Shown here: one piece after another, positions 1-64,000 of the stretch | Numbering within the stretch: the stretch's first letter is position 1 | Layout: every line of letters begins with the position of its first letter | Assembly: GCA_047639315.1 (NCBI GenBank) | Contig: JBLINQ010000008.1 | Coordinates: forward strand, 810-64,809 | Direction of reading: 5' to 3' | DNA: 64,000 nucleotides | Source of the DNA: Planctomycetota bacterium | GTDB lineage: Bacteria; Planctomycetota; GCA-002687715; DRQF01 | The notes under the pieces: generated by a model | Databases searched by the model: none | What the model saw: only the letters and a program-made list of their open reading frames with translations | Told to the model about the DNA's origin: nothing | Position numbers and translations under genes: made by a program

Positions 1-609
1 TTAAGCCACAAAGTTGATGATCTGAAGAAGTGGATCTCGCGGGGCGGCATCCTCATCACGCAGCGCAACGCGGCTCATTGGGCCGGTGAGAAACTCCTGG
101 GCTTGACTAAACCGAAGGCCAAGGCCAAGCCGAAAAATTCGTCCTTAGCCTCGGTGAAAACCTCTCCCGGATCGAACTACGCCGATCGCAATAAGCGCTC
201 GGCCCTACGCCGACTCAGTGGAGCTATCTTCAACGCAACACTCGATGTGACCCATCCTCTCGGATGGGGATTCAAACACAAGAAAATCTCGCTCTGGCGT
301 AAAGGCACAACCGTGATGCTGGAATCCAAAGCGTCCCACAACAATCCGATTCGCTATGCGAAGAAACCTCTGATGAGTGGTTTTGCTGGCCCCGCTGCTC
401 AGGGCAAGTTGGCTGAAACGGTGGCCGCCAGCGTTGACCGGATGGGATCAGGTGTCATCGTTCGTTTTGCCGATGACATGAACTTCCGTGCTTATTGGCG
501 TGGATCGGAGCGTCTCTACTTGAACGCCATCTTCCATGCTCGATTCGTCGCCAGCAGTGGTGGCATCATGATCGGAAACGAAGAAGAAAGTCATAGCCAC
601 GGCCATTGA
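1..609 (+). CDS. C-terminal part of a probable M14-family zinc carboxypeptidase-like protein (5' end outside window)
   Basis: Frame is open from base 1 (LSHKVDDLKKWISRGG...) to TGA at 607-609. The C-terminal 'G.G.V..F.DD.NFRAYW.GS.RLYLNAIF' segment is typical of large bacterial M14 peptidase C-termini. The catalytic domain is not in the window. Confidence 0.6.
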   Translation, partial: LSHKVDDLKKWISRGGILITQRNAAHWAGEKLLGLTKPKAKAKPKNSSLASVKTSPGSNYADRNKRSALRRLSGAIFNATLDVTHPLGWGFKHKKISLWRKGTTVMLESKASHNNPIRYAKKPLMSGFAGPAAQGKLAETVAASVDRMGSGVIVRFADDMNFRAYWRGSERLYLNAIFHARFVASSGGIMIGNEEESHSHGH

Positions 610-687
610 GTTTTTATTCGCGTGGAAGAACCGGGAATGCACCGATAATAGAAGTGCATACCCCTTCATGACAAAAGGTGCACCGGC

Positions 688-1782
688 ATGAGCGATTCAA
701 AGCACAAACGTAGATCAGCAGTCAAGTTCATCGTGAAGACCGAGAAACCTCTCGATCGGCTCGATACGAAATTGGGCGAAGTCACAATTGTTCCCTATGA
801 GGAAGGGGACGAGCACGGCATCCTCGAGTTGTTCAAGACGGTCTTCAAGGTTGATCGAACTCTCGACCAATGGAATTGGGAGTTTCGTGACAATCCGAAT
901 GGCATGCACATCTACGTCGGCAAGTTGGCCGACGGCACAATTGTGAGTCAATACACCGGCATCTTAACGAAGGGCAAGATCTTCGACCGCGATGTTCTTT
1001 TCTCACAGATCGTCGACTCAATGGTCCATCCTCAATGCCGTTCCGGCTTGAAGAAGAAGGGGCTCTTCGCCCTCACCTTGTTGAACCACTCCTATAAGCA
1101 CGGACACTTGCAAGACGAGTGCATCCAGATGGGATTGCCGAATCCTCTCGCTTATCGGCTCGGGTCGCAGACTTGCTACTACGTGCCGATGACCAAGGCC
1201 TATGTCCATCACAAAGAAGTGAACCCTGACGACGCCAGTGAGGAAGTTCCTTCCACCATCAAGGGCCTGGGCAATACTTATGAGGTGTCCATGACCACCG
1301 AGCTGGCTCATGATCATGACCATCTTTGGGCCCGCGTCAAAGACAAGCACCGAATCATCACGTGGCGGAACAAAGAATTCTGGGAATGGCGCTACGTCCA
1401 GAATCCTCATTTTGACTACCTCACGCTCGAGCTCAGAGACCCGAGCGATGGGGCGCTTGCGGCCTCGGCCGTCTGTCGAGTTGGCTGGTTAGATCAGCCC
1501 GACTTTGTCATCGCTGATTGGTTGGTTGATTTAGACCGCGTGGGTGCAGCCGAAGCGATGATCAAAGTTTGTGAAGAAGCTGCCCGACGTAGCGGCATGA
1601 AGAGCGTGAAGTGCTTCCTCAATCACAATGCCCCAGAGTCGCGGACTTTTGAGGACGTCGGCTACAATCTCTTGCAGACGCAATTTCGCCTCGTGTCGCA
1701 CACCTATGCCCCCGAGTTCGTCACCGAACGTGACCTCATGAACGAGTGGTATTACACCCTCGGTGATTTCGACATCGTCTAA
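688..1782 (+). CDS. Tandem GNAT-fold acyltransferase
   Basis: 364 aa. N-terminal GNAT motif (DSMVHPQCRSG...GLF, acetyl-CoA binding loop) and a second GNAT-like half (DWLVDLDRVGAAEAMIKVCEEAAR). Confidence 0.7.
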   Translation: MSDSKHKRRSAVKFIVKTEKPLDRLDTKLGEVTIVPYEEGDEHGILELFKTVFKVDRTLDQWNWEFRDNPNGMHIYVGKLADGTIVSQYTGILTKGKIFDRDVLFSQIVDSMVHPQCRSGLKKKGLFALTLLNHSYKHGHLQDECIQMGLPNPLAYRLGSQTCYYVPMTKAYVHHKEVNPDDASEEVPSTIKGLGNTYEVSMTTELAHDHDHLWARVKDKHRIITWRNKEFWEWRYVQNPHFDYLTLELRDPSDGALAASAVCRVGWLDQPDFVIADWLVDLDRVGAAEAMIKVCEEAARRSGMKSVKCFLNHNAPESRTFEDVGYNLLQTQFRLVSHTYAPEFVTERDLMNEWYYTLGDFDIV

Positions 1783-1789
1783 GAAATGA

Positions 1790-1816
1790 AAAAGGACGCC
1801 ATGGCGGCGTCCTTTT
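1790..1816. terminator. Bidirectional intrinsic terminator
   Basis: AAAAGGACGCC-ATGGC-GGCGTCCTTTT inverted repeat between convergent genes. Confidence 0.8.
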
Positions 1817-1847
1817 GATTGATTCTACATTCACCGTGGTGTGAGAA

Positions 1848-2861
1848 TTACTTCATCCGGCTCCAGACGTTGGCATACCACATGGCACGTTTAGAAACCT
1901 TGAGCCCTGTCATCTTGCCCACGACTTTCCTCATCTTCAGGTCCATGCCATCTTTCACGCCTTTTTGTGAAGCAATGATGAGCTTGGTGACGGCCTTGTC
2001 GAGCTTGAGTTCGTTCTTACCAACGTAGTCGTCGAACTTGGCTTTGAATGCAGCGCAAGTCGCTTCCCAAGTTGGTTCCCCTTTGCAGCCCTTGGTGAGG
2101 GCTTCGAGGTTCTTTTTAGCTTCGATCCAGCTGCCAGTCGCCATCATATATTTGATCGAAGCGACGTCAGCTTTAAAGCGAAGCTTCAGTTCTTTCTTGG
2201 CCAACTCTAGGTCGGCTTTGACTTCCTCGGTACTTGGCTGGTAAGTCTCGAGAATCTTCTTGGCGTCAAAGAGTAAACCCTTGCCATGCATGAGTGCTCG
2301 TGCCGATGCGATCTCGGGAGCGGCTCCCCATCCGGTCTGCAGTTTCTTGAGTTCGATAGGAATGCGCTTATCGATGAGCTTGCCGACTTCGTTGCGATGA
2401 CCGACGGCGATGATCTTGCCGTCGACTCCAACGAGGGCTGCCATCGGCAACTTCAATGCGTCAGACTTGCCAATCACGAGAGGATTGTCGGCCGTGACCA
2501 TGGCTGTATTCGTTGGAAAGCGCTTCATCATGAAGGCGGCCAAGTCGACGGTCTCTTCTTGCACGTGAGTCAGGACAACAGTGAGTCCTTTCTTACGATA
2601 CTTCTTGTCGATCTTAATGGCATGCGGCACCGCATGCCCGAGGCAAGGCCCTCAGCGGTAGCCCCACATCTCGATAAGAACGGGTCGTCCAACGAAGTGG
2701 TTACGTGATACGTGACCATCTCCATTCATCACGACTTTGCGAAACCGAAACTCTGGCATGCGCTCTCCGGCAACGGCCAAAGTTTGAGCATGGCTCATCG
2801 TTGGCAGCAGGACGAGGAGGGCGATGGCCAATGACAGTCGATTGATACTCATGAATCTCAT
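1848..2861 (-). CDS. Exported TlpA/redoxin-like protein with U-x-x-C motif (predicted selenoprotein, UGA read-through at 2654-2652)
   Basis: Track ORFs 2652..2861 and 1848..2630 are in the same frame. Reading through TGA gives signal peptide...GRPVLIEMWGYR-U-GPCLGHAVPHAIKIDKKYRKKGLTVVLTHVQ, the redoxin beta1-CxxC-helix-beta pattern. A SECIS-like hairpin follows. Start is 2861 or 2852. Confidence 0.85.
2619..2638 (-). promoter_or_regulatory. Candidate bacterial SECIS element
   Basis: Minus strand GGCATGCG-GTGC-CGCATGCC: perfect 8-bp stem, loop starts with GU, stem starts 13 nt and loop 21 nt after the UGA. Confidence 0.7.
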
Positions 2862-3117
2862 AACTCAGGTATAGCGGATCCATCAGGTCGTGTCATGGCT
2901 TTGTTGTCCAGAGTGTCGATGAATGGGCGGGATTGCCCCAGGTTGGGGCGAATTTCCTTGGTTCGAGGACGCAGAATCTAATTGGAGTGAACCGCTGAGC
3001 ACCCTCGCCGTTTTCTATTTTGTCAACCAACCCGGGGGCTGGCGAAAATCATCCCTTGTCGTTCGAGGCACTCGACTCGACGGACAGGCGTCTCACTTAC
3101 AACTGAAGGAGGTTCTC

Positions 3118-4647
3118 ATGTCAGCTGACAATTTGCGCTACCCGTCCGTACATCAAGATTTCAACGAGGTGCTTCTCGAGCAGCTGCAAAGAACACCCTG
3201 GATTCTGATTTCCGGGGCTTTTCATGCCGCGCTTGTGGTGCTGATGATGCTCTTCATGAGTCCGCAGATCGACCTTGAGCCAGATGAGATGGCTGAAATC
3301 GGAGCCGATTATGTTGACGAAACAGAAGAGGATGTTCCAGAGGTTGATCCACCAGAAGACGATCCTGTACCGACTGAAGTTCCAGTTGAAGATCTCCCTG
3401 AAGTCACTCAGGAAGTTGTGAACGAGACCCCTGATAACAGTGACATGGAAGAGACTTTCGGAGAATCAGAATTCGAGGCACCAGCCAGGTTGACCAGCAC
3501 CAGTAACAGTGATGCGATTGGTCTCGGTGGTGGCGTTGGCGGCGGCAGTGGAGCAGGCGGACGGAATGGCAGAATCAAGGGCGGTGGGCGCCCCAAAGCT
3601 GCCGACGTTTGCGTGATGCGTGGCCTTGAGTGGTTGTCTCGTCACCAGTCTCCCAATGGTTCTTGGGACGCCGATGGTTTCTGCTGCGCCACAGGAGGGT
3701 GCACCTGCTTACAAGGAAGTAAGGGTGGCGCCCTGTTTGATACTGGCGTGACCGGCCTCTCGCTCTTGGCTTTCTTGGGAGCAGGTGAGTCCCCGAAGGT
3801 CGGCGAGTATCGCCGGAACGTTGCACGAGCAGTGCGTTGGTTGATGAAGAGTCAGGATGCCGAAGGCTGCTATGGCGAGAGCAGCGGCAGTAAGATGGCA
3901 TACAACCAAGCCATCGCCACCTTGGCTATGATCGAGGCGTATGACATGAGTCGTATCCCGTCACTCAAAGCGTCAGCTGAAAAGGGCTTGGCCTTCTGCA
4001 TGTCGATGCAGAATCCTTACAAGGCATGGCGCTATGGCGTGGCAACAGGACAGAACGATGTCAGTGTCACCGGTTGGATGGTCATGGTCATGAAGGCGGC
4101 GAAAAGTGCAAAGTTGCCATTCGACGAGCGGAGAATGGCATGGGCGACAGACTACATCGTTGAAATGACTGATGAAGAATCCGGACGGGTTGGCTATGTG
4201 AGGGCTGGCGAACCGACTGTACGCGAAGCGGGCAAGACCGAGGAGTTTCCAGCTGAAGAGTCTGAGTCGATGACCGCTGTTGGGATCTGTAGTCGCATCT
4301 TCATGGGCGAAGACCCTAGCAACAGTAAAGAGATCAAACTCGCGACCGAGAACCTGCTGCTGAAGAAGATGCCCGTTTGGGATCAATCCCGAGGTTCCAT
4401 TGATATGTACTACTGGTACTACGGCACTCTGGCCATGTATCAGGTGGGTGGTCAAGCTTGGAAAAAGTGGAATGTTGCGCTCAAAGACGCCGTGATCGAT
4501 CGCCAGCGGGTCGATGGGGTCGCTTCGGGGTCGTGGGATCCACGGGGTGCATGGGGCGAGGCTGGTGGCCGAGTGTACTCAACCGCACTCATGACCATGT
4601 GCTTGGAGGTGTATTACCGTTATGGGCGCGTCTTCGGCACCAAGTAG
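3118..4647 (+). CDS. Membrane-anchored prenyltransferase/squalene-oxidase-repeat (alpha/alpha toroid) protein
   Basis: ATG 3118 has an AAGGAGG RBS, so it is preferred over the track start at 2923. One TM helix, acidic linker, Gly-rich stretch, then QW-like repeats (WLSRHQSPNGSW, WLMKSQDAEG, QRVDG..SGSWDP; YYWYYGTLAMYQ). Confidence 0.8.
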   Translation: MSADNLRYPSVHQDFNEVLLEQLQRTPWILISGAFHAALVVLMMLFMSPQIDLEPDEMAEIGADYVDETEEDVPEVDPPEDDPVPTEVPVEDLPEVTQEVVNETPDNSDMEETFGESEFEAPARLTSTSNSDAIGLGGGVGGGSGAGGRNGRIKGGGRPKAADVCVMRGLEWLSRHQSPNGSWDADGFCCATGGCTCLQGSKGGALFDTGVTGLSLLAFLGAGESPKVGEYRRNVARAVRWLMKSQDAEGCYGESSGSKMAYNQAIATLAMIEAYDMSRIPSLKASAEKGLAFCMSMQNPYKAWRYGVATGQNDVSVTGWMVMVMKAAKSAKLPFDERRMAWATDYIVEMTDEESGRVGYVRAGEPTVREAGKTEEFPAEESESMTAVGICSRIFMGEDPSNSKEIKLATENLLLKKMPVWDQSRGSIDMYYWYYGTLAMYQVGGQAWKKWNVALKDAVIDRQRVDGVASGSWDPRGAWGEAGGRVYSTALMTMCLEVYYRYGRVFGTK

Positions 4648-4742
4648 ACGATCTTGAAGTGTGTGTCTTCGTTGAGTCCTAAGAGAAACGGACTGCCAGG
4701 ATTTCTGGCAGCCCGTTCTTGTTTTCTTGTTGTCGTTGGCTC

Positions 4743-6002
4743 TTACGACATGCTGCCGCGCAACTCTGCGGCCCACTGAAGCGCTGATACGTAGGTGTCT
4801 CGGATGGCACCCGAATCCATCCCTTGAAAGCCCACTTCATGCCAAGCGGACTGTTCATAGTTGATGGTGCATTTGAGCGCTTCGCCCATGATCCCCTCGT
4901 GAGTCATCAAGGCATCTTTGAGATTTTGAGCGATTGGCAACTCTTCCAAAATCTCATCCATCGGGCGATCAAAGAGACACTCGAGAGTCGAGAACAACCC
5001 AATCGTGAAGAACGAATCTGGGTTCTTCTCTTCCGTTTCGCGAGACAAGAGCTCGCACATACGACCACGGATGACTGCGGTATTGAAGATGGCGGATGGC
5101 TTATCTGAAACCCCTGAGAGAATGACCAAGTTGGCCCAAGTGCGTATCCACTTCATGCCCAGCAACATGATGGCATGCTGGATCGATTCAACTTTGTTGC
5201 TGAATGCGAACATCGCGGAATTGACGTAGTGCAGCAGTTTGTAGCTCAATCCGACATCATTGCAGATGGCGTCTTGCATTTTCTCTAACCCAGATTGGGT
5301 GTCGTTGATTGCCGCCAAGAGTCGCATGCGCGCGATGCCATCAGCAGGCACTCGCCCACCCACGACGATTTGGGGCTTCGAAAGAAAATGGCCTTGGAAG
5401 AGATTAAAGCCGGCACGCCGGCAGTCCTCGAAGCAGTCGAAAGTCTCAATGCGCTTAGCGATTGTTACGATGCCAAGTTCATTAGCCTTCGTGACGATCA
5501 ACTTGCAGGCTTCTGTCGGCCCGGCGGCAACGTCTAACTTAATCTCATCAATCTTGGACAACATTTCGTCGTCGATATTACCTGGCTCATGCCCATCGAG
5601 AACGATGCGGTAACCGCTGTTCCGTAAAGATTGAATGAACTCCACGACTTGGGAGTCAGTGAGATCGGCCGCACTCAGTTCCAGTGCCAGTTTCTCCTTT
5701 GGGAAGATCTGAATGCAATTTGACCGCAAGAATGTTGGCGTCACGTTGACATAGGCGCGTTGTGTTTCAGCGACGTTATCTTGGCCGAGCTCGATGAACG
5801 TATTCCAGAACGTTTGGCCCGTGGCTAAGTCGCTGTCAGTGATCTCAGCCCAATTGTCGCAGCTATTGCGATAGAGCAACTCGTAGGCACGAGTCTCAAG
5901 GTTCTCATTGAACATCGGTTGTCTTCCGACGTAAGTCGGGACGAGGGCAGACTCTTCAACCTCTTTGACTCCACCTCGATTTGATTCCATTTGTTCGCTC
6001 AT
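4743..6002 (-). CDS. EAL + HDOD domain protein (YuxH-like), EAL probably degenerate
   Basis: RQPMF...YELLYR, FQGHFLSKP (EAL-like) followed by HDOD (DVGLSYKLLHYVNSAMF...IQHAIMLLG; FTIGLFSTL). Confidence 0.85.
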   Translation of the reverse strand: MSEQMESNRGGVKEVEESALVPTYVGRQPMFNENLETRAYELLYRNSCDNWAEITDSDLATGQTFWNTFIELGQDNVAETQRAYVNVTPTFLRSNCIQIFPKEKLALELSAADLTDSQVVEFIQSLRNSGYRIVLDGHEPGNIDDEMLSKIDEIKLDVAAGPTEACKLIVTKANELGIVTIAKRIETFDCFEDCRRAGFNLFQGHFLSKPQIVVGGRVPADGIARMRLLAAINDTQSGLEKMQDAICNDVGLSYKLLHYVNSAMFAFSNKVESIQHAIMLLGMKWIRTWANLVILSGVSDKPSAIFNTAVIRGRMCELLSRETEEKNPDSFFTIGLFSTLECLFDRPMDEILEELPIAQNLKDALMTHEGIMGEALKCTINYEQSAWHEVGFQGMDSGAIRDTYVSALQWAAELRGSMS

Positions 6003-6366
6003 GCCGGACTCCTCTCACAACGCGGGATATTCCCCTTATCGGTTAAGGCGGAGCACATCTGGAATACTGCATTTTCACCCAGGTAAGACGAATAAATGGC
6101 CGAGCGAAATATGGGAAAGGGTGGCTTGCACGCCACTTACTAAGGAGCAAGATCGGTGGCAGCGATGAATTGTGAATCGATGTGCCTAATTCCCCAACAG
6201 ACAGTGAAAGGCCTCACTTTTTTCTCGGGTGATTAACCGAAAAGTGACTAAGATCTCAGGAGAGTACCGAGACGTTTGTCTCTTCTTCCGGATATACAAT
6301 ACCGAAGGTACGTGCTTGCGAACTCGCCGCTTGTCGACATCTTGAAACCTCTCTGATTGGAATGCT

Positions 6367-7311
6367 GTGATGCGAAGCAAGCAACGCGTTCGACGCCCTG
6401 AGAAAACCGGGAATTCCCGATTCGAGTGGGTCACGATTCCCAGGTCGATTCTCGGTTGCCGACGATCTTTTGGCGTCTACCTTCCAGTCGACTACGGCAC
6501 TTCGACCCGAGGCTATCCGACCCTCTATCTGTTTCGCGGGGCTGAAAGAGAATGGGCTGGCTCTCAGGATGGTCGTGAAGGGCTCAAACGGATTCTCGAT
6601 GGTTTGATCGAGTCTGGGAAAATTGAGCCGATGATCGTCGTTCTGCCTGGATTCATGGAGCCTTCGGGCCGGACCCAAGGCGTCCCACTGGATTGGTTGG
6701 CAGATGGATCGAATCGAGGTGTTGGCAACGGGCGATTTGAGCGCCATTTCTTTGAGATCAAAGACATTGTCGAATCGCGTTTTGCAGTTCGCATCGGGCG
6801 TCGGCATGCGGCACTCGACGGCTTCAGCATGGGTGGATTCAGCTCGATGTATCTTGGCTTGAAGTACCCAGCGCTCTTTGGATCGGTTGGCTCCTACGAC
6901 GGAAGCTTCATGTGGCCTAGTCAGATCGACCCGCGTCTTAAACCGTTTGGGCGTGCCTGCAAGCTCTGGATGTCAGAAACTTGTGCCCCTTATTTTTGCG
7001 GGCCGACTGGTTGGGATATTCCTCGGATGGAACGTGCCAATCCCATCACCTGGGTGACAAACGCGACGGGCAACCGCCTACGACTCTTGCGCGACCTCAA
7101 GGTTCATATGCGCACGGCGGGTTCTGAAGTGGTTGGTAACGTCGATCGGTGCTACGAGCTCGACGAGTACCTCGAATATGCTGGGATTGCCAATACCTTC
7201 CGTGACCAGCTTATCTTTGACAAGAAAGCTCGGCACGACTGGAGTTGGGCAGATCGTCATCTAAACGAGACGATCCTGCTCCATGATCAGGTTTTTAGAT
7301 CGATTGGTTGA
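6367..7311 (+). CDS. Alpha/beta hydrolase, putative esterase (Fes/FrmB-like)
   Basis: VYLP.DY...YPTLYL, nucleophile elbow GFSMGG, C-terminal HDW; no signal peptide. Confidence 0.8.
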   Translation: MMRSKQRVRRPEKTGNSRFEWVTIPRSILGCRRSFGVYLPVDYGTSTRGYPTLYLFRGAEREWAGSQDGREGLKRILDGLIESGKIEPMIVVLPGFMEPSGRTQGVPLDWLADGSNRGVGNGRFERHFFEIKDIVESRFAVRIGRRHAALDGFSMGGFSSMYLGLKYPALFGSVGSYDGSFMWPSQIDPRLKPFGRACKLWMSETCAPYFCGPTGWDIPRMERANPITWVTNATGNRLRLLRDLKVHMRTAGSEVVGNVDRCYELDEYLEYAGIANTFRDQLIFDKKARHDWSWADRHLNETILLHDQVFRSIG

Positions 7312-8026
7312 GTCGTTCGAGGATTTCGCCGGCCTCGATGAACGATCGGGCCAACATATCAGGCTGGTCGATCTTACTCATCACAACATCGCTGGCCGTA
7401 TAACCGCAGGTTAGGCCAATGCAGCGGATCTTTCCGGCTTTTGCCACGTCGAAGTCCGGTTTGCCGTCACCCACAAGAACTGTCTCATTTCGATCCGAAC
7501 CAGCCTGATCGATGACGAAGTCAAGAACAGCAACATCCGGCTTACGAGGCAGAATCTTGTTGTCGTCGTCCCGGGCTCCATCTCCGACCACGAGATCGAA
7601 GTAGGGGAGCAATTTCAAGCGCTCGAGGACTTGCACGGCAATGTCATGAGGCTTGTTCGTCAGGCAGATCTGGAACACACCTTGGTTTTGCCAGTGGCTC
7701 AAGATCGTTTCAGCCCCCGTAGCCACAGTTGTCTGGGCAACTGGGTTGTCTTCGTAGATATCCTGAAACTCGGTGACGAGAGAGTGAACTTCGGCAATCG
7801 AGCGTGGCAGGGTGTTGAACGTGGCTTGGGAGGAATCGTCGACCATGCCGAAAATAGCCCGTTCGACGAGCTTCTCGGCACCATCACCGATGAAGTCACG
7901 AACTTGGGCCTCGGTCAGCTCATCCAGGGTGTAGTGACCCCGGATGCTATTGACGGCAAGGGCTATATCAGGGGCGGAGTCGACCAATGTACCGTCCAGG
8001 TCATATATGATGCAAGAAAGTGGCAT
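7295..8026 (-). CDS. gph: HAD-superfamily hydrolase, phosphoglycolate phosphatase-like
   Basis: DLDGTLVDS motif I, TNKP motif II, KPD motif III, VGDG..D motif IV. ATG 8026 with a GGAG RBS is preferred over 8095. Confidence 0.8.
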   Translation of the reverse strand: MPLSCIIYDLDGTLVDSAPDIALAVNSIRGHYTLDELTEAQVRDFIGDGAEKLVERAIFGMVDDSSQATFNTLPRSIAEVHSLVTEFQDIYEDNPVAQTTVATGAETILSHWQNQGVFQICLTNKPHDIAVQVLERLKLLPYFDLVVGDGARDDDNKILPRKPDVAVLDFVIDQAGSDRNETVLVGDGKPDFDVAKAGKIRCIGLTCGYTASDVVMSKIDQPDMLARSFIEAGEILERLNQSI

Positions 8027-8128
8027 TCCTAACTCCGTTCCGTTTTGGCCCAATTTGCCAGAGATTCCCCTGCATTGTGTGGGCTTTTTCGCCATTCACA
8101 ACGAGAAAGGCAAAACAGAAACATAGAA

Positions 8129-8161
8129 GAGCCTCAGAGGGGTAAAACCCCGCTGAGGCTC
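8129..8161 (-). terminator. Intrinsic terminator downstream of add
   Basis: GAGCCTCAG-A-GGGGT-AAA-ACCCC-G-CTGAGGCTC hairpin with a T-rich tail on the minus strand. Confidence 0.65.
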
Positions 8162-8193
8162 GATCTGATCCAGTTCACAGCATATGGGCGATC

Positions 8194-9285
8194 TTAGATG
8201 AGGCCTTCATCGCGCATCGACTGATATCCTGCTTTGATTTTATCGTAGATGAGAGTGAGGCGATGATCGAAGTCGACGAAGGCACTTTTCATCGAATTGA
8301 CGGTTACCTTCTCCAGATCTCTGGCATTGAGCCCAAAAGTCTCATTCGCGATGGCAAATTCCGCTGACATTGTTGTGTCTGACATCAGTCCATTGTCGGT
8401 ATTGAGCGTGACACGGAAATGGGCATCGAAATAGGGTCTGAATGGGTGAGATTCGATATTGGGGACGGCGCCTGTATGGACGTTGCTTTGAAGGCAGATC
8501 TCCAGGGGAATTCGATGATCTCGAATATAGGTCGCCAAGGTTCCCATGTGAGTGACCTTGCCGTCCAGAATGGTCATGTCTTCAACCAGTCGGGTACAAT
8601 GACCGATCCTGTGGGCGCCGCAATATTGAAGAGCCTGCCAAATGCTCGCTTTGCCAAAGGCCTCACCAGCATGAATCGTGATATTGAAGTTCTCGCGTTT
8701 GCAGTATTGGAAGGCCTCCAAATGTGCTTTCGGTGGGTGTCCGTTCTCGTCACCAGCCAGATCGAAGCCGACGGCCCCTTTGTTTCGGAAGGCCACTGCC
8801 AACTCGGCCATTTCCAAGGATAAGGCCGGCTCCATGTTCCTCAGAGCGCAGACGATAATGCCCCAATGAACTCCGGTCTTCTCTTGTCCGGCCTCCAGGC
8901 CGCGAATCACGGCGTTCATAACCTGCTCGTAGTTCAGCCCCTTATTCGTGTGGAGGAGGGGAGCAAATCGAACTTCGGTGTAGACGACACCGTCGGCGTG
9001 AAGATCTTCAAGCAGCTCTGTTGCGACTCGGGCGAGTGATTCCTCGTCTTGCATGACCCCGCAGGTCACTCCAAATCCTTCGAGATACTCACCAAGATTG
9101 CCCTTATTTGCGCCGCGGAAGAACCACTTGGAGAGTTCATCTGGGTTGCTCGTTGCCAGTTCGACATCGCCTAACCCCTCGGCCAATTCGATGATCGTTG
9201 CGGGCCGCAAGCCGCCGTCGAGATGATTGTGAAGCAGAACTTTGGGCATTCTGGCCAATACGGCGGGTGCAATAATCTCGGTCAT
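8194..9285 (-). CDS. add: Adenosine deaminase
   Basis: LHNHLDG, HAGE, RIGHC, NTDN metal/catalytic motifs. ATG 9285 overlaps the thiolase TGA (ATGA). Confidence 0.9.
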   Translation of the reverse strand: MTEIIAPAVLARMPKVLLHNHLDGGLRPATIIELAEGLGDVELATSNPDELSKWFFRGANKGNLGEYLEGFGVTCGVMQDEESLARVATELLEDLHADGVVYTEVRFAPLLHTNKGLNYEQVMNAVIRGLEAGQEKTGVHWGIIVCALRNMEPALSLEMAELAVAFRNKGAVGFDLAGDENGHPPKAHLEAFQYCKRENFNITIHAGEAFGKASIWQALQYCGAHRIGHCTRLVEDMTILDGKVTHMGTLATYIRDHRIPLEICLQSNVHTGAVPNIESHPFRPYFDAHFRVTLNTDNGLMSDTTMSAEFAIANETFGLNARDLEKVTVNSMKSAFVDFDHRLTLIYDKIKAGYQSMRDEGLI

Positions 9286-10571
9286 TTGTCTTCCATTCTT
9301 TCCAATAAGACGGCTGAGCCTTGTCCGCCGCCGACGCATAGAGCAGCGATTCCGCGCTTTGCTCCGCGTCTTTTCATTTCTTTGAGGAGCGTCAAGATGA
9401 TCCGTGCACCACTGGCTCCAACGGGATGGCCAAGCGCTATCGCTCCGCCATTAACGTTGAGTTGTTCGAGAGGGATCTCGCCCATGGCCGAAGAACGACC
9501 CAATTCACGTTGGCAGAAGTCCTTCGACTTGGACGCTGAGAGACAGGCTAACACTTGAGCCGCGAAGGCCTCATTGATCTCAAATAATTCGATATCGCCC
9601 AGTTGCAGTTGATTGCGTTCGAGCAGCTTCGAAATGGCAAATACGGGCCCAAGTCCCATCCTCTGAGGGGATAAGCCAACGGTCACGCAGTCGCGAACAT
9701 AGCCAAGGGCCTCGTGCTTTTCGGTCATGAGTTTTGGGCTGGCGGCCAACAGAGCTACGGCCCCATCGGTCACGGCGCAGGAGTTGCCAGCTGTCACTGT
9801 GCCGTAACTTCTGGTGAAAACTGGGCGCAATCGGGCTAAAGCGTCTCGATTTTGGTTGGGGCGGACAGCTGTATCATCACGCACCGATGCGTTATTGGTC
9901 ACGGTCACGAATGATTCTTTGCGCAGCACTTCGGCGCTGGCGGCGGCCCTTTGATGGCTCCTGAGGCTATAGGCATCCTGCGCTCCTCGGCTAATGCTAA
10001 ACTCGCGGGCCAAGTTTTCAGCGGTCTTGCCCATGCTAAGCCCACAAATCGGATCGGTAAGCCCTTCGAGCAGGGCGATTCGCGGTTTCAAGAAACGTGG
10101 TCTGAATGTGAGCAAAGCACTGAGTTTTCCCGTCATGGATTTCGAGCGACCCAAAGTGCTGAACAGCGCCTTCATCTCGTCGGAATAGCAGAACGGGTAG
10201 TTGCTCATCGACTCGGTGCCGCCGATGAGGAAAGCCGAGTCATCGTTGCGATCAGCGCGGTGAAAGACCTGGGATAAGGCCTCCATCCCAGAGGCGCAAT
10301 TTCTTTGCACGGTCAATGCCGGGACCTTCTCAGAAATACCCGCACGCAAGGCGATGACCCGCGCAATGTTGCTGACGGCAGCATCAGGGCCAACGCACCC
10401 GAATATGACCTCTTCGATCTTCGCCGCAATGTCTGGATGTCGTGCCAACAAGTGGGAAGCGGCGAGGTACCCAAGTTCGTCGGCGCCTAAGCTCGCCAAT
10501 TCCTTATTAGCCGAAGCGAATGGCGTTCTGATGCCATCAACAATGACGAGTTCTTGACGTGAGTGGACCAT
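9282..10571 (-). CDS. fadI: Acetyl-CoA C-acyltransferase (3-ketoacyl-CoA thiolase, FadI/FadA-like)
   Basis: GIRTPF, VQRNCASG (catalytic Cys), EINEAFA, GGAIALGHPVGASG, CVGGGQG. ATG 10571 overlaps the upstream TAA. Confidence 0.88.
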   Translation of the reverse strand: MVHSRQELVIVDGIRTPFASANKELASLGADELGYLAASHLLARHPDIAAKIEEVIFGCVGPDAAVSNIARVIALRAGISEKVPALTVQRNCASGMEALSQVFHRADRNDDSAFLIGGTESMSNYPFCYSDEMKALFSTLGRSKSMTGKLSALLTFRPRFLKPRIALLEGLTDPICGLSMGKTAENLAREFSISRGAQDAYSLRSHQRAAASAEVLRKESFVTVTNNASVRDDTAVRPNQNRDALARLRPVFTRSYGTVTAGNSCAVTDGAVALLAASPKLMTEKHEALGYVRDCVTVGLSPQRMGLGPVFAISKLLERNQLQLGDIELFEINEAFAAQVLACLSASKSKDFCQRELGRSSAMGEIPLEQLNVNGGAIALGHPVGASGARIILTLLKEMKRRGAKRGIAALCVGGGQGSAVLLERMEDK

Positions 10572-12643
10572 TAGTTGAGCTCCTTGCGTTCTGACACCCA
10601 AGAGGCGATGCCACCGGTGAAGGGAGGAAAGCCCATGCCAAAAATGGAAGCCAAGTCGAGATCATCTGGGTTCGACACCACACCTTCATCAAGAATGCGA
10701 ATGGCCTCTTTTTCCAACGCGAGGCTCAGCCTTTCAATAATGACCCGATGAGGCCAATCTTGTAGCTCGGGTTTCACGCCAGCCAAACGATGCAGCGCTG
10801 CCATCGAACGGGCTTTCTTCTTCTGGCCTCGCCAGCGATAAAACCCCTTGTTTGTCTTACGACCAAATTCGCCCCGACTGACCATTTTGTCCAGTAAAAC
10901 AGGAGTCTCGCATTCGAATTCGGGAAAGCTGGATAGGTAATCACAGACATGCTTGATGATGTCTAAACCCACCGAATCCATGAGTTCGAAAGGACCCATC
11001 GGTAAGCCCATGGCGCGAGCGGATTTTTCGATGTCAGCTAAGGGGGCGCCTTCAATGAGAAGTTGTTGAGCTTCCAAAAGATAGGGGGCAAGGATTCGAT
11101 TGACGACGAATGCCGGCCGATCTTTGACGACTACTGGGGTCTTGCCAATTTTGCGGCAGAATCGAGCCAACCGAGCGATGGTCGTCTCTTGTGCATTTGT
11201 CCCGCGCACAATCTCGACCAAGGGCATTTTCGGCGCGGGATTGAAGAAGTGAAGTCCATAAAGTTGTTGCGTGTCATCGATGGCATCACCCAGTTCTTCG
11301 ATGCTCAAGCTCGAAGTGTTGGTGCAGATCACCGCATTCTTATGAGCCGCTGCGCTTATGTTGGCTAAGACTTCGCGCTTTAGGTCAGCGATCTCCGGAA
11401 CTGACTCGATAATAAGATCACAACCGCTGAGGTCTTGATAATCGTCAGTGAGAAGCAATCCGTCTTTTTTCTTCTTAGCGGCGTGAGGCTCTAAGCGCCG
11501 CCGTTTGACTCGTTTTTCGAGCTCCGCATCAACGGCCTTGCTCGCTTTGATTAGTGAGCTCGGGAATGGATCAAGCAAGACGACTTTCTGGCCAGCCAAA
11601 AGAAGGGCTGTTGCGATTCCAGTTCCCATGACACCAGCACCGACAACAGCCACGCGGCGAATCGGAGCTTCTCTCCTTAAATCGATGTTATAGGGCGCGC
11701 CTCGATCCTTGTCTCGATTACGACGGAAGATCGAAATGAGGTTCTTGGCTACTCGACCTTGCGCCAGCTTGAGCGCGCCATCGTGTTCTAAGCCGAATCG
11801 TGCGTCGTGATTGAGCTTGGCTGACTTCCTAAGGATCGAAATCAAGGCAAGTGGAGCCGGGTAGTGTCCTTGAGTCTGGGCATGAACCTTCTTCTCCGCC
11901 ATGTCGAGTACGAGCTTGCGCACGAATGGGGCCTCGTGAAGGAGATAGTCAGAAACACCTACTTTGTGGAATTTGGGACGACCACTATGGCCATGAGTAC
12001 GCGCTGAATTGAGCTCGCGAATCCAGACTTTGGCGCGGTCGAGCAAGATGTCCTCGGGGCAGCACTCCGCAGCCAAGCCGATTTTGTGGGCTTGGCGCCC
12101 AGATATGAGTCGCCCACTCAATAAGAGCGGCAATGCTTGCTTGAGGCCGATCGTGTCAACCAACCGTGTTGTTCCGCCCCAAGCTGGCAAGATGCCAAGA
12201 CGCACTTCAGGAAGCCCGAGCTTCGTCTTTGGGCTGTCGCTCGCCAATCGTAGGTGACAGGCAAGTGCCAATTCCAAGCCGCCGCCAACAGCAGTTCCAG
12301 CGATGGCAGCAATGGATGGGATCGGGAGTGACTCAATTCGATGAAAGAGACTCTGGCCTCGTTTGATCAATTGCGAGATCTGGTCGACTGATTCCATGTG
12401 GGCGAAGACATCAAGGTCGGCGCCGGCGCAGAAAATACCGTCACCGGAACCCGTAATGATCAGGCCTTTGGCTGAAGCAAGATTGTCCTCGATGGAATCA
12501 AGAACGAGTTCGAGTTCGCCCAATGACGCCGGGCTCAGAATGAATGGTCTCTTATCATTGCCGCCAAGCCGCAAGTGATAGACGTCCGACTCACACGCCA
12601 ATTTGAGCGTAGTGGTGTCGTTCAGAGTCGTCGTTGGCATCAA
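10571..12643 (-). CDS. fadJ: Multifunctional enoyl-CoA hydratase / 3-hydroxyacyl-CoA dehydrogenase (FadJ/FadB-like)
   Basis: FCAGADL, GGGLELALACH, GLPEVRLG crotonase domain; VVGAGVMG Rossmann fold, TNTSS, HFFNP, PMGPF. Confidence 0.9.
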   Translation of the reverse strand: MMPTTTLNDTTTLKLACESDVYHLRLGGNDKRPFILSPASLGELELVLDSIEDNLASAKGLIITGSGDGIFCAGADLDVFAHMESVDQISQLIKRGQSLFHRIESLPIPSIAAIAGTAVGGGLELALACHLRLASDSPKTKLGLPEVRLGILPAWGGTTRLVDTIGLKQALPLLLSGRLISGRQAHKIGLAAECCPEDILLDRAKVWIRELNSARTHGHSGRPKFHKVGVSDYLLHEAPFVRKLVLDMAEKKVHAQTQGHYPAPLALISILRKSAKLNHDARFGLEHDGALKLAQGRVAKNLISIFRRNRDKDRGAPYNIDLRREAPIRRVAVVGAGVMGTGIATALLLAGQKVVLLDPFPSSLIKASKAVDAELEKRVKRRRLEPHAAKKKKDGLLLTDDYQDLSGCDLIIESVPEIADLKREVLANISAAAHKNAVICTNTSSLSIEELGDAIDDTQQLYGLHFFNPAPKMPLVEIVRGTNAQETTIARLARFCRKIGKTPVVVKDRPAFVVNRILAPYLLEAQQLLIEGAPLADIEKSARAMGLPMGPFELMDSVGLDIIKHVCDYLSSFPEFECETPVLLDKMVSRGEFGRKTNKGFYRWRGQKKKARSMAALHRLAGVKPELQDWPHRVIIERLSLALEKEAIRILDEGVVSNPDDLDLASIFGMGFPPFTGGIASWVSERKELN

Positions 12644-12766
12644 CTCACCTTTCTGAATTCAAAACTGTGCCTTGCCTTCAGGCAACGGTCGATCGGCAAG
12701 ATACAAAAACTGACGAGTCTTCGTCGTGGCTGGACCAAAAAATGTAAGGAAAGTAGGTGTGACACG

Positions 12767-13717
12767 CTATTTGCGTATGCCCATGCGAAGAGAATGAAGC
12801 TCAGGCAAGATGGCAAGCGCACTGTTGCGTCCCTGCTCGACGATTTTGTCCATGTCCATGAAGTCGGCCCAACTCACGCCGTCAATTTGTGGCCGAATGA
12901 CAAGGTCGGCCTGGGCAGCGGCTCGTCCGTTCAGAAGTTGGCAGCTGATTGAGTCCATGCGATTGATGACATCGAGGCCCGATTCGAATTCTTCCTTGAC
13001 GTCGAGGGGTGGTGATAGATCGACGGCAATGACTAAGTCCGGGTCATGCTTAGCGGCCGACTCCATAGGGATGGAGCAAAGCACGCCGTAATCGGACAAG
13101 AGGTCGCCTTCTCGAGGGACGGGTGGGAAGATGCCGGGCAACGCCGTGCTGCCAATAATGGCTGAGAACAGCTGACCTTCATCTAAATCGACGCGTTGGC
13201 CACTTTTCAAATCTGCGGCGACGACTGTCAATGGCAAGAGCAAGTCCTCGATCAGACAGTTCTGCATGACCGATTCTAAGCAATCTTCCATCGGCCGGTT
13301 GCTCAAAATTCCTGGTCGAGAAACGAATCGGTGAAATGCGACAGTCGCTCTCAAATAGCTACGGACTCGACCGACGATGCGACCCCATGCCCGCGCTGAT
13401 TCAGTGAGACCGCTGTCGTTCTCATCCATCGAATGTCCAGCTCCTTGGGAGGCTTTCAACATTCGGTTGTAGTAACGTCTGAATTTGTCGTCGTGGATGT
13501 AGGTGTGGACGCGTGTGGTAATGGCCTGAGCGTCTGGTGATTCGCAATAGAGTGCGCCGATGAAGGCGCCGATTGAGACACCGACGATGCGGTCAATCTG
13601 GACGCCAGCCTGTTCCAAGACCTGGAGCACTCCAAGGTGAGCGTAACCACGTGCCCCGCCGCCGCCGAGTATGAGTGTAGTGCCACCCTTTTTTGGTCTT
13701 CGGCGGCTTTGGTTCAT
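12767..13717 (-). CDS. Patatin-like phospholipase/esterase
   Basis: LGGGGARG, GVSIG (GxSxG), DYG (DGG variant). Confidence 0.88.
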   Translation of the reverse strand: MNQSRRRPKKGGTTLILGGGGARGYAHLGVLQVLEQAGVQIDRIVGVSIGAFIGALYCESPDAQAITTRVHTYIHDDKFRRYYNRMLKASQGAGHSMDENDSGLTESARAWGRIVGRVRSYLRATVAFHRFVSRPGILSNRPMEDCLESVMQNCLIEDLLLPLTVVAADLKSGQRVDLDEGQLFSAIIGSTALPGIFPPVPREGDLLSDYGVLCSIPMESAAKHDPDLVIAVDLSPPLDVKEEFESGLDVINRMDSISCQLLNGRAAAQADLVIRPQIDGVSWADFMDMDKIVEQGRNSALAILPELHSLRMGIRK

Positions 13718-15219
13718 TCTCTAACCTCTTCAGGAATCGGCTGAGAATCTGGACGGTTGTCGATCACTCGTTGTTCTTTTGTTTCACGCTCCATACCTAC
13801 GCGCTCAAGCATTTCGTCTAGATTGTGAACTTCAATCGAATTGAATTGGATTTCGGCGCAGGCCTTGGCTCGGCGCTGAATACGGTCGTGCATTGAGTTG
13901 ATCTTCCCGGCGTCAGAGACGGCTACGTGCAAAGTCAGCTCGTCAACTTCGAAGGGATCGTTGTCGGCCTTGCTAATGACGATTTGCCATTCTTCGATGC
14001 CTTGTTCACCCTCAAGGACCTCAAACAAGGTGTTGAAGTTGACATAGGTCCCTTTGACCTTGGACAACTCGAGATTCTTGACATTCGAAACTCGTCGCAC
14101 GATGCTCGACATGCGTGGCAACCGACGTCCACATCCGGGGCATCGTTCCCAAGTGATGCCGCCTTCGATCAAATCACCGGTGCGATAACGCAAGAGAGTC
14201 GAGCCGCGACCAGCAAGAGTGGTGTAGACCAACTCTCCACTTTCTCCGTCAGGAACCTGTTCGCCCGTTTCAGGGTTGATGATCTCCATGATGCTGAGAT
14301 CAGGCGACAAGTGAAATCCGGTATTCTCCGCGCCGGTACATTCTGCCCAGCATTGCCGGGCTTCAGTGAAACCAAAAACGCTGGCGACTCGAACATCTTC
14401 AGAGCCCATGTCGCCTAACAAGTCGATGATTTTACGTTTCAAAGTTGGCGAGACGGCCTCGCCGCCCAGGGCCACACGCTTAATCGAGTCGATCTTCATC
14501 CCTTTTGAATGAGCGGTCCGCAGCAAGTGATAGGCATATCCTGGCATGCCAACGATAGCCGTGGGGTTCATTCGTTGCATGAGTTCCAAGATGCGTGATC
14601 CGCCCATGGCGCGACCACCACCCGTGTTTAGAGTCATGACGCCGCCGGCTTCTGCGCAGGCCGCAACTTGCCAGAAAGCCAAGTGTGGAGCATAGGGGAA
14701 GAAGCTCAAGACCTTGTCTTCTTTGGGCTTCAGCCCGAGCGTCCGGACAATCCGAAGGCCCGTCTCGCGCAGAAGTTTCTGATCATAAGGCGTCAAGAAG
14801 AACGGTATAGATGATGCGCTTCTGCCCGTCGTGAAGAAGATCTGAGTTGGATTGTACTCACGCAAGAGTTCTTGCTGCAGGCCTTCTTGCCCGCGGCGCA
14901 GCTTGCGGGCTAAGTACTTGAGCTTGACACTAAGGGGAAGCGCTTCCCGGATCAACTCAGCCGATGGCTGCAGAATGAAATCGCGTGGCCCAGAATTGCC
15001 ATCAGGGGACGGCAGTAGATCGTTCTTGGTGGTGAAGGGGAATCGCGCCAAGTCAGAAGGGTCGCGAAGCACGTCCCAGGAGGGGACTTGTTTTTCGAGG
15101 TATAAGCGGCGATAGAATGGACTGAACGGGAGTACCTGTTCTTTCAAGTAGCGCCGGAGTTGCCGGATCTGTTCCCGCTTAGTCTCTTTGGGGTCGCATT
15201 CGTCCCATCGAGATGCCAT
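13714..15219 (-). CDS. Phenylacetate-CoA-ligase-like AMP-binding protein
   Basis: RFPFTTKNDL, TTGRS (divergent P-loop), FGFTEA, GELVYT, LLRYRTGD motifs of PaaK-family adenylate-forming enzymes. Confidence 0.75.
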   Translation of the reverse strand: MASRWDECDPKETKREQIRQLRRYLKEQVLPFSPFYRRLYLEKQVPSWDVLRDPSDLARFPFTTKNDLLPSPDGNSGPRDFILQPSAELIREALPLSVKLKYLARKLRRGQEGLQQELLREYNPTQIFFTTGRSASSIPFFLTPYDQKLLRETGLRIVRTLGLKPKEDKVLSFFPYAPHLAFWQVAACAEAGGVMTLNTGGGRAMGGSRILELMQRMNPTAIVGMPGYAYHLLRTAHSKGMKIDSIKRVALGGEAVSPTLKRKIIDLLGDMGSEDVRVASVFGFTEARQCWAECTGAENTGFHLSPDLSIMEIINPETGEQVPDGESGELVYTTLAGRGSTLLRYRTGDLIEGGITWERCPGCGRRLPRMSSIVRRVSNVKNLELSKVKGTYVNFNTLFEVLEGEQGIEEWQIVISKADNDPFEVDELTLHVAVSDAGKINSMHDRIQRRAKACAEIQFNSIEVHNLDEMLERVGMERETKEQRVIDNRPDSQPIPEEVRE

Positions 15220-15391
15220 GGCAGCTCCTTTTTAAGTTTGCTCTGTTTCGTCTTCTCATGGCGGCTGCGGTCTGCAGCTTCAAGAGAAGGCATTGACATA
15301 TCCCCTTTGTCTTTTCGGCATTGCCTCTGCAATGACTTGATACGGATTGGTTGAGGCCCTGTTGGCTCGAAGTGGAAAGCCGGTGTTGGAT

Positions 15392-15931
15392 CTAAGAGTT
15401 GCCTTGGGGCGCTTTGGAACGCATGACGAAACTACTGGCACCTAAAATCAACAACATCTTCAGGCCTTCGGATCTCGTGGACATGCGATGAAGCGCATCG
15501 AATGACTCCCGGGCTGCAGTCACAGGTTCTTTGGGAGTGAAGTCAATTTCTCGTCCTAATTCCGTAGCATTCGGGATCAGATGAAAATGGAAGAACAGGG
15601 CCAAGGCGAACGCACATAGAACCATGAAGAAGGCGGCGCGCTTCTGAGTCAAGAAAACCAAGAGCAGGGTGAGAGCGCCCACGACACACTGAAACACGCC
15701 ATAATGCCGGAAAAAACGCCGGTTTAGTTCTGAGGCAATATAGCGCAGGGCTTGTGGACGCGCGGTCTTGGCCTCAACTGCGTCAAATACCACATTGGCA
15801 TTGCGCAAAGTTTCCGGCTTGAGGCTCACAAATGTGCTCCCAGCGATGTACGCCATGGAAATACTCAAGAACAACCATCCGCCCAGAAACCAAAGACATA
15901 ACTTCGGAATCACAGTCGATGTGGCAAACAT
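15392..15931 (-). CDS. Four-helix membrane protein, DUF4149-like
   Basis: 179 aa, about 4 hydrophobic segments; GREIDF...FDALHRMS pattern typical of DUF4149/TMEM205. Confidence 0.6.
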   Translation of the reverse strand: MFATSTVIPKLCLWFLGGWLFLSISMAYIAGSTFVSLKPETLRNANVVFDAVEAKTARPQALRYIASELNRRFFRHYGVFQCVVGALTLLLVFLTQKRAAFFMVLCAFALALFFHFHLIPNATELGREIDFTPKEPVTAARESFDALHRMSTRSEGLKMLLILGASSFVMRSKAPQGNS

Positions 15932-16041
15932 GGCCTATCTCCATTCATGAAAAGCGTTCTAAATTCGTATCACTTGATGCGTGCTTCCGAGTCATCATTT
16001 GCGCTCGAAAATGCCGATGATAGTGTGACGGAAGTCCTTAT

Positions 16042-16057
16042 TGGCACAAGGTTAGCT
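16042..16057 (+). promoter_or_regulatory. Candidate sigma54 (-24/-12) promoter for fadE
   Basis: TGGCACAAGGTTAGCT has the exact GG-N10-GC spacing and 2 mismatches to TGGCACG-N4-TTGC; 76 nt upstream of the ATG. Confidence 0.4.
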
Positions 16058-16133
16058 TTGAAATTCACTGGAATCGTCGATAATCACGAGCGACTTTTCC
16101 TTAAGCGGCCGTCCAAAGGAAGAGGAGAGTAGA

Positions 16134-18560
16134 ATGATTGGCACCAGTTTGGCGATTGTTGCGGTGGTCTTGACCTTAGGCTACTTGGGGGCTCCTTTGG
16201 CAGTTTGGACCCTGGTCATCGGGGGCATCTGCTTCTGGCTTGGTATGCCGACCTGGTTCATCCTCGTTCTGGCCGTGCCGTTCTTAGCATTCTGTGTTCC
16301 GGCGCTCCGGTCTCAATTGGTCGCCAAGAAGCTGGCCGGAATTTTGAAGAAGGCCGGACTCTTGCCGGTCATCTCCGAAACCGAGCAAGTCGCTCTCGAA
16401 GCCGGCACAGTTTGGATGGATGGCGAGCTCTTTTCTGGCGCTCCAGATGCCAAAAAACTGCTCGAACCCGAAATCCCGACGCTCCGCCCAGACGAACAAC
16501 AATTTCTCGACGGTCCCGTCGAAGAGGCCTGCAAGCTCGTTGATGACTTACGTTGTTGGCAAGACAAAGACCTTCCGCCCGAGCTTTGGGCATTTCTCAA
16601 AGAGAACCGCTTCTTTGGCCTCATCGTCCCGAAAGAGCATGGTGGGCTTGCCCTCAGCGCCACTGGGCTGAGCGCTGTGATTCACAAGTTGGCGTCGCGT
16701 TCCTTTGCTTTGAGTGTCACGGTCATGATTCCCAACTCGTTGGGCCCTGCCGAACTCTTGCATCACTACGGAACGGACGAGCAGAAATCAGAATTCTTGC
16801 CCAAGCTGGCCAGCGGCGAGCACATGCCATGTTTCGCACTGACCGAGCCAGGAGCTGGTAGTGATGCCGGTGCAATCGCTGCCGAAGGTGTTGTCTTCAA
16901 AGACGATGACGGCACGCTCAAGCTCAAGTTGAATTGGGACAAACGATATACCAGTTTGGCCACGGTCAGCACGATCATCGGTTTGGCATTCAAACTGCGT
17001 GACCCTGAGAATCTAATTGGCAAAGGTGTTTCTCCAGGAATCACCTGCGCCCTCATCCCGACCACGACACCTGGTGTCACTGCCAACGAACGGCATGATC
17101 CACTTGGCGTTCCATTTCACAATTGCGCTATCTTCGGCAAAGACGTCATCGTCCCAGTCGATGCGATCATCGGTGGCCCCGCCTTCGCTGGTCAAGGCTG
17201 GCGCATGTTGATGGAGTGTTTGGCGGCCGGTCGCGGTGTCGCATTGCCAGCGGCCATGGTTGCGAATTCCAAGTTGGTCTCACGTACTGCCGGCGCCTAC
17301 AGCATGCTGCGTTATCAATTTGGCATGCCGATCGGAAAATTCGAAGGCATTGAAGAACCACTTTCCCGCATTGGCGCCATGACCTACATGATGGAAGCTG
17401 GGCGGCGCTACACGAATGCTTCGATTGACGCCGGGCACAAACCATCCGTGATTTCTGCGATTGTAAAATGTCACTTTACTGAACTCTCACGTCGGATCAC
17501 GAACGATGGCATGGATATCCTCGCCGGTGCCGGGATCTCGCGTGGCCCTCGCAACTTGCTTGCGAATAGCCACATAGCGAGTCCGATCGCGATCACCGTC
17601 GAAGGTGCGAACATTCTTACCCGTTCGATGATCATCTTTGGCCAAGGGGCCATGCGCTGCCACCCTTTCGCACGTGCACAAGTCGAAGCACTCCAGAAGG
17701 ACGATTTCGCCGCCTTCGATCGCGCTTTCTTTGGGCACGTACGCCACTTCGTTCGAAACTTGTTCCGAAGTGTTCTTTTGAGCGTTACTCGCGGATGGTT
17801 GGCTCGGAGCCCAGTCACCGGGCCGACGGCGAATTATTGGCGCAAGCTGAAGTGGGCTTCTGCCAGCTTCGCACTCCTTTCCGATTGCGCCATGGTTTCA
17901 CTCGGTGGCAAACTAAAACGCCACGAACGACTTTCTGCGCGCTTGGGCGATATCCTGTCGTGGATGTATTTCTTAACTGCCGTTTTGAAGCGCTACGAAA
18001 CCGATGGCCGTCAGAAAGAGGACTTGCCGTTAGTGAAGCTTGCGGCCGAAGAGTGCTTGGCAGAAATCCAGGCTGCCTTCGATGGCGCCTTCGCAAACTT
18101 TCCGGTGCCCTATGTCGGTTTCTTGATGAGAGGCCCGATTGGAATTTGGTCGCGCCTCAACGCTATTGGGCGTAAGCACCACGATGTTCTTGGCAGCCAA
18201 GTCGCCGATATCCTTCGTCGTCCGGGCGCTCAGAGAGAACGATTGTTTGATTTGATGCACATTCCAGCTTCCAAAGAAGAAGCTCTTGGACGCTTAGAGC
18301 AAGCTCTTGTCGTAGCCAACGAATCCTTGTCTGTCTCGGCCAAGATCAAGCAGGCGATGAAGGATGGCAAACTGGGTCGCGGTCGACCTGAACGCATGAT
18401 TGATGGGGCGCTTGAGGCGGGGGTCATCAACGATGAGGAGGCCGCGTGTATGCGCGCTGCTCTGGAGGCTAAAGACGACGCCGTCAAGGTTGACAGTTTC
18501 CACGTCGATGTGTTTCAAGCTTCGACGCCAACCCCAGGGTTTGCGCCGACATCAATCTGA
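16134..18560 (+). CDS. fadE: Acyl-CoA dehydrogenase, long FadE type with DUF1974 C-terminus
   Basis: ISETEQVALEAG..W.DGELFSG.PD, CFALTEPGAGSDAG, ITVEGANILTR; 808 aa; GAGGAG RBS. Confidence 0.92.
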   Translation: MIGTSLAIVAVVLTLGYLGAPLAVWTLVIGGICFWLGMPTWFILVLAVPFLAFCVPALRSQLVAKKLAGILKKAGLLPVISETEQVALEAGTVWMDGELFSGAPDAKKLLEPEIPTLRPDEQQFLDGPVEEACKLVDDLRCWQDKDLPPELWAFLKENRFFGLIVPKEHGGLALSATGLSAVIHKLASRSFALSVTVMIPNSLGPAELLHHYGTDEQKSEFLPKLASGEHMPCFALTEPGAGSDAGAIAAEGVVFKDDDGTLKLKLNWDKRYTSLATVSTIIGLAFKLRDPENLIGKGVSPGITCALIPTTTPGVTANERHDPLGVPFHNCAIFGKDVIVPVDAIIGGPAFAGQGWRMLMECLAAGRGVALPAAMVANSKLVSRTAGAYSMLRYQFGMPIGKFEGIEEPLSRIGAMTYMMEAGRRYTNASIDAGHKPSVISAIVKCHFTELSRRITNDGMDILAGAGISRGPRNLLANSHIASPIAITVEGANILTRSMIIFGQGAMRCHPFARAQVEALQKDDFAAFDRAFFGHVRHFVRNLFRSVLLSVTRGWLARSPVTGPTANYWRKLKWASASFALLSDCAMVSLGGKLKRHERLSARLGDILSWMYFLTAVLKRYETDGRQKEDLPLVKLAAEECLAEIQAAFDGAFANFPVPYVGFLMRGPIGIWSRLNAIGRKHHDVLGSQVADILRRPGAQRERLFDLMHIPASKEEALGRLEQALVVANESLSVSAKIKQAMKDGKLGRGRPERMIDGALEAGVINDEEAACMRAALEAKDDAVKVDSFHVDVFQASTPTPGFAPTSI

Positions 18561-18563
18561 TGA

Positions 18564-20078
18564 CTAACCAGGTTGGCCAACGCAGGTGACATAGATCACG
18601 CCTTCGTTGGTTTTCCGTTGGAAGAGACTGTTCACTTGGTCATCGAAGTAACCGCCGATACCGCTCACGCCTAAGTCTAACTTCAGGGCAGCGATGTTGA
18701 TGCGTTGGCCGATGTTGCCAGCATCTAGGTTGAGATAGCGATAAGAGCGATCACCGGTTGATGCCACAGCCTCTTCGATGTCTGCCAAGTGATAGATAAC
18801 CACGCTGGCATCTCGCAAAAGCTCTTGCCCAAGCCCAATCTCGTGGTTCTCACGAGCGAAGTAACCGCGCTTCAATAGCAACAAGCGTGAGCTATGCGGA
18901 TCATATCGATAGAGACCGGCGTCGAGGTCGTCTACTCGGTGGACGGCGACGTAGGTGTGTATGCGTGCTGGATCGAGGAAGAAGTCTTGGCTTGCTTCAC
19001 TGGTACCGAGATAGGCGTAACCCAGAATCATTCCCAATTGCTCACAGGTCATCGACGACGCACTCTTGAAGCTGCGAGTCGAGCGACGAAGGAGAATCGA
19101 TGGTCCTAAGGAGCGTTCCCAATCGATTAGTTTGCGGCTAAGCGCAAAGGTCAATTGAGACGTCTCACCAGAAACCAAAAAGGGTGGCAATGGCGAGGTC
19201 GTCTTGACTTCTGGCCCAGTGATCTTTCCAGCTTCATGGACCGCATGAATAGAATTATCTTCATCAAAGGCAACGGAAGTGTCGCTCACCCCCAAAGGCT
19301 GACGTCCGGATTTCTCGTTGGGTAAGGCGGCCATCATGAGCATCGACTCTGCACTCTGATCGAAGAACATCAGCTCGTCGATGGCAGTATCATTAAATGC
19401 TGAAACGGTGACTGGCGTGTATCCCAGTTCGGGGCCGAAGGCCATCAAGTTGCCAATGATATGGCCCGAGTCGAGAAGGATCCGGCGATAAGCACGATCA
19501 TGATAGCGCCAACTGGATCGCTGAAAAACGATGCTAAACAAGATGACTATGTTTGAGTCAGCTATCGCTTCGGAACCGTATGTGTGCGCTTCCAAGTCGC
19601 GCCAATAATTGCCCTCTAAGACCGGGGCTAAGGTGTGATCTCGAACCTGGAAATTATAGATGCCGTCGTCTACTCCAGGAAGATCTCTGATTGCGACGTA
19701 GATCTCAGTTGGGTACAGCGCGCCGGCCGAAGGGGAGGCCCGGAAACAAATTGGTTCACCGTGAGTTTGCTGCTGCGCAGTCACACCGCCTATATGAAGT
19801 AAGAGTGTCGAGAGCCGGCTCAATTCACAGGTGGGCGACATCGGATCTGGGTCGAGTAGAACCGGATCGTCCGAGCCTTCTTGACGGCCCAGAAGCAAGA
19901 GCTCGCCCAAGGCGATTCGGGTTTTCGAGTGAAAGCTCTTGTAAGGCTCAGGCTGAGCTGCCCAATCTACTGGCGCAACGTCCCGGATGGTCTCAGGATC
20001 GTATTTGGTGGCGTTGTGGTAGTCGTTTGCAGTTGACACGATTGCTCCCTTGGGTGTCCAAGGGTGTAACATCTGCAA
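18564..20078 (-). CDS. SagB/ThcOx-family tandem nitroreductase-fold dehydrogenase
   Basis: YHNATKY...W..QP.PYK, RASPSAGALYPTEIY, WRYHDRAYRRILLD.GH, second domain RRSTRSF...YRYLNLDAG. Confidence 0.85.
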   Translation of the reverse strand: MQMLHPWTPKGAIVSTANDYHNATKYDPETIRDVAPVDWAAQPEPYKSFHSKTRIALGELLLLGRQEGSDDPVLLDPDPMSPTCELSRLSTLLLHIGGVTAQQQTHGEPICFRASPSAGALYPTEIYVAIRDLPGVDDGIYNFQVRDHTLAPVLEGNYWRDLEAHTYGSEAIADSNIVILFSIVFQRSSWRYHDRAYRRILLDSGHIIGNLMAFGPELGYTPVTVSAFNDTAIDELMFFDQSAESMLMMAALPNEKSGRQPLGVSDTSVAFDEDNSIHAVHEAGKITGPEVKTTSPLPPFLVSGETSQLTFALSRKLIDWERSLGPSILLRRSTRSFKSASSMTCEQLGMILGYAYLGTSEASQDFFLDPARIHTYVAVHRVDDLDAGLYRYDPHSSRLLLLKRGYFARENHEIGLGQELLRDASVVIYHLADIEEAVASTGDRSYRYLNLDAGNIGQRINIAALKLDLGVSGIGGYFDDQVNSLFQRKTNEGVIYVTCVGQPG

Positions 20079-20110
20079 AGCAGGAAGGGAAACATTCTCA
20101 TCCAGCGAGT

Positions 20111-22456
20111 TTATTCGCCGAAGTACTTGCCAATCACCTCGCGTAGAACATTAGGTTTGATTGGCTTCGAAACGTAGTCGTCCATGCCCGCGTCGATACA
20201 AATCTCGCGGTCGCCCTTCATCGCGTTCGCAGTCACCGCTACGATCGGAATTTCGATCCCACGATCCCGTAGGGCCTCGGTTGCGTCCAATCCACCCATG
20301 ACGGGCATCTGGAGGTCCATCAGAATAATGTCAAAGTCGTCATCGTCGTCCGTCATCTCTAGGGCGATCGCGCCATTTTCAGCTATGCAGGTTTCGAAGC
20401 CCCACTTCTTGAGCATACTGGTAATGAGTTTCTGATTGATGGTATTGTCTTCCACAACAAGAATTCGACCGTTCGAAGACCCTTCCGACTTTGGTATTGT
20501 GATTTCTACATCAACCACCGATTCGTCCTCCTTGTCTGCTTCATTAAGGGCTTCCAACACGAAATTGTAAAGCTCAGACGCCTTGAACGGACGTTGGAGG
20601 TGCATGTTACTGCGGCTCGTAGCGTTGTGTCCGCTAAGTTGCCCCCCAACAGTGATGATTCGTGGGCAAGTTTCTTTGCACTCAGCGATCACCGATAGGT
20701 TGGCCCGACAGGAAGTTATCTCCATGTCGAGATCAACAATGGCAATCTCGAATGGACTCCCGCTTCTTGCAGCATTCGTGATCAACTCGCGTATCGATTC
20801 AGGCCGACTCACGAACTTTGGTTTTATGTTCCAAGATAGAAGCAGATCCTTGAGATTCTTCTCTTCAGCCTCATCACTCTCGACTACTAAGATTGAAATC
20901 CCGTCCATTCTTGTGTCGTCGACAAAAGTTGGCCCATTCTCTTCACTGGCACGTTCAAGTCGAGCAGTGAAGTGGAATGTTGATCCTTCGTTGGTTGTAC
21001 TTTCAGCCCAAATATCGCCGTTCATTAGAGCGACGAGCTGTTTCGAAATTGCTAACCCTAAGCCGGTCCCACCGTATTGTCTTGTGGTCGAGCCATCGGC
21101 TTGAATGAACGGCGAGAAGATTGCTTCGAGCTGATCCTCCGCGATACCTATGCCGCTGTCTTTTACCGAGAAGTGAAGCTCAACGTAGCCATCTACCTCC
21201 GACTCCAATTCAACACCAATCGAAACGGAACCTTCGTCCGTGAACTTGATGGCATTGCCAATCAAGTTGATCAAAACCTGGCGCAATTTAGCTGAGTCAC
21301 CGATAACCAAGGTCGGGATATTGGTGTCGGAACGGCAGAGCATTCGGACGCCCTTGCTATTGGCAGAGTGAGCCAGGACTTTGGTGGAATCACAGACATG
21401 ATCATGAACATTGAATTCATGGAGGTCTAACTCCATGCGGCCAGCCTCAATCTTGGAGAAGTCGAGAATGTCATTGATGATGACGAGCAAGGCCTCTGCC
21501 GATGAATCTACGATCTGCAAAAACTCTTTTTGCTCCTCGTCCAAATCGGTGTCGAGGGCGAGCTCGGTCATGCCAATGATGCCGTTCAGTGGCGTGCGAA
21601 TCTCGTGACTCATATTCGCCAAGAACTCGGATTTGGCACGTGTTCCTTCTTCCGCGCGTTCTTTCGCCCGGACGAGATTCTTGTTCAAGTCGATGAGTTC
21701 GCGGGTCCGGTCTTTCACTTCGCTTTCGAGCGTATTACTGTGTCGAGCGAGTTCAGCATCGCGCTGTTGGACACGCGACAGCATCACGTTGAAGAGCTCA
21801 ACGAGGCGACCGATTTCATCATTGCCGAGCTTCTGAGCTCTTAAGGAGTAGTTCTTGTTCTCCGAGATCTGGCTGGCCACGCTGGAGAGGCTGGCAATTG
21901 GGTCGGAGATGATCTTCTGCATCTTCCGGGCCAAGAAGTAAGTCAAGCCTAAGATCGTGATCATGAGCAACAACGCCATTTGCACCAACCTGGCCTGCAT
22001 TGTCTTTTCGTCGAGTCGATCGCTTAGGACATAGACGGTGCCCAGCTGTTCCCCGTCGAGTTGAATGCGCTGAACGACCGCTACGGTCTTGTCCATGATC
22101 TCAAAGCTGCCGACGCCGCTAAACTGAGGTTTCCAATCGTCGGCGCCGTCGCGATTGTAGCTCGCGAATGTCTCACCACTGACGTCGAAAACGACGCAGT
22201 TTATGACGTGGCCTTGTTCGCCGAGTATCTCTAAGCTCTTGAGCGCATCCTCTTTGGCTTCGAATTGGAGAGGCGCTCTGATATTCGCAGCGACGATCTT
22301 GGCGACGGTGCTAACTTGTTCGATTTTGCTTGAGCGCAACATACGCATGTTGGCGAGAAACAACCCGCCGCATGCGAGGGCCAACACAAGTGCACTTGAA
22401 CACATGATGACCCATGTGATTTTTGCTCTGATCGAGATGTCGCGGAAGTGTCTCAA
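20111..22456 (-). CDS. Hybrid sensor histidine kinase (periplasmic sensor, HAMP, HisKA, HATPase, two receiver domains)
   Basis: [16 protein letters not shown]-box, [11 protein letters not shown]-box, DSGIGI, GGTGLGL; degenerate first REC, intact second REC (VEDN, MDLQMP, KPI). Confidence 0.92.
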
Positions 22457-22457
22457 G

Positions 22458-23093
22458 CTACTTTTTCTTTTTCTTCTTCTCTTGCAAGATGCGAATGGCC
22501 ATTTTCAAGATCTGAGACGAAATCTTCAGTTTCGAACTCTTCGCCGCAATCATGTTTACTTCGAACTTGACTCTGTTGCTCTTGATGAGAAATCCAAGGG
22601 TGCCGCCATCGTCAATGAACCCAGTCTTTTCGCCAACAAGAAGGACGTGATCCTTTTGGGCGATCGCAATCACTTCTTTTACTTCGTCATCTGATAGCGA
22701 GCGACTGACAAACAAAACCTGTGTCTTTTTGATATCCCCAACATTCTCGAAGCGCTTAATCACGATCTTGCGTTTGTTGATCGGCTTAAGTTTGGTGAGG
22801 AGGTCGAGTTCCTTGCCGAATGGGTCTTTACCCACAATACCAATCGTGATCTTGGTTGAATTCTTCTTCAGGTTTGCAGTTGGCCAGGTGACCCAACGAA
22901 CAATGCGGTAAAGGAAAAGAGCCTTGATGCGATATTCCGAATCGCGGGAACCGACTTCAGACGAAATCGGTGGGGCCGAATGCCTGGAGCGAGAATCGCT
23001 TCCAGAGGCATGCCCTCCGATTGTGCATACGACGAAGATGACGAGCGCTAAGCCCGTTGTCTTCCATCGATTTGTCGTCTGAGTTCCAGGCAT
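22458..23093 (-). CDS. YfiR family periplasmic protein (DUF4154)
   Basis: [32 protein letters not shown]...[19 protein letters not shown] 23093 overlaps the TAA of the receptor gene. Confidence 0.88.
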
Positions 23094-25168
23094 TAGAAAG
23101 TAAAGTCCATCCAAAAGTATGCCGTGCGATCGACTTCGCTTGCTTGCCGACCAAACGTTCCGCCGTATTCCGGATGGCGACGATCGAGGAGGTTCCGAAC
23201 TCCAATAGCGAGTTCTAGATTCTCAAGAGGTCGCCAACGTACTTGCAAATCCAAGCGCACATAACTTGGGATATTCTGTGTTCGAAGGTTGTCCGTCCAA
23301 AATAGGGACGTGTTGAACTCTAAGTCATCTGTGATGTTCCAGTGGGCGCGCAAGACGACGCGATGATTCGGGCTGTTGCCTTCCGCGTTATTGACTTCTG
23401 GATCGGTGGTGCCAACCCCGTGAACCTGCACCCGAATGAAACTGTAGCTGGCAGAAACACGCAGCGCTTCATATGGGCGCCATTCCGAGGAGACCTCGAA
23501 GCCGTAGGATTCTGCCTTGGCCCGGTTTTGATTGATGGCTTGCAGGAGAGGTAACCCGCCTTGAATGGACACACCAAGAATGTCGTTCGTCGCCACATGT
23601 TCGTAGTCGTTGTAGAACATGGCCAAGTCGAATGAGAGATTGCTCGCTGGGCGAACACGGTAGCCGACTTCAAAGGCAATGAGGTCAATCGAGTTCGCAT
23701 GCTCGTTAGCGTGGAGCACTGGAATGACAGGGCTTCCTCCGAGATTGATTGGGTTCTGGCGAATCGTCAGGTCTTGCGTACCTCTCGAGGGCGTTTCAAC
23801 AGCCCTCGAGACCGCGGTCCAAAGAGTATGCTCCGGTGCTGGTGTCCATATCAAGCGTACGCTGGGCTGAATTTCAAAGCCACTGAAGTCGTTATGTGAG
23901 AACTTGCTGCCAAACGTGAGTTTCAGTTCGTTTTCAACAAGAGTTAGTTCGTCTTGGACAAATGCACTGAAGATCTGATATCTCCTTGCGTCCGGATCGG
24001 CAAAGATTTGGAAGCTGCCCTCAAAGTCGTCAGAAACATAACGATAGCCCACGCCCCAAATCACGCGATTCGAATCGCCGATGGCAAACCGATGTTGGAA
24101 ATCTAGGTCATAAGTATTGCGGGTGTCCTTGAAGAGGCCGTCCGTTCGTTCGGTGCGATCGACATAGAGCTGGAGCGTGAAATCTTGCTCATCCGAAATC
24201 CTGTGCTTCCATCTGGTGATGAGATTCGCACCGGCAATATCGATGGTGTCTTCGAGAATGTTTGCGAGGTTTGATGAAGTCGGATCAGAGATGTCGATCG
24301 TCTGTTCAGCGGTCCCATCATAGGCGTCGCCCTGAACGGTGAGTTCGTCTCGCCCCGAAAGGAGCATGTCGAGGCGAAAGCCAATTTGCTTCATCGCCCA
24401 ATCACCGTGTGTGTCGCTGCTTGATGCCGAGCCAAAGTCGTCGCGGTCAAAATATTGCCCGTAGACACGAAGATGAGCATCCTCGCCGACTTTCATTCCG
24501 TAGTTGATGACATTTTCTATGTTGTTGGTGCCTACGACAGTCTTCACTCTGCCGCCAAGTGTCTCTTTGGCGGATTTGGTGATGATATTGATGATGCCGT
24601 TGACGGCATTCGCGCCCCAAAGCGTGGCGCCGGGGCCGCGAATCACTTCGATGCGGTCAATATTCTCGACGGGCGTTGACTGTTGGTTCCAGAAAGTGCC
24701 CGAGAATAGGGGCGTGTAGAGTGTGCGGCCATCCATGAGGACAAGCATCTTACTGGCAAAGATTCCGTTGAAACCACGGGCAGTGACGGCCCAGCGATGA
24801 CGCGTGACTTGTGCGACCTCAATGCCGGGGACCAAACGTAAGGCCTCCGGGATCGAACGGGCACCGGCACGTTGGATATCGTCTTGGGTTACGACGAAAA
24901 TTGCCGCTGGAGAGTGTGACAGTGGCTGAGCTGATTTGGATACGGAAGTCACTTCCATATCCAAGAGATCCGCTAAATCAAGCTCGCTCAGCTCGTCCAT
25001 ATCCTCTTGGGTGCCATTTTCGACGAGATCCGGATCCTTCATGGTCTCATCTTGTTGGCCGACTGCGACGCTAAAGATGGCAGCCCAGACTATGAGGATC
25101 CCCCAAGTGGGTGGTAATCGCAGCGGACGGATATGTCTATATCCGCGCTTTCTTGACTCATGCAGCAT
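23093..25168 (-). CDS. TonB-dependent outer membrane receptor
   Basis: DLLDMEVTSVSK, plug (IPEALRLVPG, RIEVIRGPGATLWGANAVNGIINIITK), C-terminal NLLDRRHPEY and terminal Phe. Confidence 0.92.
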   Translation of the reverse strand: MLHESRKRGYRHIRPLRLPPTWGILIVWAAIFSVAVGQQDETMKDPDLVENGTQEDMDELSELDLADLLDMEVTSVSKSAQPLSHSPAAIFVVTQDDIQRAGARSIPEALRLVPGIEVAQVTRHRWAVTARGFNGIFASKMLVLMDGRTLYTPLFSGTFWNQQSTPVENIDRIEVIRGPGATLWGANAVNGIINIITKSAKETLGGRVKTVVGTNNIENVINYGMKVGEDAHLRVYGQYFDRDDFGSASSSDTHGDWAMKQIGFRLDMLLSGRDELTVQGDAYDGTAEQTIDISDPTSSNLANILEDTIDIAGANLITRWKHRISDEQDFTLQLYVDRTERTDGLFKDTRNTYDLDFQHRFAIGDSNRVIWGVGYRYVSDDFEGSFQIFADPDARRYQIFSAFVQDELTLVENELKLTFGSKFSHNDFSGFEIQPSVRLIWTPAPEHTLWTAVSRAVETPSRGTQDLTIRQNPINLGGSPVIPVLHANEHANSIDLIAFEVGYRVRPASNLSFDLAMFYNDYEHVATNDILGVSIQGGLPLLQAINQNRAKAESYGFEVSSEWRPYEALRVSASYSFIRVQVHGVGTTDPEVNNAEGNSPNHRVVLRAHWNITDDLEFNTSLFWTDNLRTQNIPSYVRLDLQVRWRPLENLELAIGVRNLLDRRHPEYGGTFGRQASEVDRTAYFWMDFTF

Positions 25169-25458
25169 GATTTATTTCCTTGGGAATCGTTTTGCTGCGA
25201 ATCGTTCTCTTGAAACGACCTAAGAGCGCAGTCAAACGGACTTTCCGTGCTTTTCTTCCCACTGATGCTTCGACAAAGATACTTTCCTAAGTTTAACTTT
25301 TATGAGGTGATCTTTGGCAATCGGGGTGAATTCCGACTGGTCGAGTGGATTCGCACTCGGATGGACGATAAATCTGTATTGAGATTGCAGTGCTGGGGGC
25401 ATCGCCTGTACTCTCGACCCATCACCCCCTGATGATGACTACTCGGAGGAATCGAAGA

Positions 25459-26298
25459 ATGAAGAATTTGGCATTGATTGTCTGCCTCGTTGCCCTTGGC
25501 AGCATGGCAGTCCCAACGACATTATTCAGCCAATGCTGAGGTGCTGGGGGTAAAGCAAAAACCCCTAGCGGCGCTGGACGCGTCGAAACTCCCATTGCAA
25601 AAGAAATGCGTAGCCCTGCTGTGGCAACCGAGCTTGAGATCAATTGGATCGAAGCTCAGTGGCCAACTTCCTGGGATGAGAAGTATGGCGATCAAGCCCT
25701 TCCTCTCAGCGCACTTTCGAAGTTGTCAGACGACAAGAACAAACCTTCTCTCGTCTATGTTGTCCGTGGCAACGAAGAAGAGAAGCAGCTCATCAACGAA
25801 GACAAGATGTTTGGCTCCATTGATGTTGTTCTCGCCAGTCGTTTCTTCCGTTGCTATCGCATTGTTGACAGCGATATCACAGACGAGAAGATTCGCGCGA
25901 AGTATCTGTTGAAGAAGGGCCCCACGGTCATTCTTCTCGATGCCAAGGGCAACGAAATGTTGAAGAACAAGAAGAGCGTTTCGAAGACTTGGGTCTACAG
26001 CAAGCTGAAAAAGCAGTTCTCATATGACTTCGACGGCAAGATGTCGACTCACGTGAAGAAACTCTCCGCTTGGCTCGACGAGCTCGAAAAAGCTGACGAC
26101 AAGAAGGCTGACGCAGAACGTCTTTATCGTACTGCTGCAGACCGTTTCGAAAAACGCGAGACACCTGCTTCGACTCGTTCATTGGCAAAGGCTGAGAAAG
26201 CTTATGCTGACTCGGAAACCACATTTGACAAGATCAAAGAGCGCGGCCCAAAGTTGAGTAGCCCTCAATTGAAGACTCAGAATACTGCAAAGAAGTAG
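25459..26298 (+). CDS. Exported thioredoxin-fold-like protein with N-terminal Cys-Sec (CU) motif (predicted selenoprotein, UGA at 25537-25539)
   Basis: GGAGGA RBS and ATG 25459 give MKNLALIVCLVALGSMAVPTTLFSQC-TGA-GAGGKAKTPSGAGRVETPIAKE, exactly in frame (49 codons) with track ORF 25606..26298, whose own ATG has no RBS or signal peptide. Confidence 0.75.
25543..25577 (+). promoter_or_regulatory. Hairpin(s) immediately 3' of the in-frame UGA (candidate SECIS)
   Basis: GCTGGGGGT-AAAGCAAAA-ACCCCTAGC (9 bp, one G-U) starts 3 nt after the UGA. An alternative CTAGC-GGC-GCTGG hairpin puts a G-led loop 30 nt after the UGA. Confidence 0.45.
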
Positions 26299-26326
26299 TT
26301 TCAAAGAGCCTTGAATGATCAGACAG

Positions 26327-26364
26327 AAGAGCGCCTCGATCGTCGATCGAGGCGCTCTTTTTTT
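26327..26364 (+). terminator. Intrinsic terminator
   Basis: AAGAGCGCCTCGAT-CGTCG-ATCGAGGCGCTCTT followed by a T run. Confidence 0.85.
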
Positions 26365-26480
26365 GTTCGACGCATTCAAACAAGGATCGAGGCCGGACCC
26401 CGATACACCGCAAGGGAGAGTGGCTTGTTTGCATCAGCGCCGACGATCTCACCATCAGACATCACAATAATTATTGCGAA

Positions 26481-27305
26481 TTACCTCTGACATTTCGGGC
26501 AATAGAATGTCGACCGATTGCTCTGAATCGAGCGTCGGATCGGTACTTCACATGTCTTGCATGGTTCGCCCTCACGATCGTAAACCGTCAGCTTGATGGC
26601 GAAATAGCCTGCCTCTTCGGACGGGTCGAGGAAGTCCCTCAGAGTTGTCCCGCCAACCTTGATAGCGCGGTCCAGAACTCCTTTGATGGCTGCAACCAAG
26701 AGATCGATCCGTTCGCGGCTCAGACGGCCTGCGGCACGATGAGGATGGATGCCTGATAGGTGCAAGGCTTCGCTGGCATAGATGTTGCCAACGCCAACGA
26801 CGATGTTGGCATCCATGATGAAGTTCTTGATGGGGCGTTGACGTTTGCGGCACTTAGCATGGAGATAGTCTGCATCGAAGGCGGAACACAGGGGCTCGGG
26901 GCCCAAGTTGCACAGCAAGGGATGCTGTTGCAGGCGGTCGTTGGCAACCGACTCGAGCATGCCGAAGCGACGCGGATCGATATAGCGGAGCTCTTGGCGC
27001 CCGCTGAGAAAGAAGGTGGCGTGCGTGTGCAAGGCTTTCGCGGTCTGAGGACTACAGAACTGAAACCTGCCAGTCATTCCCAAGTGGGAGAGCAAGGTCG
27101 TACGGGCACCGCAGGCGATCAGGAGGTACTTGCCTCTGCGCTCGATCTTCTTGATCGTGGTGCCTACGAGTGTGCGTATGAATTCTTGCTCGGCGACCGG
27201 ATAGCGCAGTCGCGTTTCATCGATAACGATGCGATTGATCTTGCGACCAATGAGAAGCGGCTCTAGGCCCCTTCGTACCGTTTCAACTTCCGGTAATTCT
27301 GGCAT
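26481..27305 (-). CDS. mutM: Formamidopyrimidine-DNA glycosylase
   Basis: N-terminal PELPEVE, HLGMTG, GVGNIYASE H2TH motif, C-terminal CKTC...CPKCQ zinc finger. Confidence 0.96.
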   Translation of the reverse strand: MPELPEVETVRRGLEPLLIGRKINRIVIDETRLRYPVAEQEFIRTLVGTTIKKIERRGKYLLIACGARTTLLSHLGMTGRFQFCSPQTAKALHTHATFFLSGRQELRYIDPRRFGMLESVANDRLQQHPLLCNLGPEPLCSAFDADYLHAKCRKRQRPIKNFIMDANIVVGVGNIYASEALHLSGIHPHRAAGRLSRERIDLLVAAIKGVLDRAIKVGGTTLRDFLDPSEEAGYFAIKLTVYDREGEPCKTCEVPIRRSIQSNRSTFYCPKCQR

Positions 27306-27322
27306 TAGCTGATCACGGGTCC

Positions 27323-27994
27323 TTAGTCGACAGGCTCTTGCGGTACTTTGCCGTCAAGGCGATCGAGTAGGTCACGAGCGCGTTGTTGGTCATGCACGAA
27401 GGAATCCGGACTCAGATTGACCCGTGTCCAAGTTGCCGCGTCGGCGAGCTTCATCGAGACGATGGTCTGTAGGTCTCCACGTGCCGAAGCGATGACGACG
27501 GAGTCGAGCCAAGGAGTTGTCCTTTGCGCCATCGCAAACGACTCCAGAGTGTCGATCTGTTGCCAAATACGGTGATAAGCGCTCTCTTGGCTAAAAGTCC
27601 GAAGCTGGTCCTCCGGTCGGCGGATATGGGTTCCACCTTTTGCTTTCAGAGCACTGTCTTCGATGCGAGCCCGTTGATTGACCTCACGCTTCATGAGCGT
27701 AATGGCGGCGTCCGAAATCAGATCTTGCGCGACATAGGGATGCAATGCATCGGCGCGTGCATGAGCAAGTTCGGCCAAACCACGAACGCGAATGTCGTAT
27801 TTGGGGCTAGTCTCCCAGCTCGACGTCGCAATAATTGCTTCATTGAGTTCGTTGTAGGCACTTTCAAAATAGAGGACGTCGCTCGCGAACCCGTCTGGGT
27901 CAGCCACGATGGGCTCTTCCGGCGTACTGGTGCAAGCGGTGAGGGTAAAAAGTGCCAAAGCAAACAACATGAACATTCGATTTGTGGTGACCAT
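27323..27994 (-). CDS. Hypothetical lipoprotein
   Basis: ATG 27994 with a GGGAG RBS; hydrophobic signal with LTAC lipobox; helical mature part with no recognised family. Confidence 0.65.
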   Translation of the reverse strand: MVTTNRMFMLFALALFTLTACTSTPEEPIVADPDGFASDVLYFESAYNELNEAIIATSSWETSPKYDIRVRGLAELAHARADALHPYVAQDLISDAAITLMKREVNQRARIEDSALKAKGGTHIRRPEDQLRTFSQESAYHRIWQQIDTLESFAMAQRTTPWLDSVVIASARGDLQTIVSMKLADAATWTRVNLSPDSFVHDQQRARDLLDRLDGKVPQEPVD

Positions 27995-28004
27995 GACCGG
28001 CTCC

Positions 28005-28541
28005 CTATTTCTTCTTTGGACGAAAGACCTTGACGACACCCTCATTGCCTTCAAGGAAAGGTCCTTCGGCAAGGTCTATACAATAGGGGATAGCTGGAAA
28101 AACTGCATCCAAACAAACCCGAATTGAGGCCGGCTTTCCAGGCAGATTAACCACCAAGCTCTTTCCGACGATTCCAGCCGTTTGACGGGATAAGATCGCG
28201 GTCGGCACATAGTCCAAGGATACTTTCCTCATCAGTTCGCCAAAGCCCGGAAGTAGCTTATCGCATACTTGTTCCATCGCTTCGGGCATGACGTCTCGAG
28301 GGGAAGGCCCTGTGCTTCCGGTGCTGCAAATAAGAGCGCACCCTTCCTTGGCAAAACTCAAGACCGCCTCAATGATCGTCGGGATTTCATCCGGTACGAC
28401 TTTAATTTCATAATCACAGTCTGTGGCGATGTATTCTCGAAGGCAGCTTTCGATACCAGGACCCGACAGATCCTCATAGATCCCTTGACTTGCTCGATCG
28501 GAGATTGTCAGAATACCGATCTTGGGTTTTTTCTCAGTCAT
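28005..28541 (-). CDS. mog: Molybdopterin adenylyltransferase
   Basis: ILTISDRAS.G.YED.SG, TGSTG..PRDV.PEA, GFGELMR.VSL..VPTAILSRQ, NLPGKP. Confidence 0.93.
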   Translation of the reverse strand: MTEKKPKIGILTISDRASQGIYEDLSGPGIESCLREYIATDCDYEIKVVPDEIPTIIEAVLSFAKEGCALICSTGSTGPSPRDVMPEAMEQVCDKLLPGFGELMRKVSLDYVPTAILSRQTAGIVGKSLVVNLPGKPASIRVCLDAVFPAIPYCIDLAEGPFLEGNEGVVKVFRPKKK

Positions 28542-28545
28542 GGTC

Positions 28546-30780
28546 TTAATCTCTCAGGTTGCGTTTCCAGAAACTCAGCATCGATGAGAATAGATGAATC
28601 TGTGCGGGACGATCGCTGATGCCGTGTTTGCGGTTGGGGTAAATCAACATCTCGAACAGGATGTTATTACGGATCAACGCATCGACAAACGAATAGGTGT
28701 TTTGCACCTGTACATTGTCGTCAGCCGTGCCGTGGACAAGGAGAAGCTTGCCGCTGAGTTTTCCGGCCTTTGCCACAAGATCACAGGCTCGATAACCTTC
28801 AGGATTGTCTTGTGGTCGCTTGATGGATGATTCGGCCCACAACGTGTCGTAGTACTGCCAGCGCGAAACCCCAGCAACGGCGACTCCCGCTTTGAATTCC
28901 TTTGAGCCAGTCATGCCCAGCAGTGTCAAGCTGCCGCCGCCACTCCATCCCCAGAGGCCGACACGATCGCCGTCGACGAATGGTTGTTTCTTGAGCCATG
29001 CAATGCCATCAAGAAGGTCATTCAACACGCTTGGTCCGTACATTTCGTTGAGGAGAGAGTTTTCCGCGACTTTTGAAATCGCCGCCGCACTTCGATTGTC
29101 GACGCAGAAAACCAAGAACCCGTTCTCCAGCAGCAGGTTGTTCCAAAGAATGTCCCGGCCCATCCAACTGTCACTTACTTTCGGTGCAGATGGGCCGCCG
29201 TAACCATAGGTGATCACGGGGTACTTCTTCTTTGGATCAAAGTTCTTTGGCTTCATGATGTAGGCCGGCATCTCGAAGCCGTCCTTCGTAGGAATCGTAA
29301 AGAACTCTGGGTACTGCAAGCGGTGGGCTTCAGCCGCTTCCATCTTGGCGGCAGTTAGAACTTTGATGACGGAGCCATCTGGCCGGTGCAAAGCGAGTTG
29401 CGGGGCCAAGGACGCGCGGGAATATTCGTCAACGTAGGCCGAGCTTTGTTTGTTGAAACTGATTGCGTGGGTGCCATCACCCTGACTCACACGTGTCATC
29501 TCACCCGTCTTCAGGTCAACGCGATAGAGCTGGTTTTCGATGCTCGATTTCTTGAGCGACGAAACGTAAGCGATTGAATTATGCCAATCAACGGATTTGA
29601 TCGCCTGACGCAACCAATAGACAACACCGGAGTCTCTGAGCGCGAAATCGCCTTTGGTGATCTGGCTTAGAAGCTTGCCGGTTATGTCGTAGTGATAGAG
29701 GTGGGCATAACCACTTCGCTCGGATATCCAGAGGATGTGTTTCTCATCTGGTGAAACGAGTAGGTCGTCGTGGGGATGAACCCAACCTGGGTCTACTTCC
29801 TCGAACAAGATTGTCGAAGAGTACTTGCCGTCGGTGCCAGCTGAGGTGAGATTGACGCGGTGCACAGTAATCTTGTTCTGCGCGCGGTTCATGGTTTGAA
29901 TCAACAAACCAGAACCACTCGGAAGCCAACTGACGCGGACAATGTATTCCTTCGAATCTTTGTCGCCCGCCAACTTCACGATCTTCGGCAAGGCTCCTGC
30001 CTCAGCGCCGATGACACGAACCTCGACGCTTGGGTTCGTTGTGCCAGTCCGTGGATAACGTTGGTTCTTGACCGTTGGGTATGGGTTCTTCCACTCAATG
30101 TAGGGAATCACGCCAACTTCGGTCTCATCGCTTCGCAAGTAAACCAGCTGCTTGCTGTCGGGCGACCACCAGTAGCCCAAGTCTGCGCGACCAAAGATCT
30201 CTTCCCAATAAACCCAAGGCAAAGTTCCGTTCAAGATGACGTCGGTTCCACCTTCAGTCAGTCGGGTTTCCTTGGCTGTTTTCAGGTCGGAAAAATAGAG
30301 ATCAGAGCCACGGATGAAAGCAAGCTTGTTGCCATCGGGAGAGAATCTGGCTGATTTCTCGACGGCCTGGGTTTTGGTTAATCGGGTGACTTTTCCCGAT
30401 GGCATAGCGCAGGCCCACAAGTCGTCGTTGACGGTCCAAAGGGCCCAGCGCCCGGTGCCATCAAAATCGTCTGGGAACCAAGAGATGGCGGCTTTTGGAT
30501 CAATCGATGCCATGCTTTGGGCGGCTTTGACAAGCGAAAGTGATTCCAGCACTTTCCCACTTGATGGATTGATTCGCTGCACGCCGTCTTGCAGCCCTTC
30601 GCGAGTCGGCTGGTAATAAAGAAGGTCACCATTGTCGAGCCATGATGTGCTTGCCGTCGCCGATATCAGGTAAGCGTCGTAGCCGTTCATCCAAGGGACG
30701 CTGACGACAGACGGTTCCTGGGCAAGACCGAAGGGGCTGATGAGAAACAACGATAGCAGGGCAGCAAAGAGTCTATTCAT
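28546..30780 (-). CDS. Dipeptidyl peptidase IV (S9B), secreted
   Basis: Signal peptide, WVYWEEI, beta-propeller, GWSGGG nucleophile, DDNV, HGI triad residues. Confidence 0.92.
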   Translation of the reverse strand: MNRLFAALLSLFLISPFGLAQEPSVVSVPWMNGYDAYLISATASTSWLDNGDLLYYQPTREGLQDGVQRINPSSGKVLESLSLVKAAQSMASIDPKAAISWFPDDFDGTGRWALWTVNDDLWACAMPSGKVTRLTKTQAVEKSARFSPDGNKLAFIRGSDLYFSDLKTAKETRLTEGGTDVILNGTLPWVYWEEIFGRADLGYWWSPDSKQLVYLRSDETEVGVIPYIEWKNPYPTVKNQRYPRTGTTNPSVEVRVIGAEAGALPKIVKLAGDKDSKEYIVRVSWLPSGSGLLIQTMNRAQNKITVHRVNLTSAGTDGKYSSTILFEEVDPGWVHPHDDLLVSPDEKHILWISERSGYAHLYHYDITGKLLSQITKGDFALRDSGVVYWLRQAIKSVDWHNSIAYVSSLKKSSIENQLYRVDLKTGEMTRVSQGDGTHAISFNKQSSAYVDEYSRASLAPQLALHRPDGSVIKVLTAAKMEAAEAHRLQYPEFFTIPTKDGFEMPAYIMKPKNFDPKKKYPVITYGYGGPSAPKVSDSWMGRDILWNNLLLENGFLVFCVDNRSAAAISKVAENSLLNEMYGPSVLNDLLDGIAWLKKQPFVDGDRVGLWGWSGGGSLTLLGMTGSKEFKAGVAVAGVSRWQYYDTLWAESSIKRPQDNPEGYRACDLVAKAGKLSGKLLLVHGTADDNVQVQNTYSFVDALIRNNILFEMLIYPNRKHGISDRPAQIHLFSSMLSFWKRNLRD

Positions 30781-30842
30781 GGCTCAATTTCCTAATCGAA
30801 TCAAAGCTTCTGGCGGACATACGAGTGAGTCATATGGACGTT

Positions 30843-32430
30843 TCAGATTCTACGATCGTTTGGCGCCGATCCCCATAGGCCGGAGATGGGAGAAAGATGA
30901 GCTATTGGTGAAGCGTTCTGCTGAGAAAATTGAATCTCAGTGATTGAGTTTGCAGATGATCGGAGAGATAGAGGACAAGGCGCACCAAGTCGCTCTCGAT
31001 GTTCTTCAACGAGGAGCGACTTGGTACACCATCGATCCTTCTGCTTTGCGTCGGTCTTCTTGCCATTGGTTTTGAGGTTCTTCTTGAGTGTCTTAATCTC
31101 GGCGACGACCTCCAAGTAGAGCTTCACTCGCTCGACCCCTTCTTTCGCAACCTTGGCGTTGTTGGGATTGGTGTCGCGCAGTCCTTCGGTGAGCACTTCT
31201 AATCCGTCCACATTGAAGTACCAGCTGAGATGTTTGATGGCATGCTTCCGAAGGGTCGAGTCTACGTCTTTGTTGTCGTCGAGCACCTGGGCATAGAAGG
31301 AGAGGAGATTCTCATTGTCTTCGGCGCGGTTCATGACCAATGAATGCCCAATTCCCATTGAAATGTTTGGCGTATTTCGTCGGGACTTGACTGACCCAAC
31401 GTTCAAACCCCTTCACTTGAAGCTCTTTGTTCTTGAGGAGCTTCAGATTTGTAAGTGCATTAAGAACCGCAAGGCACTTGCGGTTTTCGAGGTACTGATG
31501 AATGAGAGCAACCAGGGCATTGGGATCAGGGCAGCCGTTCATGAAGACTTCGAAGGCTCCCATTTCGTTTGGCCCATCATATTGGTCAATGAGCTGATCA
31601 AAGTAGGACCTTTCTGTCGTTGGCATCATGGCGATGACAGAAATGAGATTGCCTGTCTTCCTGGCGGCGTGTGCTTGAATGAAGTCATTAAGGGCCTTCA
31701 CGAGGTCACTGCCCTTTAGGTCCACATCCTTGAAATAAGCGAGGGCCTCCTCGTGTTGACTCCTTGAGATTGTGAACTTTGTGGTTGTCAGATACTCCAA
31801 GAAGTGCCTGGGTTGAACGATGGTTTTGATGGCTCCGGTGAGAATGGGAGAAGTGGGAGATCCACGATTCACTTGATGGCGCACGACTGAGAGCCTGACC
31901 ATGTCCATGAAGTTGTCGTGGTCACAAGTCGCTGCCGTCCATTTGAGGTCGGCCTCGAAGTTGTCAGAATTTATTGCCAGGATCTGTTTGATAACCGCAC
32001 GACACAACTTGGGGTTGCGATTCGATGAGGTCAGTAGCCGCAAGTAAGATCGACATCTGGTATCCGCGAGTTTGTCCGCCACTTGAGCCAAGACGCTCGG
32101 GTTTGCCTTGGCAAGAAAGTGACGTGCTGATTCATCAAGGCACGGAAACGCGACTTACCCTGGCGGAAGTAGGAGGGTGGTGAATCTTCACCTCTCATAG
32201 GTCGAGTTTTGGTGTCCACCAATCCGGTTGTTTCAAGGGCAAGAATGTCCACGGCCACTTTCCTGGCCAATTCGTCACTGACATTCTGGTTTGCGTTTTG
32301 GATACGCGAAACTTTCTCCGAATGTCCTTCTCTGCATCAAAGAACTGGAGCAACAGGCGGTCGGCAACGGCCGTCCCTTGGCGTATGGCTGCTCGGCACG
32401 ATTCCCAGGCCAACACGTCGTCTTTGAGGC
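30843..32430 (-). pseudogene. Multiply frameshifted, 5'-truncated helical/HEAT-like protein gene
   Basis: Protein-like segments hop frames: 32195..32416, 32031..32270, 31312..32091, 30843..31406 (the last has HEAT-like 'LRKHAIKHLSWY..VDGLEVLTEGLRD'). No credible start/RBS at the 5' end. Confidence 0.55.
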
Positions 32431-32932
32431 CGATGGTGATGGGGTCGATTTCTTACGCACCCGGCGAAAACTTGGCGCCGACGTTCCCATCATTGCGGTG
32501 ACCGCCCGAGGCGAAGAGGAGCAGAGAATCGAGGGATTACGAGCCGGTGCCGACGATTATGTCGTCAAGCCATTTAGCATTGTTGAGTTGGATGCTCGCG
32601 TCGAAGCGGTGGGACGTCGCCGGTTAGGTCCGAGTGTGCTCGATCTTGAGGTGGCAACGGTAGACATGCAGGCTTTCACTTTTCAGCGTGACGGCAAGAA
32701 TTCGAAACTCCTTCAGAAGGAAGCGGAACTCCTCGACTACCTGAGTGAGAACCCTGGCGTGACGTTTCGCCGTAGCGATCTACTGCGCCGCGTCTGGGGT
32801 TATGACGCAGCGCCGACGATTCGAACGGTCGATACCCACGTCTTCAAATTGCGTAAGAAGTTAGAGCTTAAGCCAGAGAACCCGAGGCACCTGATTACGG
32901 TTCATGGGGTTGGTTATCGTTTTGAACCTTGA
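32429..32932 (+). pseudogene. OmpR-family response regulator lacking the N-terminal half of the receiver domain
   Basis: Homology starts abruptly at DGDGVDFLR...VPIIAVTARG...GADDYVVKPF, followed by a wHTH (RTVDTHVFKLRKKLE, TVHGVGYRF). The acidic pocket and phospho-Asp strand are absent; residues encoded by 32291-32428 are not receiver-like. Confidence 0.7.
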
Positions 32933-33026
32933 GCTGCATCCCAAGCGGAATAAGGCAGCCAAAGAAAATGGCCCCAAGATCATAAGATCTTGGGGCCAGA
33001 TGTTTCACCGATCCGATTCTTCAGGC

Positions 33027-34874
33027 TTAAAAGAAGATGAAGTTCGGGTTCGAGATGTAGTAGTTGCCGACGCCGAGTTCATCGGTGTAGTAGCTAATCA
33101 TCTGGAAGACAGCCGTGAAGCCTGCACCATCGAGGGCTTCGTTGCCACCGAAGGAGATAATGTTGTCTCCGTTTGCGGCAGTGACCAGGCTTGGCTCGTA
33201 TTCCCCAATCAACCCGGTGCTGGAGACAGCGCCAAAGTCGAATGATGGATTCAAGATACTGGTGTGGATGTTACCCCATGGTGTTGGGAACGGAACTTGT
33301 GGTGCATCATAAGCGAGAGTCAGGAACATACCTGGACGCTCAGTTTCAGTGATGAACAACAAAGTGCCATTTGCTGGCGTCCAGAAAGTACGGAGGCGGC
33401 GAGTGTAGACCGTTATCTCAGTGCTCTCAGTTGTACCGACGCGTTCAGCCTTGATGACTGTTGTGCCTGGGCTGCTGGCACCGCGAACGAGGTGACGAGC
33501 GCGACCATTGGCGTCAGTGATTGTGTTGCTGCTGCCTGGCAAGAATGCGTTACCGCTCACAACAGTCCACCGGACTGCACCGCCGATAACGGGCGAACCG
33601 AAGCCGTCAATGACTTGCACTTCGGCAAGTTGGGCGAAGTCTTCGAAAACGTTGCCACCTTGGTATGCACCAGCAATAGCGAACAAGCCGCCCTTTGGTG
33701 CCAAGTTGAATTGCAGGTCGTTTGGTGTGCCGGGCTTGAACAGGTCCATTGTCGCCGCAAAGATTGTTGAGGCCGGGAGATCACTCTCGAAGTGGAAGCT
33801 GAACAAGTTACCCCAACGAAGAGCGTTGCCCATTGGAGTTGTAGCAAAATCAGGACCGTCCCAACGGATCTTGCTGTTGATGTTGTCAACAGTTGAAACC
33901 CAGTCAGTTCCTGCGAAAGGCTCACCACTGTGATAGTCAACGTCATGGAATGAGATGTTGCTGATGTTGGCACCAGCTGGGAATTCCATTTCGAATCCGT
34001 TGGCGCAGCGATCGGAAGTGACGTTTTGGATTGAGACGTCAAAAGAGTAACCACCACCCGGTTTTGGCGCGGAGCGGAAACCAACCCAGAAACGACCTTC
34101 GCCTGGAACGTCGATCGGATTGAGGTTTACGGCTGGATCATGAAGTGGCCAAGCCTGGATAGCAGCTTCTTGGCGAACCGTGGATTCGCCAGGTGTGAAA
34201 CTCATGTTGTAGTCGGCGCCACTCTGAGCGACGTTCACTTGACGCCAGGAGACGCTGTCAGCGCCGTTACCAGCTTGTGCTTCGTCTTGGGTTACGTATT
34301 GACCTTCGACGAAGTAGAGAGCACCAGCGTTTTGTGCTGGATCGAGATCAGATGTGTGAACTTGAAGGCGCTTGAAAGTGCTGTTGCCTGTCGTTCCCTG
34401 ACCAAAGTAAGGGTAAGGGTAAACACCATCGAAGGCGTTCACTTGGAATTTTGGGCCGAGTCCACCTTGGGAGCCGTTAAGTCCTGAGCCATATGGATCA
34501 GAGCATCCTATGCCAAGGTAAGTTCCGTCAGATGAGACTGGGCAACCATCGCAGAGCGTGCCGCTCAATGCGAAGAAGCCATGCTTCAACCATGATTGAC
34601 CAATTTGCTCAAAGCGCCCGTCCTTGAGACGGAACGCATGCTGGCCAATGACCGGATGCAAATTGTTGTTCTGTTGCCAACTCAAGTTGGCGTCGCCGAT
34701 ATTGCACGATGTCGTTCCGACGGAGAAGGCGTCGATGCCTGCTCCCGCGTCGACGGAATAATTCGAGACACCATTGAGGTCGCCGACAATCACGTTCGGA
34801 CTTTGGGCGTTCAGGCCTGCGGCGAGCAGACCCATCAATGTGCAGCACATCACTGCAACGGAAGCTAACTTCAT
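33027..34874 (-). CDS. Secreted uncharacterised protein ('GTTSCNIG...EQIGQSWLKHGF' family) with an Ig-like (Big_1-like) C-terminal region
   Basis: Signal peptide, Cys-containing conserved N-terminal domain, later 'VQVIDGFGSPV.G..VRWTV......TDANGRA' Ig-like motif; 615 aa. Confidence 0.6.
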   Translation of the reverse strand: MKLASVAVMCCTLMGLLAAGLNAQSPNVIVGDLNGVSNYSVDAGAGIDAFSVGTTSCNIGDANLSWQQNNNLHPVIGQHAFRLKDGRFEQIGQSWLKHGFFALSGTLCDGCPVSSDGTYLGIGCSDPYGSGLNGSQGGLGPKFQVNAFDGVYPYPYFGQGTTGNSTFKRLQVHTSDLDPAQNAGALYFVEGQYVTQDEAQAGNGADSVSWRQVNVAQSGADYNMSFTPGESTVRQEAAIQAWPLHDPAVNLNPIDVPGEGRFWVGFRSAPKPGGGYSFDVSIQNVTSDRCANGFEMEFPAGANISNISFHDVDYHSGEPFAGTDWVSTVDNINSKIRWDGPDFATTPMGNALRWGNLFSFHFESDLPASTIFAATMDLFKPGTPNDLQFNLAPKGGLFAIAGAYQGGNVFEDFAQLAEVQVIDGFGSPVIGGAVRWTVVSGNAFLPGSSNTITDANGRARHLVRGASSPGTTVIKAERVGTTESTEITVYTRRLRTFWTPANGTLLFITETERPGMFLTLAYDAPQVPFPTPWGNIHTSILNPSFDFGAVSSTGLIGEYEPSLVTAANGDNIISFGGNEALDGAGFTAVFQMISYYTDELGVGNYYISNPNFIFF

Positions 34875-35103
34875 TTTGAGAGACTCCTGGAGGAAACGAA
34901 GAGTTATATCTGGCGCTTGTACAAATCGGGGGACCTTGGACTTCGATTGACATTAGAAGGGATCTACCCAGCTGATACAAATATCTGCCAGATATTCTCC
35001 CATGGGTTTTTAAACCCACATTCCTAAGTGTCTTAGTTGTTTGGGCTTAGGCCGAATCATGCCGACCGGGATATTTTACCACCATGCCTCATTTGGGCCC
35101 AGG

Positions 35104-35946
35104 CTACTGAATCGATGCGAACAGCCCGATTCCCGTCCAGATCCGAAACCAATTGCCGATTGATGCGACAAGTTGATCAAAGTCAACTTCCGGGAGATTG
35201 GCGGCGGCTTCGATGGCGTCGAGGAGAGTCCCGCCTTGCTCCAATGTCTCGAGGATGACGAATTGCGATTCCGACAACGTTGTTCGCCAAACGGTGTAGT
35301 CACGGCGGTAGAGGAGTAGCCAGCTATCTCGCTCAGCTGGGACTTCTAAGTGTCGGTCTTCTTTGCGGGCTTCGATGAATTCGTCTACCGGAAACTGCAA
35401 GGCAAGGCGTCGATGAGCCGGGATCAGAGACAAACGCAGAGCACCCCAAGCTTCTGGCGTAATGTTCAAGATATCGTCGGCGGGAACGCTTGTGACATTC
35501 TTCTCGTCGAAACACACATTGGTCGCACGTTCGACGCTTGCCACATCGACAAGGAAACCGCGGTGATCGATCGTCTCGTTTGTTTCTGCGAGAAAAGCTG
35601 AGAAGTGTGAGCCCAAGTGCGCAAGGTTCGGAGACGAAGATGGATAGTGGTGGAGATAGCTTTTCGCAATCTCATGAAATCTCTCATGGCCAAGCGTGAA
35701 CTGCACCACGGGAAAGTCTTCGGCAAGCGACTCCACGAGTCGCCAGTAGTACATGTCGGAGTAAACACGCAAACGGTCCATCGCCGAAAGTTGAGGGCCC
35801 GCCGTGGCAATCTCTTCAACTGAGTCGGTTGGCCAAATTTGATGGGCCTCGTTGCTCGTAATGCCAGCTTCAATGCCTTCTGGATGCGAGACAACTTGCA
35901 GCATCCAGCGTTCGAAACGGTCGAGGCTCTCGGCTTCATGGTTCAT
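35104..35946 (-). CDS. DUF2063-type MNIO partner protein (BufC/HvfC-like)
   Basis: RLRVYSDMYYWRLVESLAEDFPVV...F..Y...YPSSS.NL..LG..F..FL motif; ATG overlaps the MNIO TGA. Confidence 0.85.
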   Translation of the reverse strand: MNHEAESLDRFERWMLQVVSHPEGIEAGITSNEAHQIWPTDSVEEIATAGPQLSAMDRLRVYSDMYYWRLVESLAEDFPVVQFTLGHERFHEIAKSYLHHYPSSSPNLAHLGSHFSAFLAETNETIDHRGFLVDVASVERATNVCFDEKNVTSVPADDILNITPEAWGALRLSLIPAHRRLALQFPVDEFIEARKEDRHLEVPAERDSWLLLYRRDYTVWRTTLSESQFVILETLEQGGTLLDAIEAAANLPEVDFDQLVASIGNWFRIWTGIGLFASIQ

Positions 35947-36788
35947 CGGCGAGCCTCATCTGTGCGGAATCGTTTGGCCCGAAGAACCTCATTGTGAACT
36001 TCATCAAAAGAGGGGATCTCATCATCCCACTCCAACAGAGTGGCCCTATTGCCAGCTCGATCCATGACCCATTTATAAAGTTCCCAAACTTCGTCAATGA
36101 CGATGCCGTCATGGGTGTCAATGCAGTGCGTTCCCTTGTCTGTATGGCCAGCCAAGTGAATTTGAACGACTCGGTCCATGGGGATCTTTTCTAAGTACTG
36201 AATGGGATCAAAGCCATGGTTTCTTGAGCTGACATAGACGTTGTTGACGTCGAGCAGGAGGGCGCAGTCACTCTGCTTTGCCATCTCCGATAAGAATTCT
36301 TCTTCCGAGAGGCTGTTGGCAGTGAAGCTGACATAGGTTGAAGGATTCTCGATGACCAAGGGCCGTTCCAAGAAATCCTGAATTTGGCAGATACGCCCGA
36401 CAACCCATTTGAGGCTCTCCTCGTTCGTAGGCACTGGGTAGAGATCATGGCCATTTTTGCCCGCGACTCCGGTCCAGCAGAGATGATCGCCTAACCACTT
36501 GGCATCAACTCGAGCAGCGAGTTTCTTGAGCTTCAACATGTAGCCCCAGTCGATGGGGTCGGTGCTTCCGATCGACATGGAGACACCATGCATCACGATG
36601 GGATAGCGCTCTGCCACTTGCTCCAAGATGTGGAGAGGACGGCCCTCAGTCTCCATGTAGTTTTCGGAGATGATCTCGAACCAATCGATCTCGGGCCAGT
36701 GCTCTAAGATGTGGGGGTAATGCACGGAGCGAAGTCCGATTCCCAGGCCAAGGTCAGGCAGATTCCATTTGTTCGGAATTGTGGTCAT
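35943..36788 (-). CDS. DUF692-family multinuclear non-heme iron oxidative enzyme (MNIO; BufB/HvfB/MbnB-like)
   Basis: GIGLRSVHY, WFEIISENY, HGVSMSIG, GDHLCW, IENPSTY, LLDVNNVYV, QIHLAGH, IDTHD, LLEWD. ATG 36788. Confidence 0.95.
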   Translation of the reverse strand: MTTIPNKWNLPDLGLGIGLRSVHYPHILEHWPEIDWFEIISENYMETEGRPLHILEQVAERYPIVMHGVSMSIGSTDPIDWGYMLKLKKLAARVDAKWLGDHLCWTGVAGKNGHDLYPVPTNEESLKWVVGRICQIQDFLERPLVIENPSTYVSFTANSLSEEEFLSEMAKQSDCALLLDVNNVYVSSRNHGFDPIQYLEKIPMDRVVQIHLAGHTDKGTHCIDTHDGIVIDEVWELYKWVMDRAGNRATLLEWDDEIPSFDEVHNEVLRAKRFRTDEARR

Positions 36789-36813
36789 TGATGAGTCCGC
36801 GAGGGAAAAGACC

Positions 36814-36836
36814 TCAGTGCGCTGGGAGCGCACTGA
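36814..36836 (-). terminator. Hairpin between precursor and MNIO gene (weak terminator or mRNA stabiliser)
   Basis: TCAGTGCGCT-CCC-AGCGCACTGA (minus strand) 10-bp stem, followed by GGTCTTTT. Confidence 0.55.
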
Positions 36837-36849
36837 AATCTCAGATCGA

Positions 36850-37263
36850 TCAGTGTTTCAGTGGAACGGCGCAACCACCCTTGCCATCGCAGGAGTTTTT
36901 GCCCTTGCAACCGTTGTCGCTCGATTTGCAGCCGCCAAGGCCTTTGCAGGAGTTCTTGCCGCCACAAGAGTGAGCTTTGACTGTGGCACAGCCGCCCTTG
37001 CCCTTGCAGGTGTTCTTGCCGGCGCAGCTACCGTCGCCAGACTTGCAGCCACCATTGCCCTTGCAGGAGTTCTTGGCCTTGCAGATGTGTTTTTCTAAAC
37101 CCATCTCGTGGGCCGCTTTTGCCATGCCGTCGGTGCTTGCCTGCGTGGTAGCAGGGCTTGGGGTCTCATCTTTCTTGTCACCACAACCAACTGTAGCAGC
37201 GGCAATGATGCCACCGGTTGCTGCCAGGAGGGCTCGGTTGAAATCGCGTCTGTTCATTCCCAT
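36850..37263 (-). CDS. Cys/Gly/Lys-repeat RiPP precursor (BufA2/HvfA-like) with twin-arginine lipoprotein-type signal, 4 repeats
   Basis: MGMNRRDFN...ATVGC, then four C-x-x-K-N-x-C-x-G-x-G-G-C units (12 Cys); directly upstream of DUF692. Confidence 0.88.
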   Translation of the reverse strand: MGMNRRDFNRALLAATGGIIAAATVGCGDKKDETPSPATTQASTDGMAKAAHEMGLEKHICKAKNSCKGNGGCKSGDGSCAGKNTCKGKGGCATVKAHSCGGKNSCKGLGGCKSSDNGCKGKNSCDGKGGCAVPLKH

Positions 37264-37351
37264 GGGGATCTCCAAGAGTAGAAGGGTGAATTTCTAAATC
37301 TGGCGACTTGTGGTCAACCAGGAATAGTCCTGGCTCAGATCATAGCACAGC

Positions 37352-37393
37352 AAAAAAAGGAAGACCTCGGCCAATTGATAGCCGAGGTCTTTT
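37352..37393 (-). terminator. Intrinsic terminator between the two precursor genes
   Basis: AAGACCTCGGC / GCCGAGGTCTT 11-bp stem; on the minus strand followed by CC-TTTTTTT. Confidence 0.75.
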
Positions 37394-37405
37394 GAATGTG
37401 TCTGT

Positions 37406-37639
37406 TTATCTCGTCCTGCAGCCGCCTTTGCCTTCGCAGGAGTTTTTGCCCTTGCAGCCGTTGTCGCCGCCCTCACAGCCACCATGGCCTTTGCAAGCGT
37501 TGTGACCAGCGCACTCGTGTCCGGCATCAGCGACTGCATGTTCGCTGCCGTCCGAGGCGCAGCCCAAAGTAGAGCCGGCAACAATGCCACCAAAGGCAGC
37601 AATAATGACTTTGTTAAAATCGCGTCTCTTAAGACCCAT
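37406..37639 (-). CDS. Second Cys-repeat RiPP precursor with twin-arginine lipoprotein-type signal, 2 repeats
   Basis: GGAG RBS; MGLKRRDFNK...STLGC then CAGHNACKGHGGC and CKGKNSCEGKGGC. Confidence 0.85.
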   Translation of the reverse strand: MGLKRRDFNKVIIAAFGGIVAGSTLGCASDGSEHAVADAGHECAGHNACKGHGGCEGGDNGCKGKNSCEGKGGCRTR

Positions 37640-37726
37640 ATCTGTTCTCCGATGATCCATTGCGTTTCTTGACCGACCCCACCAGAGGTTGAGTCCTCAA
37701 GTCGCTTGCCTGGCAAACGACCAAAG

Positions 37727-37752
37727 TTGGTGTTTACAACTATTCCGGTTCC
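37727..37752 (-). promoter_or_regulatory. Possible ECF-sigma promoter upstream of the precursor genes
   Basis: Minus strand GGAACC-N16-CCAA, one mismatch per box to the GTAACC-N16-CGAA consensus I recall for Caulobacter sigma-F. Confidence 0.25.
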
Positions 37753-37893
37753 CCGGTAAATCCAGGAAAGTCTGCAATGTGAAGGGAAATCAGTTGGCTG
37801 GAAGGAAGCACTGCCGTTCAGGGACTTTTTTTCGCCACGAATCTCGGGAGTCGTTTATTTCTCCCTATCATGTCGAGATCACAAACGAAGACT

Positions 37894-37937
37894 CCTCTTC
37901 TTCGTGAACTCGCACGCAGGCGGTTCACGAGAAGAGG
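37894..37937 (-). terminator. Hairpin/terminator downstream of lon
   Basis: CCTCTTC(T)TCGTGAAC...GTTCACGAGAAGAGG near-perfect 15-bp inverted repeat; modest T tail. Confidence 0.6.
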
Positions 37938-37954
37938 TATTCCATCTTGACGTG

Positions 37955-40357
37955 TTAGTTGCTTTCTTCTGCCAAGAGCGGCTTTCTCTTGCGGCCGGTC
38001 TTACGCTTGCCGATGGCAATGCCAATGACGTCTTGAACGTCACTGACGAAATGAAACTTGAGACCCTTCTTGGTGTCGGGAGTCATTTCTTCGACGTCGA
38101 CGCGATTTGCATCTGGAAGAATCACCGTCCCGATCCCAGCTCGTTTGGCGGCGAGCACTTTCTCGTTGATTCCGCCTACAGGCAGGACGAGTCCTCGCAA
38201 GCTAATCTCGCCCGTCATGGCGACATTCTTGCGAACCGAACGCCCGGTCAACAAAGAGACCAATGCCGTCAGAATCGAAACGCCCGCCGACGGACCATCC
38301 TTTGGCACCGCACCGGCAGGGAAATGAATGTGAATGTCAGAGCGATCCAAGTACTCGGGCTTCAGGCCCAAGGTTTTAATCTCGGCTTTGATAATGCTCA
38401 TCGCGGCTTGGGCTGACTCACGCATGACGTCACCGAGTTGCCCGGTCAGCATGAGGCGTCCTTTACCTGGCATTCTGGTCGCTTCAATGAACAGGATCTG
38501 GCCACCAAAGGGCGTCCACGCTAATCCCGTCGCGACTCCTGGCAACTGAAGACGATCGGCGACTTCAGAGCTGAATTTTTTCTTGCCCAAGTAGGTTGCC
38601 AAATCGGAGAGCTTGACGTTCTGTTTCTTCTTGGCACCCTCGACGATGTTCCTCGCGATGACGCGAAGCACGGTCGAGATGCGTCGTCCTAACTCCCGAA
38701 CTCCAGCTTCTCTGGTGTAGTCCTCAACGATGGCGCGCAGCGCTGGCGTGCCGATCGCGACTTGGGTTTTCTTGAGGCCGTGATCTTCCAATAGTTGGGG
38801 CAGCAAGTGCTTCTCGGCGATCTTCACTTTGTCGTGGGTCGCGTAGCCCGGGACATGAATGATCTCCATGCGATCGCGCAAGGGGCCTGGAATCTTGGCG
38901 ATCCAATTGGCCGTCGCAATGAACATGACCTTCGAGAGATCAAATTCTTGCTCCAAGTAATGATCTGAGAACGTCGAGTTTTGTTCTGGGTCTAAGACTT
39001 CCAAGAGCGCCGCCCCTGGGTCTCCTGCATGGCCCGCACCGAGTTTGTCGATTTCATCCAACATAAAGACTGGGTTGTTCGTGCCAGCCTTTTTGATGGC
39101 CTGGATGATGCGACCGGGAAGAGCGCCGACATAAGTCCGGCGATGGCCACGGATCTCAGCTTCATCCCGGACTCCACCCAAGGAGAGGCGAATGAACTTC
39201 CGGCCAAGTGATTCTGCGATGGACTTGCCGAGTGAGGTCTTGCCAACTCCAGGAGGACCCGCGAAGCAGAGGATTGGTCCACGCATGTCTTGTTTGAGGT
39301 GACGAACTGCCAAGAACTCAAGAATGCGGTTCTTCACTTTCTCCAGCCCGTGATGATCTCGATCAAGGACATCTTTCGACGTCTCAAGGTCGATGACATC
39401 CTCACTGGTGGTGTTCCATGGCAAATCGAGGATCCAGTCGATCCATGTGCGGGTCACGCTCCAGTCTGGAGAGCTTGAGTTCATGCGGCCGAGGCGTTTC
39501 AGTTCTTTCTTGGCGGCCTCATGAGTGGCCTCCGGTAGATTCGCGTCCTCGATCTTCAAACCCAGTTCGGTCAAGTCGCTGTCGTCGCTACCTTCGCCAA
39601 GCTCATCGCGAATCGCCTCCATTTGCTGACGGAGGTAGAACTCGCGCTGGCCTCTGGTGATTTCACCCTGGACCTGATCTTGAATCTTCGAGGACAGTTT
39701 TTGGACTTCAAGCTCGTGCACCAGCATCTTGTGTGTTTCAACCAAACGCTCCTGCATGTTTGAAGTCTTGAGCAACGCTTGTTTTTGCTCGAGATCAACA
39801 GGGAGTGTTGCACCAATCAAATCTGCCAAGGCTCCGGGTGACTCGGCGTTGTGTGCCATGACCAAGTGTTCATCGGTTAGATGAGAGACATGATCGGCAA
39901 GCTCGGAGAATGAAACCTGAAGGTTGTTGTTGAGTGCATCAATCTCGACGGACTCCATTTCTTCTTCGGGCATAATGACGCCACGGGCTCGTAGCGGCTT
40001 GTCATCTTCGTCGATGATTTCGTCAACGTGGAAACGGTTGACGCCTTGGACGATAACAGTCATCGATCCATCAGGAACACGGAGCGACTTGAGAATCTCG
40101 ACTTCGCAGCCAACATCATAAAGTGCCTCAGCATTCGGATCCTCAACGCTTGGATCTTTTTGGGCTAAGACCAGAAGTTTGCCACCGTTGTCTTGGGCCT
40201 CGCGAACACCCAACAAGGAGCGTTCCCGTCCCACACTCAAAGGCATGACTTGCCCAGGGAAGACGAGAAGATTGCGCAGCGGCAGGACGTAGTGTTCCGT
40301 CACTTCTGGCTCGGCTTCGTTCTCAGGACTCGTTTGTTTCTTCGACGCTTTACTCAT
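37955..40357 (-). CDS. lon: Lon protease (endopeptidase La)
   Basis: LPLRN N-domain, GPPGVGKT Walker A, LLEVLDPEQN, PKDGPSAG catalytic Ser; GGAGG RBS. Confidence 0.96.
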   Translation of the reverse strand: MSKASKKQTSPENEAEPEVTEHYVLPLRNLLVFPGQVMPLSVGRERSLLGVREAQDNGGKLLVLAQKDPSVEDPNAEALYDVGCEVEILKSLRVPDGSMTVIVQGVNRFHVDEIIDEDDKPLRARGVIMPEEEMESVEIDALNNNLQVSFSELADHVSHLTDEHLVMAHNAESPGALADLIGATLPVDLEQKQALLKTSNMQERLVETHKMLVHELEVQKLSSKIQDQVQGEITRGQREFYLRQQMEAIRDELGEGSDDSDLTELGLKIEDANLPEATHEAAKKELKRLGRMNSSSPDWSVTRTWIDWILDLPWNTTSEDVIDLETSKDVLDRDHHGLEKVKNRILEFLAVRHLKQDMRGPILCFAGPPGVGKTSLGKSIAESLGRKFIRLSLGGVRDEAEIRGHRRTYVGALPGRIIQAIKKAGTNNPVFMLDEIDKLGAGHAGDPGAALLEVLDPEQNSTFSDHYLEQEFDLSKVMFIATANWIAKIPGPLRDRMEIIHVPGYATHDKVKIAEKHLLPQLLEDHGLKKTQVAIGTPALRAIVEDYTREAGVRELGRRISTVLRVIARNIVEGAKKKQNVKLSDLATYLGKKKFSSEVADRLQLPGVATGLAWTPFGGQILFIEATRMPGKGRLMLTGQLGDVMRESAQAAMSIIKAEIKTLGLKPEYLDRSDIHIHFPAGAVPKDGPSAGVSILTALVSLLTGRSVRKNVAMTGEISLRGLVLPVGGINEKVLAAKRAGIGTVILPDANRVDVEEMTPDTKKGLKFHFVSDVQDVIGIAIGKRKTGRKRKPLLAEESN

Positions 40358-40697
40358 GGTTTCCTCCAGGCAACCTCGCGCAAGAGACGTGCCGCCGGAG
40401 ACTCGACGATCTTCAAGAATGGGATACGATGTTGAGGCCGGGTCTTTGTGCGTATGGAGGTGCCCAAGTCAAATCACTGTCCCTTTCGACCTACGGGCCA
40501 AGGCTCATAAATTGTTTTTGACAATAGGGTTAGGGCGACTGCGCTCAAGGCCAGGATTTGGGCGCGCTGGGTTGGCGAAAAGCCTGGATCTTGCCACGTG
40601 CTAAGAGCACGGAAGTGCTCCGGAGAGCAGCCGCCATCCTAACCTGACCTTTTGACAGACAAGTCGCCCAAGCCTGAGCATTTGGCAGGACATTTCT

Positions 40698-40726
40698 TGC
40701 TTCCATAGGGCCCCCTGTGTAGGATT
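40698..40726 (+). promoter_or_regulatory. Sigma70-type promoter for the sulfatase-like/murL/murD2 operon
   Basis: TTGCTT-17 nt-TAGGAT with TG extension, 36 nt upstream of ATG 40763. Confidence 0.55.
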
Positions 40727-40762
40727 AGCTCCGAGTCGTAACTTATTTGGCATTGGTGATTT

Positions 40763-43700
40763 ATGCGAGAAATGCTGTTTGGCGTATTGCGGGTGGTTGG
40801 GGCCGGGATTTTGGCCTCCTTCCTGTTCGTGGGCCATGATCTACAGCGTCTGGGTCCGGTCGAGCCCGAAGAGTTTGAAGTCATCGCCGTACTTTTGCGA
40901 CGTCTCGCGCTGGTCGGTGGGGCCTGTGGCATTGTCTGGGCGGTTCTTTGGTTGGTGGTCCCACTGCTTCGGAAGTTAGGGCATCGACTTGGGAAGCGTC
41001 CCGACTTACTTCCTGCCATCGCGATCACTGTCCTTTTGATTCCCTATCAGTATTATCTGACTAAGAGCATCCTTTCAGGGGCGGGCATCGGCCGTCTCGT
41101 GGGCATCGAGATCCTGCGAATAGCAGCCCCTGTTGCTGTCTTCTTGGGTGTTCTTTTTTGCAGCTACCTCGTGTTGCGAGTGGCAGCACTTATCGCCAAG
41201 CGTAAGTTGTCTGTCCGCCTTCTATTCGGCTTGTGTTTGATCGTATTGGCTCTCTGCATCGAATTGCTCGATGAGTCCTACTATCCCGGTCTCTATCTGT
41301 TCATGCATGACTTCGCATTCTTCGTTGCGTTAAGTCTCGCCACGCTCGGTGCCGTTCTTTTGTTGCCGCAAAATCGGATGGCCCAGTTTGTCTGCACCAT
41401 GCTGATTCTCTTTGCCGGCTTAGCTGCTTTGGGAGATCGGGTCGAAGTCCCAACGATTCACCAGCGATCGATCCTGTTTCGTCGAACCCTTCAAGGACGG
41501 CGTATCCTCGCGTTCTGGCGCCTGATGGGGCGTGACGAGATTGGCTTTTTCGACCGCCTTGGCATTGACGCTGACTTCCAAGCCGAACGCAAGCAAATCC
41601 GTATGCAGTTCGATGACGCTCGGGTCGAGCTTGAGGCACGATTAGGACGGCAACCCGTCAAGAATGTCATTTGGTTGACGATCGACACATTACGTGCTGA
41701 TCATCTATCGGCCTATGGCTACGACCGACCAACTTCGCCTTCAATGGAGCGCCTTGCTGCCCGGGCAACGAAATTTGATCGGCATTATGCCCAGTTTCCA
41801 ATCACCAGCTTCTCTTTTCAATCGATGTTCTTCAGTCGATATCCTTCAGCCACTCCGCTATTTCGACGCGCCAAAGACTTGCCCGATGACCCGAAAGGCA
41901 ATATCTCACTGGCTCAGCATCTGACTGACCGAGGCATCACGACGGTGTCTTTTCCGGCCATCCCTCCAGTCAGTTTGAGCCATCCGAGTTATGAGGCCTT
42001 GGCGCTCGGATTTCAGGAAGTAAACCCCAGCGTGCCACCGAAGAGCCCTCTCAGTGCAGAGAGCCAAATGAAGTGGGCAACCAAGAGATTGGAAGGCATG
42101 GGGGCAGATCGCTTCTTCATGTGGATTCACCTGATGGATCCTCATGCGCCCTATATCCATCACGATGACTACAACTTCGGCGATCGTGCCATCGATGCTT
42201 ACGACTCTGAAATCGCCTATGTCGATCGTCAGATTGGCAAACTCCTGGTCAAGTTGGAAACTCTGGGGCTGGCTGATTCAACCGCCATCGTCATCAACTC
42301 GGACCACGGTGAAGCGTTCGGTGAACACAACTCCCAATTTCACGGCACGACTCTCTATGACGAGCAATTGCACGTGCCCTGCATCCTCTACGTGCCTGGT
42401 CTTCAACCCCAAGTCGTGAAATCGCTCACCAACAACATTGATCTCATGCCGACGATTCTTGATCTCATGGCGGTCAAGGTTCGTTCGCCGATTCAGGGGC
42501 AGACTTTGATCGGCTATTTGATGGATGGCGACCTTTCTCCCGTACGGCCGGTGTCTTTTGCCTACGCAGAGATTCCTTCGGCAATTCCAGAAATGGATCC
42601 AGCCAACACCAACAAGCAGATGATTGTGAGCGGTCGATTCAAACTTCTTGCGAATCAACGAGACGAGTTTGCTGAACTCTTTGACCTCACTACGGATCCG
42701 AAGGAAGAGAAAAATATCTCGGACCGCGAATCTGAATTGGTGGCGCAGCTGTCATCGATCATCAAGAGTCTGCAAGAAGAAGGTCGAAACCTAAATTTGC
42801 CTGAAGGGGCAAGAAGCGATCAAGAGACGTTCGACTCACTCCGCGATGCTCTCAAGGGTGGCACTGTGCCAGCACGTTGTGCTTTGCTCATGGCAAACTT
42901 GCCCCGCAAACATCCCCAGTTAGAGAAGATCGCCCTCGAACGCCTTAATGATCCGAAAGAACATGAACTCGTCAAGATGACGATTCTGGAGAACGGTGCC
43001 GACCTACTGGGTGAGAAACTTATGCCCTACATGAGGTCGGTTCTGTCTTTGCCTCCTTTCCTCGGTTCGGCGGCTTTGGTCCTTGATTTATGGTTGGAGC
43101 GCGGGCTGCCGCTCAATTCGAGAGACCGCACTTTGGTTTCTTTGAATATGCGCTTCCACCCGCAAGTTGGGTGGCGTGCTGCTCGTCTGCTCGCTGCTTT
43201 TGATGATCCTCGCGCGAGCCTTCAGTTGGCTCCGGCCCTGGCATTGGGAGATCGCAATACCGCTTTTGCCTCGGCTGCAGGACTTGGTCAGATTGAGAAT
43301 GGCGACGGGTTGGAGCGGTTGAGGCGAGATTTCGTCTTCTACTCTTTGGATCCAGATCGGTGTACTGCTGCCATCAAAGCCCTCGCGACCTTGGAAGATC
43401 GGAAGTCCTTACCGCAGATCACTCAGTTGGTGCAAAACCGATACTTGCACTATCGCATCAAGTTCGCAGCGCTCGAGTATTTCATGAAATTCGAGCAGGA
43501 AGACGCCATTCCGGGTCTTCTTTATCTGTGCTCGGGCTGGGACCCCAATGTGGACAAAGAAGTCTTTCAACGCATGGTCAAAGCGTTTGGCAAAGAGAGA
43601 GCCGAAGTCATCCGCAAGAATGGCCGCTTTGTGAGTGAAGTCGATGATCTCGTGCAGCAAAAGCGCATACCCGCCGCGCTCAAGGTTGCACTGAGTATTA

Positions 43701-44698
43701 TTAAGGAGGTGGGGGGGGCTCGCCAAGCCGCACCACTTGCCATTGTTGCTGGTCACTTGGGCTATCGCCTCGGGCGCACAGATCAAGTTGATGTGGTTCT
43801 TCGTGAACTCGAGGATAGCCGAGCACCTCAAATTTATCGGGATGTCGCTCGGGCCATGCGTAAGCCCCAGGGCGACAAGACATATCGGCTTGAAGTGCTC
43901 GATCTGCGTCCAGTCAATCCGACACCGATTGCAGCTGGATTAGAACGCCGCTTTCATGTTCGCATTCGAAATGTTGGCGACCGAACCATTCCAGGCGGCA
44001 ATGATCCGAGTGGCCTGTCGGTCAAGATGGCTTTTGCCGGTGACCACCCCCCTGGGGACTTGTTCTTGCCGCCATCAAAACTACCTGCCTGGGGACTACC
44101 ACCCGGAGGAGAAGCTGAGCTGAATCTTCTGGCGGGCATTCCGTCCCCCGGTCAATTCTATTCCTTGGGCGTCGAGATCACGCGGCTAGATTTTGGGCCA
44201 ATGGAGGTTGTCGACAAGCGCGAGTCCAAGGAAGTCATTTGCGTAGCCGACCCCCTGAAGGGCGGACTCACAGTCGAGAGCATGCGATTCGACTCAGAAC
44301 AGATCCGTCAGAACTGGGAGCCCACTCGCTCATTCTATCCGGCTGTAATCAACCCTGATAAGTCAGTCGCCTTCTTGGCCTTTCGAATCGATCCTGGGCT
44401 TCGTTCACCGCTATTTAAGGCCGGATCTAAGCCCCTGAAGTTGTCCGTCGATTTCGATACCGAGAAGCACGCAGGCATCAACACCGAGGTTTTTGAGGTC
44501 TACTATCGATATGAGGGAGAACCTCATTTCGTGTTTCACCAACGAATCGCCATTCCATACAACATTGACAATGTGCGGCGGAAGATGAAATTTGAGCTTC
44601 CACTGAAGAATGGCAAGAGTCCTGTGCAGGTTCGTTTAGACCCTTTCTCGGCGCCTCACCTCTTCCTCATTCATTCCATCACCATCAAAGAAATGTAG
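40763..44698 (+). CDS. Large membrane-anchored alkaline-phosphatase/sulfatase-fold protein with HEAT-like repeats
   Basis: Multiple N-terminal TM helices; NVIWLTIDTLRADH, WIHLMDPHAPY, YDSEIAYVD, SDHGEAF, HVPCIL; later helical HEAT-like repeats; no (C/S)xPxR motif. Confidence 0.85.
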   Translation: MREMLFGVLRVVGAGILASFLFVGHDLQRLGPVEPEEFEVIAVLLRRLALVGGACGIVWAVLWLVVPLLRKLGHRLGKRPDLLPAIAITVLLIPYQYYLTKSILSGAGIGRLVGIEILRIAAPVAVFLGVLFCSYLVLRVAALIAKRKLSVRLLFGLCLIVLALCIELLDESYYPGLYLFMHDFAFFVALSLATLGAVLLLPQNRMAQFVCTMLILFAGLAALGDRVEVPTIHQRSILFRRTLQGRRILAFWRLMGRDEIGFFDRLGIDADFQAERKQIRMQFDDARVELEARLGRQPVKNVIWLTIDTLRADHLSAYGYDRPTSPSMERLAARATKFDRHYAQFPITSFSFQSMFFSRYPSATPLFRRAKDLPDDPKGNISLAQHLTDRGITTVSFPAIPPVSLSHPSYEALALGFQEVNPSVPPKSPLSAESQMKWATKRLEGMGADRFFMWIHLMDPHAPYIHHDDYNFGDRAIDAYDSEIAYVDRQIGKLLVKLETLGLADSTAIVINSDHGEAFGEHNSQFHGTTLYDEQLHVPCILYVPGLQPQVVKSLTNNIDLMPTILDLMAVKVRSPIQGQTLIGYLMDGDLSPVRPVSFAYAEIPSAIPEMDPANTNKQMIVSGRFKLLANQRDEFAELFDLTTDPKEEKNISDRESELVAQLSSIIKSLQEEGRNLNLPEGARSDQETFDSLRDALKGGTVPARCALLMANLPRKHPQLEKIALERLNDPKEHELVKMTILENGADLLGEKLMPYMRSVLSLPPFLGSAALVLDLWLERGLPLNSRDRTLVSLNMRFHPQVGWRAARLLAAFDDPRASLQLAPALALGDRNTAFASAAGLGQIENGDGLERLRRDFVFYSLDPDRCTAAIKALATLEDRKSLPQITQLVQNRYLHYRIKFAALEYFMKFEQEDAIPGLLYLCSGWDPNVDKEVFQRMVKAFGKERAEVIRKNGRFVSEVDDLVQQKRIPAALKVALSIIKEVGGARQAAPLAIVAGHLGYRLGRTDQVDVVLRELEDSRAPQIYRDVARAMRKPQGDKTYRLEVLDLRPVNPTPIAAGLERRFHVRIRNVGDRTIPGGNDPSGLSVKMAFAGDHPPGDLFLPPSKLPAWGLPPGGEAELNLLAGIPSPGQFYSLGVEITRLDFGPMEVVDKRESKEVICVADPLKGGLTVESMRFDSEQIRQNWEPTRSFYPAVINPDKSVAFLAFRIDPGLRSPLFKAGSKPLKLSVDFDTEKHAGINTEVFEVYYRYEGEPHFVFHQRIAIPYNIDNVRRKMKFELPLKNGKSPVQVRLDPFSAPHLFLIHSITIKEM

Positions 44699-44738
44699 AG
44701 GCTCCTGGCCGTCTCAGACACAGGTTAGACTGGGCCTC

Positions 44739-46121
44739 ATGAATCGCCCCGAACCGGATGTTTCAATTTCCTCATTTGACCCCAGTCATTTCTCGACCTT
44801 TGTCTTTGACAGGGTGAGCGATTTTGGGCAAGGCTTGAGATTCCATTACCGAATCTCAGGGGAAGGCCATGACGGTCTCGAGTTCACCGAAGAAATTCAC
44901 TTCGAGGGGCATCGGGATTCACTCTGCGAAGAGCAGGAAGCTGTGCTTGAGAACTTATCCAGCCTCCTCTTTCAAGTTGCCGGCACGAGCTACTACAAGA
45001 CGGCAGCACCTCCGACCTTAACTCTGCCTTCGGGCACAGCTGGCCCAGATCGAATTGCGTTTCTCACGACGCTAGTCAAAAAAGGTCTGGCCGAATTTGC
45101 CAACGTCAACAATCTTGATCTGAGCGCAATTCGATTCTTGCCATGTCCAGGGCGTCCCAGCGAATCGCAATACGTCGTACCCGAGTCGAATAAGGTGCTT
45201 GTGCCTTTTGGTGGCGGCAAAGACTCGCTCCTATCGCTCCAGCTGGTCGTTGAAGCGGGCTTTAATCCCACTCTTTTTGTTGTTGGGCCGAACCCCGTGG
45301 CCGAAGGTTTAGCCGAGAAAACTGGGCATCCCCTGATTCGAGTGCGAAGAGTATTAGATCCTAAGATAGGCATGCTCAACACCGTCGGTGCATACAATGG
45401 GCATATCCCAGTGACCGCAGTCGTTTCCATGATCGCCGTTCTGGTGGCCGTGCGCGACGGGTTCTCGGCGGTTGTCATGTCCAACGAGAACTCTGCAAAT
45501 AAAGGGACGATGTTGGACGGTGGTGCAAAGGAAGTGAATCACCAGTTCTCCAAGGGCCTCGAATTCGAGGCCATGCTTCGCGATCAAATTCATCGATGTG
45601 GATTGAGGGGAATGGACTACTTCTCGTTACTTCGGCCTTTCTCTGAGTTGTCGATTTGCCGTGAGTTCGCTCGTCGTGGCAATCACTTTGGCGAGTTCGT
45701 GAGTTGCAACGGAAATTTTCGAAGGTCACAAACTGACGCCCGACCGCATTGGTGTATGGAGTGCTCCAAGTGCTTATTCGTTCATTTGTCCATGGCGCCA
45801 TTTCTCACTGAAGACGATATGTTCTTGATCTTCGGAGCGAATCCTCTTGGCGATGTTGCCCGCTTCTCAACTTACGAAGCGCTGATTGAGTTTAATGGCG
45901 CTCAGAGACCCTTCGACTGTGTCGGTGGCCCAGAAGAATCGCGTGCTGCGTTCGCTCTTCTGCTTGATCATCCCGTCGCCAAGTCTTATCTCGCGGTCAA
46001 GGCATTCAAAGAGAAATGGGGCCCCAGCCTACCGACGGTCGACGTGGTGTCCGAATTGGCATCGTCGGAAGATCACTTGGTACCCGAACGATTCCTCGGA
46101 GCCGTGCATGCCGTTCGCTAA
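44739..46121 (+). CDS. murL: UDP-MurNAc-L-Ala-L-Glu epimerase (MurL-like)
   Basis: PFGGGKDS, VMSNE, VNHQFSKG, SLLRPFSEL, SCNGNF, WCMECSKCLF, PFDCVG match the MurL motif order; overlaps a MurD2-like gene. Confidence 0.82.
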   Translation: MNRPEPDVSISSFDPSHFSTFVFDRVSDFGQGLRFHYRISGEGHDGLEFTEEIHFEGHRDSLCEEQEAVLENLSSLLFQVAGTSYYKTAAPPTLTLPSGTAGPDRIAFLTTLVKKGLAEFANVNNLDLSAIRFLPCPGRPSESQYVVPESNKVLVPFGGGKDSLLSLQLVVEAGFNPTLFVVGPNPVAEGLAEKTGHPLIRVRRVLDPKIGMLNTVGAYNGHIPVTAVVSMIAVLVAVRDGFSAVVMSNENSANKGTMLDGGAKEVNHQFSKGLEFEAMLRDQIHRCGLRGMDYFSLLRPFSELSICREFARRGNHFGEFVSCNGNFRRSQTDARPHWCMECSKCLFVHLSMAPFLTEDDMFLIFGANPLGDVARFSTYEALIEFNGAQRPFDCVGGPEESRAAFALLLDHPVAKSYLAVKAFKEKWGPSLPTVDVVSELASSEDHLVPERFLGAVHAVR

Positions 46122-47463
46122 GTTAGCAGCTGCACGCGTAGCGATTCTCGGATTCGGCCGAGAAGGTCGGGCGGCCCTCGCCGTCCTGAGGCAACGCTGT
46201 CCACGACTGTTGATCACCGTCATTGAAGAAGGCAAGCTGGCGCCTCAATTGGACGATGACGACGACTTACTTCACATCGTTAACCGCCAACTCTCCGTCG
46301 AAGAATTGCTTGGTTTTGATTATCTGATCAAAGCACCTGGAATCAGCTGCTATCGTCCAGATCTTGTTGCTGCACGGGCGGGCGGCCTGCAAGTTACTTC
46401 CCTCACTTCTTTGTGGCTCTCTGAGCCACATACGGCCATCACAATTGGTGTGACCGGAACCAAGGGTAAAAGTACAACGGCGACATTACTGCGCGACCTA
46501 TTGGTGTCGACTGGAGCTCACGCGGTTCTCCGGGGCAACGTCGGGCGGCCACTCTTTGATCCCCAAGAACCTGAATCCCACGCCAATTTCGTTGTGATCG
46601 AATTGTCCAGCTATCAGGTTGCAGACTTAGAGGGCTCGCTTGACCATGCGGTGCTTACGAACCTCGAACCAGAACATCTTGATTGGCATGGCAGCGAAGA
46701 ACGTTACTTCGAAGACAAACTCAAGATCACGAATTTGACTCAGTCGGTTTACGCCAATGCCGACTGCCGGCGGTTGCGGGAACGCCTAAAAGACAAGAAG
46801 CATGTTCGTTGGTTCGGTGCGGGTCACCAGTTGAGGCCGACGGCTCAAGGTGTCATGTGTGGTGATAAACTCCTGATATCCGATGCCAAGATGAAAACCG
46901 TTGGCTATCACAACCTGGTTAACGCGTGCGCGTCTTTGGCGGTTGCCTTCGATCTGGGTGTATCGCCGGAACTCGCCAAATCCGTGGCCGAGAATTTTCA
47001 ACCTTTGGCTCATCGCTTGGAAAGCTTGGGAGAGATTGAAGGCCGATTGATCGTCAATGACAGTATGGCTTCGACTCCCTTAGCCACGATGGCTGCCATG
47101 CGTGCCTTCGATGGTCGCCCGCTGCATGTCATCGTCGGTGGCGCCGATCGCGGGCTTGATCTTGCTGAATTCATAGAGTTCTTGGTCAATGTCGATGGGC
47201 CGTGCGCGATTCACCTCGTCGGTGATTTTGGTCTCCGGTTGCAAAGAAGCCTCTCGGCGACAGATGGATCTCATTCGGTTCGCGTGCAATCTGCGGCGAG
47301 CCAGGAAGCTGCGGTCGATGCATGCTGGGCGGAATCGAGGCCAGGAGATGTCATCTTGCTGTCGCCTGGAGCGCCGAGTTTTGATTGTTTCCGTGATTTC
47401 GCGGCCCGCGGTGCTGCCTTCGGCAAGTCAATCTCAAGACATGCTCCCAATGCAGCTTCATAG
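46108..47463 (+). CDS. murD: UDP-MurNAc-L-Ala:glutamate ligase, MurD2 (L-Glu) type
   Basis: ILGFGREG, KAPGIS.Y, TGTKGKSTT (K variant typical of MurD2), ELSSYQ, EHLDWHG, HRLE, VNDS, LLSPGAPSF. ATG 46108 with GGAG is preferred over the track start at 45886. Confidence 0.88.
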   Translation: MPFAKLAAARVAILGFGREGRAALAVLRQRCPRLLITVIEEGKLAPQLDDDDDLLHIVNRQLSVEELLGFDYLIKAPGISCYRPDLVAARAGGLQVTSLTSLWLSEPHTAITIGVTGTKGKSTTATLLRDLLVSTGAHAVLRGNVGRPLFDPQEPESHANFVVIELSSYQVADLEGSLDHAVLTNLEPEHLDWHGSEERYFEDKLKITNLTQSVYANADCRRLRERLKDKKHVRWFGAGHQLRPTAQGVMCGDKLLISDAKMKTVGYHNLVNACASLAVAFDLGVSPELAKSVAENFQPLAHRLESLGEIEGRLIVNDSMASTPLATMAAMRAFDGRPLHVIVGGADRGLDLAEFIEFLVNVDGPCAIHLVGDFGLRLQRSLSATDGSHSVRVQSAASQEAAVDACWAESRPGDVILLSPGAPSFDCFRDFAARGAAFGKSISRHAPNAAS

Positions 47464-47574
47464 GTTCAGTGAATAGGGAATATCGTCCCTTGACCAACCC
47501 TTAGCAATCGGAATAGCGTGTCTGTCTTACTACGTCCGTTCTGAAGATCGAACGGAATGACCCGGAGGAACAAA

Positions 47575-48441
47575 ATGCTCGTCTCTCGATTGAAGAACTT
47601 CGCCCTTATCTTGGCTCTGCTTTCGGTCTCGCAGATTGTGATCGCGCAAGACTCGCGGCCGAATAAGGCCAAGAAGACAGCGGCGATGAAGGTGACCAAG
47701 AAAGAGATCAGTTTCAAATCTCTTGATGGCCTCCAACTTACTGCTGATCTTTATGCTGGCAATCTTCTCAATGAGAACTCGCCATTTATCTTGCTTTGCC
47801 ATCAAGCGGGCTGGAGCCGCGGGGAATATGTTGCGATTGCGCCGAAGTTGGTGGCGATGGGCTTCAACTGCTTAGCGCTTGATCAACGTTCAGGTGGGGG
47901 CATCAACGATGTTGCCAACAAGTCAGTTGCTGCAGCCAAGAAGAAGGGGTTGCCGACTCTTTATCTCGATGCCAGACAAGACATCATTGCGGCTCTGCAG
48001 TTCGTCAAGAAGAAGCATGCGAAGGGCAAACTCATCGTATGGGGCTCTTCTTACTCGTCGGCTTTGGTGCTCGAGATTGTTGGCAACAAACCGGACCTTG
48101 CCGATGGAGTCTTATCGTTTGCACCCGGCGAGTATTTTAGCCGTTTCGGCAAGACCGATCATTTTGTCCGTGATGGCGCCAAGAAACTAAAAGTGCCAGT
48201 CTTCTTAACTGGATCAAAAAGCGAGACTGCAGGGAGCGTGAAGATGATTGCCGACTCGATGAAGTTGGGGAAGAAACTGCACTTCTTCAAGCCCAAGTCA
48301 CGTGGCAATCATGGTTCAAGAGCACTGTGGAAGAAATTCGGTGACAGCCAGGACTACTGGAATGCCGTAACCAAGTTTTTGGACACGCATTTCCCGCGGC
48401 AGTCTGCCACCAGTAAACCATCCAAGAAAATGAAGAAATAG
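47575..48441 (+). CDS. Secreted alpha/beta hydrolase (dienelactone-hydrolase-like)
   Basis: Signal peptide, LLCHQAG.SRGEY, DQRSGG, WGSSYSS nucleophile elbow, HGSRAL. Confidence 0.8.
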   Translation: MLVSRLKNFALILALLSVSQIVIAQDSRPNKAKKTAAMKVTKKEISFKSLDGLQLTADLYAGNLLNENSPFILLCHQAGWSRGEYVAIAPKLVAMGFNCLALDQRSGGGINDVANKSVAAAKKKGLPTLYLDARQDIIAALQFVKKKHAKGKLIVWGSSYSSALVLEIVGNKPDLADGVLSFAPGEYFSRFGKTDHFVRDGAKKLKVPVFLTGSKSETAGSVKMIADSMKLGKKLHFFKPKSRGNHGSRALWKKFGDSQDYWNAVTKFLDTHFPRQSATSKPSKKMKK

Positions 48442-48453
48442 GAAAAAGACAGC

Positions 48454-50511
48454 ATGATCAAGATTCTGAAAACAGCGCTGGTATTGTGCCTCTTGGCAAC
48501 CTTGGGCATGGCCCAAGAGCGTATGTCGCCTGAACTTCTCTGGAAGCTCAAGCGTGTCAGCGGCGGCATCTACTCACCCGACGGCAAGTGGGTTGTTCAC
48601 GGTGTTCGTGGTTACGATATCAAAGAGAACAAGGGTGATACGGATCTCTTCTTGACCGAAGTGGCGACTGGAAAGTCTCGCCAAGTCACCGAAGGCCCTG
48701 GCAGCGAAGGCGCTGTCCAGTGGGCTCAAACGGTTGATGGCGCCCGCCTGTTCTTCTTAGCGCGCCGAGGTGATGGAGCTACGACGCAGGCTTGGCACAT
48801 GGACCCAGTGAGTGGTGCGACAGCGGCGGTGACCAATGAAAAGACTGGCATCGCTAATCTCAAAGTTTCGCCAACAGCCAAACATATAGCTTTTACCATG
48901 GACGTCAAACTCGACAACAAAGTCGTGGACATCTATCCGGACCTGCCCAAAGCCGATGCGCGCATCATCGATGGTCTGATGTATCGTCATTGGGACGCGT
49001 GGCATGACTATAAGTACAGTCATCTGCATGTGGCGGAGATCGGAGTTGATCTCAAGGCGAAGAACACCGTCGACTTAATGGAAAATATGAAGGTCGATTG
49101 CCCAGTGCCGCCCTTTGCCGGCAGTGAGCAACTCAACTGGTCACCGGATGGCACCGAGATCGCCTTCACTATGAAGGTCAGCAATGACTGGGCTCAGTCA
49201 ACTGATAGCGACATCTACCTGATCAAGGTGGGCGATGCTGACCAGCGCAAGCGCTGCATTACCGCCGGGATGGACGGCTACGACAATGACCCCATCTATT
49301 CTCCAGATGGCAAGTACTTGGCGTTTCATTCCATGAAACGTCCCGGTTTCGAGTCGGATCGCAATCGCCTGATGATTTATGATCGCAAGTCTGGCGTCAT
49401 TTCAGACTTGTCTGCTGGTTTGGACCAGATGGTTCATGGTTCGGTTTGGGCTCCAGATTCCAGTCGTCTCTACTTCATGTCAGAGATGCGCGGAACAAAT
49501 CAGCTCTACACCTTAGACCTCGCTTCGAAATCATTGAAGCGCATCACGCTGACGAGTCAGAAGAACTGGGGCATTCGTGATATCGCGCCGGATGGCAAGA
49601 CGCTGCTGGTTGGCGTCCAAAGCATGGTGCGTTCGACAGAGCTCGGCTATCTCACAATTGCCGACGGCAGCTACCAGCCACTCACGGATGTGAATGGCGA
49701 GATTTTCTCCAAACTCGAAAAACCTAAGATTGAAGAGCGTTGGGTCAAGGCCACTGACGGCAAGATGATCCACAGTTGGGTGATCTATCCGCCTAACTTT
49801 GACCCCAAGAAAAAATGGCCAACACTGATCTACTTCCAAGGCGGTCCCCAAGGCCAAATTGGGCAGTGGTTCAGCTTCAGGTGGAACTTCCATTTGATGG
49901 CTGCTCAAGGTTACGTTGTCGTTGCCCCAAACCGCCGGGGATTGCCAGGTTTTGGCCGTGCATGGAACGACGAGATTTCCAAGGACTGGGGTGGGCAAGC
50001 GATGCAAGACATCCTCGCTGTGACCGATGATGTGGCAACTGAGCCTTTTGTTGACAGCAAGAAAATGGCCGGTATTGGTGCGAGCTTCGGTGGCTACACC
50101 GCTTATTGGATGATGGGCAACGGGGCAGATCGTTTCGCCGCCATGATCTCTCATGCGGGTCTATTCAACTTGGAATCGATGTATGGCGTGACCGAAGAGT
50201 TGTTCTTTGTGAACTGGGATGTTGGTGGTCCTTACTGGCGCAGTAAGAAGTTGCAAGACTCTTACAACCGTTTCTCGCCTCATCGCTTTGTCGGCAACTG
50301 GAAGACTCCCTTACTCGTGATTCATGGCGAGAAAGACTTCCGCGTACCGATCGGTGAAGGCATGCAAGCATTCACTGCGGCCCAATTGCAAGGTGTGCCG
50401 AGCCGCTTCCTTTACTTCCCTGAAGAAGGGCATTGGGTGCAGAATCCACAGAACGGGGTTCTCTGGCATCGTGTCTTCTTCGACTGGCTTGCTCGTTACT
50501 GCAAGAACTAA
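48454..50511 (+). CDS. S9-family peptidase (dipeptidyl-peptidase 5 / acylaminoacyl peptidase-like), secreted
   Basis: Signal peptide, TolB-like propeller, FQGGPQ, GASFGG, DFRV, EGHWV. Confidence 0.92.
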   Translation: MIKILKTALVLCLLATLGMAQERMSPELLWKLKRVSGGIYSPDGKWVVHGVRGYDIKENKGDTDLFLTEVATGKSRQVTEGPGSEGAVQWAQTVDGARLFFLARRGDGATTQAWHMDPVSGATAAVTNEKTGIANLKVSPTAKHIAFTMDVKLDNKVVDIYPDLPKADARIIDGLMYRHWDAWHDYKYSHLHVAEIGVDLKAKNTVDLMENMKVDCPVPPFAGSEQLNWSPDGTEIAFTMKVSNDWAQSTDSDIYLIKVGDADQRKRCITAGMDGYDNDPIYSPDGKYLAFHSMKRPGFESDRNRLMIYDRKSGVISDLSAGLDQMVHGSVWAPDSSRLYFMSEMRGTNQLYTLDLASKSLKRITLTSQKNWGIRDIAPDGKTLLVGVQSMVRSTELGYLTIADGSYQPLTDVNGEIFSKLEKPKIEERWVKATDGKMIHSWVIYPPNFDPKKKWPTLIYFQGGPQGQIGQWFSFRWNFHLMAAQGYVVVAPNRRGLPGFGRAWNDEISKDWGGQAMQDILAVTDDVATEPFVDSKKMAGIGASFGGYTAYWMMGNGADRFAAMISHAGLFNLESMYGVTEELFFVNWDVGGPYWRSKKLQDSYNRFSPHRFVGNWKTPLLVIHGEKDFRVPIGEGMQAFTAAQLQGVPSRFLYFPEEGHWVQNPQNGVLWHRVFFDWLARYCKN

Positions 50512-50536
50512 GAACGGACGGTTCTCGTAGACAAAA

Positions 50537-50572
50537 AAACTGCCTGGACAACGATGGTTGTCCAGGCAGTTT
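50537..50572. terminator. Bidirectional intrinsic terminator
   Basis: AAACTGCCTGGACAAC-GATG-GTTGTCCAGGCAGTTT perfect 16-bp stem between convergent genes. Confidence 0.88.
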
Positions 50573-50597
50573 CTATAAACTCGACGAAATCTGAAGC

Positions 50598-51500
50598 TTA
50601 AGCGTCTTTCAAACCGATGAGGGTTTCGCGTGCTTCTTCAACAAGGCCAGTTTTCTTGGCTTTGCCCATGAAACGTCCAAGAGCCTTCTTGGCGTCCTTT
50701 GGTTCCATGTTCTTAATTTCATCCAACCGTGTGCGAGCCGAAGCCGTGATGGCGTCTTTCGCTGCGGTGATCTTTGCCTGAAGTGCTTCAGGCAAGTTCT
50801 GGGGCTTAGCAGCAACCTTGTCGATTAACTTGTAGCCTGAGTCCCAATCACCTTTGCTGGCAGAAGCGACGCTGGCGTCGATCGCGCTATTGATCTTGTT
50901 GATCGTCTTGCGCTTGATGCCCTTGCCATGCTCGTCTTTGAGGAGCTTGGTTGCATTCTTGACTTCTTCCATGATGCCCTTGGCATTCACACCTTTGAAG
51001 ATGTGCATACGTTCGAGGTTGTGTGGATTGACCAAGCAAGTGTAAGGGATCTTGCCGGTGTCGTTGTATGTCCCAGCCTTGCTTGAACGCAATTTAGAGA
51101 TCATGTCAAAAGTGAGGTTTGGCCACTTAGCCATGAACTTGACTTTTTCACCGTTAGCATTCTTCTTGGTGTACATGGCTGCTTTAGGATCTTCTTTCTT
51201 GATCCCTTCATCCAGACGACCCAAGGACAGAACCTCAACGGTATTGTCGTTCGCAAACTTGATATATTTCTTATTCTGCAACACGGCAGAATGTGCACCC
51301 CAGCACGGGCCTCAGTAGAAGCCATGGCTGTGCAAAACCATAGGGACGTTCAGTAGCTTGGCTTCTTCGACTGCCGCATCCCAAGTCTGAGCGAACGTCA
51401 CTGTTTCCTTCAACTTTGGCTTTTTCTGAGCCCAAGCATCATCGGAAATGGCAACGAATGTCAGGCTGAGAAGGAGTGCAATTAAGAGACTCCGTTTCAT
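50598..51500 (-). CDS. Exported thioredoxin-fold protein with U-x-x-C motif (predicted selenoprotein, UGA read-through at 51314-51312)
   Basis: Track ORFs 51312..51590 and 50598..51284 are in frame. From ATG 51500: signal peptide...TWDAAVEEAKLLNVPMVLHSHGFY-U-GPCWGAHSAVLQNKKYIKFA (thioredoxin-like 'A..EAK...P......W-CxxC' pattern). A SECIS-like hairpin follows. Confidence 0.85.
51273..51292 (-). promoter_or_regulatory. Candidate bacterial SECIS element
   Basis: Minus strand ATTCTGC-CGTGTT-GCAGAAT: perfect 7-bp stem, GU at loop positions 2-3, loop 26 nt after the UGA. Confidence 0.7.
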
Positions 51501-51788
51501 GCTTCTATTCTCCGTATTCGCGATAATCGCGATCCTAAAACATAGCGCCCTGGGAAACGGTAATTCACGTCTCTGCTCAGGCACCGTCATGGTGTTTTGG
51601 GTGATCTAAATCGATTTCAGAGAAATCCGCAAGATACAGCCCGCTCCCGCCTTACAAACAAATAGGATCAGGCGAACGATTCGATGAATCTGAGAAAACC
51701 TCAGATTTGTTTCGGCTGCGGTGCAAGATGGGGCGGACAAGAGGTTACCATCTGGCCACATCAATTCGGTTTTGGGAGTGTCTTCCGG

Positions 51789-52511
51789 ATGATTCGAGTC
51801 CATCAAAGACCGGCATTAATGGTCTTAACTCTATTGCTATTAATGTGTTGCGCCTCATGTCGTGACTCATTGGATTTGCATTCGGATCAGGCTGTTCTCA
51901 TTGTCGAACGAGCCCGGGAGCACCCTGTTCTCTTTAAGACCGAGCGAGATTTGGAGCGGGCACCGGATGTCTTTCAGGTAAAATTCCGTATCGAGACCGG
52001 CGGAAACTTCATAATTGAGGCCCATCGGGAGTGGGCTCCGAACTCCGTTGATCGATTCTATAACCTCTCAAAAGCCGATTTTTGGAAACGGGCCCCGATC
52101 ATTCGTGTCGTCCCAGGGCATGTGATCCAGTGGGGCATTCATCCGAGCCCCGGCGTGACGAAGTCATGGCGTGAACATTCGTTTGACCCAGATCGAATCC
52201 TGAAGAGTAACCGACGTGGATACGTGGTTTTCGCTCCAGATCTGGATTCTCGTCGGCCAAGCACGCAGATCATGGTCAACCTCTCGGATCACCTGACGTA
52301 CGACAAGTTCTACGCTCCGTTCGGACGAGTCATCAAAGGCCTCGATGCTCTCGAGCGCGTCTATGGCGACTACGGTGATCTTGTTGAATATGGCAACAAG
52401 ATAGGGCCGGATGCCAAGCTCGCCGTGAAACGCGGCCAAGCCTATATTGAACACAGGTTTCCGCTGATGAATGTGTTCCGCTCAACAACTCTCAGCGAAA
52501 AGACGCCTTAG
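51789..52511 (+). CDS. Cyclophilin-type peptidyl-prolyl isomerase (probable lipoprotein)
   Basis: IEAHREWAP..VDRFYNL, IIRVVPG.VIQWG, STQIMVNL, PFGRVIKG; hydrophobic leader with Cys. Confidence 0.8.
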   Translation: MIRVHQRPALMVLTLLLLMCCASCRDSLDLHSDQAVLIVERAREHPVLFKTERDLERAPDVFQVKFRIETGGNFIIEAHREWAPNSVDRFYNLSKADFWKRAPIIRVVPGHVIQWGIHPSPGVTKSWREHSFDPDRILKSNRRGYVVFAPDLDSRRPSTQIMVNLSDHLTYDKFYAPFGRVIKGLDALERVYGDYGDLVEYGNKIGPDAKLAVKRGQAYIEHRFPLMNVFRSTTLSEKTP

Positions 52512-52531
52512 GGCTTCTTGCTGAGGCTCGC

Positions 52532-53563
52532 TTACCACCACCGATGTTTCGCTGCCTTTGGAAACAGGTCACACAGGTAGTCGGCAAAATCATCTTGTTC
52601 TGGGAACATGAAGTTCTTCAGCATGAAGGTCTCTAAGGCCAACCTCATGGCTTTGGCAGACTTGTAGCGGTTGTTCTTATCGGTCGACACAGCTTTCATG
52701 ATGATCTTGGAAAGATCGGCGGGAATGTCGGCATTCAAATCAATCGGCGGGATGACCTTCTTGGTCTCCAAGTCAGCCAAGAGCATCTCGGTGTTGCCGA
52801 CTTCGTGAGCCAATTGTTGCGTGAAGAGCTCATACATCACCAGCCCGAGCGAGTAGATGTCCGAGCGAATTTCGGTTCCTTCGCGGCGGACTTGCTCCGG
52901 TGCCATGTAGGGATATTTACCGAAGACGATTTTCTTTTCGTCATCGAATTCGTTGAGCTTCGACTTGGCTACACCAAAGTCACTAAGCTTCGGAATTCCT
53001 CGGAATGAGATGAGAATGTTGCTCGGGCAGATGTCGCGATGAATGATGCCCATGTGTTGGCCATCACGATTGTGTCGATTGTGGGCGTAGTGAAGTCCGG
53101 ACAAAATCCGCGTCATGATGTAAACGCCGTACTTCATGGCAACATTGATCTTGAGTTCTTGCAACCGTTCAATCAGATCAAGGACGGTAACGCCAAAGAC
53201 GTGCTCCATGATAATGAAGAACTCGTGGCGCGTTTCGCCCAACTGATAGACCTGAACGATGTTGGGGTGGTTTAGACCGCCGCATAAGCGAGCCTCGTCT
53301 AAGAACATGGCGCGATCACTTTTGTATCGGACTCGATTCTTCGGCAAGACCTTGATCGCCATCAGCTTGCTGAAACCAAAAGCTCCAGCTTTCTCTGCTA
53401 GATAGACACGCCCCATACCGCCTTCGCCGAGGAGTCTGAGAATCTCATAACGACCAATGCCCCGAATTACCCGGCCTGGGCCAATCGTCGATCTGAAGCG
53501 GTCCAGGAACCCTGGGCGTACTTCTGGCAGGAGAGGATCAGTTGTTCTTTTGTCGTCACGCAT
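52532..53563 (-). CDS. Hanks-type Ser/Thr protein kinase, soluble
   Basis: LGEGGMGRVY, AIK, HRDICPSNIL, SDFG, YMAPE, SDIYSLG; no TM or sensor extension. Confidence 0.93.
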   Translation of the reverse strand: MRDDKRTTDPLLPEVRPGFLDRFRSTIGPGRVIRGIGRYEILRLLGEGGMGRVYLAEKAGAFGFSKLMAIKVLPKNRVRYKSDRAMFLDEARLCGGLNHPNIVQVYQLGETRHEFFIIMEHVFGVTVLDLIERLQELKINVAMKYGVYIMTRILSGLHYAHNRHNRDGQHMGIIHRDICPSNILISFRGIPKLSDFGVAKSKLNEFDDEKKIVFGKYPYMAPEQVRREGTEIRSDIYSLGLVMYELFTQQLAHEVGNTEMLLADLETKKVIPPIDLNADIPADLSKIIMKAVSTDKNNRYKSAKAMRLALETFMLKNFMFPEQDDFADYLCDLFPKAAKHRWW

Positions 53564-53614
53564 GGGATGTCATGTTACCAATCTGAGAAATGACCGCGCA
53601 AACAACCGCTGCAA

Positions 53615-55099
53615 TTACTTCGCATTAAACCACTTCCGAATCACATCTTCGGCTGGCTTACCGTAAACCGTGTATTGGCGTTTATCGTCCGAATCTTTGT
53701 TGCGCCACCAAGTATAGAAGAAGGCACCCAGGAATCGAGTCGACGCCTCTTCCCACACCTGGAGGTAGGCCTCGTAACAGTCGGCTTGCTCTTGCCAGTC
53801 AATCACTTTGGGGCTGACATAGTCCCAAGGGTTCTTGTTAATGCCGTCCAAGCTCGCGTAGCCCATTTCACTAAAGAAATATGGCTTCTTGGTGTATTTC
53901 AGTTCCTTTTCGAGGGTCGTCCGCACTTTGCGCCAGGCCAGGACGAGCTCAGGAATCGAAGGATCATTCTTTTTGGTCAGGCTGTGGTAGCCAGTCATGC
54001 CAATGGCATCGAGGGCATCCCAAAACTGAATCACCGTCAGGTGATCCCAATTGGCTGAATAACTGAGAGTGCCATGAAAACGCCCCCGCACTCCGCGGAT
54101 CACTTCGCGCCAATGTTCTTCGTCGCGTTCCAAGGACGAAAACTCTGAACCGACCACTAATTCCGCGGCCCCGGCTTGCTCGGCCAGGCTGGCAAAAGCG
54201 CCTATGAATTCTTGATAATTCAAAAACCAATCATCGGCGTCCCGAGGCTCAATGTTGCCGCGCCAATGATCGTCCTCTGGTTTCCACAAAAGAACGATAG
54301 GCATGATCGCCACCCGCAAGCCCAATTCGCGCGCTTGGCGTGCGGCTCGAGCAACCATCGGCAACGGCGTCGATCGGTGTTTCTTGGGTACGATCTCGCA
54401 ACTCTTGTGGTGCTCAAGGAACCAAGGTGTCACCAAGAGAACATCGGTTGCGCCGATGGCCACCTGCTCTTTGAGCAAAGGGGTGTAGTCATAGGCGGCG
54501 TCTCGAGAATAGAGCCCAAGAGAGAATCCCTTCATTCTCTTGCGGGATAGTTCGGGGCTCGCCTTGGCGTTTTGCCACATGCCCTTCTTGGCTCGTCTTG
54601 CTTTTTGTCCCGCCTGTTCGAAATCTTTGGCAAAACGCGCGTTTTGATCCGTAGCCAAGGGCGCCGCTAGCCCGGCGGCAATCATGGATGTGTTGAGAAA
54701 GGTCCCGTCGTTGCTCCAGACGTAACCCAAAGTCTCAAATTTGGCGTTTTTGAAGTTGCGATCGAACTTAATCTCGACTTCCTTGCCTTTGGCGAGCGTT
54801 TCGAGATGATGCTTGGCTAACCGGGCTATTGTCCCGTCCCAGGAAAGTGGCCCATCGGGCGCATCGACGCCAATCAATTGAATCCGGTGTCCACCTTCGA
54901 CAATGACCTGTTGGCCAGTCGGTACGTCTAAGATCTTCGTGGTGCAGCGAAGTGAGGGGAGGGCGTACTGCGGGATCTCGGCGAAAACGGTGGTTTGGTG
55001 GCTTTTATTCTTCTGATCGAGCCAATGGAAAACCTGGCCCCGGGCAGGTGCTTCTACGAGCAAGACGAAGATCAAAGATAGAAGGCCGGTGATCGCCAT
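53615..55099 (-). CDS. Secreted fusion: thermonuclease (SNase)-like domain + GH113-like TIM barrel
   Basis: Signal peptide from ATG 55099; IQLIGVDAPD...LGYVWS.DGTFLNTSMIAAGLA...EQAGQKARRAKKGMW (SNase); VGSEF, YSANWD, FSEMGY (GH113-like). Confidence 0.8.
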   Translation of the reverse strand: MAITGLLSLIFVLLVEAPARGQVFHWLDQKNKSHQTTVFAEIPQYALPSLRCTTKILDVPTGQQVIVEGGHRIQLIGVDAPDGPLSWDGTIARLAKHHLETLAKGKEVEIKFDRNFKNAKFETLGYVWSNDGTFLNTSMIAAGLAAPLATDQNARFAKDFEQAGQKARRAKKGMWQNAKASPELSRKRMKGFSLGLYSRDAAYDYTPLLKEQVAIGATDVLLVTPWFLEHHKSCEIVPKKHRSTPLPMVARAARQARELGLRVAIMPIVLLWKPEDDHWRGNIEPRDADDWFLNYQEFIGAFASLAEQAGAAELVVGSEFSSLERDEEHWREVIRGVRGRFHGTLSYSANWDHLTVIQFWDALDAIGMTGYHSLTKKNDPSIPELVLAWRKVRTTLEKELKYTKKPYFFSEMGYASLDGINKNPWDYVSPKVIDWQEQADCYEAYLQVWEEASTRFLGAFFYTWWRNKDSDDKRQYTVYGKPAEDVIRKWFNAK

Positions 55100-55196
55100 T
55101 CGCCTTGACAAGAATCGCGTCCCTTTCCTATCATCCCCATGGTAAGTGACTCTGCTCTTCAATTGCTGCAAGTGTATCTTCTTTCTGGAGTTAGAA

Positions 55197-56978
55197 ATGT
55201 CGAGGTTGCTGGACATCACTCGACGCGACTTGTCAGGCTGGGTCTTACTCGCCTTGGCTCTCGCTCTTGTGGCCATGATAACGCCAGGACTTGGAGCTCC
55301 ACCGGAATCTGCCGAACCCGCAGCTGGCGCCAGCCCGCTCCTACCTCTCGTTGTCTACTTGGCTGATTCTCTGCCATCTGTACGTACATGGAGCGGTTCG
55401 GTCCCACTTTTTTCTCTGGGCCTCATTTGGCTCAGCGCCCTGGGGATCTTCTACTGTACATGGAGGTTGACTCGTAATCGAGTTGTCTCTCTTGGGGCAG
55501 GCCTGTTGATTAGCATTCATCCTTTGGCGATGCGTGCGGCGTTCCAGCCTGCCGGCTTACGAGATATTGTTGGCCTGGCGATCTTGTCGTGGCTGCTGGT
55601 CTTGAATGCCAAGCCTCGGGCCCGCTCGACTCGCTTTCCAAACTTGCCACCTTCGGCCAGCAGCAAGCCCCTCATCGCCCTGATGTTCTTGGGGATACTG
55701 ACGGCCCCTGGATTCTGGATTGTGCCACTCATCCTCTTCGCCATGGACATTCCATTTCATCGGGAAGCTGGACGGGGCGCATTCGAGCGTAATTGGCGCT
55801 CCTACGCTCCCCATCACTTCTGCCTGTTCCTCGGTTTCGTCCTTGAGTTCACCTTCGGCAGCACTGAGGGAACTGTTGGTGTGATCCAGGGTGTGGGTGG
55901 CTTTGCCGACACCTGCGCCTCCGTGTTCTTCCCCGGGACTGAGCACGGTGTTTTCTCCGCTTCCGTGGTCGTCCTTGTCGTGATTGCAGCGGCAGTCGTT
56001 GGCATTTTCGAGGCCCTTTTTGACTTAGGCCGACGCCGTCTGACTTTGCCTTATGTGGCATTTGCAGGCTTCGCCAGTGCCGTGAGCCTGATCGGAGCCA
56101 TCATCACAGCAGACGCTCGTGTCACGGGTGCCTCATGGGTCGCTTTCATTGGGTTCGCGATACTCATTCCGGTTGTCGCCTGGCGTATGATGATGTCATT
56201 TCTGCCAGAGCAAGATACTCACATCAATTTGCACAGCCTGCCTCATCGACCATCATGGGACGAGATTCTGCATAACGCTCATCTTGCGCCCGTGCCGGAG
56301 TTGGCCAACGTGCCAGCTGGCCCCCGACTGGAAGACTGGAGTCAGAACATCCTGACGATCGCCCCACTTGATGAACCCGAGACTGTTGCCGAACCCGTAA
56401 CGACTCGAAATGATCTCCAGGGCGCTTTGGATCGTTTGGGGCTGTCATTGCCGGTAGCAGGAGATCATTCGGCTAAGTGGGACGCCGACTTCTACCGCCA
56501 AGAACTCGAGCCATTCCTGAATCCGTCGGCGTCAGTTTTGGCGTTCTTGCCATCACGTTCGCCCTATGCCGCCATGTCAGCAGCGCTTTGCAGGCGTATG
56601 ACCATCTTAGAACAAGGGACGCGAGGTTTCCCCGGGATCACCGGATTCGACAATGTCAGCCTGTTTGAATATGACGGCAGGCGACCTTGGCCCGCTGGTG
56701 GTGAGAGTTCTGACGTCATTTTTTCAATGGGCGTTCTCTCACGCATTCGCACACCTGAACTGCAGGGGGCTTTGTCCGAATTCGCTCGCATCCTGAAGCC
56801 AAACGGTGTTGCCATCCTGGTGTTTCAGCACATGGGCACCCTTGATGATGCAGAGAGCAATCCGTTGCCGGAGGAAGTCGCCGCTGACTTTTGCCGTGAG
56901 GCCGGCTTCACTGTGGAATCGATAGCTGAGGCAGTTGAAGGAAGTTATCGGATCCTTGCTCGAAGGGGCGTAGTATGA
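55197..56978 (+). CDS. Polytopic membrane protein with C-terminal class I SAM-methyltransferase-like domain
   Basis: About 9-10 hydrophobic segments (GLLISIHP resembles TMTC/GT-C 'ALLFAVHP'); C-terminal SDVIFSMGVL.RI...ALSEFARILKPNG. Confidence 0.65.
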   Translation: MSRLLDITRRDLSGWVLLALALALVAMITPGLGAPPESAEPAAGASPLLPLVVYLADSLPSVRTWSGSVPLFSLGLIWLSALGIFYCTWRLTRNRVVSLGAGLLISIHPLAMRAAFQPAGLRDIVGLAILSWLLVLNAKPRARSTRFPNLPPSASSKPLIALMFLGILTAPGFWIVPLILFAMDIPFHREAGRGAFERNWRSYAPHHFCLFLGFVLEFTFGSTEGTVGVIQGVGGFADTCASVFFPGTEHGVFSASVVVLVVIAAAVVGIFEALFDLGRRRLTLPYVAFAGFASAVSLIGAIITADARVTGASWVAFIGFAILIPVVAWRMMMSFLPEQDTHINLHSLPHRPSWDEILHNAHLAPVPELANVPAGPRLEDWSQNILTIAPLDEPETVAEPVTTRNDLQGALDRLGLSLPVAGDHSAKWDADFYRQELEPFLNPSASVLAFLPSRSPYAAMSAALCRRMTILEQGTRGFPGITGFDNVSLFEYDGRRPWPAGGESSDVIFSMGVLSRIRTPELQGALSEFARILKPNGVAILVFQHMGTLDDAESNPLPEEVAADFCREAGFTVESIAEAVEGSYRILARRGVV

Positions 56979-57580
56979 AGCAGTCGACCGAAAACGAATC
57001 CCCGAGCATGGTTGAGGAAATTAAGTTAATCGAATCCGGTTTGAAGCGCCGCGAGGAGCAACTCCTCGGCCTTGAGCAGAAACTGGATGCTGCGGTTGAC
57101 GCTCTTGCTCTGGACCTTAGCGCGGTAAGTTTGCCCCCGAACATGGGGGCAATTTTGAATCAGTTGCCCGAGGAAGAAACCATGCCCGAGCCAGAAGAGC
57201 AACCGGTCGAAAAACATCCTGAAACTCATATCGAGCCGTTGATTCAACCTGAGAACCCTGAGCTTGCCCAGCTCCCAACGCCGGTTTCTGGACAGCCCAC
57301 CCTTCGCGATCCGGCTGTGATTGAGCTTCTTCATCAAAGTGCCGGTATGGCCCAACGGCAAGAGCACACTCGGGTCAGTGTTGAGAACCTTGACAAGAAG
57401 GTCGACACCTTGGCTCGTGAGCTTCACCAGTGGCGAGGCGAGGACGATCGCCGTGAAGCCGAAAAGAAGGACGCTGGAGGTCTTTTCTTGGGTATGTCCA
57501 CAAATGAACTAAAACGTCTTGTAGGCATGGGCGTTTTCTTCCTGCTCATTGTCATCATTTGGCACCTGATCGTCGACTAA
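56975..57580 (+). CDS. Hypothetical coiled-coil protein with C-terminal TM anchor
   Basis: ATGA-type overlap with the upstream gene, heptad-rich, C-terminal LVGMGVFFLLIVIIWHLI. Confidence 0.65.
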   Translation: MKQSTENESPSMVEEIKLIESGLKRREEQLLGLEQKLDAAVDALALDLSAVSLPPNMGAILNQLPEEETMPEPEEQPVEKHPETHIEPLIQPENPELAQLPTPVSGQPTLRDPAVIELLHQSAGMAQRQEHTRVSVENLDKKVDTLARELHQWRGEDDRREAEKKDAGGLFLGMSTNELKRLVGMGVFFLLIVIIWHLIVD

Positions 57581-57631
57581 GATGAAGAGTCGCCTCGGCG
57601 CCTCTAGTCATTGGCAAGGATCGGACTCGAG

Positions 57632-58126
57632 ATGAAGAAACAGATATTCACTTACAAGAGCCAGCTGTCCTGTTCTGCGGAAGAACTCTATCAGTGGCAT
57701 GCTCAGCCCGAGTGTTTCGAACTTCTGACCCCTGACTGGGCCAATACCACGCTCCTTTCTCAGGAAGGAACGATCGAAGAGGAAGGCTCACGCGCCCATC
57801 TGAAAATGAAGATGGGGCCCATCCCTCGGTCGTGGATCGCGGAGCACTACGACTGCATCCCAAATAAACAGTTTTGCGACCGTCAAATTGTTGGGCCGTT
57901 TTCACTGTGGGAACATCAGCATCTCTTTGAGGCCAACGACGAAGGGGTCGTTCTGCACGATCGCATTCACTTTGTTCTCCCTGGCTGGTGGTTCGGGCAG
58001 ATTTTTGGCGGCAGATTTACTAAGAAGAAACTATTGCGCTTGTTTGAATATCGCCATCATCAGACGGCTCAGCATTTGGGCGCGACGATGACGCATTTGG
58101 GTTCTTCGTGCGAACCTGAATCCTAA
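57632..58126 (+). CDS. SRPBCC/cyclase-family protein
   Basis: LYQWH..PECFELLTP, WIAEH, FCDRQIVGPF..WEHQHLF, LFEYRH. Confidence 0.85.
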   Translation: MKKQIFTYKSQLSCSAEELYQWHAQPECFELLTPDWANTTLLSQEGTIEEEGSRAHLKMKMGPIPRSWIAEHYDCIPNKQFCDRQIVGPFSLWEHQHLFEANDEGVVLHDRIHFVLPGWWFGQIFGGRFTKKKLLRLFEYRHHQTAQHLGATMTHLGSSCEPES

Positions 58127-58189
58127 GAACTATTTTGCGCATAGTCGTCGCTATGTAGTCGATCGTTTTTTTCGTCCAGGAGCAGGACC

Positions 58190-58738
58190 ATGAAGCTGTG
58201 TTTGTTGGCGATTCTTGTCGCGCTACTTGGGTGTTCGACGGCAACAGATACAGAGCAAGTCCAAGAGCAATCGACCAAGCCGGGAGAGAATCCATGGGTG
58301 GTGATCAATGGCTCCGACAGCCTGCTGCAGCAAAAGTCTTACCTGCGCATCACGACCAAGAAGGACTTGGCTGTCGTTTGGCAACGTCACAAGGGCCAGT
58401 CCACAACAGAGCCTTTTGACTTCTATTACAATCCCTTGGGAATGCCGACGATCGACTTTGAAACATCCATGGTTGTAGCCATCTTTGATGGCCGTGGTTG
58501 GAACAACGCGGGCATCGATGCGCGTCGAGTCTTTATCAGAAACGATGACCTTGTTGTCCGCTATCAGGACAAGAGTTTTCAAACGGCCGGGATAGATGGT
58601 GGTGGGCAATTGGGCGCTGCCTATGGTTTCTTCATCTTGCCGCGTTCAAATCGGAAGCTCGTGATTGAGGAAGATGATCAGACCATGGGTGATGGCGGCC
58701 CTAAATGGAAAATCGTGGCGCAGCTTCCCAAATTGTAG
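58190..58738 (+). CDS. Lipoprotein with PrcB C-terminal-like domain
   Basis: LLGC lipobox; P.IDFETSMVVAIF.G...AGI...V......LVVRY pattern. Confidence 0.6.
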   Translation: MKLCLLAILVALLGCSTATDTEQVQEQSTKPGENPWVVINGSDSLLQQKSYLRITTKKDLAVVWQRHKGQSTTEPFDFYYNPLGMPTIDFETSMVVAIFDGRGWNNAGIDARRVFIRNDDLVVRYQDKSFQTAGIDGGGQLGAAYGFFILPRSNRKLVIEEDDQTMGDGGPKWKIVAQLPKL

Positions 58739-58829
58739 CACCTTCTCCAGTCTGCTCTCCTTGGCTCACGCATTCTCATAGACCAAGTCAAAGTTGGCTG
58801 ACTCAAACCGGTTCATAAAGAGAAAATCG

Positions 58830-59264
58830 ATGCCACACGCTCCATTTCATTTGGCTATTCAGGTTCGAGATATTGAAGAAGCTCGCCAGTTCTATGGTCG
58901 TGATCTGGGTTTCGCCGAAGGGCGAAGTTCGGACGAATGGATTGACTTCGACTTCTATGGCCATCAGTTGGTGGTTCATTTGAATCGCGAGATCGGAGTG
59001 GCGGGTTGTGTGAACGGCTCATCGAACCCCGTTGATGGTAAAGGGGTCCCAGTGCCACATTTCGGCGTTGTTCTCGAAATGGATGCGTGGCAGGCCTTAG
59101 CAGCCCAGCTGAGTGGTGTGATCGACAAGTTCATTGTCAAGCCGTACGTGAGATTCGAAGGACAGACGGGGGAGCAAGCTACGATGTTCTTCGCCGATCC
59201 TTCCGGGAACGCCCTTGAGTTCAAAGCATTCAAGGACATCGAAGGTCAACTGTTTGCTAAGTGA
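58830..59264 (+). CDS. VOC/glyoxalase family protein
   Basis: PFHLA..V.D...AR.FY, WIDFDFYGHQLV, VPVPHFG, DPSGNALEFK. Confidence 0.9.
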   Translation: MPHAPFHLAIQVRDIEEARQFYGRDLGFAEGRSSDEWIDFDFYGHQLVVHLNREIGVAGCVNGSSNPVDGKGVPVPHFGVVLEMDAWQALAAQLSGVIDKFIVKPYVRFEGQTGEQATMFFADPSGNALEFKAFKDIEGQLFAK

Positions 59265-59273
59265 CGAAGCCTC

Positions 59274-60527
59274 TTAACTACCAGCTGCACAAGCTCGGCC
59301 ACGTTCTTCATTGACCCGCCCAAGAAGGAAGAAACTCACGACAAAGCAACCCAAGAAGTAGGCGATGCCACCTTCCAATCTTTCGTTGAAGAAATACAAC
59401 AATAAAAGGTTGCCCGCTGGCGCAAGGATCGCCGCGACTCGCCCAAAGAACCCCCAGAATCCGAAGATCTCACCACTGCGACCTTTCGGTGCCAGCAGCG
59501 CAACGGTGGCGCGAATGGCCGAAAGTGAAGCGCCCATGGCGAAGCCGGCGAGGAGTGCTGCGGCCCAGAAGCCAACACGATCAGGCTTGAGCAACAGCAA
59601 GAGTCCAGCCAGAGCCCAAAGTAGGGTCGTCATCCGAACCGTGTTGGTCGTGCCAAAGATGGAAGCCATTCGACCACTCGCCATGGCGCCAAAGAACGCA
59701 CTTACCTGACTGACAAGTAGAATGAAGACGACGTCTTTTTGCGACAAGCCTGCCAGTTGGGTGCCATAAATTCCGGCATACTGAATGACGCCATAGATGC
59801 CGATTTGTAGCACCAATGCCGCAGCAAAGAAGCTAAATAGATCAGGCAGCTTGGCACGATCTCGGATCGTTTCACCAGACTCTCGAATGCCGTTGCGTAC
59901 GGCTTCTTTGATCGGGACGAAGCCGCGTTCTTGCTCTTTCACGAAGAGAAAGGTTGGCAGGCCACCGATAAGAAAGAACACGGCTACGATCACGCCGCTA
60001 AGGCGTGCCCCAGTGGCCATGCCCCAAAGCTCCATGGCCCCCAAGCACAGGGCCAAAGCCGCTAAGCCGCCGATATAGCCAACGCCCCAACCCCATGCCG
60101 ATATTTTGGCGACATCTTCGGGTTCGGCCAATTCTGGCAAGAAAGCGGCAACCAGGTTCTCGCCACTGGCAAAGGCGGCATTGGCCAGGACGACGAGAAT
60201 GAGGGCGAGGGTGACGTCGCCAGGTTGTAGAAACGACAAACAAGCCGTCAAAGCAACACACGTCAAGAAGCTCACCAGCAAGAATCTCTTCTTACGACCT
60301 CCGTGGTCGGCAATCGCACCAATAACGGGGGCCGTGAAAATGACGATGAGGTTAGAGACGAAGAGGCCGATGCTCCACAGCCTGGTGCCGTCTTCCTTGG
60401 CGATCGTCTCAACAAAGTAAACGTTGAAAACAGCCGTGATGATGACGGTCGTGAATGAGGAATTGCCGAAATCGAAAAGACACCAAGAGGCGATGGCTCT
60501 CTTGTCTTTGACGATCTTATCGCTCAT
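59274..60527 (-). CDS. MFS transporter, UMF1/ATG22 family
   Basis: SWCLFDFGNSSF, GAIAD..G.KK, SAWGWGVGYIGG, EIFGFWGFFGR; about 12 TM. Confidence 0.88.
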   Translation of the reverse strand: MSDKIVKDKRAIASWCLFDFGNSSFTTVIITAVFNVYFVETIAKEDGTRLWSIGLFVSNLIVIFTAPVIGAIADHGGRKKRFLLVSFLTCVALTACLSFLQPGDVTLALILVVLANAAFASGENLVAAFLPELAEPEDVAKISAWGWGVGYIGGLAALALCLGAMELWGMATGARLSGVIVAVFFLIGGLPTFLFVKEQERGFVPIKEAVRNGIRESGETIRDRAKLPDLFSFFAAALVLQIGIYGVIQYAGIYGTQLAGLSQKDVVFILLVSQVSAFFGAMASGRMASIFGTTNTVRMTTLLWALAGLLLLLKPDRVGFWAAALLAGFAMGASLSAIRATVALLAPKGRSGEIFGFWGFFGRVAAILAPAGNLLLLYFFNERLEGGIAYFLGCFVVSFFLLGRVNEERGRACAAGS

Positions 60528-61428
60528 CGGGATCATCCACGATGCGGCTGGATCCTTGGACATCGATCACATTTTCATCCATCAACTCTTGCGGAGCGGC
60601 ATCGAAACTCTCTTGTTGATTGGGCTGCTGAAAAGGACTTTGGTCGTCAGCTCCGACGCCTTGGCCAAACTTGAAGAATCCTGATGAGAGGCCCAGGCCT
60701 TCTCGCGCTTCTACCATCAGTCTTTCCTTCAGAGTGGCAATGATAAAGTAGATGCCAATGAAGGGCGTGATCCACCATTGTTGACCCGGAGCAAATACCG
60801 GCAACACGATGAGGCCGAGCGCAAAGTAGAGGCCTATTTTGCAAGACGTCCTGGTCCCTTGAAGCCGCCCGAGGCGAGCGCTGAGAAGAGCCCGAAGAAC
60901 GCGACCCCCGTCACAGGGGAAACACGGGATCAAGTTGAGGAAGCTCAAGAGAATGTTGAGCCCAAAGAAGACGATGAGAAGATCGTCGCTTCGGAGGAAT
61001 GTCCGCCGATCCTCCAAGAAGAATACGATGCTCTCGAGGCTGATTTCGTTCGTTCGCCCCAAAGCCGCGATCACGATGAAGGTGATCCCTGCCAAGAGTA
61101 GATTCATGGCTGGCCCGGCGACTGCAATCAGGCCTTCTTGTTTGGGATCCTTGAGTTCGCCGGCGATACGAGCCATGCCACCGAGGGGGGTGAGGATGAC
61201 GTCAATCACCCGAACATTAAGTTTCCGGGCAACAATGGCATGCCCGAGCTCATGTAGAATGACGGTGCCGAAAAGAATGAGAGGACCTAAGAGTCTGAGG
61301 CCGACGTCGAGTCCGGAGCCACCTGCAGACAGGGCAAGAAGGACCATCAATGCACCAAGAAAGATGAAGCTCCCGTGGATCTTCACCGCAACGTCACCAA
61401 CCGAAAAGAGCTCATAGCCGCTTCGCAT
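60517..61428 (-). CDS. Site-2 protease family (M50) membrane metalloprotease
   Basis: HELGH, IAVAGP, FLNLIPCFPCDGGRV. Confidence 0.9.
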   Translation of the reverse strand: MRSGYELFSVGDVAVKIHGSFIFLGALMVLLALSAGGSGLDVGLRLLGPLILFGTVILHELGHAIVARKLNVRVIDVILTPLGGMARIAGELKDPKQEGLIAVAGPAMNLLLAGITFIVIAALGRTNEISLESIVFFLEDRRTFLRSDDLLIVFFGLNILLSFLNLIPCFPCDGGRVLRALLSARLGRLQGTRTSCKIGLYFALGLIVLPVFAPGQQWWITPFIGIYFIIATLKERLMVEAREGLGLSSGFFKFGQGVGADDQSPFQQPNQQESFDAAPQELMDENVIDVQGSSRIVDDPDER

Positions 61429-61493
61429 GGGGACTGTTATAACACGATCACAGTCTAGTGCTACGGAACTGAAAAGAAGGACTTATAACTCCC

Positions 61494-61658
61494 ATGTACA
61501 TGATTGGTCGATTCTTACAGATTGTGGGACTTGGAGTTACAGGCTTGGGTTGCCTTATTGCTTTCGATCAGTCGACAAGCGAAGGAACCATGTGGGCATT
61601 CGCGATTTTCGGACTCGTGATTTTTGGCGTTGGGCGGCTGATTAGCCCCAAAGAATAA
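61494..61658 (+). CDS. Small two-helix membrane protein (54 aa), below the ORF-track cutoff
   Basis: MYMIGRFLQIVGLGVTGLGCLIAFDQSTSEGTMWAFAIFGLVIFGVGRLISPKE*; AGGA upstream; fills an otherwise empty intergenic gap. Confidence 0.6.
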   Translation: MYMIGRFLQIVGLGVTGLGCLIAFDQSTSEGTMWAFAIFGLVIFGVGRLISPKE

Positions 61659-61735
61659 GTCGCTCGTGGGGCCGCGAATGGGGAATCTGGTGGAATTCTC
61701 AGAACTGAGAATTTGATTAAAACGCTGGCCCGGAG

Positions 61736-62362
61736 CTAACTGGTTTCAAGTGCGGCCATGATTTCGGCGCTGAGTTCTTCGGCGGGCCGGGTGGCATCCA
61801 ATGCCAAGATTCGGCCAGGGTAGTTTTCGATCAGCCTGGTGTAATTCGCCTTGACCCGCGACAACTTGGCATCATTCTCGAACACATCGATCTGATCGCG
61901 GGTACTCGTGATTCGATGAAGTGCGACATCCACCGGGCATTCTAGGTAAACAGTCAGATCAGGAATCGGATAAGCCGCGTTGATCGTCGCGACGAAGTCG
62001 AGCTCGTCGGACCCTTCCCCTTCATAGGCCAAAGACGAAAGCACGTAGCGCGCACAAACAACATGGCTGCCGTTAGACAGAACTTTCTGGATGCCATCCT
62101 CTTGGTTCCAGAGATGGTCTTGGCGATCAGCGGCGAAAAGAAGAGCAAGTAAGTGGCGATCATGCTCCGCTGATCCAGAGGAAGTTTGTTCTCCGGAAAG
62201 CAATTGACGCAACAACTTGCCAATCGGACGATCGGTGGGTTCCCAGGTATGCTGGCATTTTTGACCACTCGACTGAAAATTCCGGACCAAAGCCTTCGAT
62301 TGGGTCGAAGTGCCAGATCCATCAATTCCTTCAAAGACAATAAATTTGGCGCTACTCGTCAT
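61736..62362 (-). CDS. tmk: Thymidylate kinase
   Basis: FIVFEGIDGSGTSTQ, EPT..PIGKLLR, LLFAADR..H, RYVLSSLAY, PDLTVYL. Confidence 0.85.
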   Translation of the reverse strand: MTSSAKFIVFEGIDGSGTSTQSKALVRNFQSSGQKCQHTWEPTDRPIGKLLRQLLSGEQTSSGSAEHDRHLLALLFAADRQDHLWNQEDGIQKVLSNGSHVVCARYVLSSLAYEGEGSDELDFVATINAAYPIPDLTVYLECPVDVALHRITSTRDQIDVFENDAKLSRVKANYTRLIENYPGRILALDATRPAEELSAEIMAALETS

Positions 62363-64000
62363 TGGCTCGTGTCGTCGTTTCTATTTCGTCCTGACTCCGG
62401 TATTGGAGCTCGTAGAGCCTGCGATAAAGACCGCCTTGACTCAAGAGTTCCTCATGAGTCCCTTGTTCATGAATCTCACCGTGATGCATGACGATGATAC
62501 GGTCTGCCTTCTTGATGGTCGAGAGACGATGGGCAATCACAATGACCGTCCGCTTCTCCATGAGGCGCTCGAGTGCCAATTGGATCAAGTGCTCAGTTTC
62601 GGTGTCAATGTTGGCCGTCGCTTCGTCCAGCACCAAAATGGGAGGATTGTGAACCAAGGTGCGTGCGAATGCGAGCAGTTGTTTTTGCCCTAAGGAAAAA
62701 GTCGCTCCGCGTTCTTCGACTTCAAAATCGAGGCCACCATTCAACTTGCTTAAGAACTCAGTGGCATAAACTCGATTGATGGCGTCATGAAGAACTGCAT
62801 CGCTGTATGACTCATCGCCAAGCCGCAGATTCTCGCGAATCGTATCGGCGAAGAGAAAGACTTCTTGCAAGACCACGCCAACAGATCGTCTGAGGTCGTG
62901 TTTGTCGAGTTCTCGTATGTCAACGCCACTCAATGTGACGGAGCCTGAGCTGATTTCATAGAACCGACTCAGGACGTTGATTAGCGAGCTCTTGCCAGCG
63001 CCGGTGGCTCCGACGATGGCGATCTTTTCGCCGCGTTTTGCGGAGAAGCTGATGCCGTGAAGAACCTCAGTCTCACCGTCATAGGAGAAATGGACATCCT
63101 TGAATTCGATGTCACCGATCTCTCCGAGCTCAGCTATCTTCTTGGCCTCAGCCGGTGACTTGATCTCGTCATCGGTGTCGAGAAGGAGTGCCAGCCGCTC
63201 GCCGGAAGCCATCGCTGATTGAAGCACGTTGTATTTTTCGGAGAGCTGCCGCAGGGGTTCGAAGAACCGTTGCAAGAGAATCCAGAAAGCGAACATGTCG
63301 CCGATCGTTAGGACTCCTTCACCAACGAGGCGGTGTCCGACGATGAGAACCATGCCGGCGCCAATCGCCGAGAAGATGCCAATGCCTGGGAAGAACAAGG
63401 AGAAGTTCTTCACCGTCTTGACGTGAGCGTCTTTTAGTTCTCGATTCCAAGATTCAAAACGATCCCGACTGCGCTTTTCAGTCCTGAAAATTTGGACCAC
63501 TCGAATCCCAGTCACAGCTTCATTGATGAAGCTATTTAACCGTGTGACTCGAGACCGTACTTCTCGGAATAACTGTTGCGCCTCTCGTTTGAAGTAAAAA
63601 CTCCAGAGAGAGATGAACGGGACGAGAGCAAGGCTCAGGAGAGCCAACTCTGCGTTGATAGCAAAAAGAACACTGAGCGTGACGCCGATCATGACGAGGT
63701 CATAGAACAGGACATCGATGCCTGAGGTGAAGAGCTCGGCTAAGGCTTCAATGTCGCTGGTGACTCGAGTCACGAGCTTACCAACCGGGTTGGTGTCAAA
63801 GAACCTTAAGTTGCGGCGCTGTAGATGCCTGAAAACATGATTGCGCAAGTCGCAAATGATATTCTGGCCAGTCTTGTTGGCAATGTGGATTTGAGCGTAG
63901 CGCAGGCCATAGGTGCCTAAGCCAATCCCCGCTCCAAGTATGGCCAAGGTTCCCAGGGCGCCAATGCGAACAAATTCTGAATTCTCAGCGCCGATCTTCA
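62352..64000 (-). CDS. ABC transporter permease/ATP-binding protein (MsbA/MdlB-like), 5' end outside window
   Basis: Frame is open to the window end; GKLVTRVTSD, VGATGAGKSS Walker A, FSLGQKQLL, LVLDEAT, IAHRLST. Confidence 0.92.
   Translation of the reverse strand, partial: KIGAENSEFVRIGALGTLAILGAGIGLGTYGLRYAQIHIANKTGQNIICDLRNHVFRHLQRRNLRFFDTNPVGKLVTRVTSDIEALAELFTSGIDVLFYDLVMIGVTLSVLFAINAELALLSLALVPFISLWSFYFKREAQQLFREVRSRVTRLNSFINEAVTGIRVVQIFRTEKRSRDRFESWNRELKDAHVKTVKNFSLFFPGIGIFSAIGAGMVLIVGHRLVGEGVLTIGDMFAFWILLQRFFEPLRQLSEKYNVLQSAMASGERLALLLDTDDEIKSPAEAKKIAELGEIGDIEFKDVHFSYDGETEVLHGISFSAKRGEKIAIVGATGAGKSSLINVLSRFYEISSGSVTLSGVDIRELDKHDLRRSVGVVLQEVFLFADTIRENLRLGDESYSDAVLHDAINRVYATEFLSKLNGGLDFEVEERGATFSLGQKQLLAFARTLVHNPPILVLDEATANIDTETEHLIQLALERLMEKRTVIVIAHRLSTIKKADRIIVMHHGEIHEQGTHEELLSQGGLYRRLYELQYRSQDEIETTTRANDE

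Follow-up and report, generated by a model that had tools for sequence, protein, structure and literature searches.

Putative selenocysteine codons in three families of exported thioredoxin-fold proteins from a planctomycete lineage

Introduction

Three genes in a 64,000-nucleotide stretch of DNA from a Planctomycetota bacterium (the window, to which all positions refer) contain an in-frame TGA. This raises the question of whether these codons end the reading frames or are read as an amino acid, and if so, as which one. The use of selenocysteine (Sec, U) in bacteria has been described chiefly for anaerobes and for cytoplasmic enzymes. The lineage studied here carries heme-copper oxidase genes. 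According to a 2026 review, selenoproteins are rarely retained by aerobic bacteria, and Planctomycetes receive no mention in that review (PMC13188914). An earlier note on the window had claimed that each of three unlinked genes contains a single in-frame TGA, with a Gly codon (GGG, GGT or GGC) and a hairpin after it. All of these elements were located, and we refer to the genes as A, B and C.

Sec machinery and the genetic code

The source genome is a metagenome-assembled genome (MAG) with 89.6% completeness and 2.1% contamination. The earlier note had tied its claim to the presence of the Sec machinery, and tRNA-Sec (65.5 bits, over the Rfam cutoff), selA (507 bits), selB (354 bits) and selD (355 bits) were all found, on contigs other than the one that carries genes A, B and C. 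The selD gene has an in-frame TGA of its own, in the motif GG-U-AAKL, and is thus itself a predicted selenoprotein gene. Contig C111 carries tRNA-Sec, selD and selA next to one another. A single UCA-anticodon tRNA was detected in the genome, and it scores as tRNA-Sec. Across the order, tRNA-Sec was present in 22 of the 23 genomes.

A variant code, in which TGA would encode Trp or Gly in all genes of the lineage, has precedents in other bacteria (NCBI tables 4 and 25). However, TGA terminates 774 of the 2329 long ORFs of this genome (33%), which indicates that the code is not reassigned, and it serves as the stop at 609, 9282, 18560 and 35943 within the window. Moreover, the in-frame TGAs in the genome occur one per gene and at redox-Cys positions, and Trp is encoded by TGG at conserved positions. 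The probability of a variant code is negligible on these grounds. The earlier note had read TGA as a normal stop at the four sites, which was confirmed, and had proposed context-specific recoding with Trp as TGG, which the conserved Trp positions support.

Features shared by the three genes

The N-termini of A, B and C each consist of a positive stretch, a hydrophobic stretch of 10-16 residues and an AxA-like site, and were called as signal peptides by a heuristic rather than a trained predictor. The mature parts contain 13-15% Lys, with a pI of 9.3-9.8. The signal peptides and Lys-rich bodies described in the earlier note were recovered in this form. No selenoprotein model was matched when A, B and C were compared with NCBIfam release 20, including its selenoprotein-specific models (NF04xxxx).

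Hairpins lie 6-45 nt past every UGA, in A, B and C as well as in their orthologues. Those of A, B and C are stable. Shuffles of single sequences gave z = -1.7 for A, z = -2.2 for B and z = -0.4 for C, so that only the fold of gene B stands out and that of gene C is no better than shuffles. The hairpins are therefore convincing only with comparative data. Among the 23 genomes of the order, the TGA is retained in place in nearly all orthologues of the three genes. Each of the three families has CxxC paralogues or Cys forms. The check proposed in the earlier note, whether the TGA aligns with Cys or TGA in relatives, came out in favor of recoding.

These comparisons bear on whether the TGAs could be true stops, with the loci being pairs of ORFs, pseudogenes or assembly errors and the downstream thioredoxin part made alone or not at all. 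Two observations favor this: gene callers annotate the downstream part of gene B only, the truncated form being the one present in public protein sets, and one relative's copy of gene C also bears an in-frame TAA, so decay does occur. But over 20 genomes assembled independently have the TGA at an identical codon position, the protein sequence on both sides of it is conserved with no change of frame, and the motif of family C is invariant across the TGA. Furthermore, the downstream parts would have no signal peptides, and those of A and C would also be missing half of the active-site strand. True stops are extremely unlikely given this pattern.

In another alternative, the same hairpin-dependent recoding inserts Cys, whether constantly or under selenium shortage, and the proteins would in effect be of the CxxC type. 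The Cys could be supplied by a tRNA-Sec charged with the wrong amino acid or by a tRNA-Cys that resembles tRNA-Sec. For some bacteria, it has been proposed that SelB-like factors together with Sec-like tRNAs recode UGA to Cys, and the existence of Cys homologues shows that Cys is tolerated at the positions concerned. Against this, selA and selD are intact, selD is a predicted selenoprotein gene, and the lone UCA-anticodon tRNA that was found scores as tRNA-Sec. A costly signal maintained phylum-wide is also implausible when TGC or TGT would suffice. We regard Cys insertion as very unlikely.

The TGAs of A, B and C are thus very probably Sec codons, as judged from sequence comparison, read by ordinary bacterial decoding to give exported thioredoxin-fold products. 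In such decoding, tRNA-Sec would be made by SelA and SelD, and SelB would bring it to the hairpin just 3' of the UGA within the ORF. The products would be three unrelated exported proteins with a thioredoxin fold, from a planctomycete that has not been cultured. In A and C, Sec would replace the N-terminal nucleophilic Cys of CxxC and, as the chemistry of the family suggests, could be linked to the second Cys by a selenenylsulfide in the course of thiol-disulfide exchange.

Gene A, a TlpA/ResA-like protein with a predicted UGPC site

Gene A (1848-2861, minus strand) spans 337 codons in its read-through translation, from the ATG at 2861 to the TAA stop at 1850-1848. Its putative Sec codon at 2652-2654 (TGA followed by GGG) lies in the motif W-G-Y-R-U-G-P-C. 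The putative SECIS hairpin at 2619-2638, on the same strand, begins 16 nt past the UGA and has an 8-bp stem (GGCAUGCG/CGCAUGCC) with the loop GUGC. Behind a signal-peptide-like N-terminus, the sequence LIEMWGYR-U-GPC places a W-C-x-x-C-type active site after strand beta-1, and the C-terminal half of the protein is Lys-rich and helical.

The score of gene A against Pfam Redoxin was slightly under the cutoff (23.7 bits against 26.6; E = 4.5e-5), and it matched NCBIfam ResA (42 bits against a cutoff of 170) and TrxC weakly. A paralogue on another contig (C33) clears Pfam Redoxin at 41.5 bits. Orthologues with one TGA were found throughout the order. In the TGA column, U is present in the close orthologues (WG[FYN][RH]UGPC) and also in more distant paralogues, and C is present in the paralogues L026 and L032 (WCGPC). 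A hairpin at the place that matches that of gene A is kept in L016 and others. By its sequence, gene A is a predicted TlpA/ResA-like thiol:disulfide oxidoreductase (PF08534, cd02966 family) with a U-G-P-C active site.

Gene C, a divergent protein with a Thioredoxin_7/DsbH-like fold

Gene C (50598-51500, minus strand) has 300 codons, from the ATG at 51500 to the TAA stop at 50600-50598, and was characterized through its fold matches. Its putative Sec codon at 51312-51314, TGA followed by GGC, lies in the invariant motif H-x-H-G-F-Y-U-G-P-C-W-G-x-H. The AlphaFold model (pLDDT 90.5) ends in a C-terminal helical bundle and matches 3f9u, an exported cytochrome c biogenesis-related domain, as well as DsbH (2ju5) and DsbD-gamma. 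In sequence searches, no Pfam threshold was reached and NCBIfam release 20 gave no match at E up to 1. The best E value against Thioredoxin_7 (test with PF13899 and PF03190) was 2.5e-4, under the gathering score, and a weak sub-threshold match to Thioredoxin_7 occurred in 17 of the 18 family C members. In its predicted fold gene C resembles Thioredoxin_7 and DsbH, and it is not a demonstrable member by sequence. On the basis of the model, we describe it as a divergent Thioredoxin_7/DsbH-like oxidoreductase, whose U-G-P-C site is framed by three invariant histidines.

U occupies the TGA position at all 31 orthologous loci recovered, a count that includes duplicates of the same genomes. The orthologues share 40-72% protein identity, and their motif is invariant on both sides of the TGA, H-x-H-G-F-Y before it and G-P-C-W-G after it. 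The Cys (CxxC) paralogue is distant (24% identity, E = 6e-4).

The putative SECIS hairpin at 51273-51292 (minus strand) begins 22 nt past the UGA, with a 7-bp stem (AUUCUGC/GCAGAAU) and the loop CGUGUU. Codons +7 to +10 showed zero synonymous variation in 22-25 of the 25 unique sequences. The in-stem codons for H-S-A-V are invariably CAT, TCT, GCC and GTG, compared with an entropy of 1.1-1.8 bits at other fourfold sites, and His +7 is encoded by CAT whereas His -6 and His -4 are encoded by CAC. RNAalifold favored another consensus fold, which is weak and contains one compensatory pair. Consequently, the SECIS assignment in family C rests on synonymous-site constraint rather than covariation.

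Gene B, a predicted Cys-Sec dyad outside the thioredoxin fold

Gene B (25432-26298, plus strand) was delimited with the help of orthologues and the predicted structure. It has 288 codons, an alternative start ATG at 25459 and a TAG stop at 26296-26298. A TonB-dependent receptor gene lies divergently upstream of it. The putative Sec codon at 25537-25539, TGA followed by GGT, occurs in the context FSQ-C-U-GAGG, two residues past the predicted signal-peptidase site (LFS|Q-C-U). From the N-terminus, the protein consists of the signal peptide, the Q-C-U dyad, a Gly-rich basic tail, a thioredoxin fold and a long helical hairpin. The fold lacks CxxC and has a conserved Cys141. The structural model (pLDDT 82.6) shows a disordered tail (pLDDT below 50), the thioredoxin fold and the helical hairpin, and among PDB entries it is closest to thioredoxins and the DsbD C-terminal domain. 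NCBIfam release 20 gave no match at E up to 1, and family B, like family C, matched none of the curated models searched. The earlier note had referred to UxxC thioredoxin-fold proteins as a known selenoprotein class. A and C have UxxC inside the fold. Gene B is not a UxxC protein: its predicted Sec forms a C-U dyad outside the fold.

Two hairpins follow the UGA at 25543-25584 (plus strand). The first, at 25543-25569, has a 9-bp stem and no G early in its loop. The second, at 25570-25584 (GGCGC-UGGAC-GCGUC), coincides in part with the codons for the conserved GAGRV and is seen again in 9 of the orthologues listed. This conserved hairpin begins 33 nt past the UGA, which is about the longest spacing usual between a UGA and its hairpin.

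Family B was found phylum-wide, in 97 of 401 genomes. In the orthologues of gene B, one or two in-frame TGAs join the signal-peptide and thioredoxin parts through a linker of variable length, and in some relatives two TGAs are adjacent. Sec-type tails across the phylum include AQ-UU, AG-U-GGGG-C, AG-UC and GG-CU, and Cys counterparts include ARG-C-GGGG-C (against the Sec form AG-U-GGGG-C) and AQ-C-K-C. Some homologues have a tail with no Cys or Sec at all. In this family the selenium would be carried on a flexible tail and not in the folded domain.

The position before the dyad, -1, is an invariant Gln. As a candidate lipoprotein, gene B was rejected: it has no lipobox ([LVI][ASTVI][GAS]-C), Gln is invariant at -1, and orthologues with Q-U, QG-U and Q-UU have no Cys.

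According to the most likely role, the thioredoxin-like domain would have lost its CxxC, and the Q-(C/U)-U dyad that starts the predicted mature chain would act as a mobile redox arm. Its redox cycle could involve a vicinal selenenylsulfide or diselenide; alternatively, the partner of the arm could be the conserved Cys141 or the CxxC that relatives have kept. The dyad might instead be a metal or metalloid hook (an amine with a vicinal selenolate/thiolate, for copper, mercury, nickel and the like) or a lipid-attachment site. Vicinal Cys/Sec pairs are good ligands of soft metals, the mature chain opens with the dyad and the invariant Gln beside it, and the divergent TonB-dependent receptor gene is also in keeping with a hook. 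However, a lipobox would not have Gln at -1, and Cys is absent from several orthologues. Thiol/selenol exchange better fits the relative that retains CxxC in its thioredoxin domain together with a UU tail, as well as the pattern in which the tail Sec accompanies Cys141 or, where Cys141 is lost, forms a CxxU within the tail. We consider a hook or a lipid site in place of a redox arm unlikely.

A broader reading, quite possible and put forward tentatively, joins these elements. The family B dyad, Cys-Sec, Sec-Cys or Sec-Sec at mature residues 2-3, would be a swinging redox arm or metal hook serving the thioredoxin-like body. In several lineages, a single hairpin region downstream would direct the reading of two adjacent UGAs as Sec, with a vicinal diselenide as the result, and the envelope redox system of oxidase-bearing Planctomycetota, with tens of Sec genes per genome, would be mostly selenium-based. 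Family B would extend the known modes of Sec deployment in proteins, and the adjacent UGAs in its relatives are a natural experiment on the strictness of the spacing requirement in bacterial SelB/SECIS decoding.

A predicted expansion of the exported selenoproteome

By motif and family, this genome contains approximately 30-35 candidate selenoprotein genes. They include about 21 UxxC thioredoxin-like TGA genes, two Sec-peroxiredoxins and SelD, and FdhA, MGMT-like, ArsC-like and AhpD-like genes are candidates by motif only. In the order, at least 89 of the 282 Redoxin-family matches contain one TGA, or 89 of 150 among the matches listed. The large, mis-annotated exported selenoproteome that the earlier note had proposed is borne out by these numbers. 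It is highly likely, from the gene sequences, that A, B and C belong to a lineage-wide expansion of exported Sec thioredoxin-fold proteins that annotation truncates at the TGA. Much of the exported thiol-disulfide machinery of an oxidase-bearing planctomycete lineage thus appears to be Sec-based. The consequence would be that tens of genes per genome are absent or truncated in public annotation, which would skew estimates of proteome, metabolism and selenium demand for marine and sediment Planctomycetota.

Comparison with known systems

In the bacterial UxxC thioredoxin-fold selenoproteins, as predicted for gene A, Sec stands where CxxC proteins have their first Cys, the UGA is followed by a hairpin in the coding region, and annotation truncates the gene. 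Gene A fits this class directly. Gene C differs from it in having its own invariant signature, H-x-H-G-F-Y-U-G-P-C-W-G-x-H, and a helical-bundle partner domain. TlpA-like thiol:disulfide oxidoreductase, Redoxin-family and Trx7/PDZ selenoproteins have been catalogued from marine metagenomes (PMC13188914). A Thioredoxin_7 plus PDZ gene of the present genome (contig C18) has the same domain pair as the last of these (model NF041199), the comparison being one of domain content. Our literature search found no description of the number of UxxC genes per genome, or of their dominance over Cys forms, in this order.

The best structural matches of B and C are exported reductases, namely DsbH, DsbD gamma and Thioredoxin_7 (PDB 2ju5, 1uc7 and 3f9u). 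Like B and C, these are exported thioredoxin-fold proteins that probably act in periplasmic thiol-disulfide exchange. However, their known members use Cys, B lacks CxxC, and the Lys-rich helical C-terminal domain of B and C is absent from them.

In working principle, the closest counterpart of B is the Gly-Cys-Sec-Gly tail of animal thioredoxin reductase, which likewise carries a vicinal Cys-Sec pair (Q-C-U-G in B) on a flexible terminal extension. Such a tail could shuttle redox equivalents between a buried center and substrates, as may also be the case in B. Unlike the animal tail, that of B is N-terminal, exported and attached to a thioredoxin fold, and the likeness is one of analogy and not of homology. 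No flavoprotein domain was found in gene B, whose body is a thioredoxin fold.

The recoding mechanism of A, B and C is of a known kind. It shares with E. coli fdhF-type recoding the set selA, selB, selC and selD and a hairpin directly 3' of the UGA inside the ORF. It differs in that the sequence of the hairpin, its loop size and its spacing (6-45 nt) vary between the families, and in that a single downstream region must serve two adjacent UGAs in the relatives of B.

Three genes for putative exported proteins, each interrupted by one in-frame TGA

Long open frames emerge at three genes of the window once a single in-frame TGA in each is read through as selenocysteine (Sec, U). Gene A runs from 2861 to 1848 on the minus strand, with its TGA at 2654-2652 in the context LIEMWGYR-U-GPCLGH; gene B from 25432 to 26298 on the plus strand, with the TGA at 25537-25539 in TLFSQ-C-U-GAGGKAK; and gene C from 51500 to 50598 on the minus strand, with the TGA at 51314-51312 in HSHGFY-U-GPCWGAH. 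All three start with ATG and stop at TAA or TAG. An earlier note had described them as exported, Lys-rich proteins whose TGA is followed by a Gly codon and a hairpin, and the read-through frames, Gly codons and hairpins bear this out. The Gly codons read from the sequence are GGG (A), GGT (B) and GGC (C), and a hairpin lies 3' of every UGA. By a heuristic for signal peptides, each N-terminus combines a basic segment with a run of 10-16 hydrophobic amino acids and an AxA-like site; the mature parts contain 13-15% Lys, with a pI of 9.3-9.8. The flanking genes (GNAT, TonB-dependent receptor, Fpg, S9 peptidase, cyclophilin and Ser/Thr kinase) are unrelated to each other, which indicates that A, B and C are unlinked and probably monocistronic.

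A variant genetic code can be rejected, since TGA terminates 774 of 2329 long frames genome-wide; within the window it is an ordinary stop at 609, 9282, 18560 and 35943, as the note had stated. Overall, we consider the Sec interpretation of the three TGAs very probably right, with incorporation predicted from sequence.

The genome carries the Sec machinery

The window belongs to a 5.2-Mb MAG of 280 contigs that is 89.6% complete. Each component that the earlier note had proposed to look for was recovered: one tRNA with a UCA anticodon (65.5 bits against the Rfam tRNA-Sec model, cutoff 47), selA (507 bits) and selD (355 bits) beside it on contig C111, and selB (354 bits) on contig C175. The selA, selD and tRNA-Sec genes lie head to tail at C111:6305-8928 on the minus strand, outside the window. 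The selD gene has an in-frame TGA of its own (SSGG-U-AAKL), so that selenophosphate synthesis would itself depend on Sec decoding. Across the order, tRNA-Sec was found in 22 of 23 genomes, the exception being an 84%-complete MAG.

The TGA is conserved among orthologues

A six-frame search that read through stops in all 23 genomes from the order recovered orthologues of A, B and C that almost all contain exactly one TGA. This conservation excludes sequencing error, pseudogenes and independently encoded half-genes as explanations of the interrupted frames. In family A, the TGA of close orthologues sits within W-G-[FYN]-[RH]-U-G-P-C, more distant paralogues read FFAYW-U-GPC, and Cys forms read FWGTW-C-GPC or FWATW-C-GPC. 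In family C, U is present in 31 of 31 orthologous loci recovered, 16 of them from named public MAGs and some being duplicates of the same genomes. The surrounding block, H-x-H-G-[FY]-x-U-[GP]-[PGS]-C-W-G-x-H, otherwise varies very little, with overall identities of 40-72%, and a distant paralogue has C-G-Q-C at the U-x-x-C site.

Two individual loci deserve mention. In one gene A orthologue (L023) the active site reads TWDRARFGRG, with neither Sec nor Cys; the motif is lost and the remaining protein kept, so the body of gene A may have a redox-independent role. The gene C copy of the closest relative (L055 / L071) carries an extra in-frame TAA where others have Lys (YTK-*-NAAGEK), reflecting either recent decay into a pseudogene or a mistake in the assembly of that MAG.

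Putative SECIS hairpins and synonymous constraint in family C

Single-sequence fold statistics for the three hairpins were modest, with z = -1.7 (A), -2.2 (B) and -0.4 (C). On family C, RNAalifold gave a weak consensus, unlike the obvious 7-bp hairpin, and almost no covariation. Because of this, the assignment as putative SECIS elements rests on synonymous constraint. Here family C gives a strong comparative signal: the 5' arm of the stem AUUCUGC/GCAGAAU is made up of codons +7 to +10 (His-Ser-Ala-Val), for which 22-25 of 25 unique sequences use CAT, TCT, GCC and GTG. Their synonymous entropy is zero, against 1.1-1.8 bits at other fourfold-degenerate codons of the same alignment. Moreover, CAT is used at +7, whereas CAC is preferred at the two other invariant His codons. 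In the three deviating sequences (H-G-S-V, H-R-G-V), GCACG-GGUC-CGUGC can fold as a substitute hairpin in that position. In family B, nine orthologues among the matches listed have the hairpin GGCGC-NGGN(C)-GCGUC, which overlaps the conserved peptide GAGRV; in more distant orthologues, different GC-rich hairpins whose small loops contain G occur 10-45 nt 3' of the UGA.

Family assignment of A and C

Gene A is, from its sequence, a TlpA/ResA-like Redoxin-family protein with a Lys-rich helical C-terminal half; its Pfam Redoxin match falls just under threshold and its ResA match is weak. The model of C (pLDDT 90.5) comprises a thioredoxin fold and a helical bundle, and is closest to 3f9u (an exported cytochrome c biogenesis-related domain), DsbH (2ju5) and DsbD-gamma. 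All Thioredoxin_7 matches of C were sub-threshold, and C matched no NCBIfam model, selenoprotein-specific ones included. Invariant H57, H59 and H70 flank U-G-P-C (protein residues 57-70 of the gene at 50598-51500), an arrangement that may indicate a role in binding metal or in modulating how Sec reacts, over and above simple disulfide exchange. When the profiles of B and C were compared, nothing but a short thioredoxin-fold segment aligned (probability 6%), so the two are separate families.

Family B has a variable tail with Cys or predicted Sec

In the model of B (pLDDT 82.6), residues 18-44 form a disordered tail, followed by a thioredoxin fold and a long hairpin of helices; the nearest structural matches of B are thioredoxins and the DsbD C-terminal domain. 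The protein lacks CxxC, the canonical site reading RGNE, and no family was assigned in Pfam or NCBIfam, including the selenoprotein-specific NCBIfam models. In public protein collections B is represented only by the ~230 residues that follow the TGA, as unnamed entries lacking Pfam domains. A profile search at E ≤ 0.001 returned 685 cluster representatives, and most of the 150 matches listed start just after the TGA position.

In the alignment, Gln is invariant at the end of the signal peptide, and the dyad after it differs among genomes: Q-C-U, Q-U, Q-UU, Q-UC, QG-U and Q-C-A-H-U in the order, and AQ-UU, AG-U-GGGG-C, AG-UC and GG-CU elsewhere in the phylum. Residues before the Gln are small at -1 (A, G, S) and -3 (A, L, V, T). 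This pattern agrees with cleavage by signal peptidase I just ahead of Gln and disagrees with a lipobox, and a lipoprotein reading was rejected accordingly. Adjacent TGAs (Q-UU) directly after the signal peptide occur in relatives from the order (L041, L049, L050, L051, L052), in L099 and L108 from other genomes of the phylum, and in L098 (177-1106, minus strand); in such genes both UGAs would need to be served by one downstream hairpin region. One of these relatives, a complete 6.6-Mb genome, combines a Q-UU tail with a C-E-L-C kept in the thioredoxin domain. Cys-only counterparts read ARG-C-GGGG-C, AQ-C-GGG-CC or AQ-C-K-C, and some relatives have tails with neither Cys nor Sec.

Cys141 in the thioredoxin fold of B is nearly invariant, and where it is absent, in a single orthologue, the tail contains a complete C-x-x-U of its own. 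We infer that the tail could act as a mobile selenol/thiol arm; the main alternative would be a metal-binding hook. Such an arm would work on a principle similar to that of the GCUG tail in thioredoxin reductase.

Scale of the predicted selenoproteome and comparison with known systems

The genome was screened by motif and overlap filters, together with phmmer, in which thioredoxin seeds were run against every TGA read-through window. A codon-usage log-odds filter was dropped as far too permissive (1510 matches), and a Sec/Cys BLAST within the genome, comparing 70-residue windows with stop-delimited ORFs, was uninformative, with repeats and off-frame matches predominating. Motif matches on contigs C1, C14, C37, C44, C55 and C71 that look like chance junctions or adjacent in-frame genes were not counted.

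The screen gave approximately 21 UxxC thioredoxin-like TGA genes, most with a signal-peptide-like N-terminus. Six of 10 scanned matched Redoxin, AhpC-TSA, Thioredoxin_2/_7/_8, DsbD_N or PDZ across the TGA, two of the six only below the Pfam cutoff. One exported gene (C38:2238-3318, plus strand, outside the window) has two thioredoxin-like domains and two TGAs ~138 codons apart (FWGTT-U-TPC and LGAPW-U-GYC). The count further includes SelD, B and two peroxiredoxin-like genes with TGA at the peroxidatic position, at C38:22174-22560 (plus; GTPG-U-R) and C55:25930-26343 (plus; FTPT-U-S). The N-terminus of the former is hydrophobic and resembles a signal peptide, and its C-terminus is extended by a long segment that by eye is dienelactone-hydrolase-like. 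FdhA, MGMT-like, ArsC-like and AhpD-like genes are candidates by motif only. Altogether, we roughly count 30-35 candidate selenoprotein genes, not all individually validated. Two large proteins of this genome with signal-peptide-like N-termini have TGA in a U-x-C followed by His, at C90 ~4479-6400 (minus; DWL-U-MCLDSHAHG) and C152 ~1386-3000 (minus; GYI-U-ICMDNMGHG); they are paralogues, each with a DsbD_N-like Cys pair elsewhere by eye. Across the order there were 282 Redoxin-family matches, and by hand count 89 of the 150 listed have one in-frame TGA.

Recoding follows the known mechanism. Gene A joins an established class as a new member, and family C and, above all, family B represent uncatalogued variants. 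The most notable point is that Sec appears to dominate the exported thioredoxin-fold proteins lineage-wide. Heme-copper oxidase subunit I is encoded at least three times in the genome. In two algal-associated planctomycetes, a full Sec machinery and a small number of selenoproteins have been reported (PMC4807772). The 2026 review of prokaryotic selenoproteomes, in which Planctomycetes go unmentioned, gives 57 and 63 genes as the largest bacterial sets and states that selenoproteins are seldom kept by aerobes (PMC13188914).

Follow-up and report, generated by a model that had tools for sequence, protein, structure and literature searches.

Selenoproteins with a thioredoxin fold and a UxxC motif have been recognized since the Sargasso Sea survey of 2005, which described thioredoxin, Prx-like and DsbA-like forms, as well as a "thiol-disulfide isomerase-like protein" that was placed in the TlpA-like superfamily (cd02966; PMC1088965). 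A 2026 review still lists the UxxC thioredoxin-fold selenoprotein families as predicted only, and adds a UGC-containing TlpA family protein; a plain selenocysteine (Sec) form of DsbD is not mentioned there, and its text contains neither "planctomycet" nor "periplasm" nor "signal peptide" (PMC13188914). The protein considered here is encoded near one end of a window of 64,000 nucleotides, the whole stretch of Planctomycetota DNA that was analysed. It shares with the UxxC TlpA-like selenoproteins a TlpA-type fold, Sec as the first residue of UxxC, widespread Cys homologues, and a case made by comparative genomics only. It is set apart from them, as far as their descriptions go, by a 160-residue helical domain and a predicted signal peptide, both absent from the published accounts, by its origin in an uncultured order of Planctomycetota, and by its membership of a two-domain family in which Sec forms seem to be more numerous than Cys forms.

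Two further groups of known proteins bear comparison. Bacillus ResA, CcmG/DsbE and TlpA provide the best matches and share the arrangement W-x-x-[C/U]-x-x-C at the N-terminus of helix α1; their extracytoplasmic location and supply of electrons from DsbD or CcdA are family traits that probably extend to the window's protein. In contrast to these enzymes, the window's protein has Sec in place of Cys, GPC rather than EPC, PTC or VPC in the motif, a predicted cleaved signal peptide where they have a membrane anchor, and the additional helical domain, and no cytochrome c maturation or cox genes adjoin its gene. With the Prx-like thiol:disulfide oxidoreductase selenoproteins (UxxC, PF00578) it has in common a thioredoxin fold, the thioredoxin-like UxxC motif and a weak similarity to Redoxin/AhpC-TSA; unlike these, its closest solved relatives are ResA and DsbE rather than peroxiredoxins, and its architecture comprises two domains with predicted export.

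The reading frame is organized as follows:

1848..2861, minus strand: selenoprotein gene, 337 codons and a TAA stop, with one UGA read through
2652..2861, minus strand: upstream ORF of 69 aa, ending at the TGA
1848..2630, minus strand: downstream ORF of 260 aa, with a GTG start
2652..2654, minus strand: UGA codon 70, read as selenocysteine, the first position of a U-G-P-C motif that spans 2643..2654

The gene extends from an ATG at 2861-2859, through the TGA at 2654-2652 (codon 70, and the only in-frame TGA of the gene), to a TAA stop at 1850-1848. The ORFs of 69 and 260 aa occupy a common frame, with a gap of seven codons between them, and when TGA is translated as U the product is one open frame of 337 aa, ...GRPVLIEMWGYR-U-GPCLGHAVPHAIK...GLTVVLTHVQ. 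The initial annotation had proposed such a read-through join of 337 aa, from a signal peptide/redoxin start to GPCLGHAVP...GLTVVLTHVQ, and all of its elements are found on the minus strand. The observed open frame, the conserved TGA, the selABCD set, the hairpin and the fold together lead us to judge this a genuine selenoprotein gene: we put at about 0.93 the probability that the two apparent short genes constitute a single 337-codon gene, encoding a thioredoxin-fold redox selenoprotein that is predicted to be exported.

Conservation of the TGA is central to this reading. In 27 distinct homologues, drawn from independent assemblies, a TGA is aligned with that of the window, identity for the closest being 36-83%. 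Counted over all sources, scans of genome and metagenome collections included, TGA stands at the Sec-site column in 27 distinct contexts, and TGC or TGT in 78 distinct Cys contexts. A relative from the same genus (61% identity) reads EFWGFR-U-GPCMG, its frame open upstream through a TGA at that column, while two others, read at the DNA level, have ELWGFK-U-GPCLA (63% identity) and DWWGIH-U-GPCLG (36% identity), again with TGA at the same column. By six-frame search, homologues occur in 19 of the 23 species-level genomes of the order, mostly with exactly one in-frame TGA, which at every order locus read was the first position of U-G-P-C. Among nine aligned orthologues, invariant residues lie both before the TGA (G58, L62, W66 and G67) and after it (G71, P72, C73, V78, P79, H80 and A81). 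Other homologues have Cys there, in WCGPC or WGxHCGPC, the latter being found in Verrucomicrobiota, Planctomycetota and Desulfobacterota; in addition, the sister sequences L064 (UGGC) and L095 (CPNC), which share the two-domain architecture, represent a Cys/Sec pair, and U and C paralogues lie in tandem at a further locus (L065). The prediction that orthologues would carry C or U at this site is thereby borne out, with TGA, or Cys in more distant relatives, exactly at the column. This comparison argues very strongly that UGA-70 is decoded as selenocysteine.

The same observations bear on the notion that the TGA is a true stop, separating two genes (one for a 69-aa exported peptide, the other for a 260-aa protein starting from GTG 2630) or marking a pseudogene or a fault of assembly. 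In accord with a stop, only the 260-aa ORF and its equivalents are given by gene callers and in public databases. An isolated lesion or sequencing fault is nevertheless difficult to reconcile with the same TGA in 27 distinct sequences of independent assembly, or with Cys at the site in homologues. Moreover, the seven codons between TGA and GTG encode the invariant G-P-C, the presumed downstream start codons differ across orthologues (GTG, ATG or none), and in structural models the complete thioredoxin fold arises from the read-through product only, neither ORF piece forming one alone. We regard a true stop as effectively refuted. The database record itself is informative: among 5.8 billion predicted proteins no full-length Sec form was found, relatives being truncated to 217-291 aa, and the sole full-length relative was one distant Cys form (EFWATWCGPC). 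The entries are ORFs that start V/M-P-H-A directly past the motif, and the false start in the window is a GUG within the hairpin loop described below. Since the gene and dozens of its relatives exist in databases only as truncated hypothetical proteins, the family is invisible to selenoproteome counts.

The host genome (5.2 Mb in 280 contigs, 89.6% complete) encodes the machinery for Sec insertion. A tRNA-Sec (65.5 bits; anticodon tca by ARAGORN) is clustered with selA (507 bits) and selD (355 bits) on contig C111, and selB (354 bits) lies on contig C175; all four exceed curated cut-offs, and selD itself contains one in-frame TGA. Within the window TGA terminates 7 of 37 long ORFs, and is therefore not reassigned. 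These findings also weigh on a different possibility, that UGA-70 is read as Cys, Trp or Gly, by near-cognate suppression or under a reassigned code, and that the product is not a selenoprotein. An open frame under a changed code is in itself no proof of Sec, and Cys insertion at UGA under selenium scarcity is known in other systems. Such decoding is nonetheless very improbable, given the regular use of TGA as a terminator in those seven ORFs, the confinement of in-frame TGAs to the redox-Cys column, the full selABCD set with its TGA-containing selD, and the conserved hairpin past the codon. Selenocysteine is accordingly the residue that we assign to codon 70 in what follows.

Bacterial SECIS elements of the fdhF type have a spacer of about 11-13 nt and an apical-loop G-U some 22-24 nt from the UGA. 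A corresponding structure is present in the window:

2619..2638, minus strand: SECIS-like hairpin, stem formed by 2638-2631 with 2626-2619, GUGC loop at 2630-2627

This hairpin, GGCAUGCG-GUGC-CGCAUGCC, has a perfect 8-bp stem that starts about 13-14 nt past the UGA, and an energy, taken alone, of -13.7 kcal/mol; the GUGC loop, separated from the UGA by 21 nt, occupies positions +22 to +25. The perfect stem, the loop and the distance are thus as initially annotated. When compared with the bacterial SECIS criterion of a G-containing apical loop roughly 16-37 nt from the codon, the loop falls within the range, and its position and G-U agree with the usual bacterial SECIS geometry. As in E. coli fdhF, the hairpin is located in coding sequence directly past the UGA; unlike the fdhF element it has a perfect stem without a bulged U and matches no Rfam model, and we refer to it as a putative SelB element. 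The failure of an Rfam scan of the window to match any family carries little weight, given how poorly models cover bacterial SECIS elements.

The significance of this structure depends on the null model employed. Dinucleotide shuffles of a 71-nt stretch gave no significant result (z = -0.97), as expected for GC-rich coding sequence, and were replaced by a preferred null of synonymous shuffles that preserve the amino-acid sequence and the codon usage of the gene. On this basis the 45 nt past the UGA fold at -18.1 kcal/mol, compared with -9.5 +/- 2.8 in the shuffles (z = -3.07; 0 of 300 as stable). The family-wide signal from synonymous shuffles is weaker than that of the window, with a mean z of -0.82 in Sec members and -0.33 in Cys members. 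The best local hairpin, restricted to single hairpins with the loop 15-32 nt from the codon, has a median of -9.1 kcal/mol in Sec homologues versus -6.2 in Cys homologues (p = 0.003).

Covariation provides a separate line of evidence. In an ungapped alignment of 14 orthologues in the register of the window, four stem pairs are altered on both sides (A-U/G-C, U-A/C-G, G-C/U-A and C-G/G-U); the covariation score of 0.338 was reached by 0 of 500 shuffles (0.121 +/- 0.028) and is at least twice that of any slid register, all of which scored 0.155 or less. The compensations are amino-acid replacements in both arms, G-H-A...P-H-A versus G-G-S...P-S-A. A subgroup with GGSVPHA pairs one nucleotide out of the window's register, its hairpin comprising 21 nt that are identical in six sequences, each group member coming from a different genus, despite variation at third positions on either side. 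That alternative register (i+j shifted by one), when applied to the whole orthologue set, shows no covariation and fits the GGSVPHA subgroup only. One orthologue, L020, uses a different 5' arm. The Cys orthologue L095 forms a stable local hairpin too and thus fails as a natural negative control, for which reason the hairpin alone is not diagnostic. With a covariance model (R1), Sec orthologues reach 33-63 bits whereas Cys homologues do not exceed 16 bits, a gap that we do not take as structural evidence since it largely reflects coding-sequence similarity and the difference between TGA and TGC.

It could be argued from these data that Sec is real while the 8-bp GUGC hairpin is not, or not in its entirety, the element recognized by SelB, being partly a by-product of V-P-H-A codons and high G+C. 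Its 3' arm is indeed built from conserved P-H-A codons, register and 5' arm vary between subgroups, the mean z across the family is modest, a Cys orthologue folds locally as well, and it is mainly through sequence that the covariance model tells Sec forms from Cys forms. Set against this are the stability of the window's hairpin, 3 SD beyond its synonymous recodings, the mutual compensation of arm replacements (H-A...P-H-A versus G-S...P-S-A), the conservation of an identical 21-nt hairpin across genera despite variable third positions around it, and a loop position and G-U that are those of the usual bacterial SECIS. We consider a by-product unlikely, if more credible than the alternatives concerning the codon itself. 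A hairpin at the right place, maintained in orthologues through compensatory changes, is well supported, although alone it would not prove recoding. Its initial description as a "textbook" SECIS-like hairpin stands with respect to structure, position and covariation; the word "textbook" overstates the evidence, since folding comes readily to genes as rich in GC as these and a local hairpin is formed by one Cys orthologue too.

The read-through product can be divided into three regions:

2787..2861, minus strand: predicted Sec-type signal peptide, residues 1-25 (MRFMSINRLSLAIALLVLLPTMSHA, followed by Q), judged by eye
2337..2774, minus strand: thioredoxin-fold (TlpA/ResA/DsbE-like) domain, approximately residues 30-175, from profile and fold matches
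1851..2333, minus strand: all-helical C-terminal domain, residues 177-337, beginning at a conserved GWG, from AlphaFold (AF2) models

The N-terminus displays a basic n-region, a hydrophobic core and a small-x-small site ahead of Q26, a layout repeated in orthologues, and contains neither an RR motif nor a lipobox Cys; residues 1-25 are disordered in the model (pLDDT <50). These features suggest export via the Sec (secretion) pathway with a cleavable signal peptide. In the following domain, a search with the single sequence, TGA being translated as Cys, matched Pfam Redoxin at residues 31-152 with E = 4e-5 (23.9 bits, below the gathering score of 26.6) and NCBIfam ResA with E = 8e-11 (42 bits, far below the cut-off of 170); it belongs to the superfamily as a divergent representative and is not ResA itself. 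A profile of nine orthologues compared with the PDB identified a Redoxin domain protein (8e-17), DsbE (3e-11) and ResA (1e-8). The full-length AF2 model, with Cys substituted for Sec, has a pLDDT of 88.9 and a pTM of 0.84, and its best Foldseek match is DsbE 3gl3 (E = 3e-7, target TM-score 0.74), with ResA at a TM-score of about 0.70 and peroxiredoxins also matched. The redoxin assignment made at the outset is sustained, in that both profile and predicted fold lead to Redoxin and ResA/DsbE-type matches.

Details of the model are consistent with a catalytic role for codon 70. A strand (residues 61-66, VLIEMW) is followed by G-Y-R-U70 and then by a helix (71-91), placing U70 in the loop just before the helix, at the N-terminus (N-cap) of helix α1, where thioredoxin folds have their nucleophilic Cys. 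U70, like W66, G71, P72 and C73, is invariant among the nine aligned orthologues, as is P139, which is situated in the region expected for the cis-proline loop, just before strand 140-144. The earlier proposal of a Sec oxidoreductase draws support from the fold, the conserved TGA/Cys column, the hairpin and the Sec machinery. The helical domain is predicted with high confidence: its eight helices have a pLDDT of 92 when modelled alone and of 95-97 in the full-length model, while it has no match in Pfam and, searched alone against PDB folds, yielded nothing significant (best E = 1.6, to weakly TPR-like proteins). These 160 residues possibly serve in the binding of a substrate or partner.

Together with the thioredoxin domain, this domain characterizes a two-domain family. 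A profile built on the helical part and run against 1.84 billion proteins retrieved no more than 219 cluster representatives, the best 150 of which were sorted by rough length and motif criteria. At least 35 of these 150 are ORFs of 240-300 aa that start V/M-P-x-A directly past the active site, as would be expected where a Sec codon has gone uncalled; CxxC occurs in 12 full-length members and CxxS or SxxC in 3, and approximately 50 are full-length without a redox motif. Two truncated representatives were read at the DNA level and both have the in-frame TGA, as FWGTR-U-GPC in one and, on a Tara Oceans contig, as FWGTR-U-PGC in the other. In a tree of 34 full-length members the Sec, Cys and motif-less forms are interleaved; the clade that includes the window's gene has 14 members with Sec, 1 with Cys and 4 that lack the motif. 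Sec forms thus appear to outnumber Cys forms in the family.

The selenoprotein gene stands alone between a convergent gene for a GNAT-domain protein and a divergent prenyltransferase-like gene, a context that is for this reason uninformative about its substrate. One further feature lies between it and the GNAT gene, 31 nt past its stop codon:

1790..1816, both strands: bidirectional intrinsic-terminator-like hairpin, stem of 11-12 pairs, T-runs on both strands

Elsewhere in the host genome, a single DsbD_TM gene (C120:7726-10224) encodes a C-terminal thioredoxin-like domain with FVDFTGYT-U-ANC, where U is an in-frame TGA, and a single in-frame TGA is present in the matching DsbD region of most genomes of the order. 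To judge from these sequences, Sec appears to be present in the C-terminal thioredoxin domain of the host's DsbD. The host genome also has at least four UGPC paralogues, the window's gene among them. Crude and noisy six-frame regex scans of the same genome, with leads picked by eye, produced about 20 other UxxC candidates.

DsbD or CcdA maintains ResA, CcmG and TlpA-type enzymes in the reduced state, and the window's protein is most likely an extracytoplasmic thiol-disulfide oxidoreductase, a reductase of this kind. As we envisage its synthesis and action, SelB with Sec-tRNA(Sec) would decode UGA-70 as selenocysteine, recruited most likely by the downstream hairpin with its G-U-containing loop 22-25 nt past the UGA; in the periplasm, the selenolate of U70 would attack a disulfide or other oxidised group of the substrate, C73 would resolve the intermediate to give a selenenylsulfide, and the membrane electron transporter DsbD would re-reduce the latter. 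Lacking selenium, translation would stop at codon 70 and leave an inactive 69-residue peptide. The reductive direction and the coupling to DsbD are inferences, with which a Sec-containing DsbD, and hence a selenium-based electron relay, would fit.

An exported selenoprotein of this type might alternatively be something other than a disulfide reductase fed by DsbD, such as a peroxidase-like scavenger, an oxidase or isomerase, or a protein handling metals or metalloids. Peroxiredoxins do appear among the Foldseek matches and Redoxin is the best Pfam hit; in addition, the helical domain has no known function, the genomic context offers no clue, and the many family members without a redox motif hint at a function for which catalysis is not always required. 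These considerations are opposed by the best sequence and fold matches, which are to ResA, DsbE and TlpA-type reductases, by the motif, a thioredoxin-type xGPC with a resolving Cys rather than the peroxiredoxin T-x-x-C/U, and by the DsbD homologue in the genome. A role outside disulfide reduction is in our estimation rather unlikely, while being the most substantial of the alternatives considered; the reductase assignment is retained. From a wider perspective, it is conceivable, and offered tentatively, that the periplasmic thiol-disulfide network of this order is largely run on selenium, with a Sec-DsbD feeding an exported set of UxxC TlpA-like proteins, and with a two-domain family in which Sec and redox-dead forms are common and Cys forms a minority, reversing the usual ratio of Sec to Cys.

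UxxC TlpA-like selenoproteins being an established class, no new mechanism is involved, and the understanding of Sec decoding or of thioredoxin-fold catalysis is unchanged by the finding. What is modestly new is a helical tail without a solved structural relative, a two-domain family in which Cys forms are apparently outnumbered by Sec and redox-dead ones, and the occurrence in one genome of several UGPC paralogues, a Sec-DsbD candidate and some 20 further UxxC candidates. The gene adds a well-supported selenoprotein family, predicted to be exported, to Planctomycetota, a phylum thinly covered by selenoprotein surveys. Together with the Sec-DsbD and the other UxxC candidates, it indicates that redox chemistry outside the cytoplasm draws heavily on selenium.

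The genome from which the window derives (G000) seems to be rich in selenoproteins. Features of this genome are listed first, with C denoting its contigs.

G000:C111:6305-8928: genes for tRNA-Sec, selD and selA, mutually adjacent
G000:C120:7726-10224, (-) strand: DsbD_TM homologue, the sole one in G000, with a TGA at C120:8055
Window 50598-51590, (-) strand: candidate selenoprotein, predicted to be exported, 330 codons, TGA at 51314-51312
Window 25390-26298, (+) strand: candidate selenoprotein, 302 codons, one in-frame TGA at about 25537
UxxC candidate sites in G000, examples: C33:20479, C23:19899, C166:2413, C38:2548, C38:2962, C146:1055, C23:34120, C66:14389, C27:31746, C148:9112, C19:48526, C30:36291, C131:10505, C1:85132, C43:30812, C16:6854, C63:10295, C108:372

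Within the cluster of Sec machinery genes, selD itself contains one in-frame TGA, which argues that SelD is probably of the Sec form. The DsbD_TM homologue is open over 833 codons save for a single TGA in frame, which lies in the thioredoxin-like domain at its C-terminus (FVDFTGYT-U-ANC). Among the 23 genomes in the order, most carry one TGA in the equivalent region; a plain DsbD in Sec form is absent from the list of a 2026 selenoproteome review (PMC13188914). Two further candidates lie in the window, neither of which gave a match in a Pfam search. The one at 50598-51590 comprises a signal peptide, the active-site segment PMVLHSHGFY-U-GPC-WGAHS and a Lys-rich helical tail, and its similarity to the studied gene is confined to the surroundings of the active site (BLASTP E = 1e-4). 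In that at 25390-26298, the TGA directly follows a signal-peptide-like N-terminus (TLFSQC-U-GAGGKAK); this could be a selenoprotein with a C-U motif, or else a frame that is open by chance. Some 20 additional in-frame UxxC sites in thioredoxin-fold-like surroundings, chosen by eye from crude six-frame scans, are spread over many contigs; they include an HMA/CopZ-like GMT-U-GGC, and only that on C33 (L045, FFRWN-U-GPC) was confirmed through homologues.

In the studied gene, the GTG at window 2628-2630 that was called as the start of a truncated 260-aa ORF is the GUG of the SECIS loop. The matching V/M-P-H-A is where relatives in the databases begin, so that one mis-annotation runs through the whole family. 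As to the source genomes, the MAG carrying the homologous locus L058 (G003:C8, CAMARR010000008.1), from the same order-level group, was deposited as 'Candidatus Kuenenia stuttgartiensis', a name rendered doubtful by its 2.4-Mb genome; all other relatives are labelled 'Planctomycetota bacterium'.

Many full-length members of the two-domain family (including L033, L043, L044 and L047) have wholly lost the redox motif, as have about 50, likewise full-length, of the best 150 of 219 cluster representatives of the helical domain. Examples read WDR--ARFGRG or WGPGSQTC, the latter with the second Cys alone left. These motif-less members are predicted to be exported, redox-dead paralogues in which the helical domain is retained. 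A paralogue pair was also found in one Planctomycetota MAG:

JABTUE010000003.1, motifs at 1104 and 2196, same strand: L065 paralogue pair

The two genes, about 1.1 kb apart, encode UGPC (KYWGTR-U-GPCV) and CGPC (KLWGVK-C-GPCL) forms that are sisters in the tree, and may represent a pair serving Se-replete and Se-limited states, respectively.

Follow-up and report, generated by a model that had tools for sequence, protein, structure and literature searches.

Organisation of the gene cluster

The window analysed here is a 64,000-nucleotide stretch of contig JBLINQ010000008.1 from a Planctomycetota bacterium (GenBank assembly GCA_047639315.1). According to the open reading frame (ORF) list and translation, the locus at positions 35104-37639 is composed of four genes, all on the minus strand, in the order 6-Cys precursor, 12-Cys precursor, MNIO (DUF692) and DUF2063 partner. 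A first-pass annotation of the same DNA had described two precursors followed by DUF692 and DUF2063 genes on one strand, with which the coordinates and the strand agree. Precursor 2 (BufA2-like; 37406-37639, minus strand) is 77 aa long, starts with MGLKRRDF and has six core Cys in addition to a lipobox Cys, and precursor 1 (BufA2-like; 36850-37263, minus strand) is 137 aa long, starts with MGMNRRDF and has 12 core Cys in addition to its lipobox Cys. A Shine-Dalgarno-like GGAGA is located 5-6 nt before the ATG of precursor 1, and the GGAG element is kept in three genomes. Counted from its ATG (36788), the BufB-type MNIO gene (35943-36788, minus strand) encodes 281 aa; the ORF is longest when started from a GTG at 36833. 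The gene of the BufC-type partner (35104-35946, minus strand) encodes 280 aa, with an N-terminal DUF2063 domain and a C-terminal region. The stop codon of the MNIO gene and the start codon of the DUF2063 gene share the sequence ATGA, in keeping with the translational coupling of the two genes suggested before.

Two further elements were found on the minus strand in the spacers. Some 90 nt ahead of precursor 2, a block kept in three same-genus genomes (37729-37763) has the form (T/C)TTAC(C/T) - 16 nt - TGTA(A/G)A, and when the upstream regions of the window and of the genomes G001 and G002 were aligned, it was the main conserved stretch of an otherwise diverged spacer. We regard this block as a putative promoter; a sigma-70 consensus scan gave no promoter at the scan threshold. 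Between the two precursor genes, a hairpin with a 13-bp stem (37351-37391) begins 14 nt after the stop of precursor 2. Its arms, AAGACCTCGGCTA and TGGCCGAGGTCTT, form 13 pairs, 7 of which are GC, and are followed by CCTTTTTTTG. The predicted folding energy was -28.2 kcal/mol (z = -4.5), with none of 200 shuffled sequences being as stable, and both same-genus genomes have a hairpin at the same place with a different sequence. The element is strongly terminator-like and is predicted to serve as an intrinsic terminator or attenuator between the precursor genes.

A scan of the neighbouring genes showed that the cluster contains no gene for DoxX, sigma/anti-sigma factors or a dedicated protease, in agreement with the earlier remark that DoxX, ECF sigma/anti-sigma and protease genes are absent from it, and no copper or metal genes adjoined it. 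DoxX matches were present in the genome on contigs C47 and C34 only, not on the contig of the cluster. The cluster is flanked by the gene of Lon on its upstream side and by that of a 615-aa secreted protein on its downstream side. The latter was rejected as a cluster member, being syntenic only within the family and missing in genome G005 and in other families. Plus-strand ORFs such as 36769-37098 and 36977-37297 overlap the precursor genes; going by this position opposite conserved genes, we took them to be by-products that the repetitive Cys/Gly/Lys coding sequence leaves on the antisense strand.

The order of precursor, MNIO and DUF2063 genes was found again in 22 of 61 related genomes, and most of the 80 loci retained from a species-genome scan had matches to BufB and BufC immediately after the precursor. 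Across families the cluster alone is kept, while the flanking genes are kept only within the family. The recurrence of the order in relatives and in species-genome loci indicates that the arrangement is not due to chance.

The modification enzymes

The MNIO matched Pfam PF05114 over its full length with 348.7 bits, and its score of 351.6 bits against the NCBIfam model MNIO_BufB (NF050167) passed the cut-off of 310. Its scores against the NCBIfam models for ApyH, ChrH and MbnB were under their cut-offs. Nine residues of the protein (H67, H102, E147, D180, N183, H211, D224, H226, and E253) do not vary among 29 BufB-type sequences, and, going by MbnB numbering and spacing, we take them to be the equivalents of the MbnB metal ligands. 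The MNIO contains the motif EWDD, in which Asp256, after the catalytic Asp, occupies the site equivalent to BufB2-Asp251. At the equivalent site, the BufB2 proteins of Legionella, Pseudomonas, and Asticcacaulis have ERDD, whereas BufB1 has Ala or Gly and 3BWW, an HvfB-like DUF692 protein that is the closest solved structure to the MNIO, has Phe. An Asp at the BufB2-Asp251 site marks Cys-Lys enzymes and a Phe marks Lys-Cys enzymes (PMC13097082). In overall identity, the MNIO reached 50-51% with the BufB2-type proteins of Legionella, Asticcacaulis, Pseudomonas, and Thiothrix, compared to 37-38% with BufB1.

The partner protein matched PF09836 with 65.6 bits (cut-off 27.2). Its best NCBIfam match was HvfC (NF050145), with 59.5 bits over residues 52-267, which is under the cut-off of 142, and a PDB sequence search detected no solved homologue. 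In relatives, too, the DUF2063 gene lies directly 3ʹ of the MNIO gene.

The two precursors

In precursor 2, an RRDFNK motif and a Gly/Ala-rich h-region are followed by the lipobox TLGC and a single 6-Cys unit, HECAGHNACKGHGGCEGGDNGCKGKNSCEGKGGC. Precursor 1 carries an RRDFNR motif and the lipobox TVGC, then a spacer of some 33 residues and a tandem pair of 6-Cys units. Against the BufA2 model NF050166, precursor 2 scored 34.1 bits (E 2.3e-8) and precursor 1 scored 42.3 bits over two stretches (E 6.6e-11), both under the cut-off of 60 bits. On the same model, planctomycete 12-Cys and 18-Cys relatives of the CKGxGGC type passed the cut-off with 71.0 and 82.7 bits, and the bona fide BufA2 proteins that we aligned with the precursor units scored 80.5 and 100.1 bits. 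The reference BufA2 and BufB2 sequences came from Legionella and Asticcacaulis plasmids. In the alignment with the BufA2 proteins of these two genera, Cys I-V of the precursor units were in register, and C8, N12, C14, K15, G16, C20, C27, G29, N31, C33, G35, and G37 were invariant. Cys VI was displaced, lying 6 residues after Cys V in the precursors compared to about 12 in BufA2. In both precursors Cys VI sits in a GGC motif, so that each unit reads as an internal repeat of N-x-C-K-G-x-G-G-C. Taking together the scores under the cut-off, the alignment of Cys I-V and the planctomycete CKGxGGC relatives that pass the model, we consider that the precursors are probably homologous to BufA2 and are borderline cases for the curated model. 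DUF2282 (PF10048) gave no match in them at E <= 0.1.

Homologues of precursor 1 numbered 5042 at E <= 0.001, relatives of this 12-Cys precursor are encoded in more than 570 species genomes, and its 12 Cys are invariant or nearly so among 91 relatives. For precursor 2, a word-index search returned four homologous proteins, none of them named, and the same-genus orthologues begin with M[GS]LKRRDFNK. The AlphaFold2 model of precursor 1, built on the 91-sequence alignment, was unusable (pLDDT 48.9, pTM 0.19).

Comparison with known MNIO systems

The locus is very probably a Buf2-type bufferin (Cys-Lys captophorin) cluster, which can be written as bufA2(short) - terminator - bufA2(long) - bufB - bufC. 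Like bufferin 2 of Caulobacter vibrioides (bufA2-bufB2-bufC2; BUF_6/12Cys; NF050166/NF050167), it has the order precursor, MNIO, DUF2063, has neither a DoxX nor a sigma/anti-sigma gene, and encodes an exported precursor of CxGxNxCKG-type 6-Cys units; with the bufferin 2 family it further shares an MNIO that fits the BufB model and has the Cys-Lys Asp. The first-pass annotation had called the cluster a minimal variant for want of DoxX-like (BufD), sigma/anti-sigma and protease genes. This description had to be dropped, because the founding Caulobacter buf2ABC operon is likewise without bufD (PMC11626156) and Buf2 BGCs have been found to lack sigma and NrsF genes (PMC12452194). Tandem precursors, duplicated 12-Cys forms and lipoprotein signals (about 16%) have already been described for Buf2 as well (PMC12452194). 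The locus differs from bufferin 2 in having a twin-arginine motif with a lipobox where BufA2 has a Sec/SPI signal, in the position of Cys VI, in precursor scores below the BufA2 cut-off, in having two different precursors with a terminator-like hairpin between them, and in its planctomycete host, where no copper genes lie near the cluster. On the whole, the cluster is an ordinary member of the known bufferin 2 class, and its single unusual point is the combined twin-arginine and lipoprotein signal on both precursors.

With bufferin 1 (BufA1/DUF2282 - BufB1 - BufC1 - BufD1 DoxX, SigF/NrsF), the locus has in common the enzyme pair, the presumed 5-thiooxazole chemistry and a product that is, here presumably, an exported metallophore, but it has no DUF2282 match and no linked DoxX gene, and its MNIO shows the lower of the two identity ranges given above. 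Lipidated MNIO RiPPs of the DybA/ChrH subfamily resemble it in the lipobox on the precursor and in turning a modified peptide into a lipoprotein, whereas their MNIO clade (ChrH/DybH) and their chemistry (macrocycle/hydantoin) differ (PMC13056109). The paper on these RiPPs points to lipoboxes in some bufferins and oxazolins, and the twin-arginine motif goes unmentioned in it (PMC13056109).

The cluster had been proposed to be a MNIO RiPP cluster of the bufferin/oxazolin type, of which the bufferin kind and the two Cys-rich exported precursors are retained and the oxazolin type is not. Oxazolin, fontiphorin, and gonophorin systems (HvfABC, FonABC) also combine an MNIO with a DUF2063 partner of PME type 1 and Cys-rich precursors with signal peptides, and a system of this HvfABC type, with Lys-Cys EGKCG repeats, would fit the strong match of the MNIO to HvfB (248.4 bits), the HvfC match of the partner and the closeness of 3BWW, whose Phe is the residue assigned to Lys-Cys MNIOs (PMC13097082). 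However, the HvfB score is under the cut-off of 360 while the BufB cut-off is passed, EGKCG repeats are absent from the precursors, which have CKG (Cys-Lys) motifs instead, and the specificity position of the MNIO is Asp, not Phe. For these reasons we assign the locus to Buf2 and consider an oxazolin-type system extremely improbable. In addition, the oxazolin structure has been revised and the product of these systems is now also assigned 5-thiooxazoles (PMC13097082), which removes the chemical distinction between oxazolin and bufferin. The precursors might also be metallothionein-like lipoproteins working with unmodified thiols or disulfides, the MNIO pair modifying few or no Cys or acting on another substrate. 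Modification at this locus is deduced from kinship, Cys VI is not where characterised BufA2 proteins have it, and bufferin precursor genes can also stand alone, with no MNIO gene (PMC12452194), all of which would suit such proteins; yet the precursor-MNIO-DUF2063 order is kept across phyla, the sole MNIO of the genome is encoded directly after the precursors, and this enzyme keeps both its ligand set and the specificity Asp, which makes unmodified precursors very unlikely in our view.

The export signal

Both precursors carry [KN]RRDFN[KR], a Gly/Ala-rich h-region and a lipobox. This signal reads as Tat/SPII-type, unlike the Sec signal expected of Buf2. RRxF motifs were present in 34 of 91 close homologues, and RR-x-F-x-[KR] recurs in Planctomycetota, Acidobacteriota, and Gammaproteobacteria loci of the precursor subfamily. 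TatC is encoded in the genome (229 bits, contig C10), and molybdoenzyme-like proteins of the same genome carry RRxFL[KR] and a lipobox-like Cys. We give an even chance to the view that a large, multi-phylum branch of Buf2 is exported via Tat after cytoplasmic maturation, not via Sec, with a lipid-anchored product in Planctomycetota. The candidate Tat branch takes in the present planctomycete pair, many Acidobacteriota, and the gammaproteobacterial Steroidobacteraceae and Woeseiaceae.

The RR motif may also be read as something other than a Tat signal, with the precursors being ordinary Sec/SPII lipoproteins and RRDF being a leader feature recognised by BufC or a basic n-region. This would accord with the published surveys consulted, all of which call Buf2-type signals Sec, with the experimental demonstration that BufA1 is exported via a Sec-type signal peptide (PMC11626156) and with the share of Buf2 already published as lipoproteins. 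Generic Tat-signal HMMs gave no significant match on the precursor N-termini (PF10518, E 9.2; TIGR01409, no match), the motif has Asn at +5 where the Tat consensus has Leu, and many family members have a KK-type n-region with the same core. Set against this are the retention of RR-x-F-x-[KR] across three phyla in the subfamily, the Gly/Ala-rich h-regions of the RR-type members, which are less hydrophobic than those of non-RR relatives (2.05 versus 2.22, p = 7e-5, a statistic that ignores relatedness), and the very similar molybdoenzyme-like signals found together with TatC in the same genome. Moreover, the signal peptide of BufA1 is dispensable for modification (PMC11626156), which argues against RRDF as a leader feature. 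We consider a Sec route an appreciable but somewhat doubtful possibility.

Proposed maturation and function

For a Buf2-type cluster, the iron-dependent MNIO BufB and the DUF2063/RRE-type BufC would oxidise the CKG-motif Cys of both precursors in the cytoplasm, turning Cys into 5-thiooxazole with the loss of 4 Da per Cys, by analogy with Buf2, for which work in Caulobacter has established the chemistry and the copper role (PMC11626156). In that system, the loss of 4 Da is confined to the four middle Cys, and Cys I and Cys VI are left unmodified (PMC11626156). The figure of up to 18 modifiable Cys proposed before is correct as a count of core Cys and is an upper bound: because Buf2 leaves Cys I and VI unmodified, four Cys per 6-Cys unit, the central ones, would become 5-thiooxazoles, which amounts to 4 in the short and 8 in the long precursor, or about 12 of the 18, with the outer pair remaining thiols or forming a disulfide. 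With Cys VI displaced in both precursors, the Cys I-Cys VI disulfide and the number of modified Cys may not transfer.

The modified proteins would then be exported, probably via Tat, as the RRDFN[KR] motif suggests. After lipidation at the lipobox Cys, they would be tethered to a membrane facing the periplasm, where they may bind copper or another soft metal. The hairpin after the short precursor gene may end a separate transcript or attenuate read-through, and in that case more of the short precursor would be produced than of the long one and of the enzymes. We keep, of the proposal of a planctomycete metallophore RiPP, the MNIO/DUF2063 RiPP cluster in a planctomycete as found, and its role with metal as presumed.

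Biological significance

The cluster extends the Buf2 class into Planctomycetota with a clear pair of 6-Cys and 12-Cys substrates and one enzyme pair; as a single further cluster of a known class, it contributes little. The details first brought out here are RRDFN[KR] together with a lipobox, the hairpin at a conserved position, and the more than 570 species genomes with 12-Cys relatives. The CKGxGGC sub-type with a displaced Cys VI is also documented, and it probes the reach of the rule that Cys I and VI form a disulfide and Cys II-V are modified.

With this locus, there is further evidence for twin-arginine signals on many Buf2-type precursors. Should Tat export be confirmed, the published assignment of Buf2-type RiPPs to Sec would have to be corrected, and the question would arise whether these RiPPs cross the membrane folded or metal-loaded. 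The Buf2 branch would then be the first class of RiPPs to take the Tat route, and its thiooxazole-bearing domain would leave the cytoplasm folded, possibly with its metal already loaded.

Organization of the cluster and its MNIO enzyme

The cluster consists of four genes in one orientation on the minus strand of 35104-37639. Precursor 2 (37406-37639, minus strand, 77 aa) reads MGLKRRDFNKVIIAAFGGIVAGSTLGC... and then carries one 6-Cys unit, while in precursor 1 (36850-37263, minus strand, 137 aa) MGMNRRDFNRALLAATGGIIAAATVGC... precedes a spacer and a pair of 6-Cys units. Third comes the sole MNIO gene of the 5.2-Mb assembly (minus strand, 35943-36788 counted from its ATG), which matched Pfam MbnB_TglH_ChrH/DUF692 over its full length (348.7 bits). 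An ATGA overlap joins it to the fourth gene (35104-35946, minus strand), which gave a DUF2063 match of 65.6 bits and had no solved homologue detectable by sequence. When the minus strand was re-read, the coordinates, gene order, MNIO/DUF2063 coupling, and 18 core Cys of the first-pass annotation all proved correct, and the bufferin-type MNIO cluster that it recognized is real.

Against the NCBIfam models, the window MNIO scored 351.6 with the BufB equivalog (cut-off 310) and 248.4 with HvfB (cut-off 360), and it fell under each cut-off of the ApyH, ChrH, and MbnB models. Aligning 29 BufB-type sequences showed H67, H102, E147, D180, N183, H211, D224, H226, and E253 to be invariant, with a spacing that agrees with the MNIO ligand set of MbnB. 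Sequence identity of the enzyme was 50-51% to BufB2-type enzymes (Legionella, Asticcacaulis, Pseudomonas mandelii, Thiothrix) and 37-38% to BufB1 enzymes linked to DUF2282. A quick maximum-likelihood tree placed the planctomycete MNIOs in a single clade (SH-aLRT 97), closer to proteobacterial BufB2 sequences than to the BufB1 pair. Beside the catalytic Asp, Cys-Lys (BufA2-type) MNIOs have Asp and Lys-Cys (EGKCG) enzymes have Phe (PMC13097082). This specificity site is E-W-D-D in the window MNIO and E-R-D-D in the BufB2-type enzymes of Legionella, Pseudomonas, and Asticcacaulis; Ala or Gly is found in BufB1-type enzymes, and Phe in the HvfB-like structure 3BWW.

Comparison with known Buf2 systems

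The Caulobacter buf2 operon, bufA2B2C2 without bufD/DoxX (PMC11626156), shares with the window cluster the precursor-MNIO-DUF2063 arrangement lacking DoxX. A 2025 survey found Buf2 clusters without sigma and NrsF genes, precursor genes in tandem, 12 Cys as duplicated domains in 10% of Buf2 precursors, and lipoprotein signals on about 16% of them (PMC12452194). Thus, what had been read as a minimal variant is the canonical Buf2 architecture. Within the Buf2/Cys-Lys class, the window cluster is an ordinary case. The Caulobacter Buf2 product shows a mass change of -18 Da, with the four central Cys each losing 4 Da, and Cys I and Cys VI unmodified and probably disulfide-paired (PMC11626156). Therefore, the 18 modifiable Cys proposed earlier hold as an upper bound and not as the expected number, which by Buf2 analogy would be about 12 across both precursors. 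A 2026 paper revised the oxazolin structure to a 5-thiooxazole and brought all of these systems together under the name captophorins, counting more than 20,000 RefSeq clusters (PMC13097082). By analogy with Buf2, 5-thiooxazole chemistry would be expected here.

On the Asticcacaulis excentricus plasmid pASEM-1 (L034), a buf1 cluster (DUF2282-DUF692-DUF2063-DoxX) lies back to back with a buf2-like cluster, after which come a sigma-70 and two NrsF genes. These regulators fit poorly with the statement that Buf2 clusters have none, yet they may serve both clusters.

The precursors belong to a common BufA2-like sub-type

Precursors 1 and 2 scored 42.3 bits (E 6.6e-11, in two stretches) and 34.1 bits (E 2.3e-8) on the BufA2 model, respectively, under its cut-off of 60 bits. 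As calibration, precursors adjoining the Legionella and Asticcacaulis BufB2 genes gave 80.5 and 100.1 bits, and planctomycete 12-Cys and 18-Cys CKGxGGC-type proteins with Sec-type signals gave 71.0 and 82.7 bits. When the three window units were aligned with two reference BufA2 cores, Cys I-V stayed in register, as did the N, KG, and G positions, but Cys VI lay in a GGC motif 6 residues past Cys V, compared with about 12 residues in the references. The shared register, the displaced Cys VI, and the sub-cut-off scores together mark the window proteins as BufA2 homologues that belong to a separate sub-type, lying at the margin of the curated model. The AlphaFold model of precursor 1 was unusable.

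This CKGxGGC sub-type is very common. Precursor 1 had 5042 homologous proteins at E <= 0.001, a relative occurs in at least 570 species-representative genomes (mainly Planctomycetota, Acidobacteriota, and Gammaproteobacteria MAGs), and all 12 Cys were invariant or nearly so in 91 relatives. BufB and BufC homologues lay directly downstream of the precursor in the majority of the 80 loci retained.

Upstream of other planctomycete BufB-type MNIOs (loci L004, L024, L003, L018, L002, L019, and L013/L015), we observed very diverse Cys-repeat lipoprotein precursors, with (CSGKDG)n, (GGKDGSC)n, (GGKCK)n, and (CTGKAS)n repeats or CNGxNGC pairs; in the case of CNGxNGC, a DoxX gene lies downstream. On the BufA2 model, most of these precursors had little or no score, and they may be undescribed substrate families. 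At L014/L043 (genome G025), the precursor upstream of the MNIO has an RR motif and lipobox, about 10 irregularly arranged Cys (CRGLNDCKGADHDCAGQSAC...), and a charged 40-residue C-terminal tail, and scored 28.9 bits on BufA2. A Gammaproteobacteria MAG locus (L083, 2959-3735) has tandem 12-Cys and 6-Cys precursors before BufB, in the opposite order to the window (12-Cys first), both with an MNRRDFG[KR] signal and no lipobox; dual-size substrate pairs thus arose in more than one phylum.

Putative transcription signals and neighborhood

A terminator-like hairpin (13-bp stem, -28.2 kcal/mol, z = -4.5), followed by CCTTTTTTTG, begins 14 nt past the precursor 2 stop codon. Hairpins of different sequence occupy the same place in the two same-genus genomes, and this positional conservation supports a genuine terminator or attenuator, which would uncouple the short precursor from the remaining cluster genes. 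Also conserved are a promoter-like block, situated about 90 nt ahead of precursor 2, and a GGAG element that precedes precursor 1.

Upstream of the cluster is a Lon protease, and downstream are a 615-aa secreted protein (33027-34874, minus strand; weak Big_1 match of 30.9 bits, below cut-off) and genes for a response regulator and the peptidase DPP-IV. Genomes of the bacterial family keep Lon, the cluster, the 615-aa gene, and DPP-IV in this order, with one genus lacking the 615-aa gene. In families beyond it, only the cluster genes were shared, which argues that the functional unit is precursor(s)-bufB-bufC. DoxX genes of this genome were found solely on contigs other than that of the cluster, and in only a few relatives did DoxX lie beside the MNIO, with precursors of a different kind. 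Since the flanking genes examined included no metal-resistance gene, it is homology that suggests a copper role for the product.

A probable twin-arginine lipoprotein signal on both precursors

In both precursors, a [KN]RRDFN[KR] motif is followed by an h-region rich in Gly/Ala and by a lipobox, and Tat-dependent lipoprotein export is their putative route. The RR motif was kept in every same-family genome and some other planctomycete families, and was present in 34 of 91 close homologues; it also turned up, with no accompanying lipobox, in the majority of Gammaproteobacteria loci and in about 40% of those from Acidobacteriota. Within this precursor family, the h-regions of RR-type signals were slightly less hydrophobic than those of non-RR signals (2.05 vs 2.22, p = 7e-5, a statistic that ignores phylogeny), and generic Tat HMMs gave no significant match to the precursor signals. 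The genome encodes TatC and carries RRxFL[KR] signals on molybdoenzyme-like and 2Fe-2S-type proteins. Two of these, large molybdopterin-oxidoreductase-like proteins on contigs C68 and C166, outside the window, also have a lipobox-like Cys (VLAGC, FLGGC), so this organism seems to use Tat-type lipoprotein signals regularly. Tat was not mentioned in the bufferin, MNIO, and lipo-RiPP literature examined, and the term twin-arginine was absent from the papers listed by a full-text search that combined it with RiPP precursors. The probable Tat-plus-lipoprotein export signal is the sole feature of the window cluster unreported in that literature, and one that many relatives have too.

Follow-up and report, generated by a model that had tools for sequence, protein, structure and literature searches.

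A planctomycete bufferin cluster whose two precursors pair a twin-arginine-type motif with a lipobox-like signal: possible Tat export and lipid anchoring of a copper-binding RiPP

Bufferins are recently described and very widespread copper-defence RiPPs, whose oddity is that they carry a secretion signal instead of a leader peptide. Among described systems, the locus analysed here is closest to bufferin 2 of Caulobacter vibrioides (BufA2/BufB2/BufC2, CCNA_02999-03001; Buf_6/12Cys). Both have the bufA-bufB-bufC gene order with an MNIO and a DUF2063 partner, 6-Cys domains of CxxxNxCxGxGGC-type spacing preceded by a His, and an export signal in place of the classical leader, and in both doxX is absent (PMC11626156, PMC12452194). 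They differ in that the present locus encodes tandem 6-Cys and 12-Cys precursors that score under the NCBIfam BufA2 cut-off, and in the signals of these precursors, which contain RR-x-F and a lipobox Cys; the Caulobacter signal is of the Sec/SPI type, with its cleavage mapped experimentally.

Bufferin signals are called Sec-type or Sec-dependent throughout the literature on the family, and neither "Tat" nor "twin-arginine" occurs in the three papers concerned (PMC11626156, PMC12452194, PMC13056109). An earlier note on this DNA had described the characterised bufferins as Sec-secreted, and this is correct (PMC11626156). The authors of one study pointed out that a mechanism must exist which prevents Sec export from occurring prematurely (PMC12452194). 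A full-text literature search for twin-arginine or Tat signals in connection with RiPPs, MNIO, DUF692 or bufferins found nothing relevant. Within the searchable literature, a Tat-like motif on bufferin precursors is undescribed; it would be a new feature, still unproven as a Tat signal, and one that extends well beyond this locus. We know of no other RiPP family that is exported by Tat, and bufferins would be the first, if the reading put forward below is true.

Lipidation has a longer record. About 16% of Buf2 bufferins have been predicted to be lipoproteins (PMC12452194), RiPP-lipoprotein hybrids have been demonstrated, and bufferins are listed among the families with SPII signals (PMC13056109). 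A lipid anchor on bufferins is not new, the prediction having already been published (PMC12452194, PMC13056109). Like our precursors, the predicted lipoprotein bufferins and DybA, the demonstrated hybrid, are MNIO-modified peptides with an SPII-type signal, from which a mature RiPP with a lipidated N-terminus, bound to the membrane, is expected (PMC12452194; PMC13056109). Their route is given as Sec/SPII and twin-arginine signals go unmentioned; DybA belongs to the ChrH subfamily and has another chemistry, and lipidation of bufferins is a prediction.

The two precursors resemble Tat-dependent lipoproteins in that a twin-arginine-type motif precedes an h-region of moderate hydrophobicity, rich in Gly and Ala, and a lipobox Cys. 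Such proteins form the SignalP 6 class Tat/SPII and have been described in Streptomyces and haloarchaea. Unlike them, our precursors have a polar or small residue where Leu is expected, a minimal M-x-RR n-region and no match to curated Tat HMMs, and what they would export is a small modified peptide in place of a cofactor enzyme; the canonical Tat-lipobox examples of the same genome sit on large redox-enzyme-like ORFs. Copper proteins of the periplasm, such as CueO, PcoA and NosZ, are exported by Tat with canonical RRxFLK signals. They resemble the bufferins as copper-handling envelope proteins, with twin-arginine-type motifs on both sides, but their folds are unrelated and they are not RiPPs.

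The window, by which we mean the whole analysed stretch of 64,000 nucleotides, comes from a planctomycete with a genome of 5.2 Mb in 280 contigs. Profile searches and gene order placed a Buf2-type bufferin cluster on its minus strand, in the order bufA(6-Cys)-bufA(12-Cys)-bufB-bufC (Table 1). By the published definition (PMC11626156, PMC12452194) it belongs to the Buf2-type bufferin clusters, here with two precursors. The claim that the two small genes encode RiPP precursors was thereby borne out, as the bufA-bufA-bufB-bufC order, a BufB above its cut-off, a DUF2063 domain in BufC and the matches to the BufA2 model all agree. Both precursors match NF050166 significantly, yet below its equivalog cut-off of 60 bits; all 83 RRxF homologues discussed below also match this model, with a best E-value of 1.1e-25. 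The BufC-like protein scored 59.5 bits against the HvfC-family model, under the cut-off of 142, and its gene overlaps bufB by 4 nt. A search of the genome found no second bufferin cluster in the 280 contigs.

Table 1. Features of the bufferin locus (positions within the window)
Feature	Position	Strand	Evidence and remarks
BufC-like partner, N-terminal DUF2063 domain	35104..35946	-	PF09836 65.6 bits, cut-off 27.2
BufB, MNIO (DUF692) bufferin maturase	35943..36788	-	NF050167 351.6 bits, cut-off 310; PF05114 348.7 bits
Stable hairpin in the gap between long precursor and bufB	36812..36842	-	-28.8 kcal/mol, z = -4.35
Long BufA2-type precursor, 137 aa	36850..37263	-	NF050166 E = 5.7e-11, 42.5 bits (cut-off 60)
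Four exact CxxxNxCxGxGGC repeats, long precursor	36871-37083		two 6-Cys domains
Lipobox-like TVGC, long precursor	37183..37194	-	Cys is residue 27; kept in P0002-P0006, L005, L008, L009, L032
Twin-arginine-type motif RRDFNR, long precursor	37234..37251	-	residues 5-10; sequence, homologue comparison
Intrinsic-terminator-like hairpin	37361..37391	-	13-bp stem then T run; -26.9 kcal/mol, z = -5.3
Short BufA2-type precursor, 77 aa	37406..37639	-	NF050166 E = 1.8e-8, 34.5 bits (cut-off 60)
Two CxxxNxCxGxGGC repeats, short precursor	37418-37513		one 6-Cys domain
Lipobox-like TLGC, short precursor	37559..37570	-	Cys is residue 27; PS51257-type pattern; kept in L009, L032
Twin-arginine-type motif RRDFNK, short precursor	37610..37627	-	residues 5-10; sequence, homologue comparison
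23-nt identical segment, last repeat of each precursor	36887..36909 = 37434..37456	+ strand coordinates	coding-strand TGCAAGGGCAAAAACTCCTGCGA

The nearest relatives found in a search for related loci were Planctomycetota MAGs with conserved synteny. One of them, L005, has the order sulfatase-Lon-bufA-bufB-bufC-Big_1 protein in common with the window and carries the long precursor gene only, while two others, L009 and L032, possess the same pair of a short and a long precursor. In 73 related loci the precursor gene is followed downstream by bufB. The chosen starts of both precursors agree with the orthologues in L009 and L032, an MGLKRRDFNK start occurring also in L032, and each is preceded by a GGAG, 7 nt 5' of the ATG of the short gene at 37639 and 6 nt 5' of that of the long gene at 37263.

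The long precursor begins with the signal peptide MGMNRRDFNRALLAATGGIIAAATVGC, followed by GDKKDE..., and the short one with MGLKRRDFNKVIIAAFGGIVAGSTLGC, followed by ASDGSE.... The four and two CxxxNxCxGxGGC repeats reported earlier are present exactly as claimed, giving 12 core Cys plus Cys27 in the long and 6 core Cys plus Cys27 in the short precursor, and polar linkers of about 33 and 15 residues, respectively, separate Cys27 from the core. His residues, likewise reported, stand on either side of the repeats (long precursor: KHIC, KAHSC and, at the C-terminus, LKH; short precursor: GHEC, AGHNAC, KGHGGC), and each 6-Cys unit is preceded by His. In an alignment of 83 homologues, the core Cys, Asn and Gly columns are almost invariant. 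A sequence search of the PDB gave no match, and an AlphaFold2 model of the long precursor, built on an 83-sequence alignment, was poor, having a mean pLDDT of 52, with the core below 50 and only the signal-peptide helix confident.

Both N-termini read MG(M/L)(N/K)RRDFN(R/K), which confirms the RRDFN(R/K) start that had first suggested a twin-arginine signal. RRxF and the lipobox Cys occupy the same positions in the two paralogues and throughout the clade (L005, L008, L009, L032). A survey of signal types across BufA2-like precursors, as proposed in the earlier note, found RR-x-F in about a third of them. Three samples were used. The first comprised the closest homologues of the full-length precursors, namely 4 of the short precursor and, of the long one, the best 120 of roughly 6,500. 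The second, retrieved with the core peptide as query and thus unbiased for signal type, consisted of the 150 best-matching representatives of clusters at 50% identity, and the third of 80 loci that core-derived patterns retrieved from GTDB species genomes. RR-x-F stands at the boundary of n- and h-region in 39 of the 132 cluster representatives with a recognisable signal (30%; sample 2), 13 of them with a lipobox and 26 without. When the two protein samples were pooled, 83 of the 243 classifiable homologues among the matches listed had RR-x-F, 29 together with a lipobox and 54 without one; a lipobox without RR was present in 82, and neither feature in 78. The motif of the family can be written M-(N/D)-R-R-(D/E)-F-(N/T/G/A/S)-(K/R), the initiator Met usually lying two residues ahead of RR.

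The arginine pair and the phenylalanine are tightly coupled. Across 169 homologues with a dibasic pair where n- and h-region meet, x-F followed the last such pair before the h-region in 75 of 84 cases when this pair was RR, and in none of 85 when it was KK, KR or RK (Fisher P = 2e-38). Such a coupling would not be expected of an n-region that is merely basic and serves Sec. The h-regions of RR-type signals were also poorer in Leu (0.12 vs. 0.18 in non-RR signals, P = 1.5e-6) and richer in Gly (0.20 vs. 0.15, P = 8e-14). Lower Leu and higher Gly are the direction reported for Tat signals as compared to Sec signals. Mean Kyte-Doolittle hydrophobicity of the h-region was alike in both groups (1.54 for RR, 1.50 for non-RR, P = 0.23).

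Signal types are not scattered over the family. Among the GTDB loci, planctomycete precursors are almost all of the lipobox type, those of Acidobacteriota are of the SPI type, many with RRxF, and the gammaproteobacterial examples are RRxF/SPI; RRxF together with a lipobox is confined to the clade of the window. In a maximum-likelihood tree of BufB from 69 loci, the RR label required 5 changes, one of them from a truncated locus, and the signal-type groups required 4-5 changes each, against means of 18.7-20.0 after shuffling. The five loci with RRxF plus lipobox form one planctomycete clade (SH-aLRT 92), which is sister to a gammaproteobacterial RRxF/SPI clade, and overall the signal type follows BufB clades across three phyla. 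We conclude from these sequence comparisons that RR-x-F is of old origin, has been inherited stably and is under selection.

Whether the feature is a Tat signal is a separate question, on which the evidence is divided. TatC (229 bits) and a TatA-like ORF are encoded in the genome, which also contains canonical RRxFL(K/R) N-termini ending in lipoboxes. The presence of TatC has no discriminating value, as it was found in 48 of 49 genomes whatever the signal type. The canonical Tat consensus is S/T-R-R-x-F-L-K, and the residue after Phe is usually Leu. In both precursors this Leu position is taken by Asn, with the next K/R kept, and among the 83 RRxF homologues the residue is N/T/G/A/S in 81 and His in 2, none of the tallied residues being L/I/V/M. 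The curated Tat-signal models TIGR01409 and PF10518 matched neither precursor N-terminus, even with the threshold relaxed to E <= 10, whereas both matched 5 of 5 canonical Tat-like N-termini taken from this genome; TIGR01409 recognised only 9 of the 83 RRxF homologues, and a regular expression of the TatP type passed only 16 of them. A crude HMM made from 16 canonical Tat N-termini of the genome gave the precursors 5-6 bits, at the low end of the leave-one-out scores of that set (4.4-25.8 bits), an outcome that we treat as weak evidence. Thus, of the earlier proposal that these are Tat signals, the conserved, selected RR-x-F and the presence of TatA and TatC stood, while the motif proved non-canonical and is missed by TIGR01409 and PF10518.

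These shortcomings speak for a rival reading, in which the precursors, like the characterised bufferins, use Sec and are SPII lipoproteins lipidated at Cys27. RR-x-F-polar-K would then belong to a leader-like sequence to which BufB/BufC bind, or would slow Sec targeting until modification is complete. The failure of curated Tat HMMs on the precursors and on most RRxF homologues, the consistently non-hydrophobic residue after Phe among those tallied, and the low scores relative to the genome's own Tat signals all fit it. Co-segregation of signal type with BufB clades is also what a co-evolving recognition motif would produce, and a KKGDLTxK clade resembles a decayed RR-E-F-T-K in which the pattern of acidic residue, hydrophobic residue and Thr...Lys is kept. 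Sister clades with near-identical cores have KK-type (Sec) signals, so the cargo would have no need for Tat. Preliminary data place the signal peptide within the BufBC recognition sequence, in a study that treats all bufferin signals as Sec-type (PMC12452194). Because the h-region motif AAVAGxxAG is conserved in all signal types and the signal peptide may take part in recognition by BufBC, RRxF could be a recognition element and not a Tat motif.

Recognition by BufBC would, however, leave unexplained why the dibasic pair, where Phe is present, is invariably Arg-Arg and never Lys. In many clades the n-region is simply rich in K, and their precursors are evidently processed although the motif is absent. 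The signal peptide of BufA1 was dispensable for modification under overexpression (PMC11626156). We consider this Sec/SPII reading rather unlikely, and export through Sec in general less likely than not. Tat export of both precursors, as suggested by their N-termini, is plausible, with the arguments for and against it close to balance.

The signal was also claimed to end in a lipobox, T-V/L-G-C, and here the evidence is firmer. Cys27, which lies within the expected range of residues 15-35, comes after a basic n-region and an h-region free of charges, and the sequence matches a PS51257-type pattern. The Cys position is kept throughout the clade, and most planctomycete homologues have it too, there behind n-regions of non-RR type. 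The polar tether that follows the Cys averages 28-31 residues in the lipobox classes. Lgt, LspA and Lnt are all encoded in the genome, which is 89.6% complete; a search of it for LolA found none. The lipobox claim thus held in its pattern, its conserved Cys, its polar tether and the set of enzymes, and it had already been published as a prediction for the family. On these grounds we regard lipidation of the precursors at Cys27 as probable.

The signals could alternatively be cut by SPase I at AAA|TVGC or AGS|TLGC, or nearby, after export by either Tat or Sec. Cys27 would then be an additional Cys near the mature N-terminus of a free periplasmic peptide like the Buf2 product of Caulobacter. Small residues do stand at -3 and -1 before Thr24 in both precursors, so that AAA|T and AGS|T just ahead of the lipobox are possible SPase I sites. 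The -3 residue of a classical lipobox is Leu, Val or Ile, and in both precursors it is Thr. Further, the RRxF homologues of Acidobacteriota and Gammaproteobacteria have no such Cys and must use SPase I. We consider a soluble product improbable in the clade of the window, where the retention of the Cys in every member, the agreement with the PS51257-type rule, the long tether and the presence of Lgt, LspA and Lnt all speak against it; SignalP-based surveys also call Buf2 precursors of this kind lipoproteins (PMC12452194, PMC13056109).

Taken together, the best overall explanation appears to be a Buf2 cluster with Tat export and lipid anchoring, to which we assign a probability of about 0.5. In the cytoplasm, BufB and BufC would form four 5-thiooxazoles per 6-Cys domain from its central Cys residues, as in the Caulobacter model (PMC11626156). 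The precursor would then be exported post-translationally, most likely by Tat, by means of its M-x-RR-x-F-(N/T/G/A/S)-(K/R) signal. Lgt would lipidate Cys27, LspA would cleave off the signal and Lnt would N-acylate the new N-terminus, leaving the modified domain tethered to a membrane by a polar linker of 15-33 residues. After export the outer Cys pair would form a disulfide, and the product would bind copper in the cell envelope (PMC11626156). The outcome would be a copper buffer anchored to the membrane, as opposed to a soluble periplasmic one. Such an anchor would alter the location of the product and not its kind, because bufferins have already been described as periplasmic copper sequesterers. 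The further suggestions of the earlier note, that the peptide leaves the cytoplasm loaded with metal and acts as a sponge in place of a free metallophore, are speculative. It bears on the site of copper buffering, at the membrane surface or in the bulk periplasm, an idea that is already in the literature.

Beyond this locus, we propose that a phylogenetically stable subset of about 30% of Buf2 precursors, in Acidobacteriota, Gammaproteobacteria and one planctomycete clade, may be routed through Tat, with lipidation in the planctomycete clade; we judge this broader proposal to have about an even chance of being correct. If true, the strictly post-translational and folding-tolerant transport by Tat would explain how these precursors escape export before BufBC has modified them. 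For a third of the Buf2 family this would be a natural answer to the problem of premature export, and it would add a new export route for RiPPs. The planctomycete clade would then make membrane-anchored, thiooxazole-bearing, copper-binding lipopeptides by combining Tat with lipidation. The atypical RR-x-F-polar-K motif also offers a useful natural test set for the prediction of Tat signals.

Two hairpins lie between the genes of the cluster. The terminator-like one is situated directly 3' of the short precursor gene. The second, in the gap before bufB, was missing from the terminator scan because its T run is short, and it is possibly an attenuator that sets the ratio of precursor to enzyme. 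Hairpins of this kind are commonly taken to hold precursor transcripts in excess over enzyme transcripts.

Lastly, the 23-nt segment identical in the two precursor genes had been attributed to duplication or conversion. It lies within their last repeats, which agree at 35 of 39 nt, while elsewhere the genes are about 67-75% identical, with 54 of 81 nt shared in the signal-peptide DNA. The segment and an old duplication stood up; a recent gene conversion was rejected, given the 67-75% identity of the rest of the genes and the occurrence of the same pair in L009 and L032. Judged by these identities and by the shared pair, the segment is a leftover of an old duplication within the most constrained repeat.

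Both precursor signal peptides of the window carry the motif A-A-V-(A/G)-G-x-x-A-G in their h-region (37183-37251 and 37559-37627). Across the BufA2 homologues (P0001-P0263), this motif is kept in RR-type, KK-type, lipobox and SPI-type signals. Counted from RR, the h-region Gly is present at position +13 in 77 and at position +17 in 69 of the 83 RRxF homologues. Conservation of this kind is uncommon among signal peptides and agrees with the signal peptide being part of the BufBC recognition sequence, as hinted at in a published study (PMC12452194).

In the BufB tree, an Acidobacteriota clade with MKKGDLTxKA n-regions (loci L044, L049, L050, L057, L060, L064, L065 and L071) is surrounded by RRxF clades, and this n-region can be aligned to M-D-RR-E-F-T-K, with K-G in place of RR and L in place of F. 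It has the appearance of a twin-arginine motif that has decayed, which suggests that RR-type signals were exchanged for KK-type ones through few substitutions. The Tat-plus-lipobox architecture occurs in canonical form elsewhere in the source genome, as large ORFs on three contigs (C166, C201 and C68) carry RRxFL(K/R/E), followed by the lipobox-like sequences LGGC, MTSC and LAGC.

Multi-precursor bufferin loci are not confined to the RRxF clade, since two loci of Planctomycetota MAGs (L007 and L036) each contain a pair of 12-Cys precursors that carry Sec/lipobox-type signals. BufA2-like domains were also found in far longer proteins (P0210, 432 aa; P0222, 530 aa; P0211, 331 aa), in one of which the domain is preceded by an MDRREFTK signal. 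These proteins are possibly fusions or mis-called genes.

Features around the precursor genes and downstream of bufC
Feature	Window position	Strand	Remark
Hairpin 3' of short precursor gene	37361-37391	minus	strong, z = -5.3
Hairpin 3' of long precursor gene	about 36812-36842	minus	strong, z = -4.35
615-aa secreted protein, weak Big_1 domain	33027-34874	minus	directly 3' of bufC
Several ORFs	about 30843-32932		between Big_1 protein and DPP-IV-like peptidase genes
ORF resembling C-terminal part of OmpR-type response regulator	32291-32932	plus	one of the several ORFs, judged by eye

The two predicted hairpins probably set the ratio of precursor to enzyme transcripts. The Big_1 protein gene occupies the same place in two relatives (L005 and L006), which may reflect a functional link to the bufferin cluster or mere synteny. 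In L005, this gene and the DPP-IV-like peptidase gene adjoin each other, and the ORFs lying between them in the window therefore look like a lineage-specific insertion.
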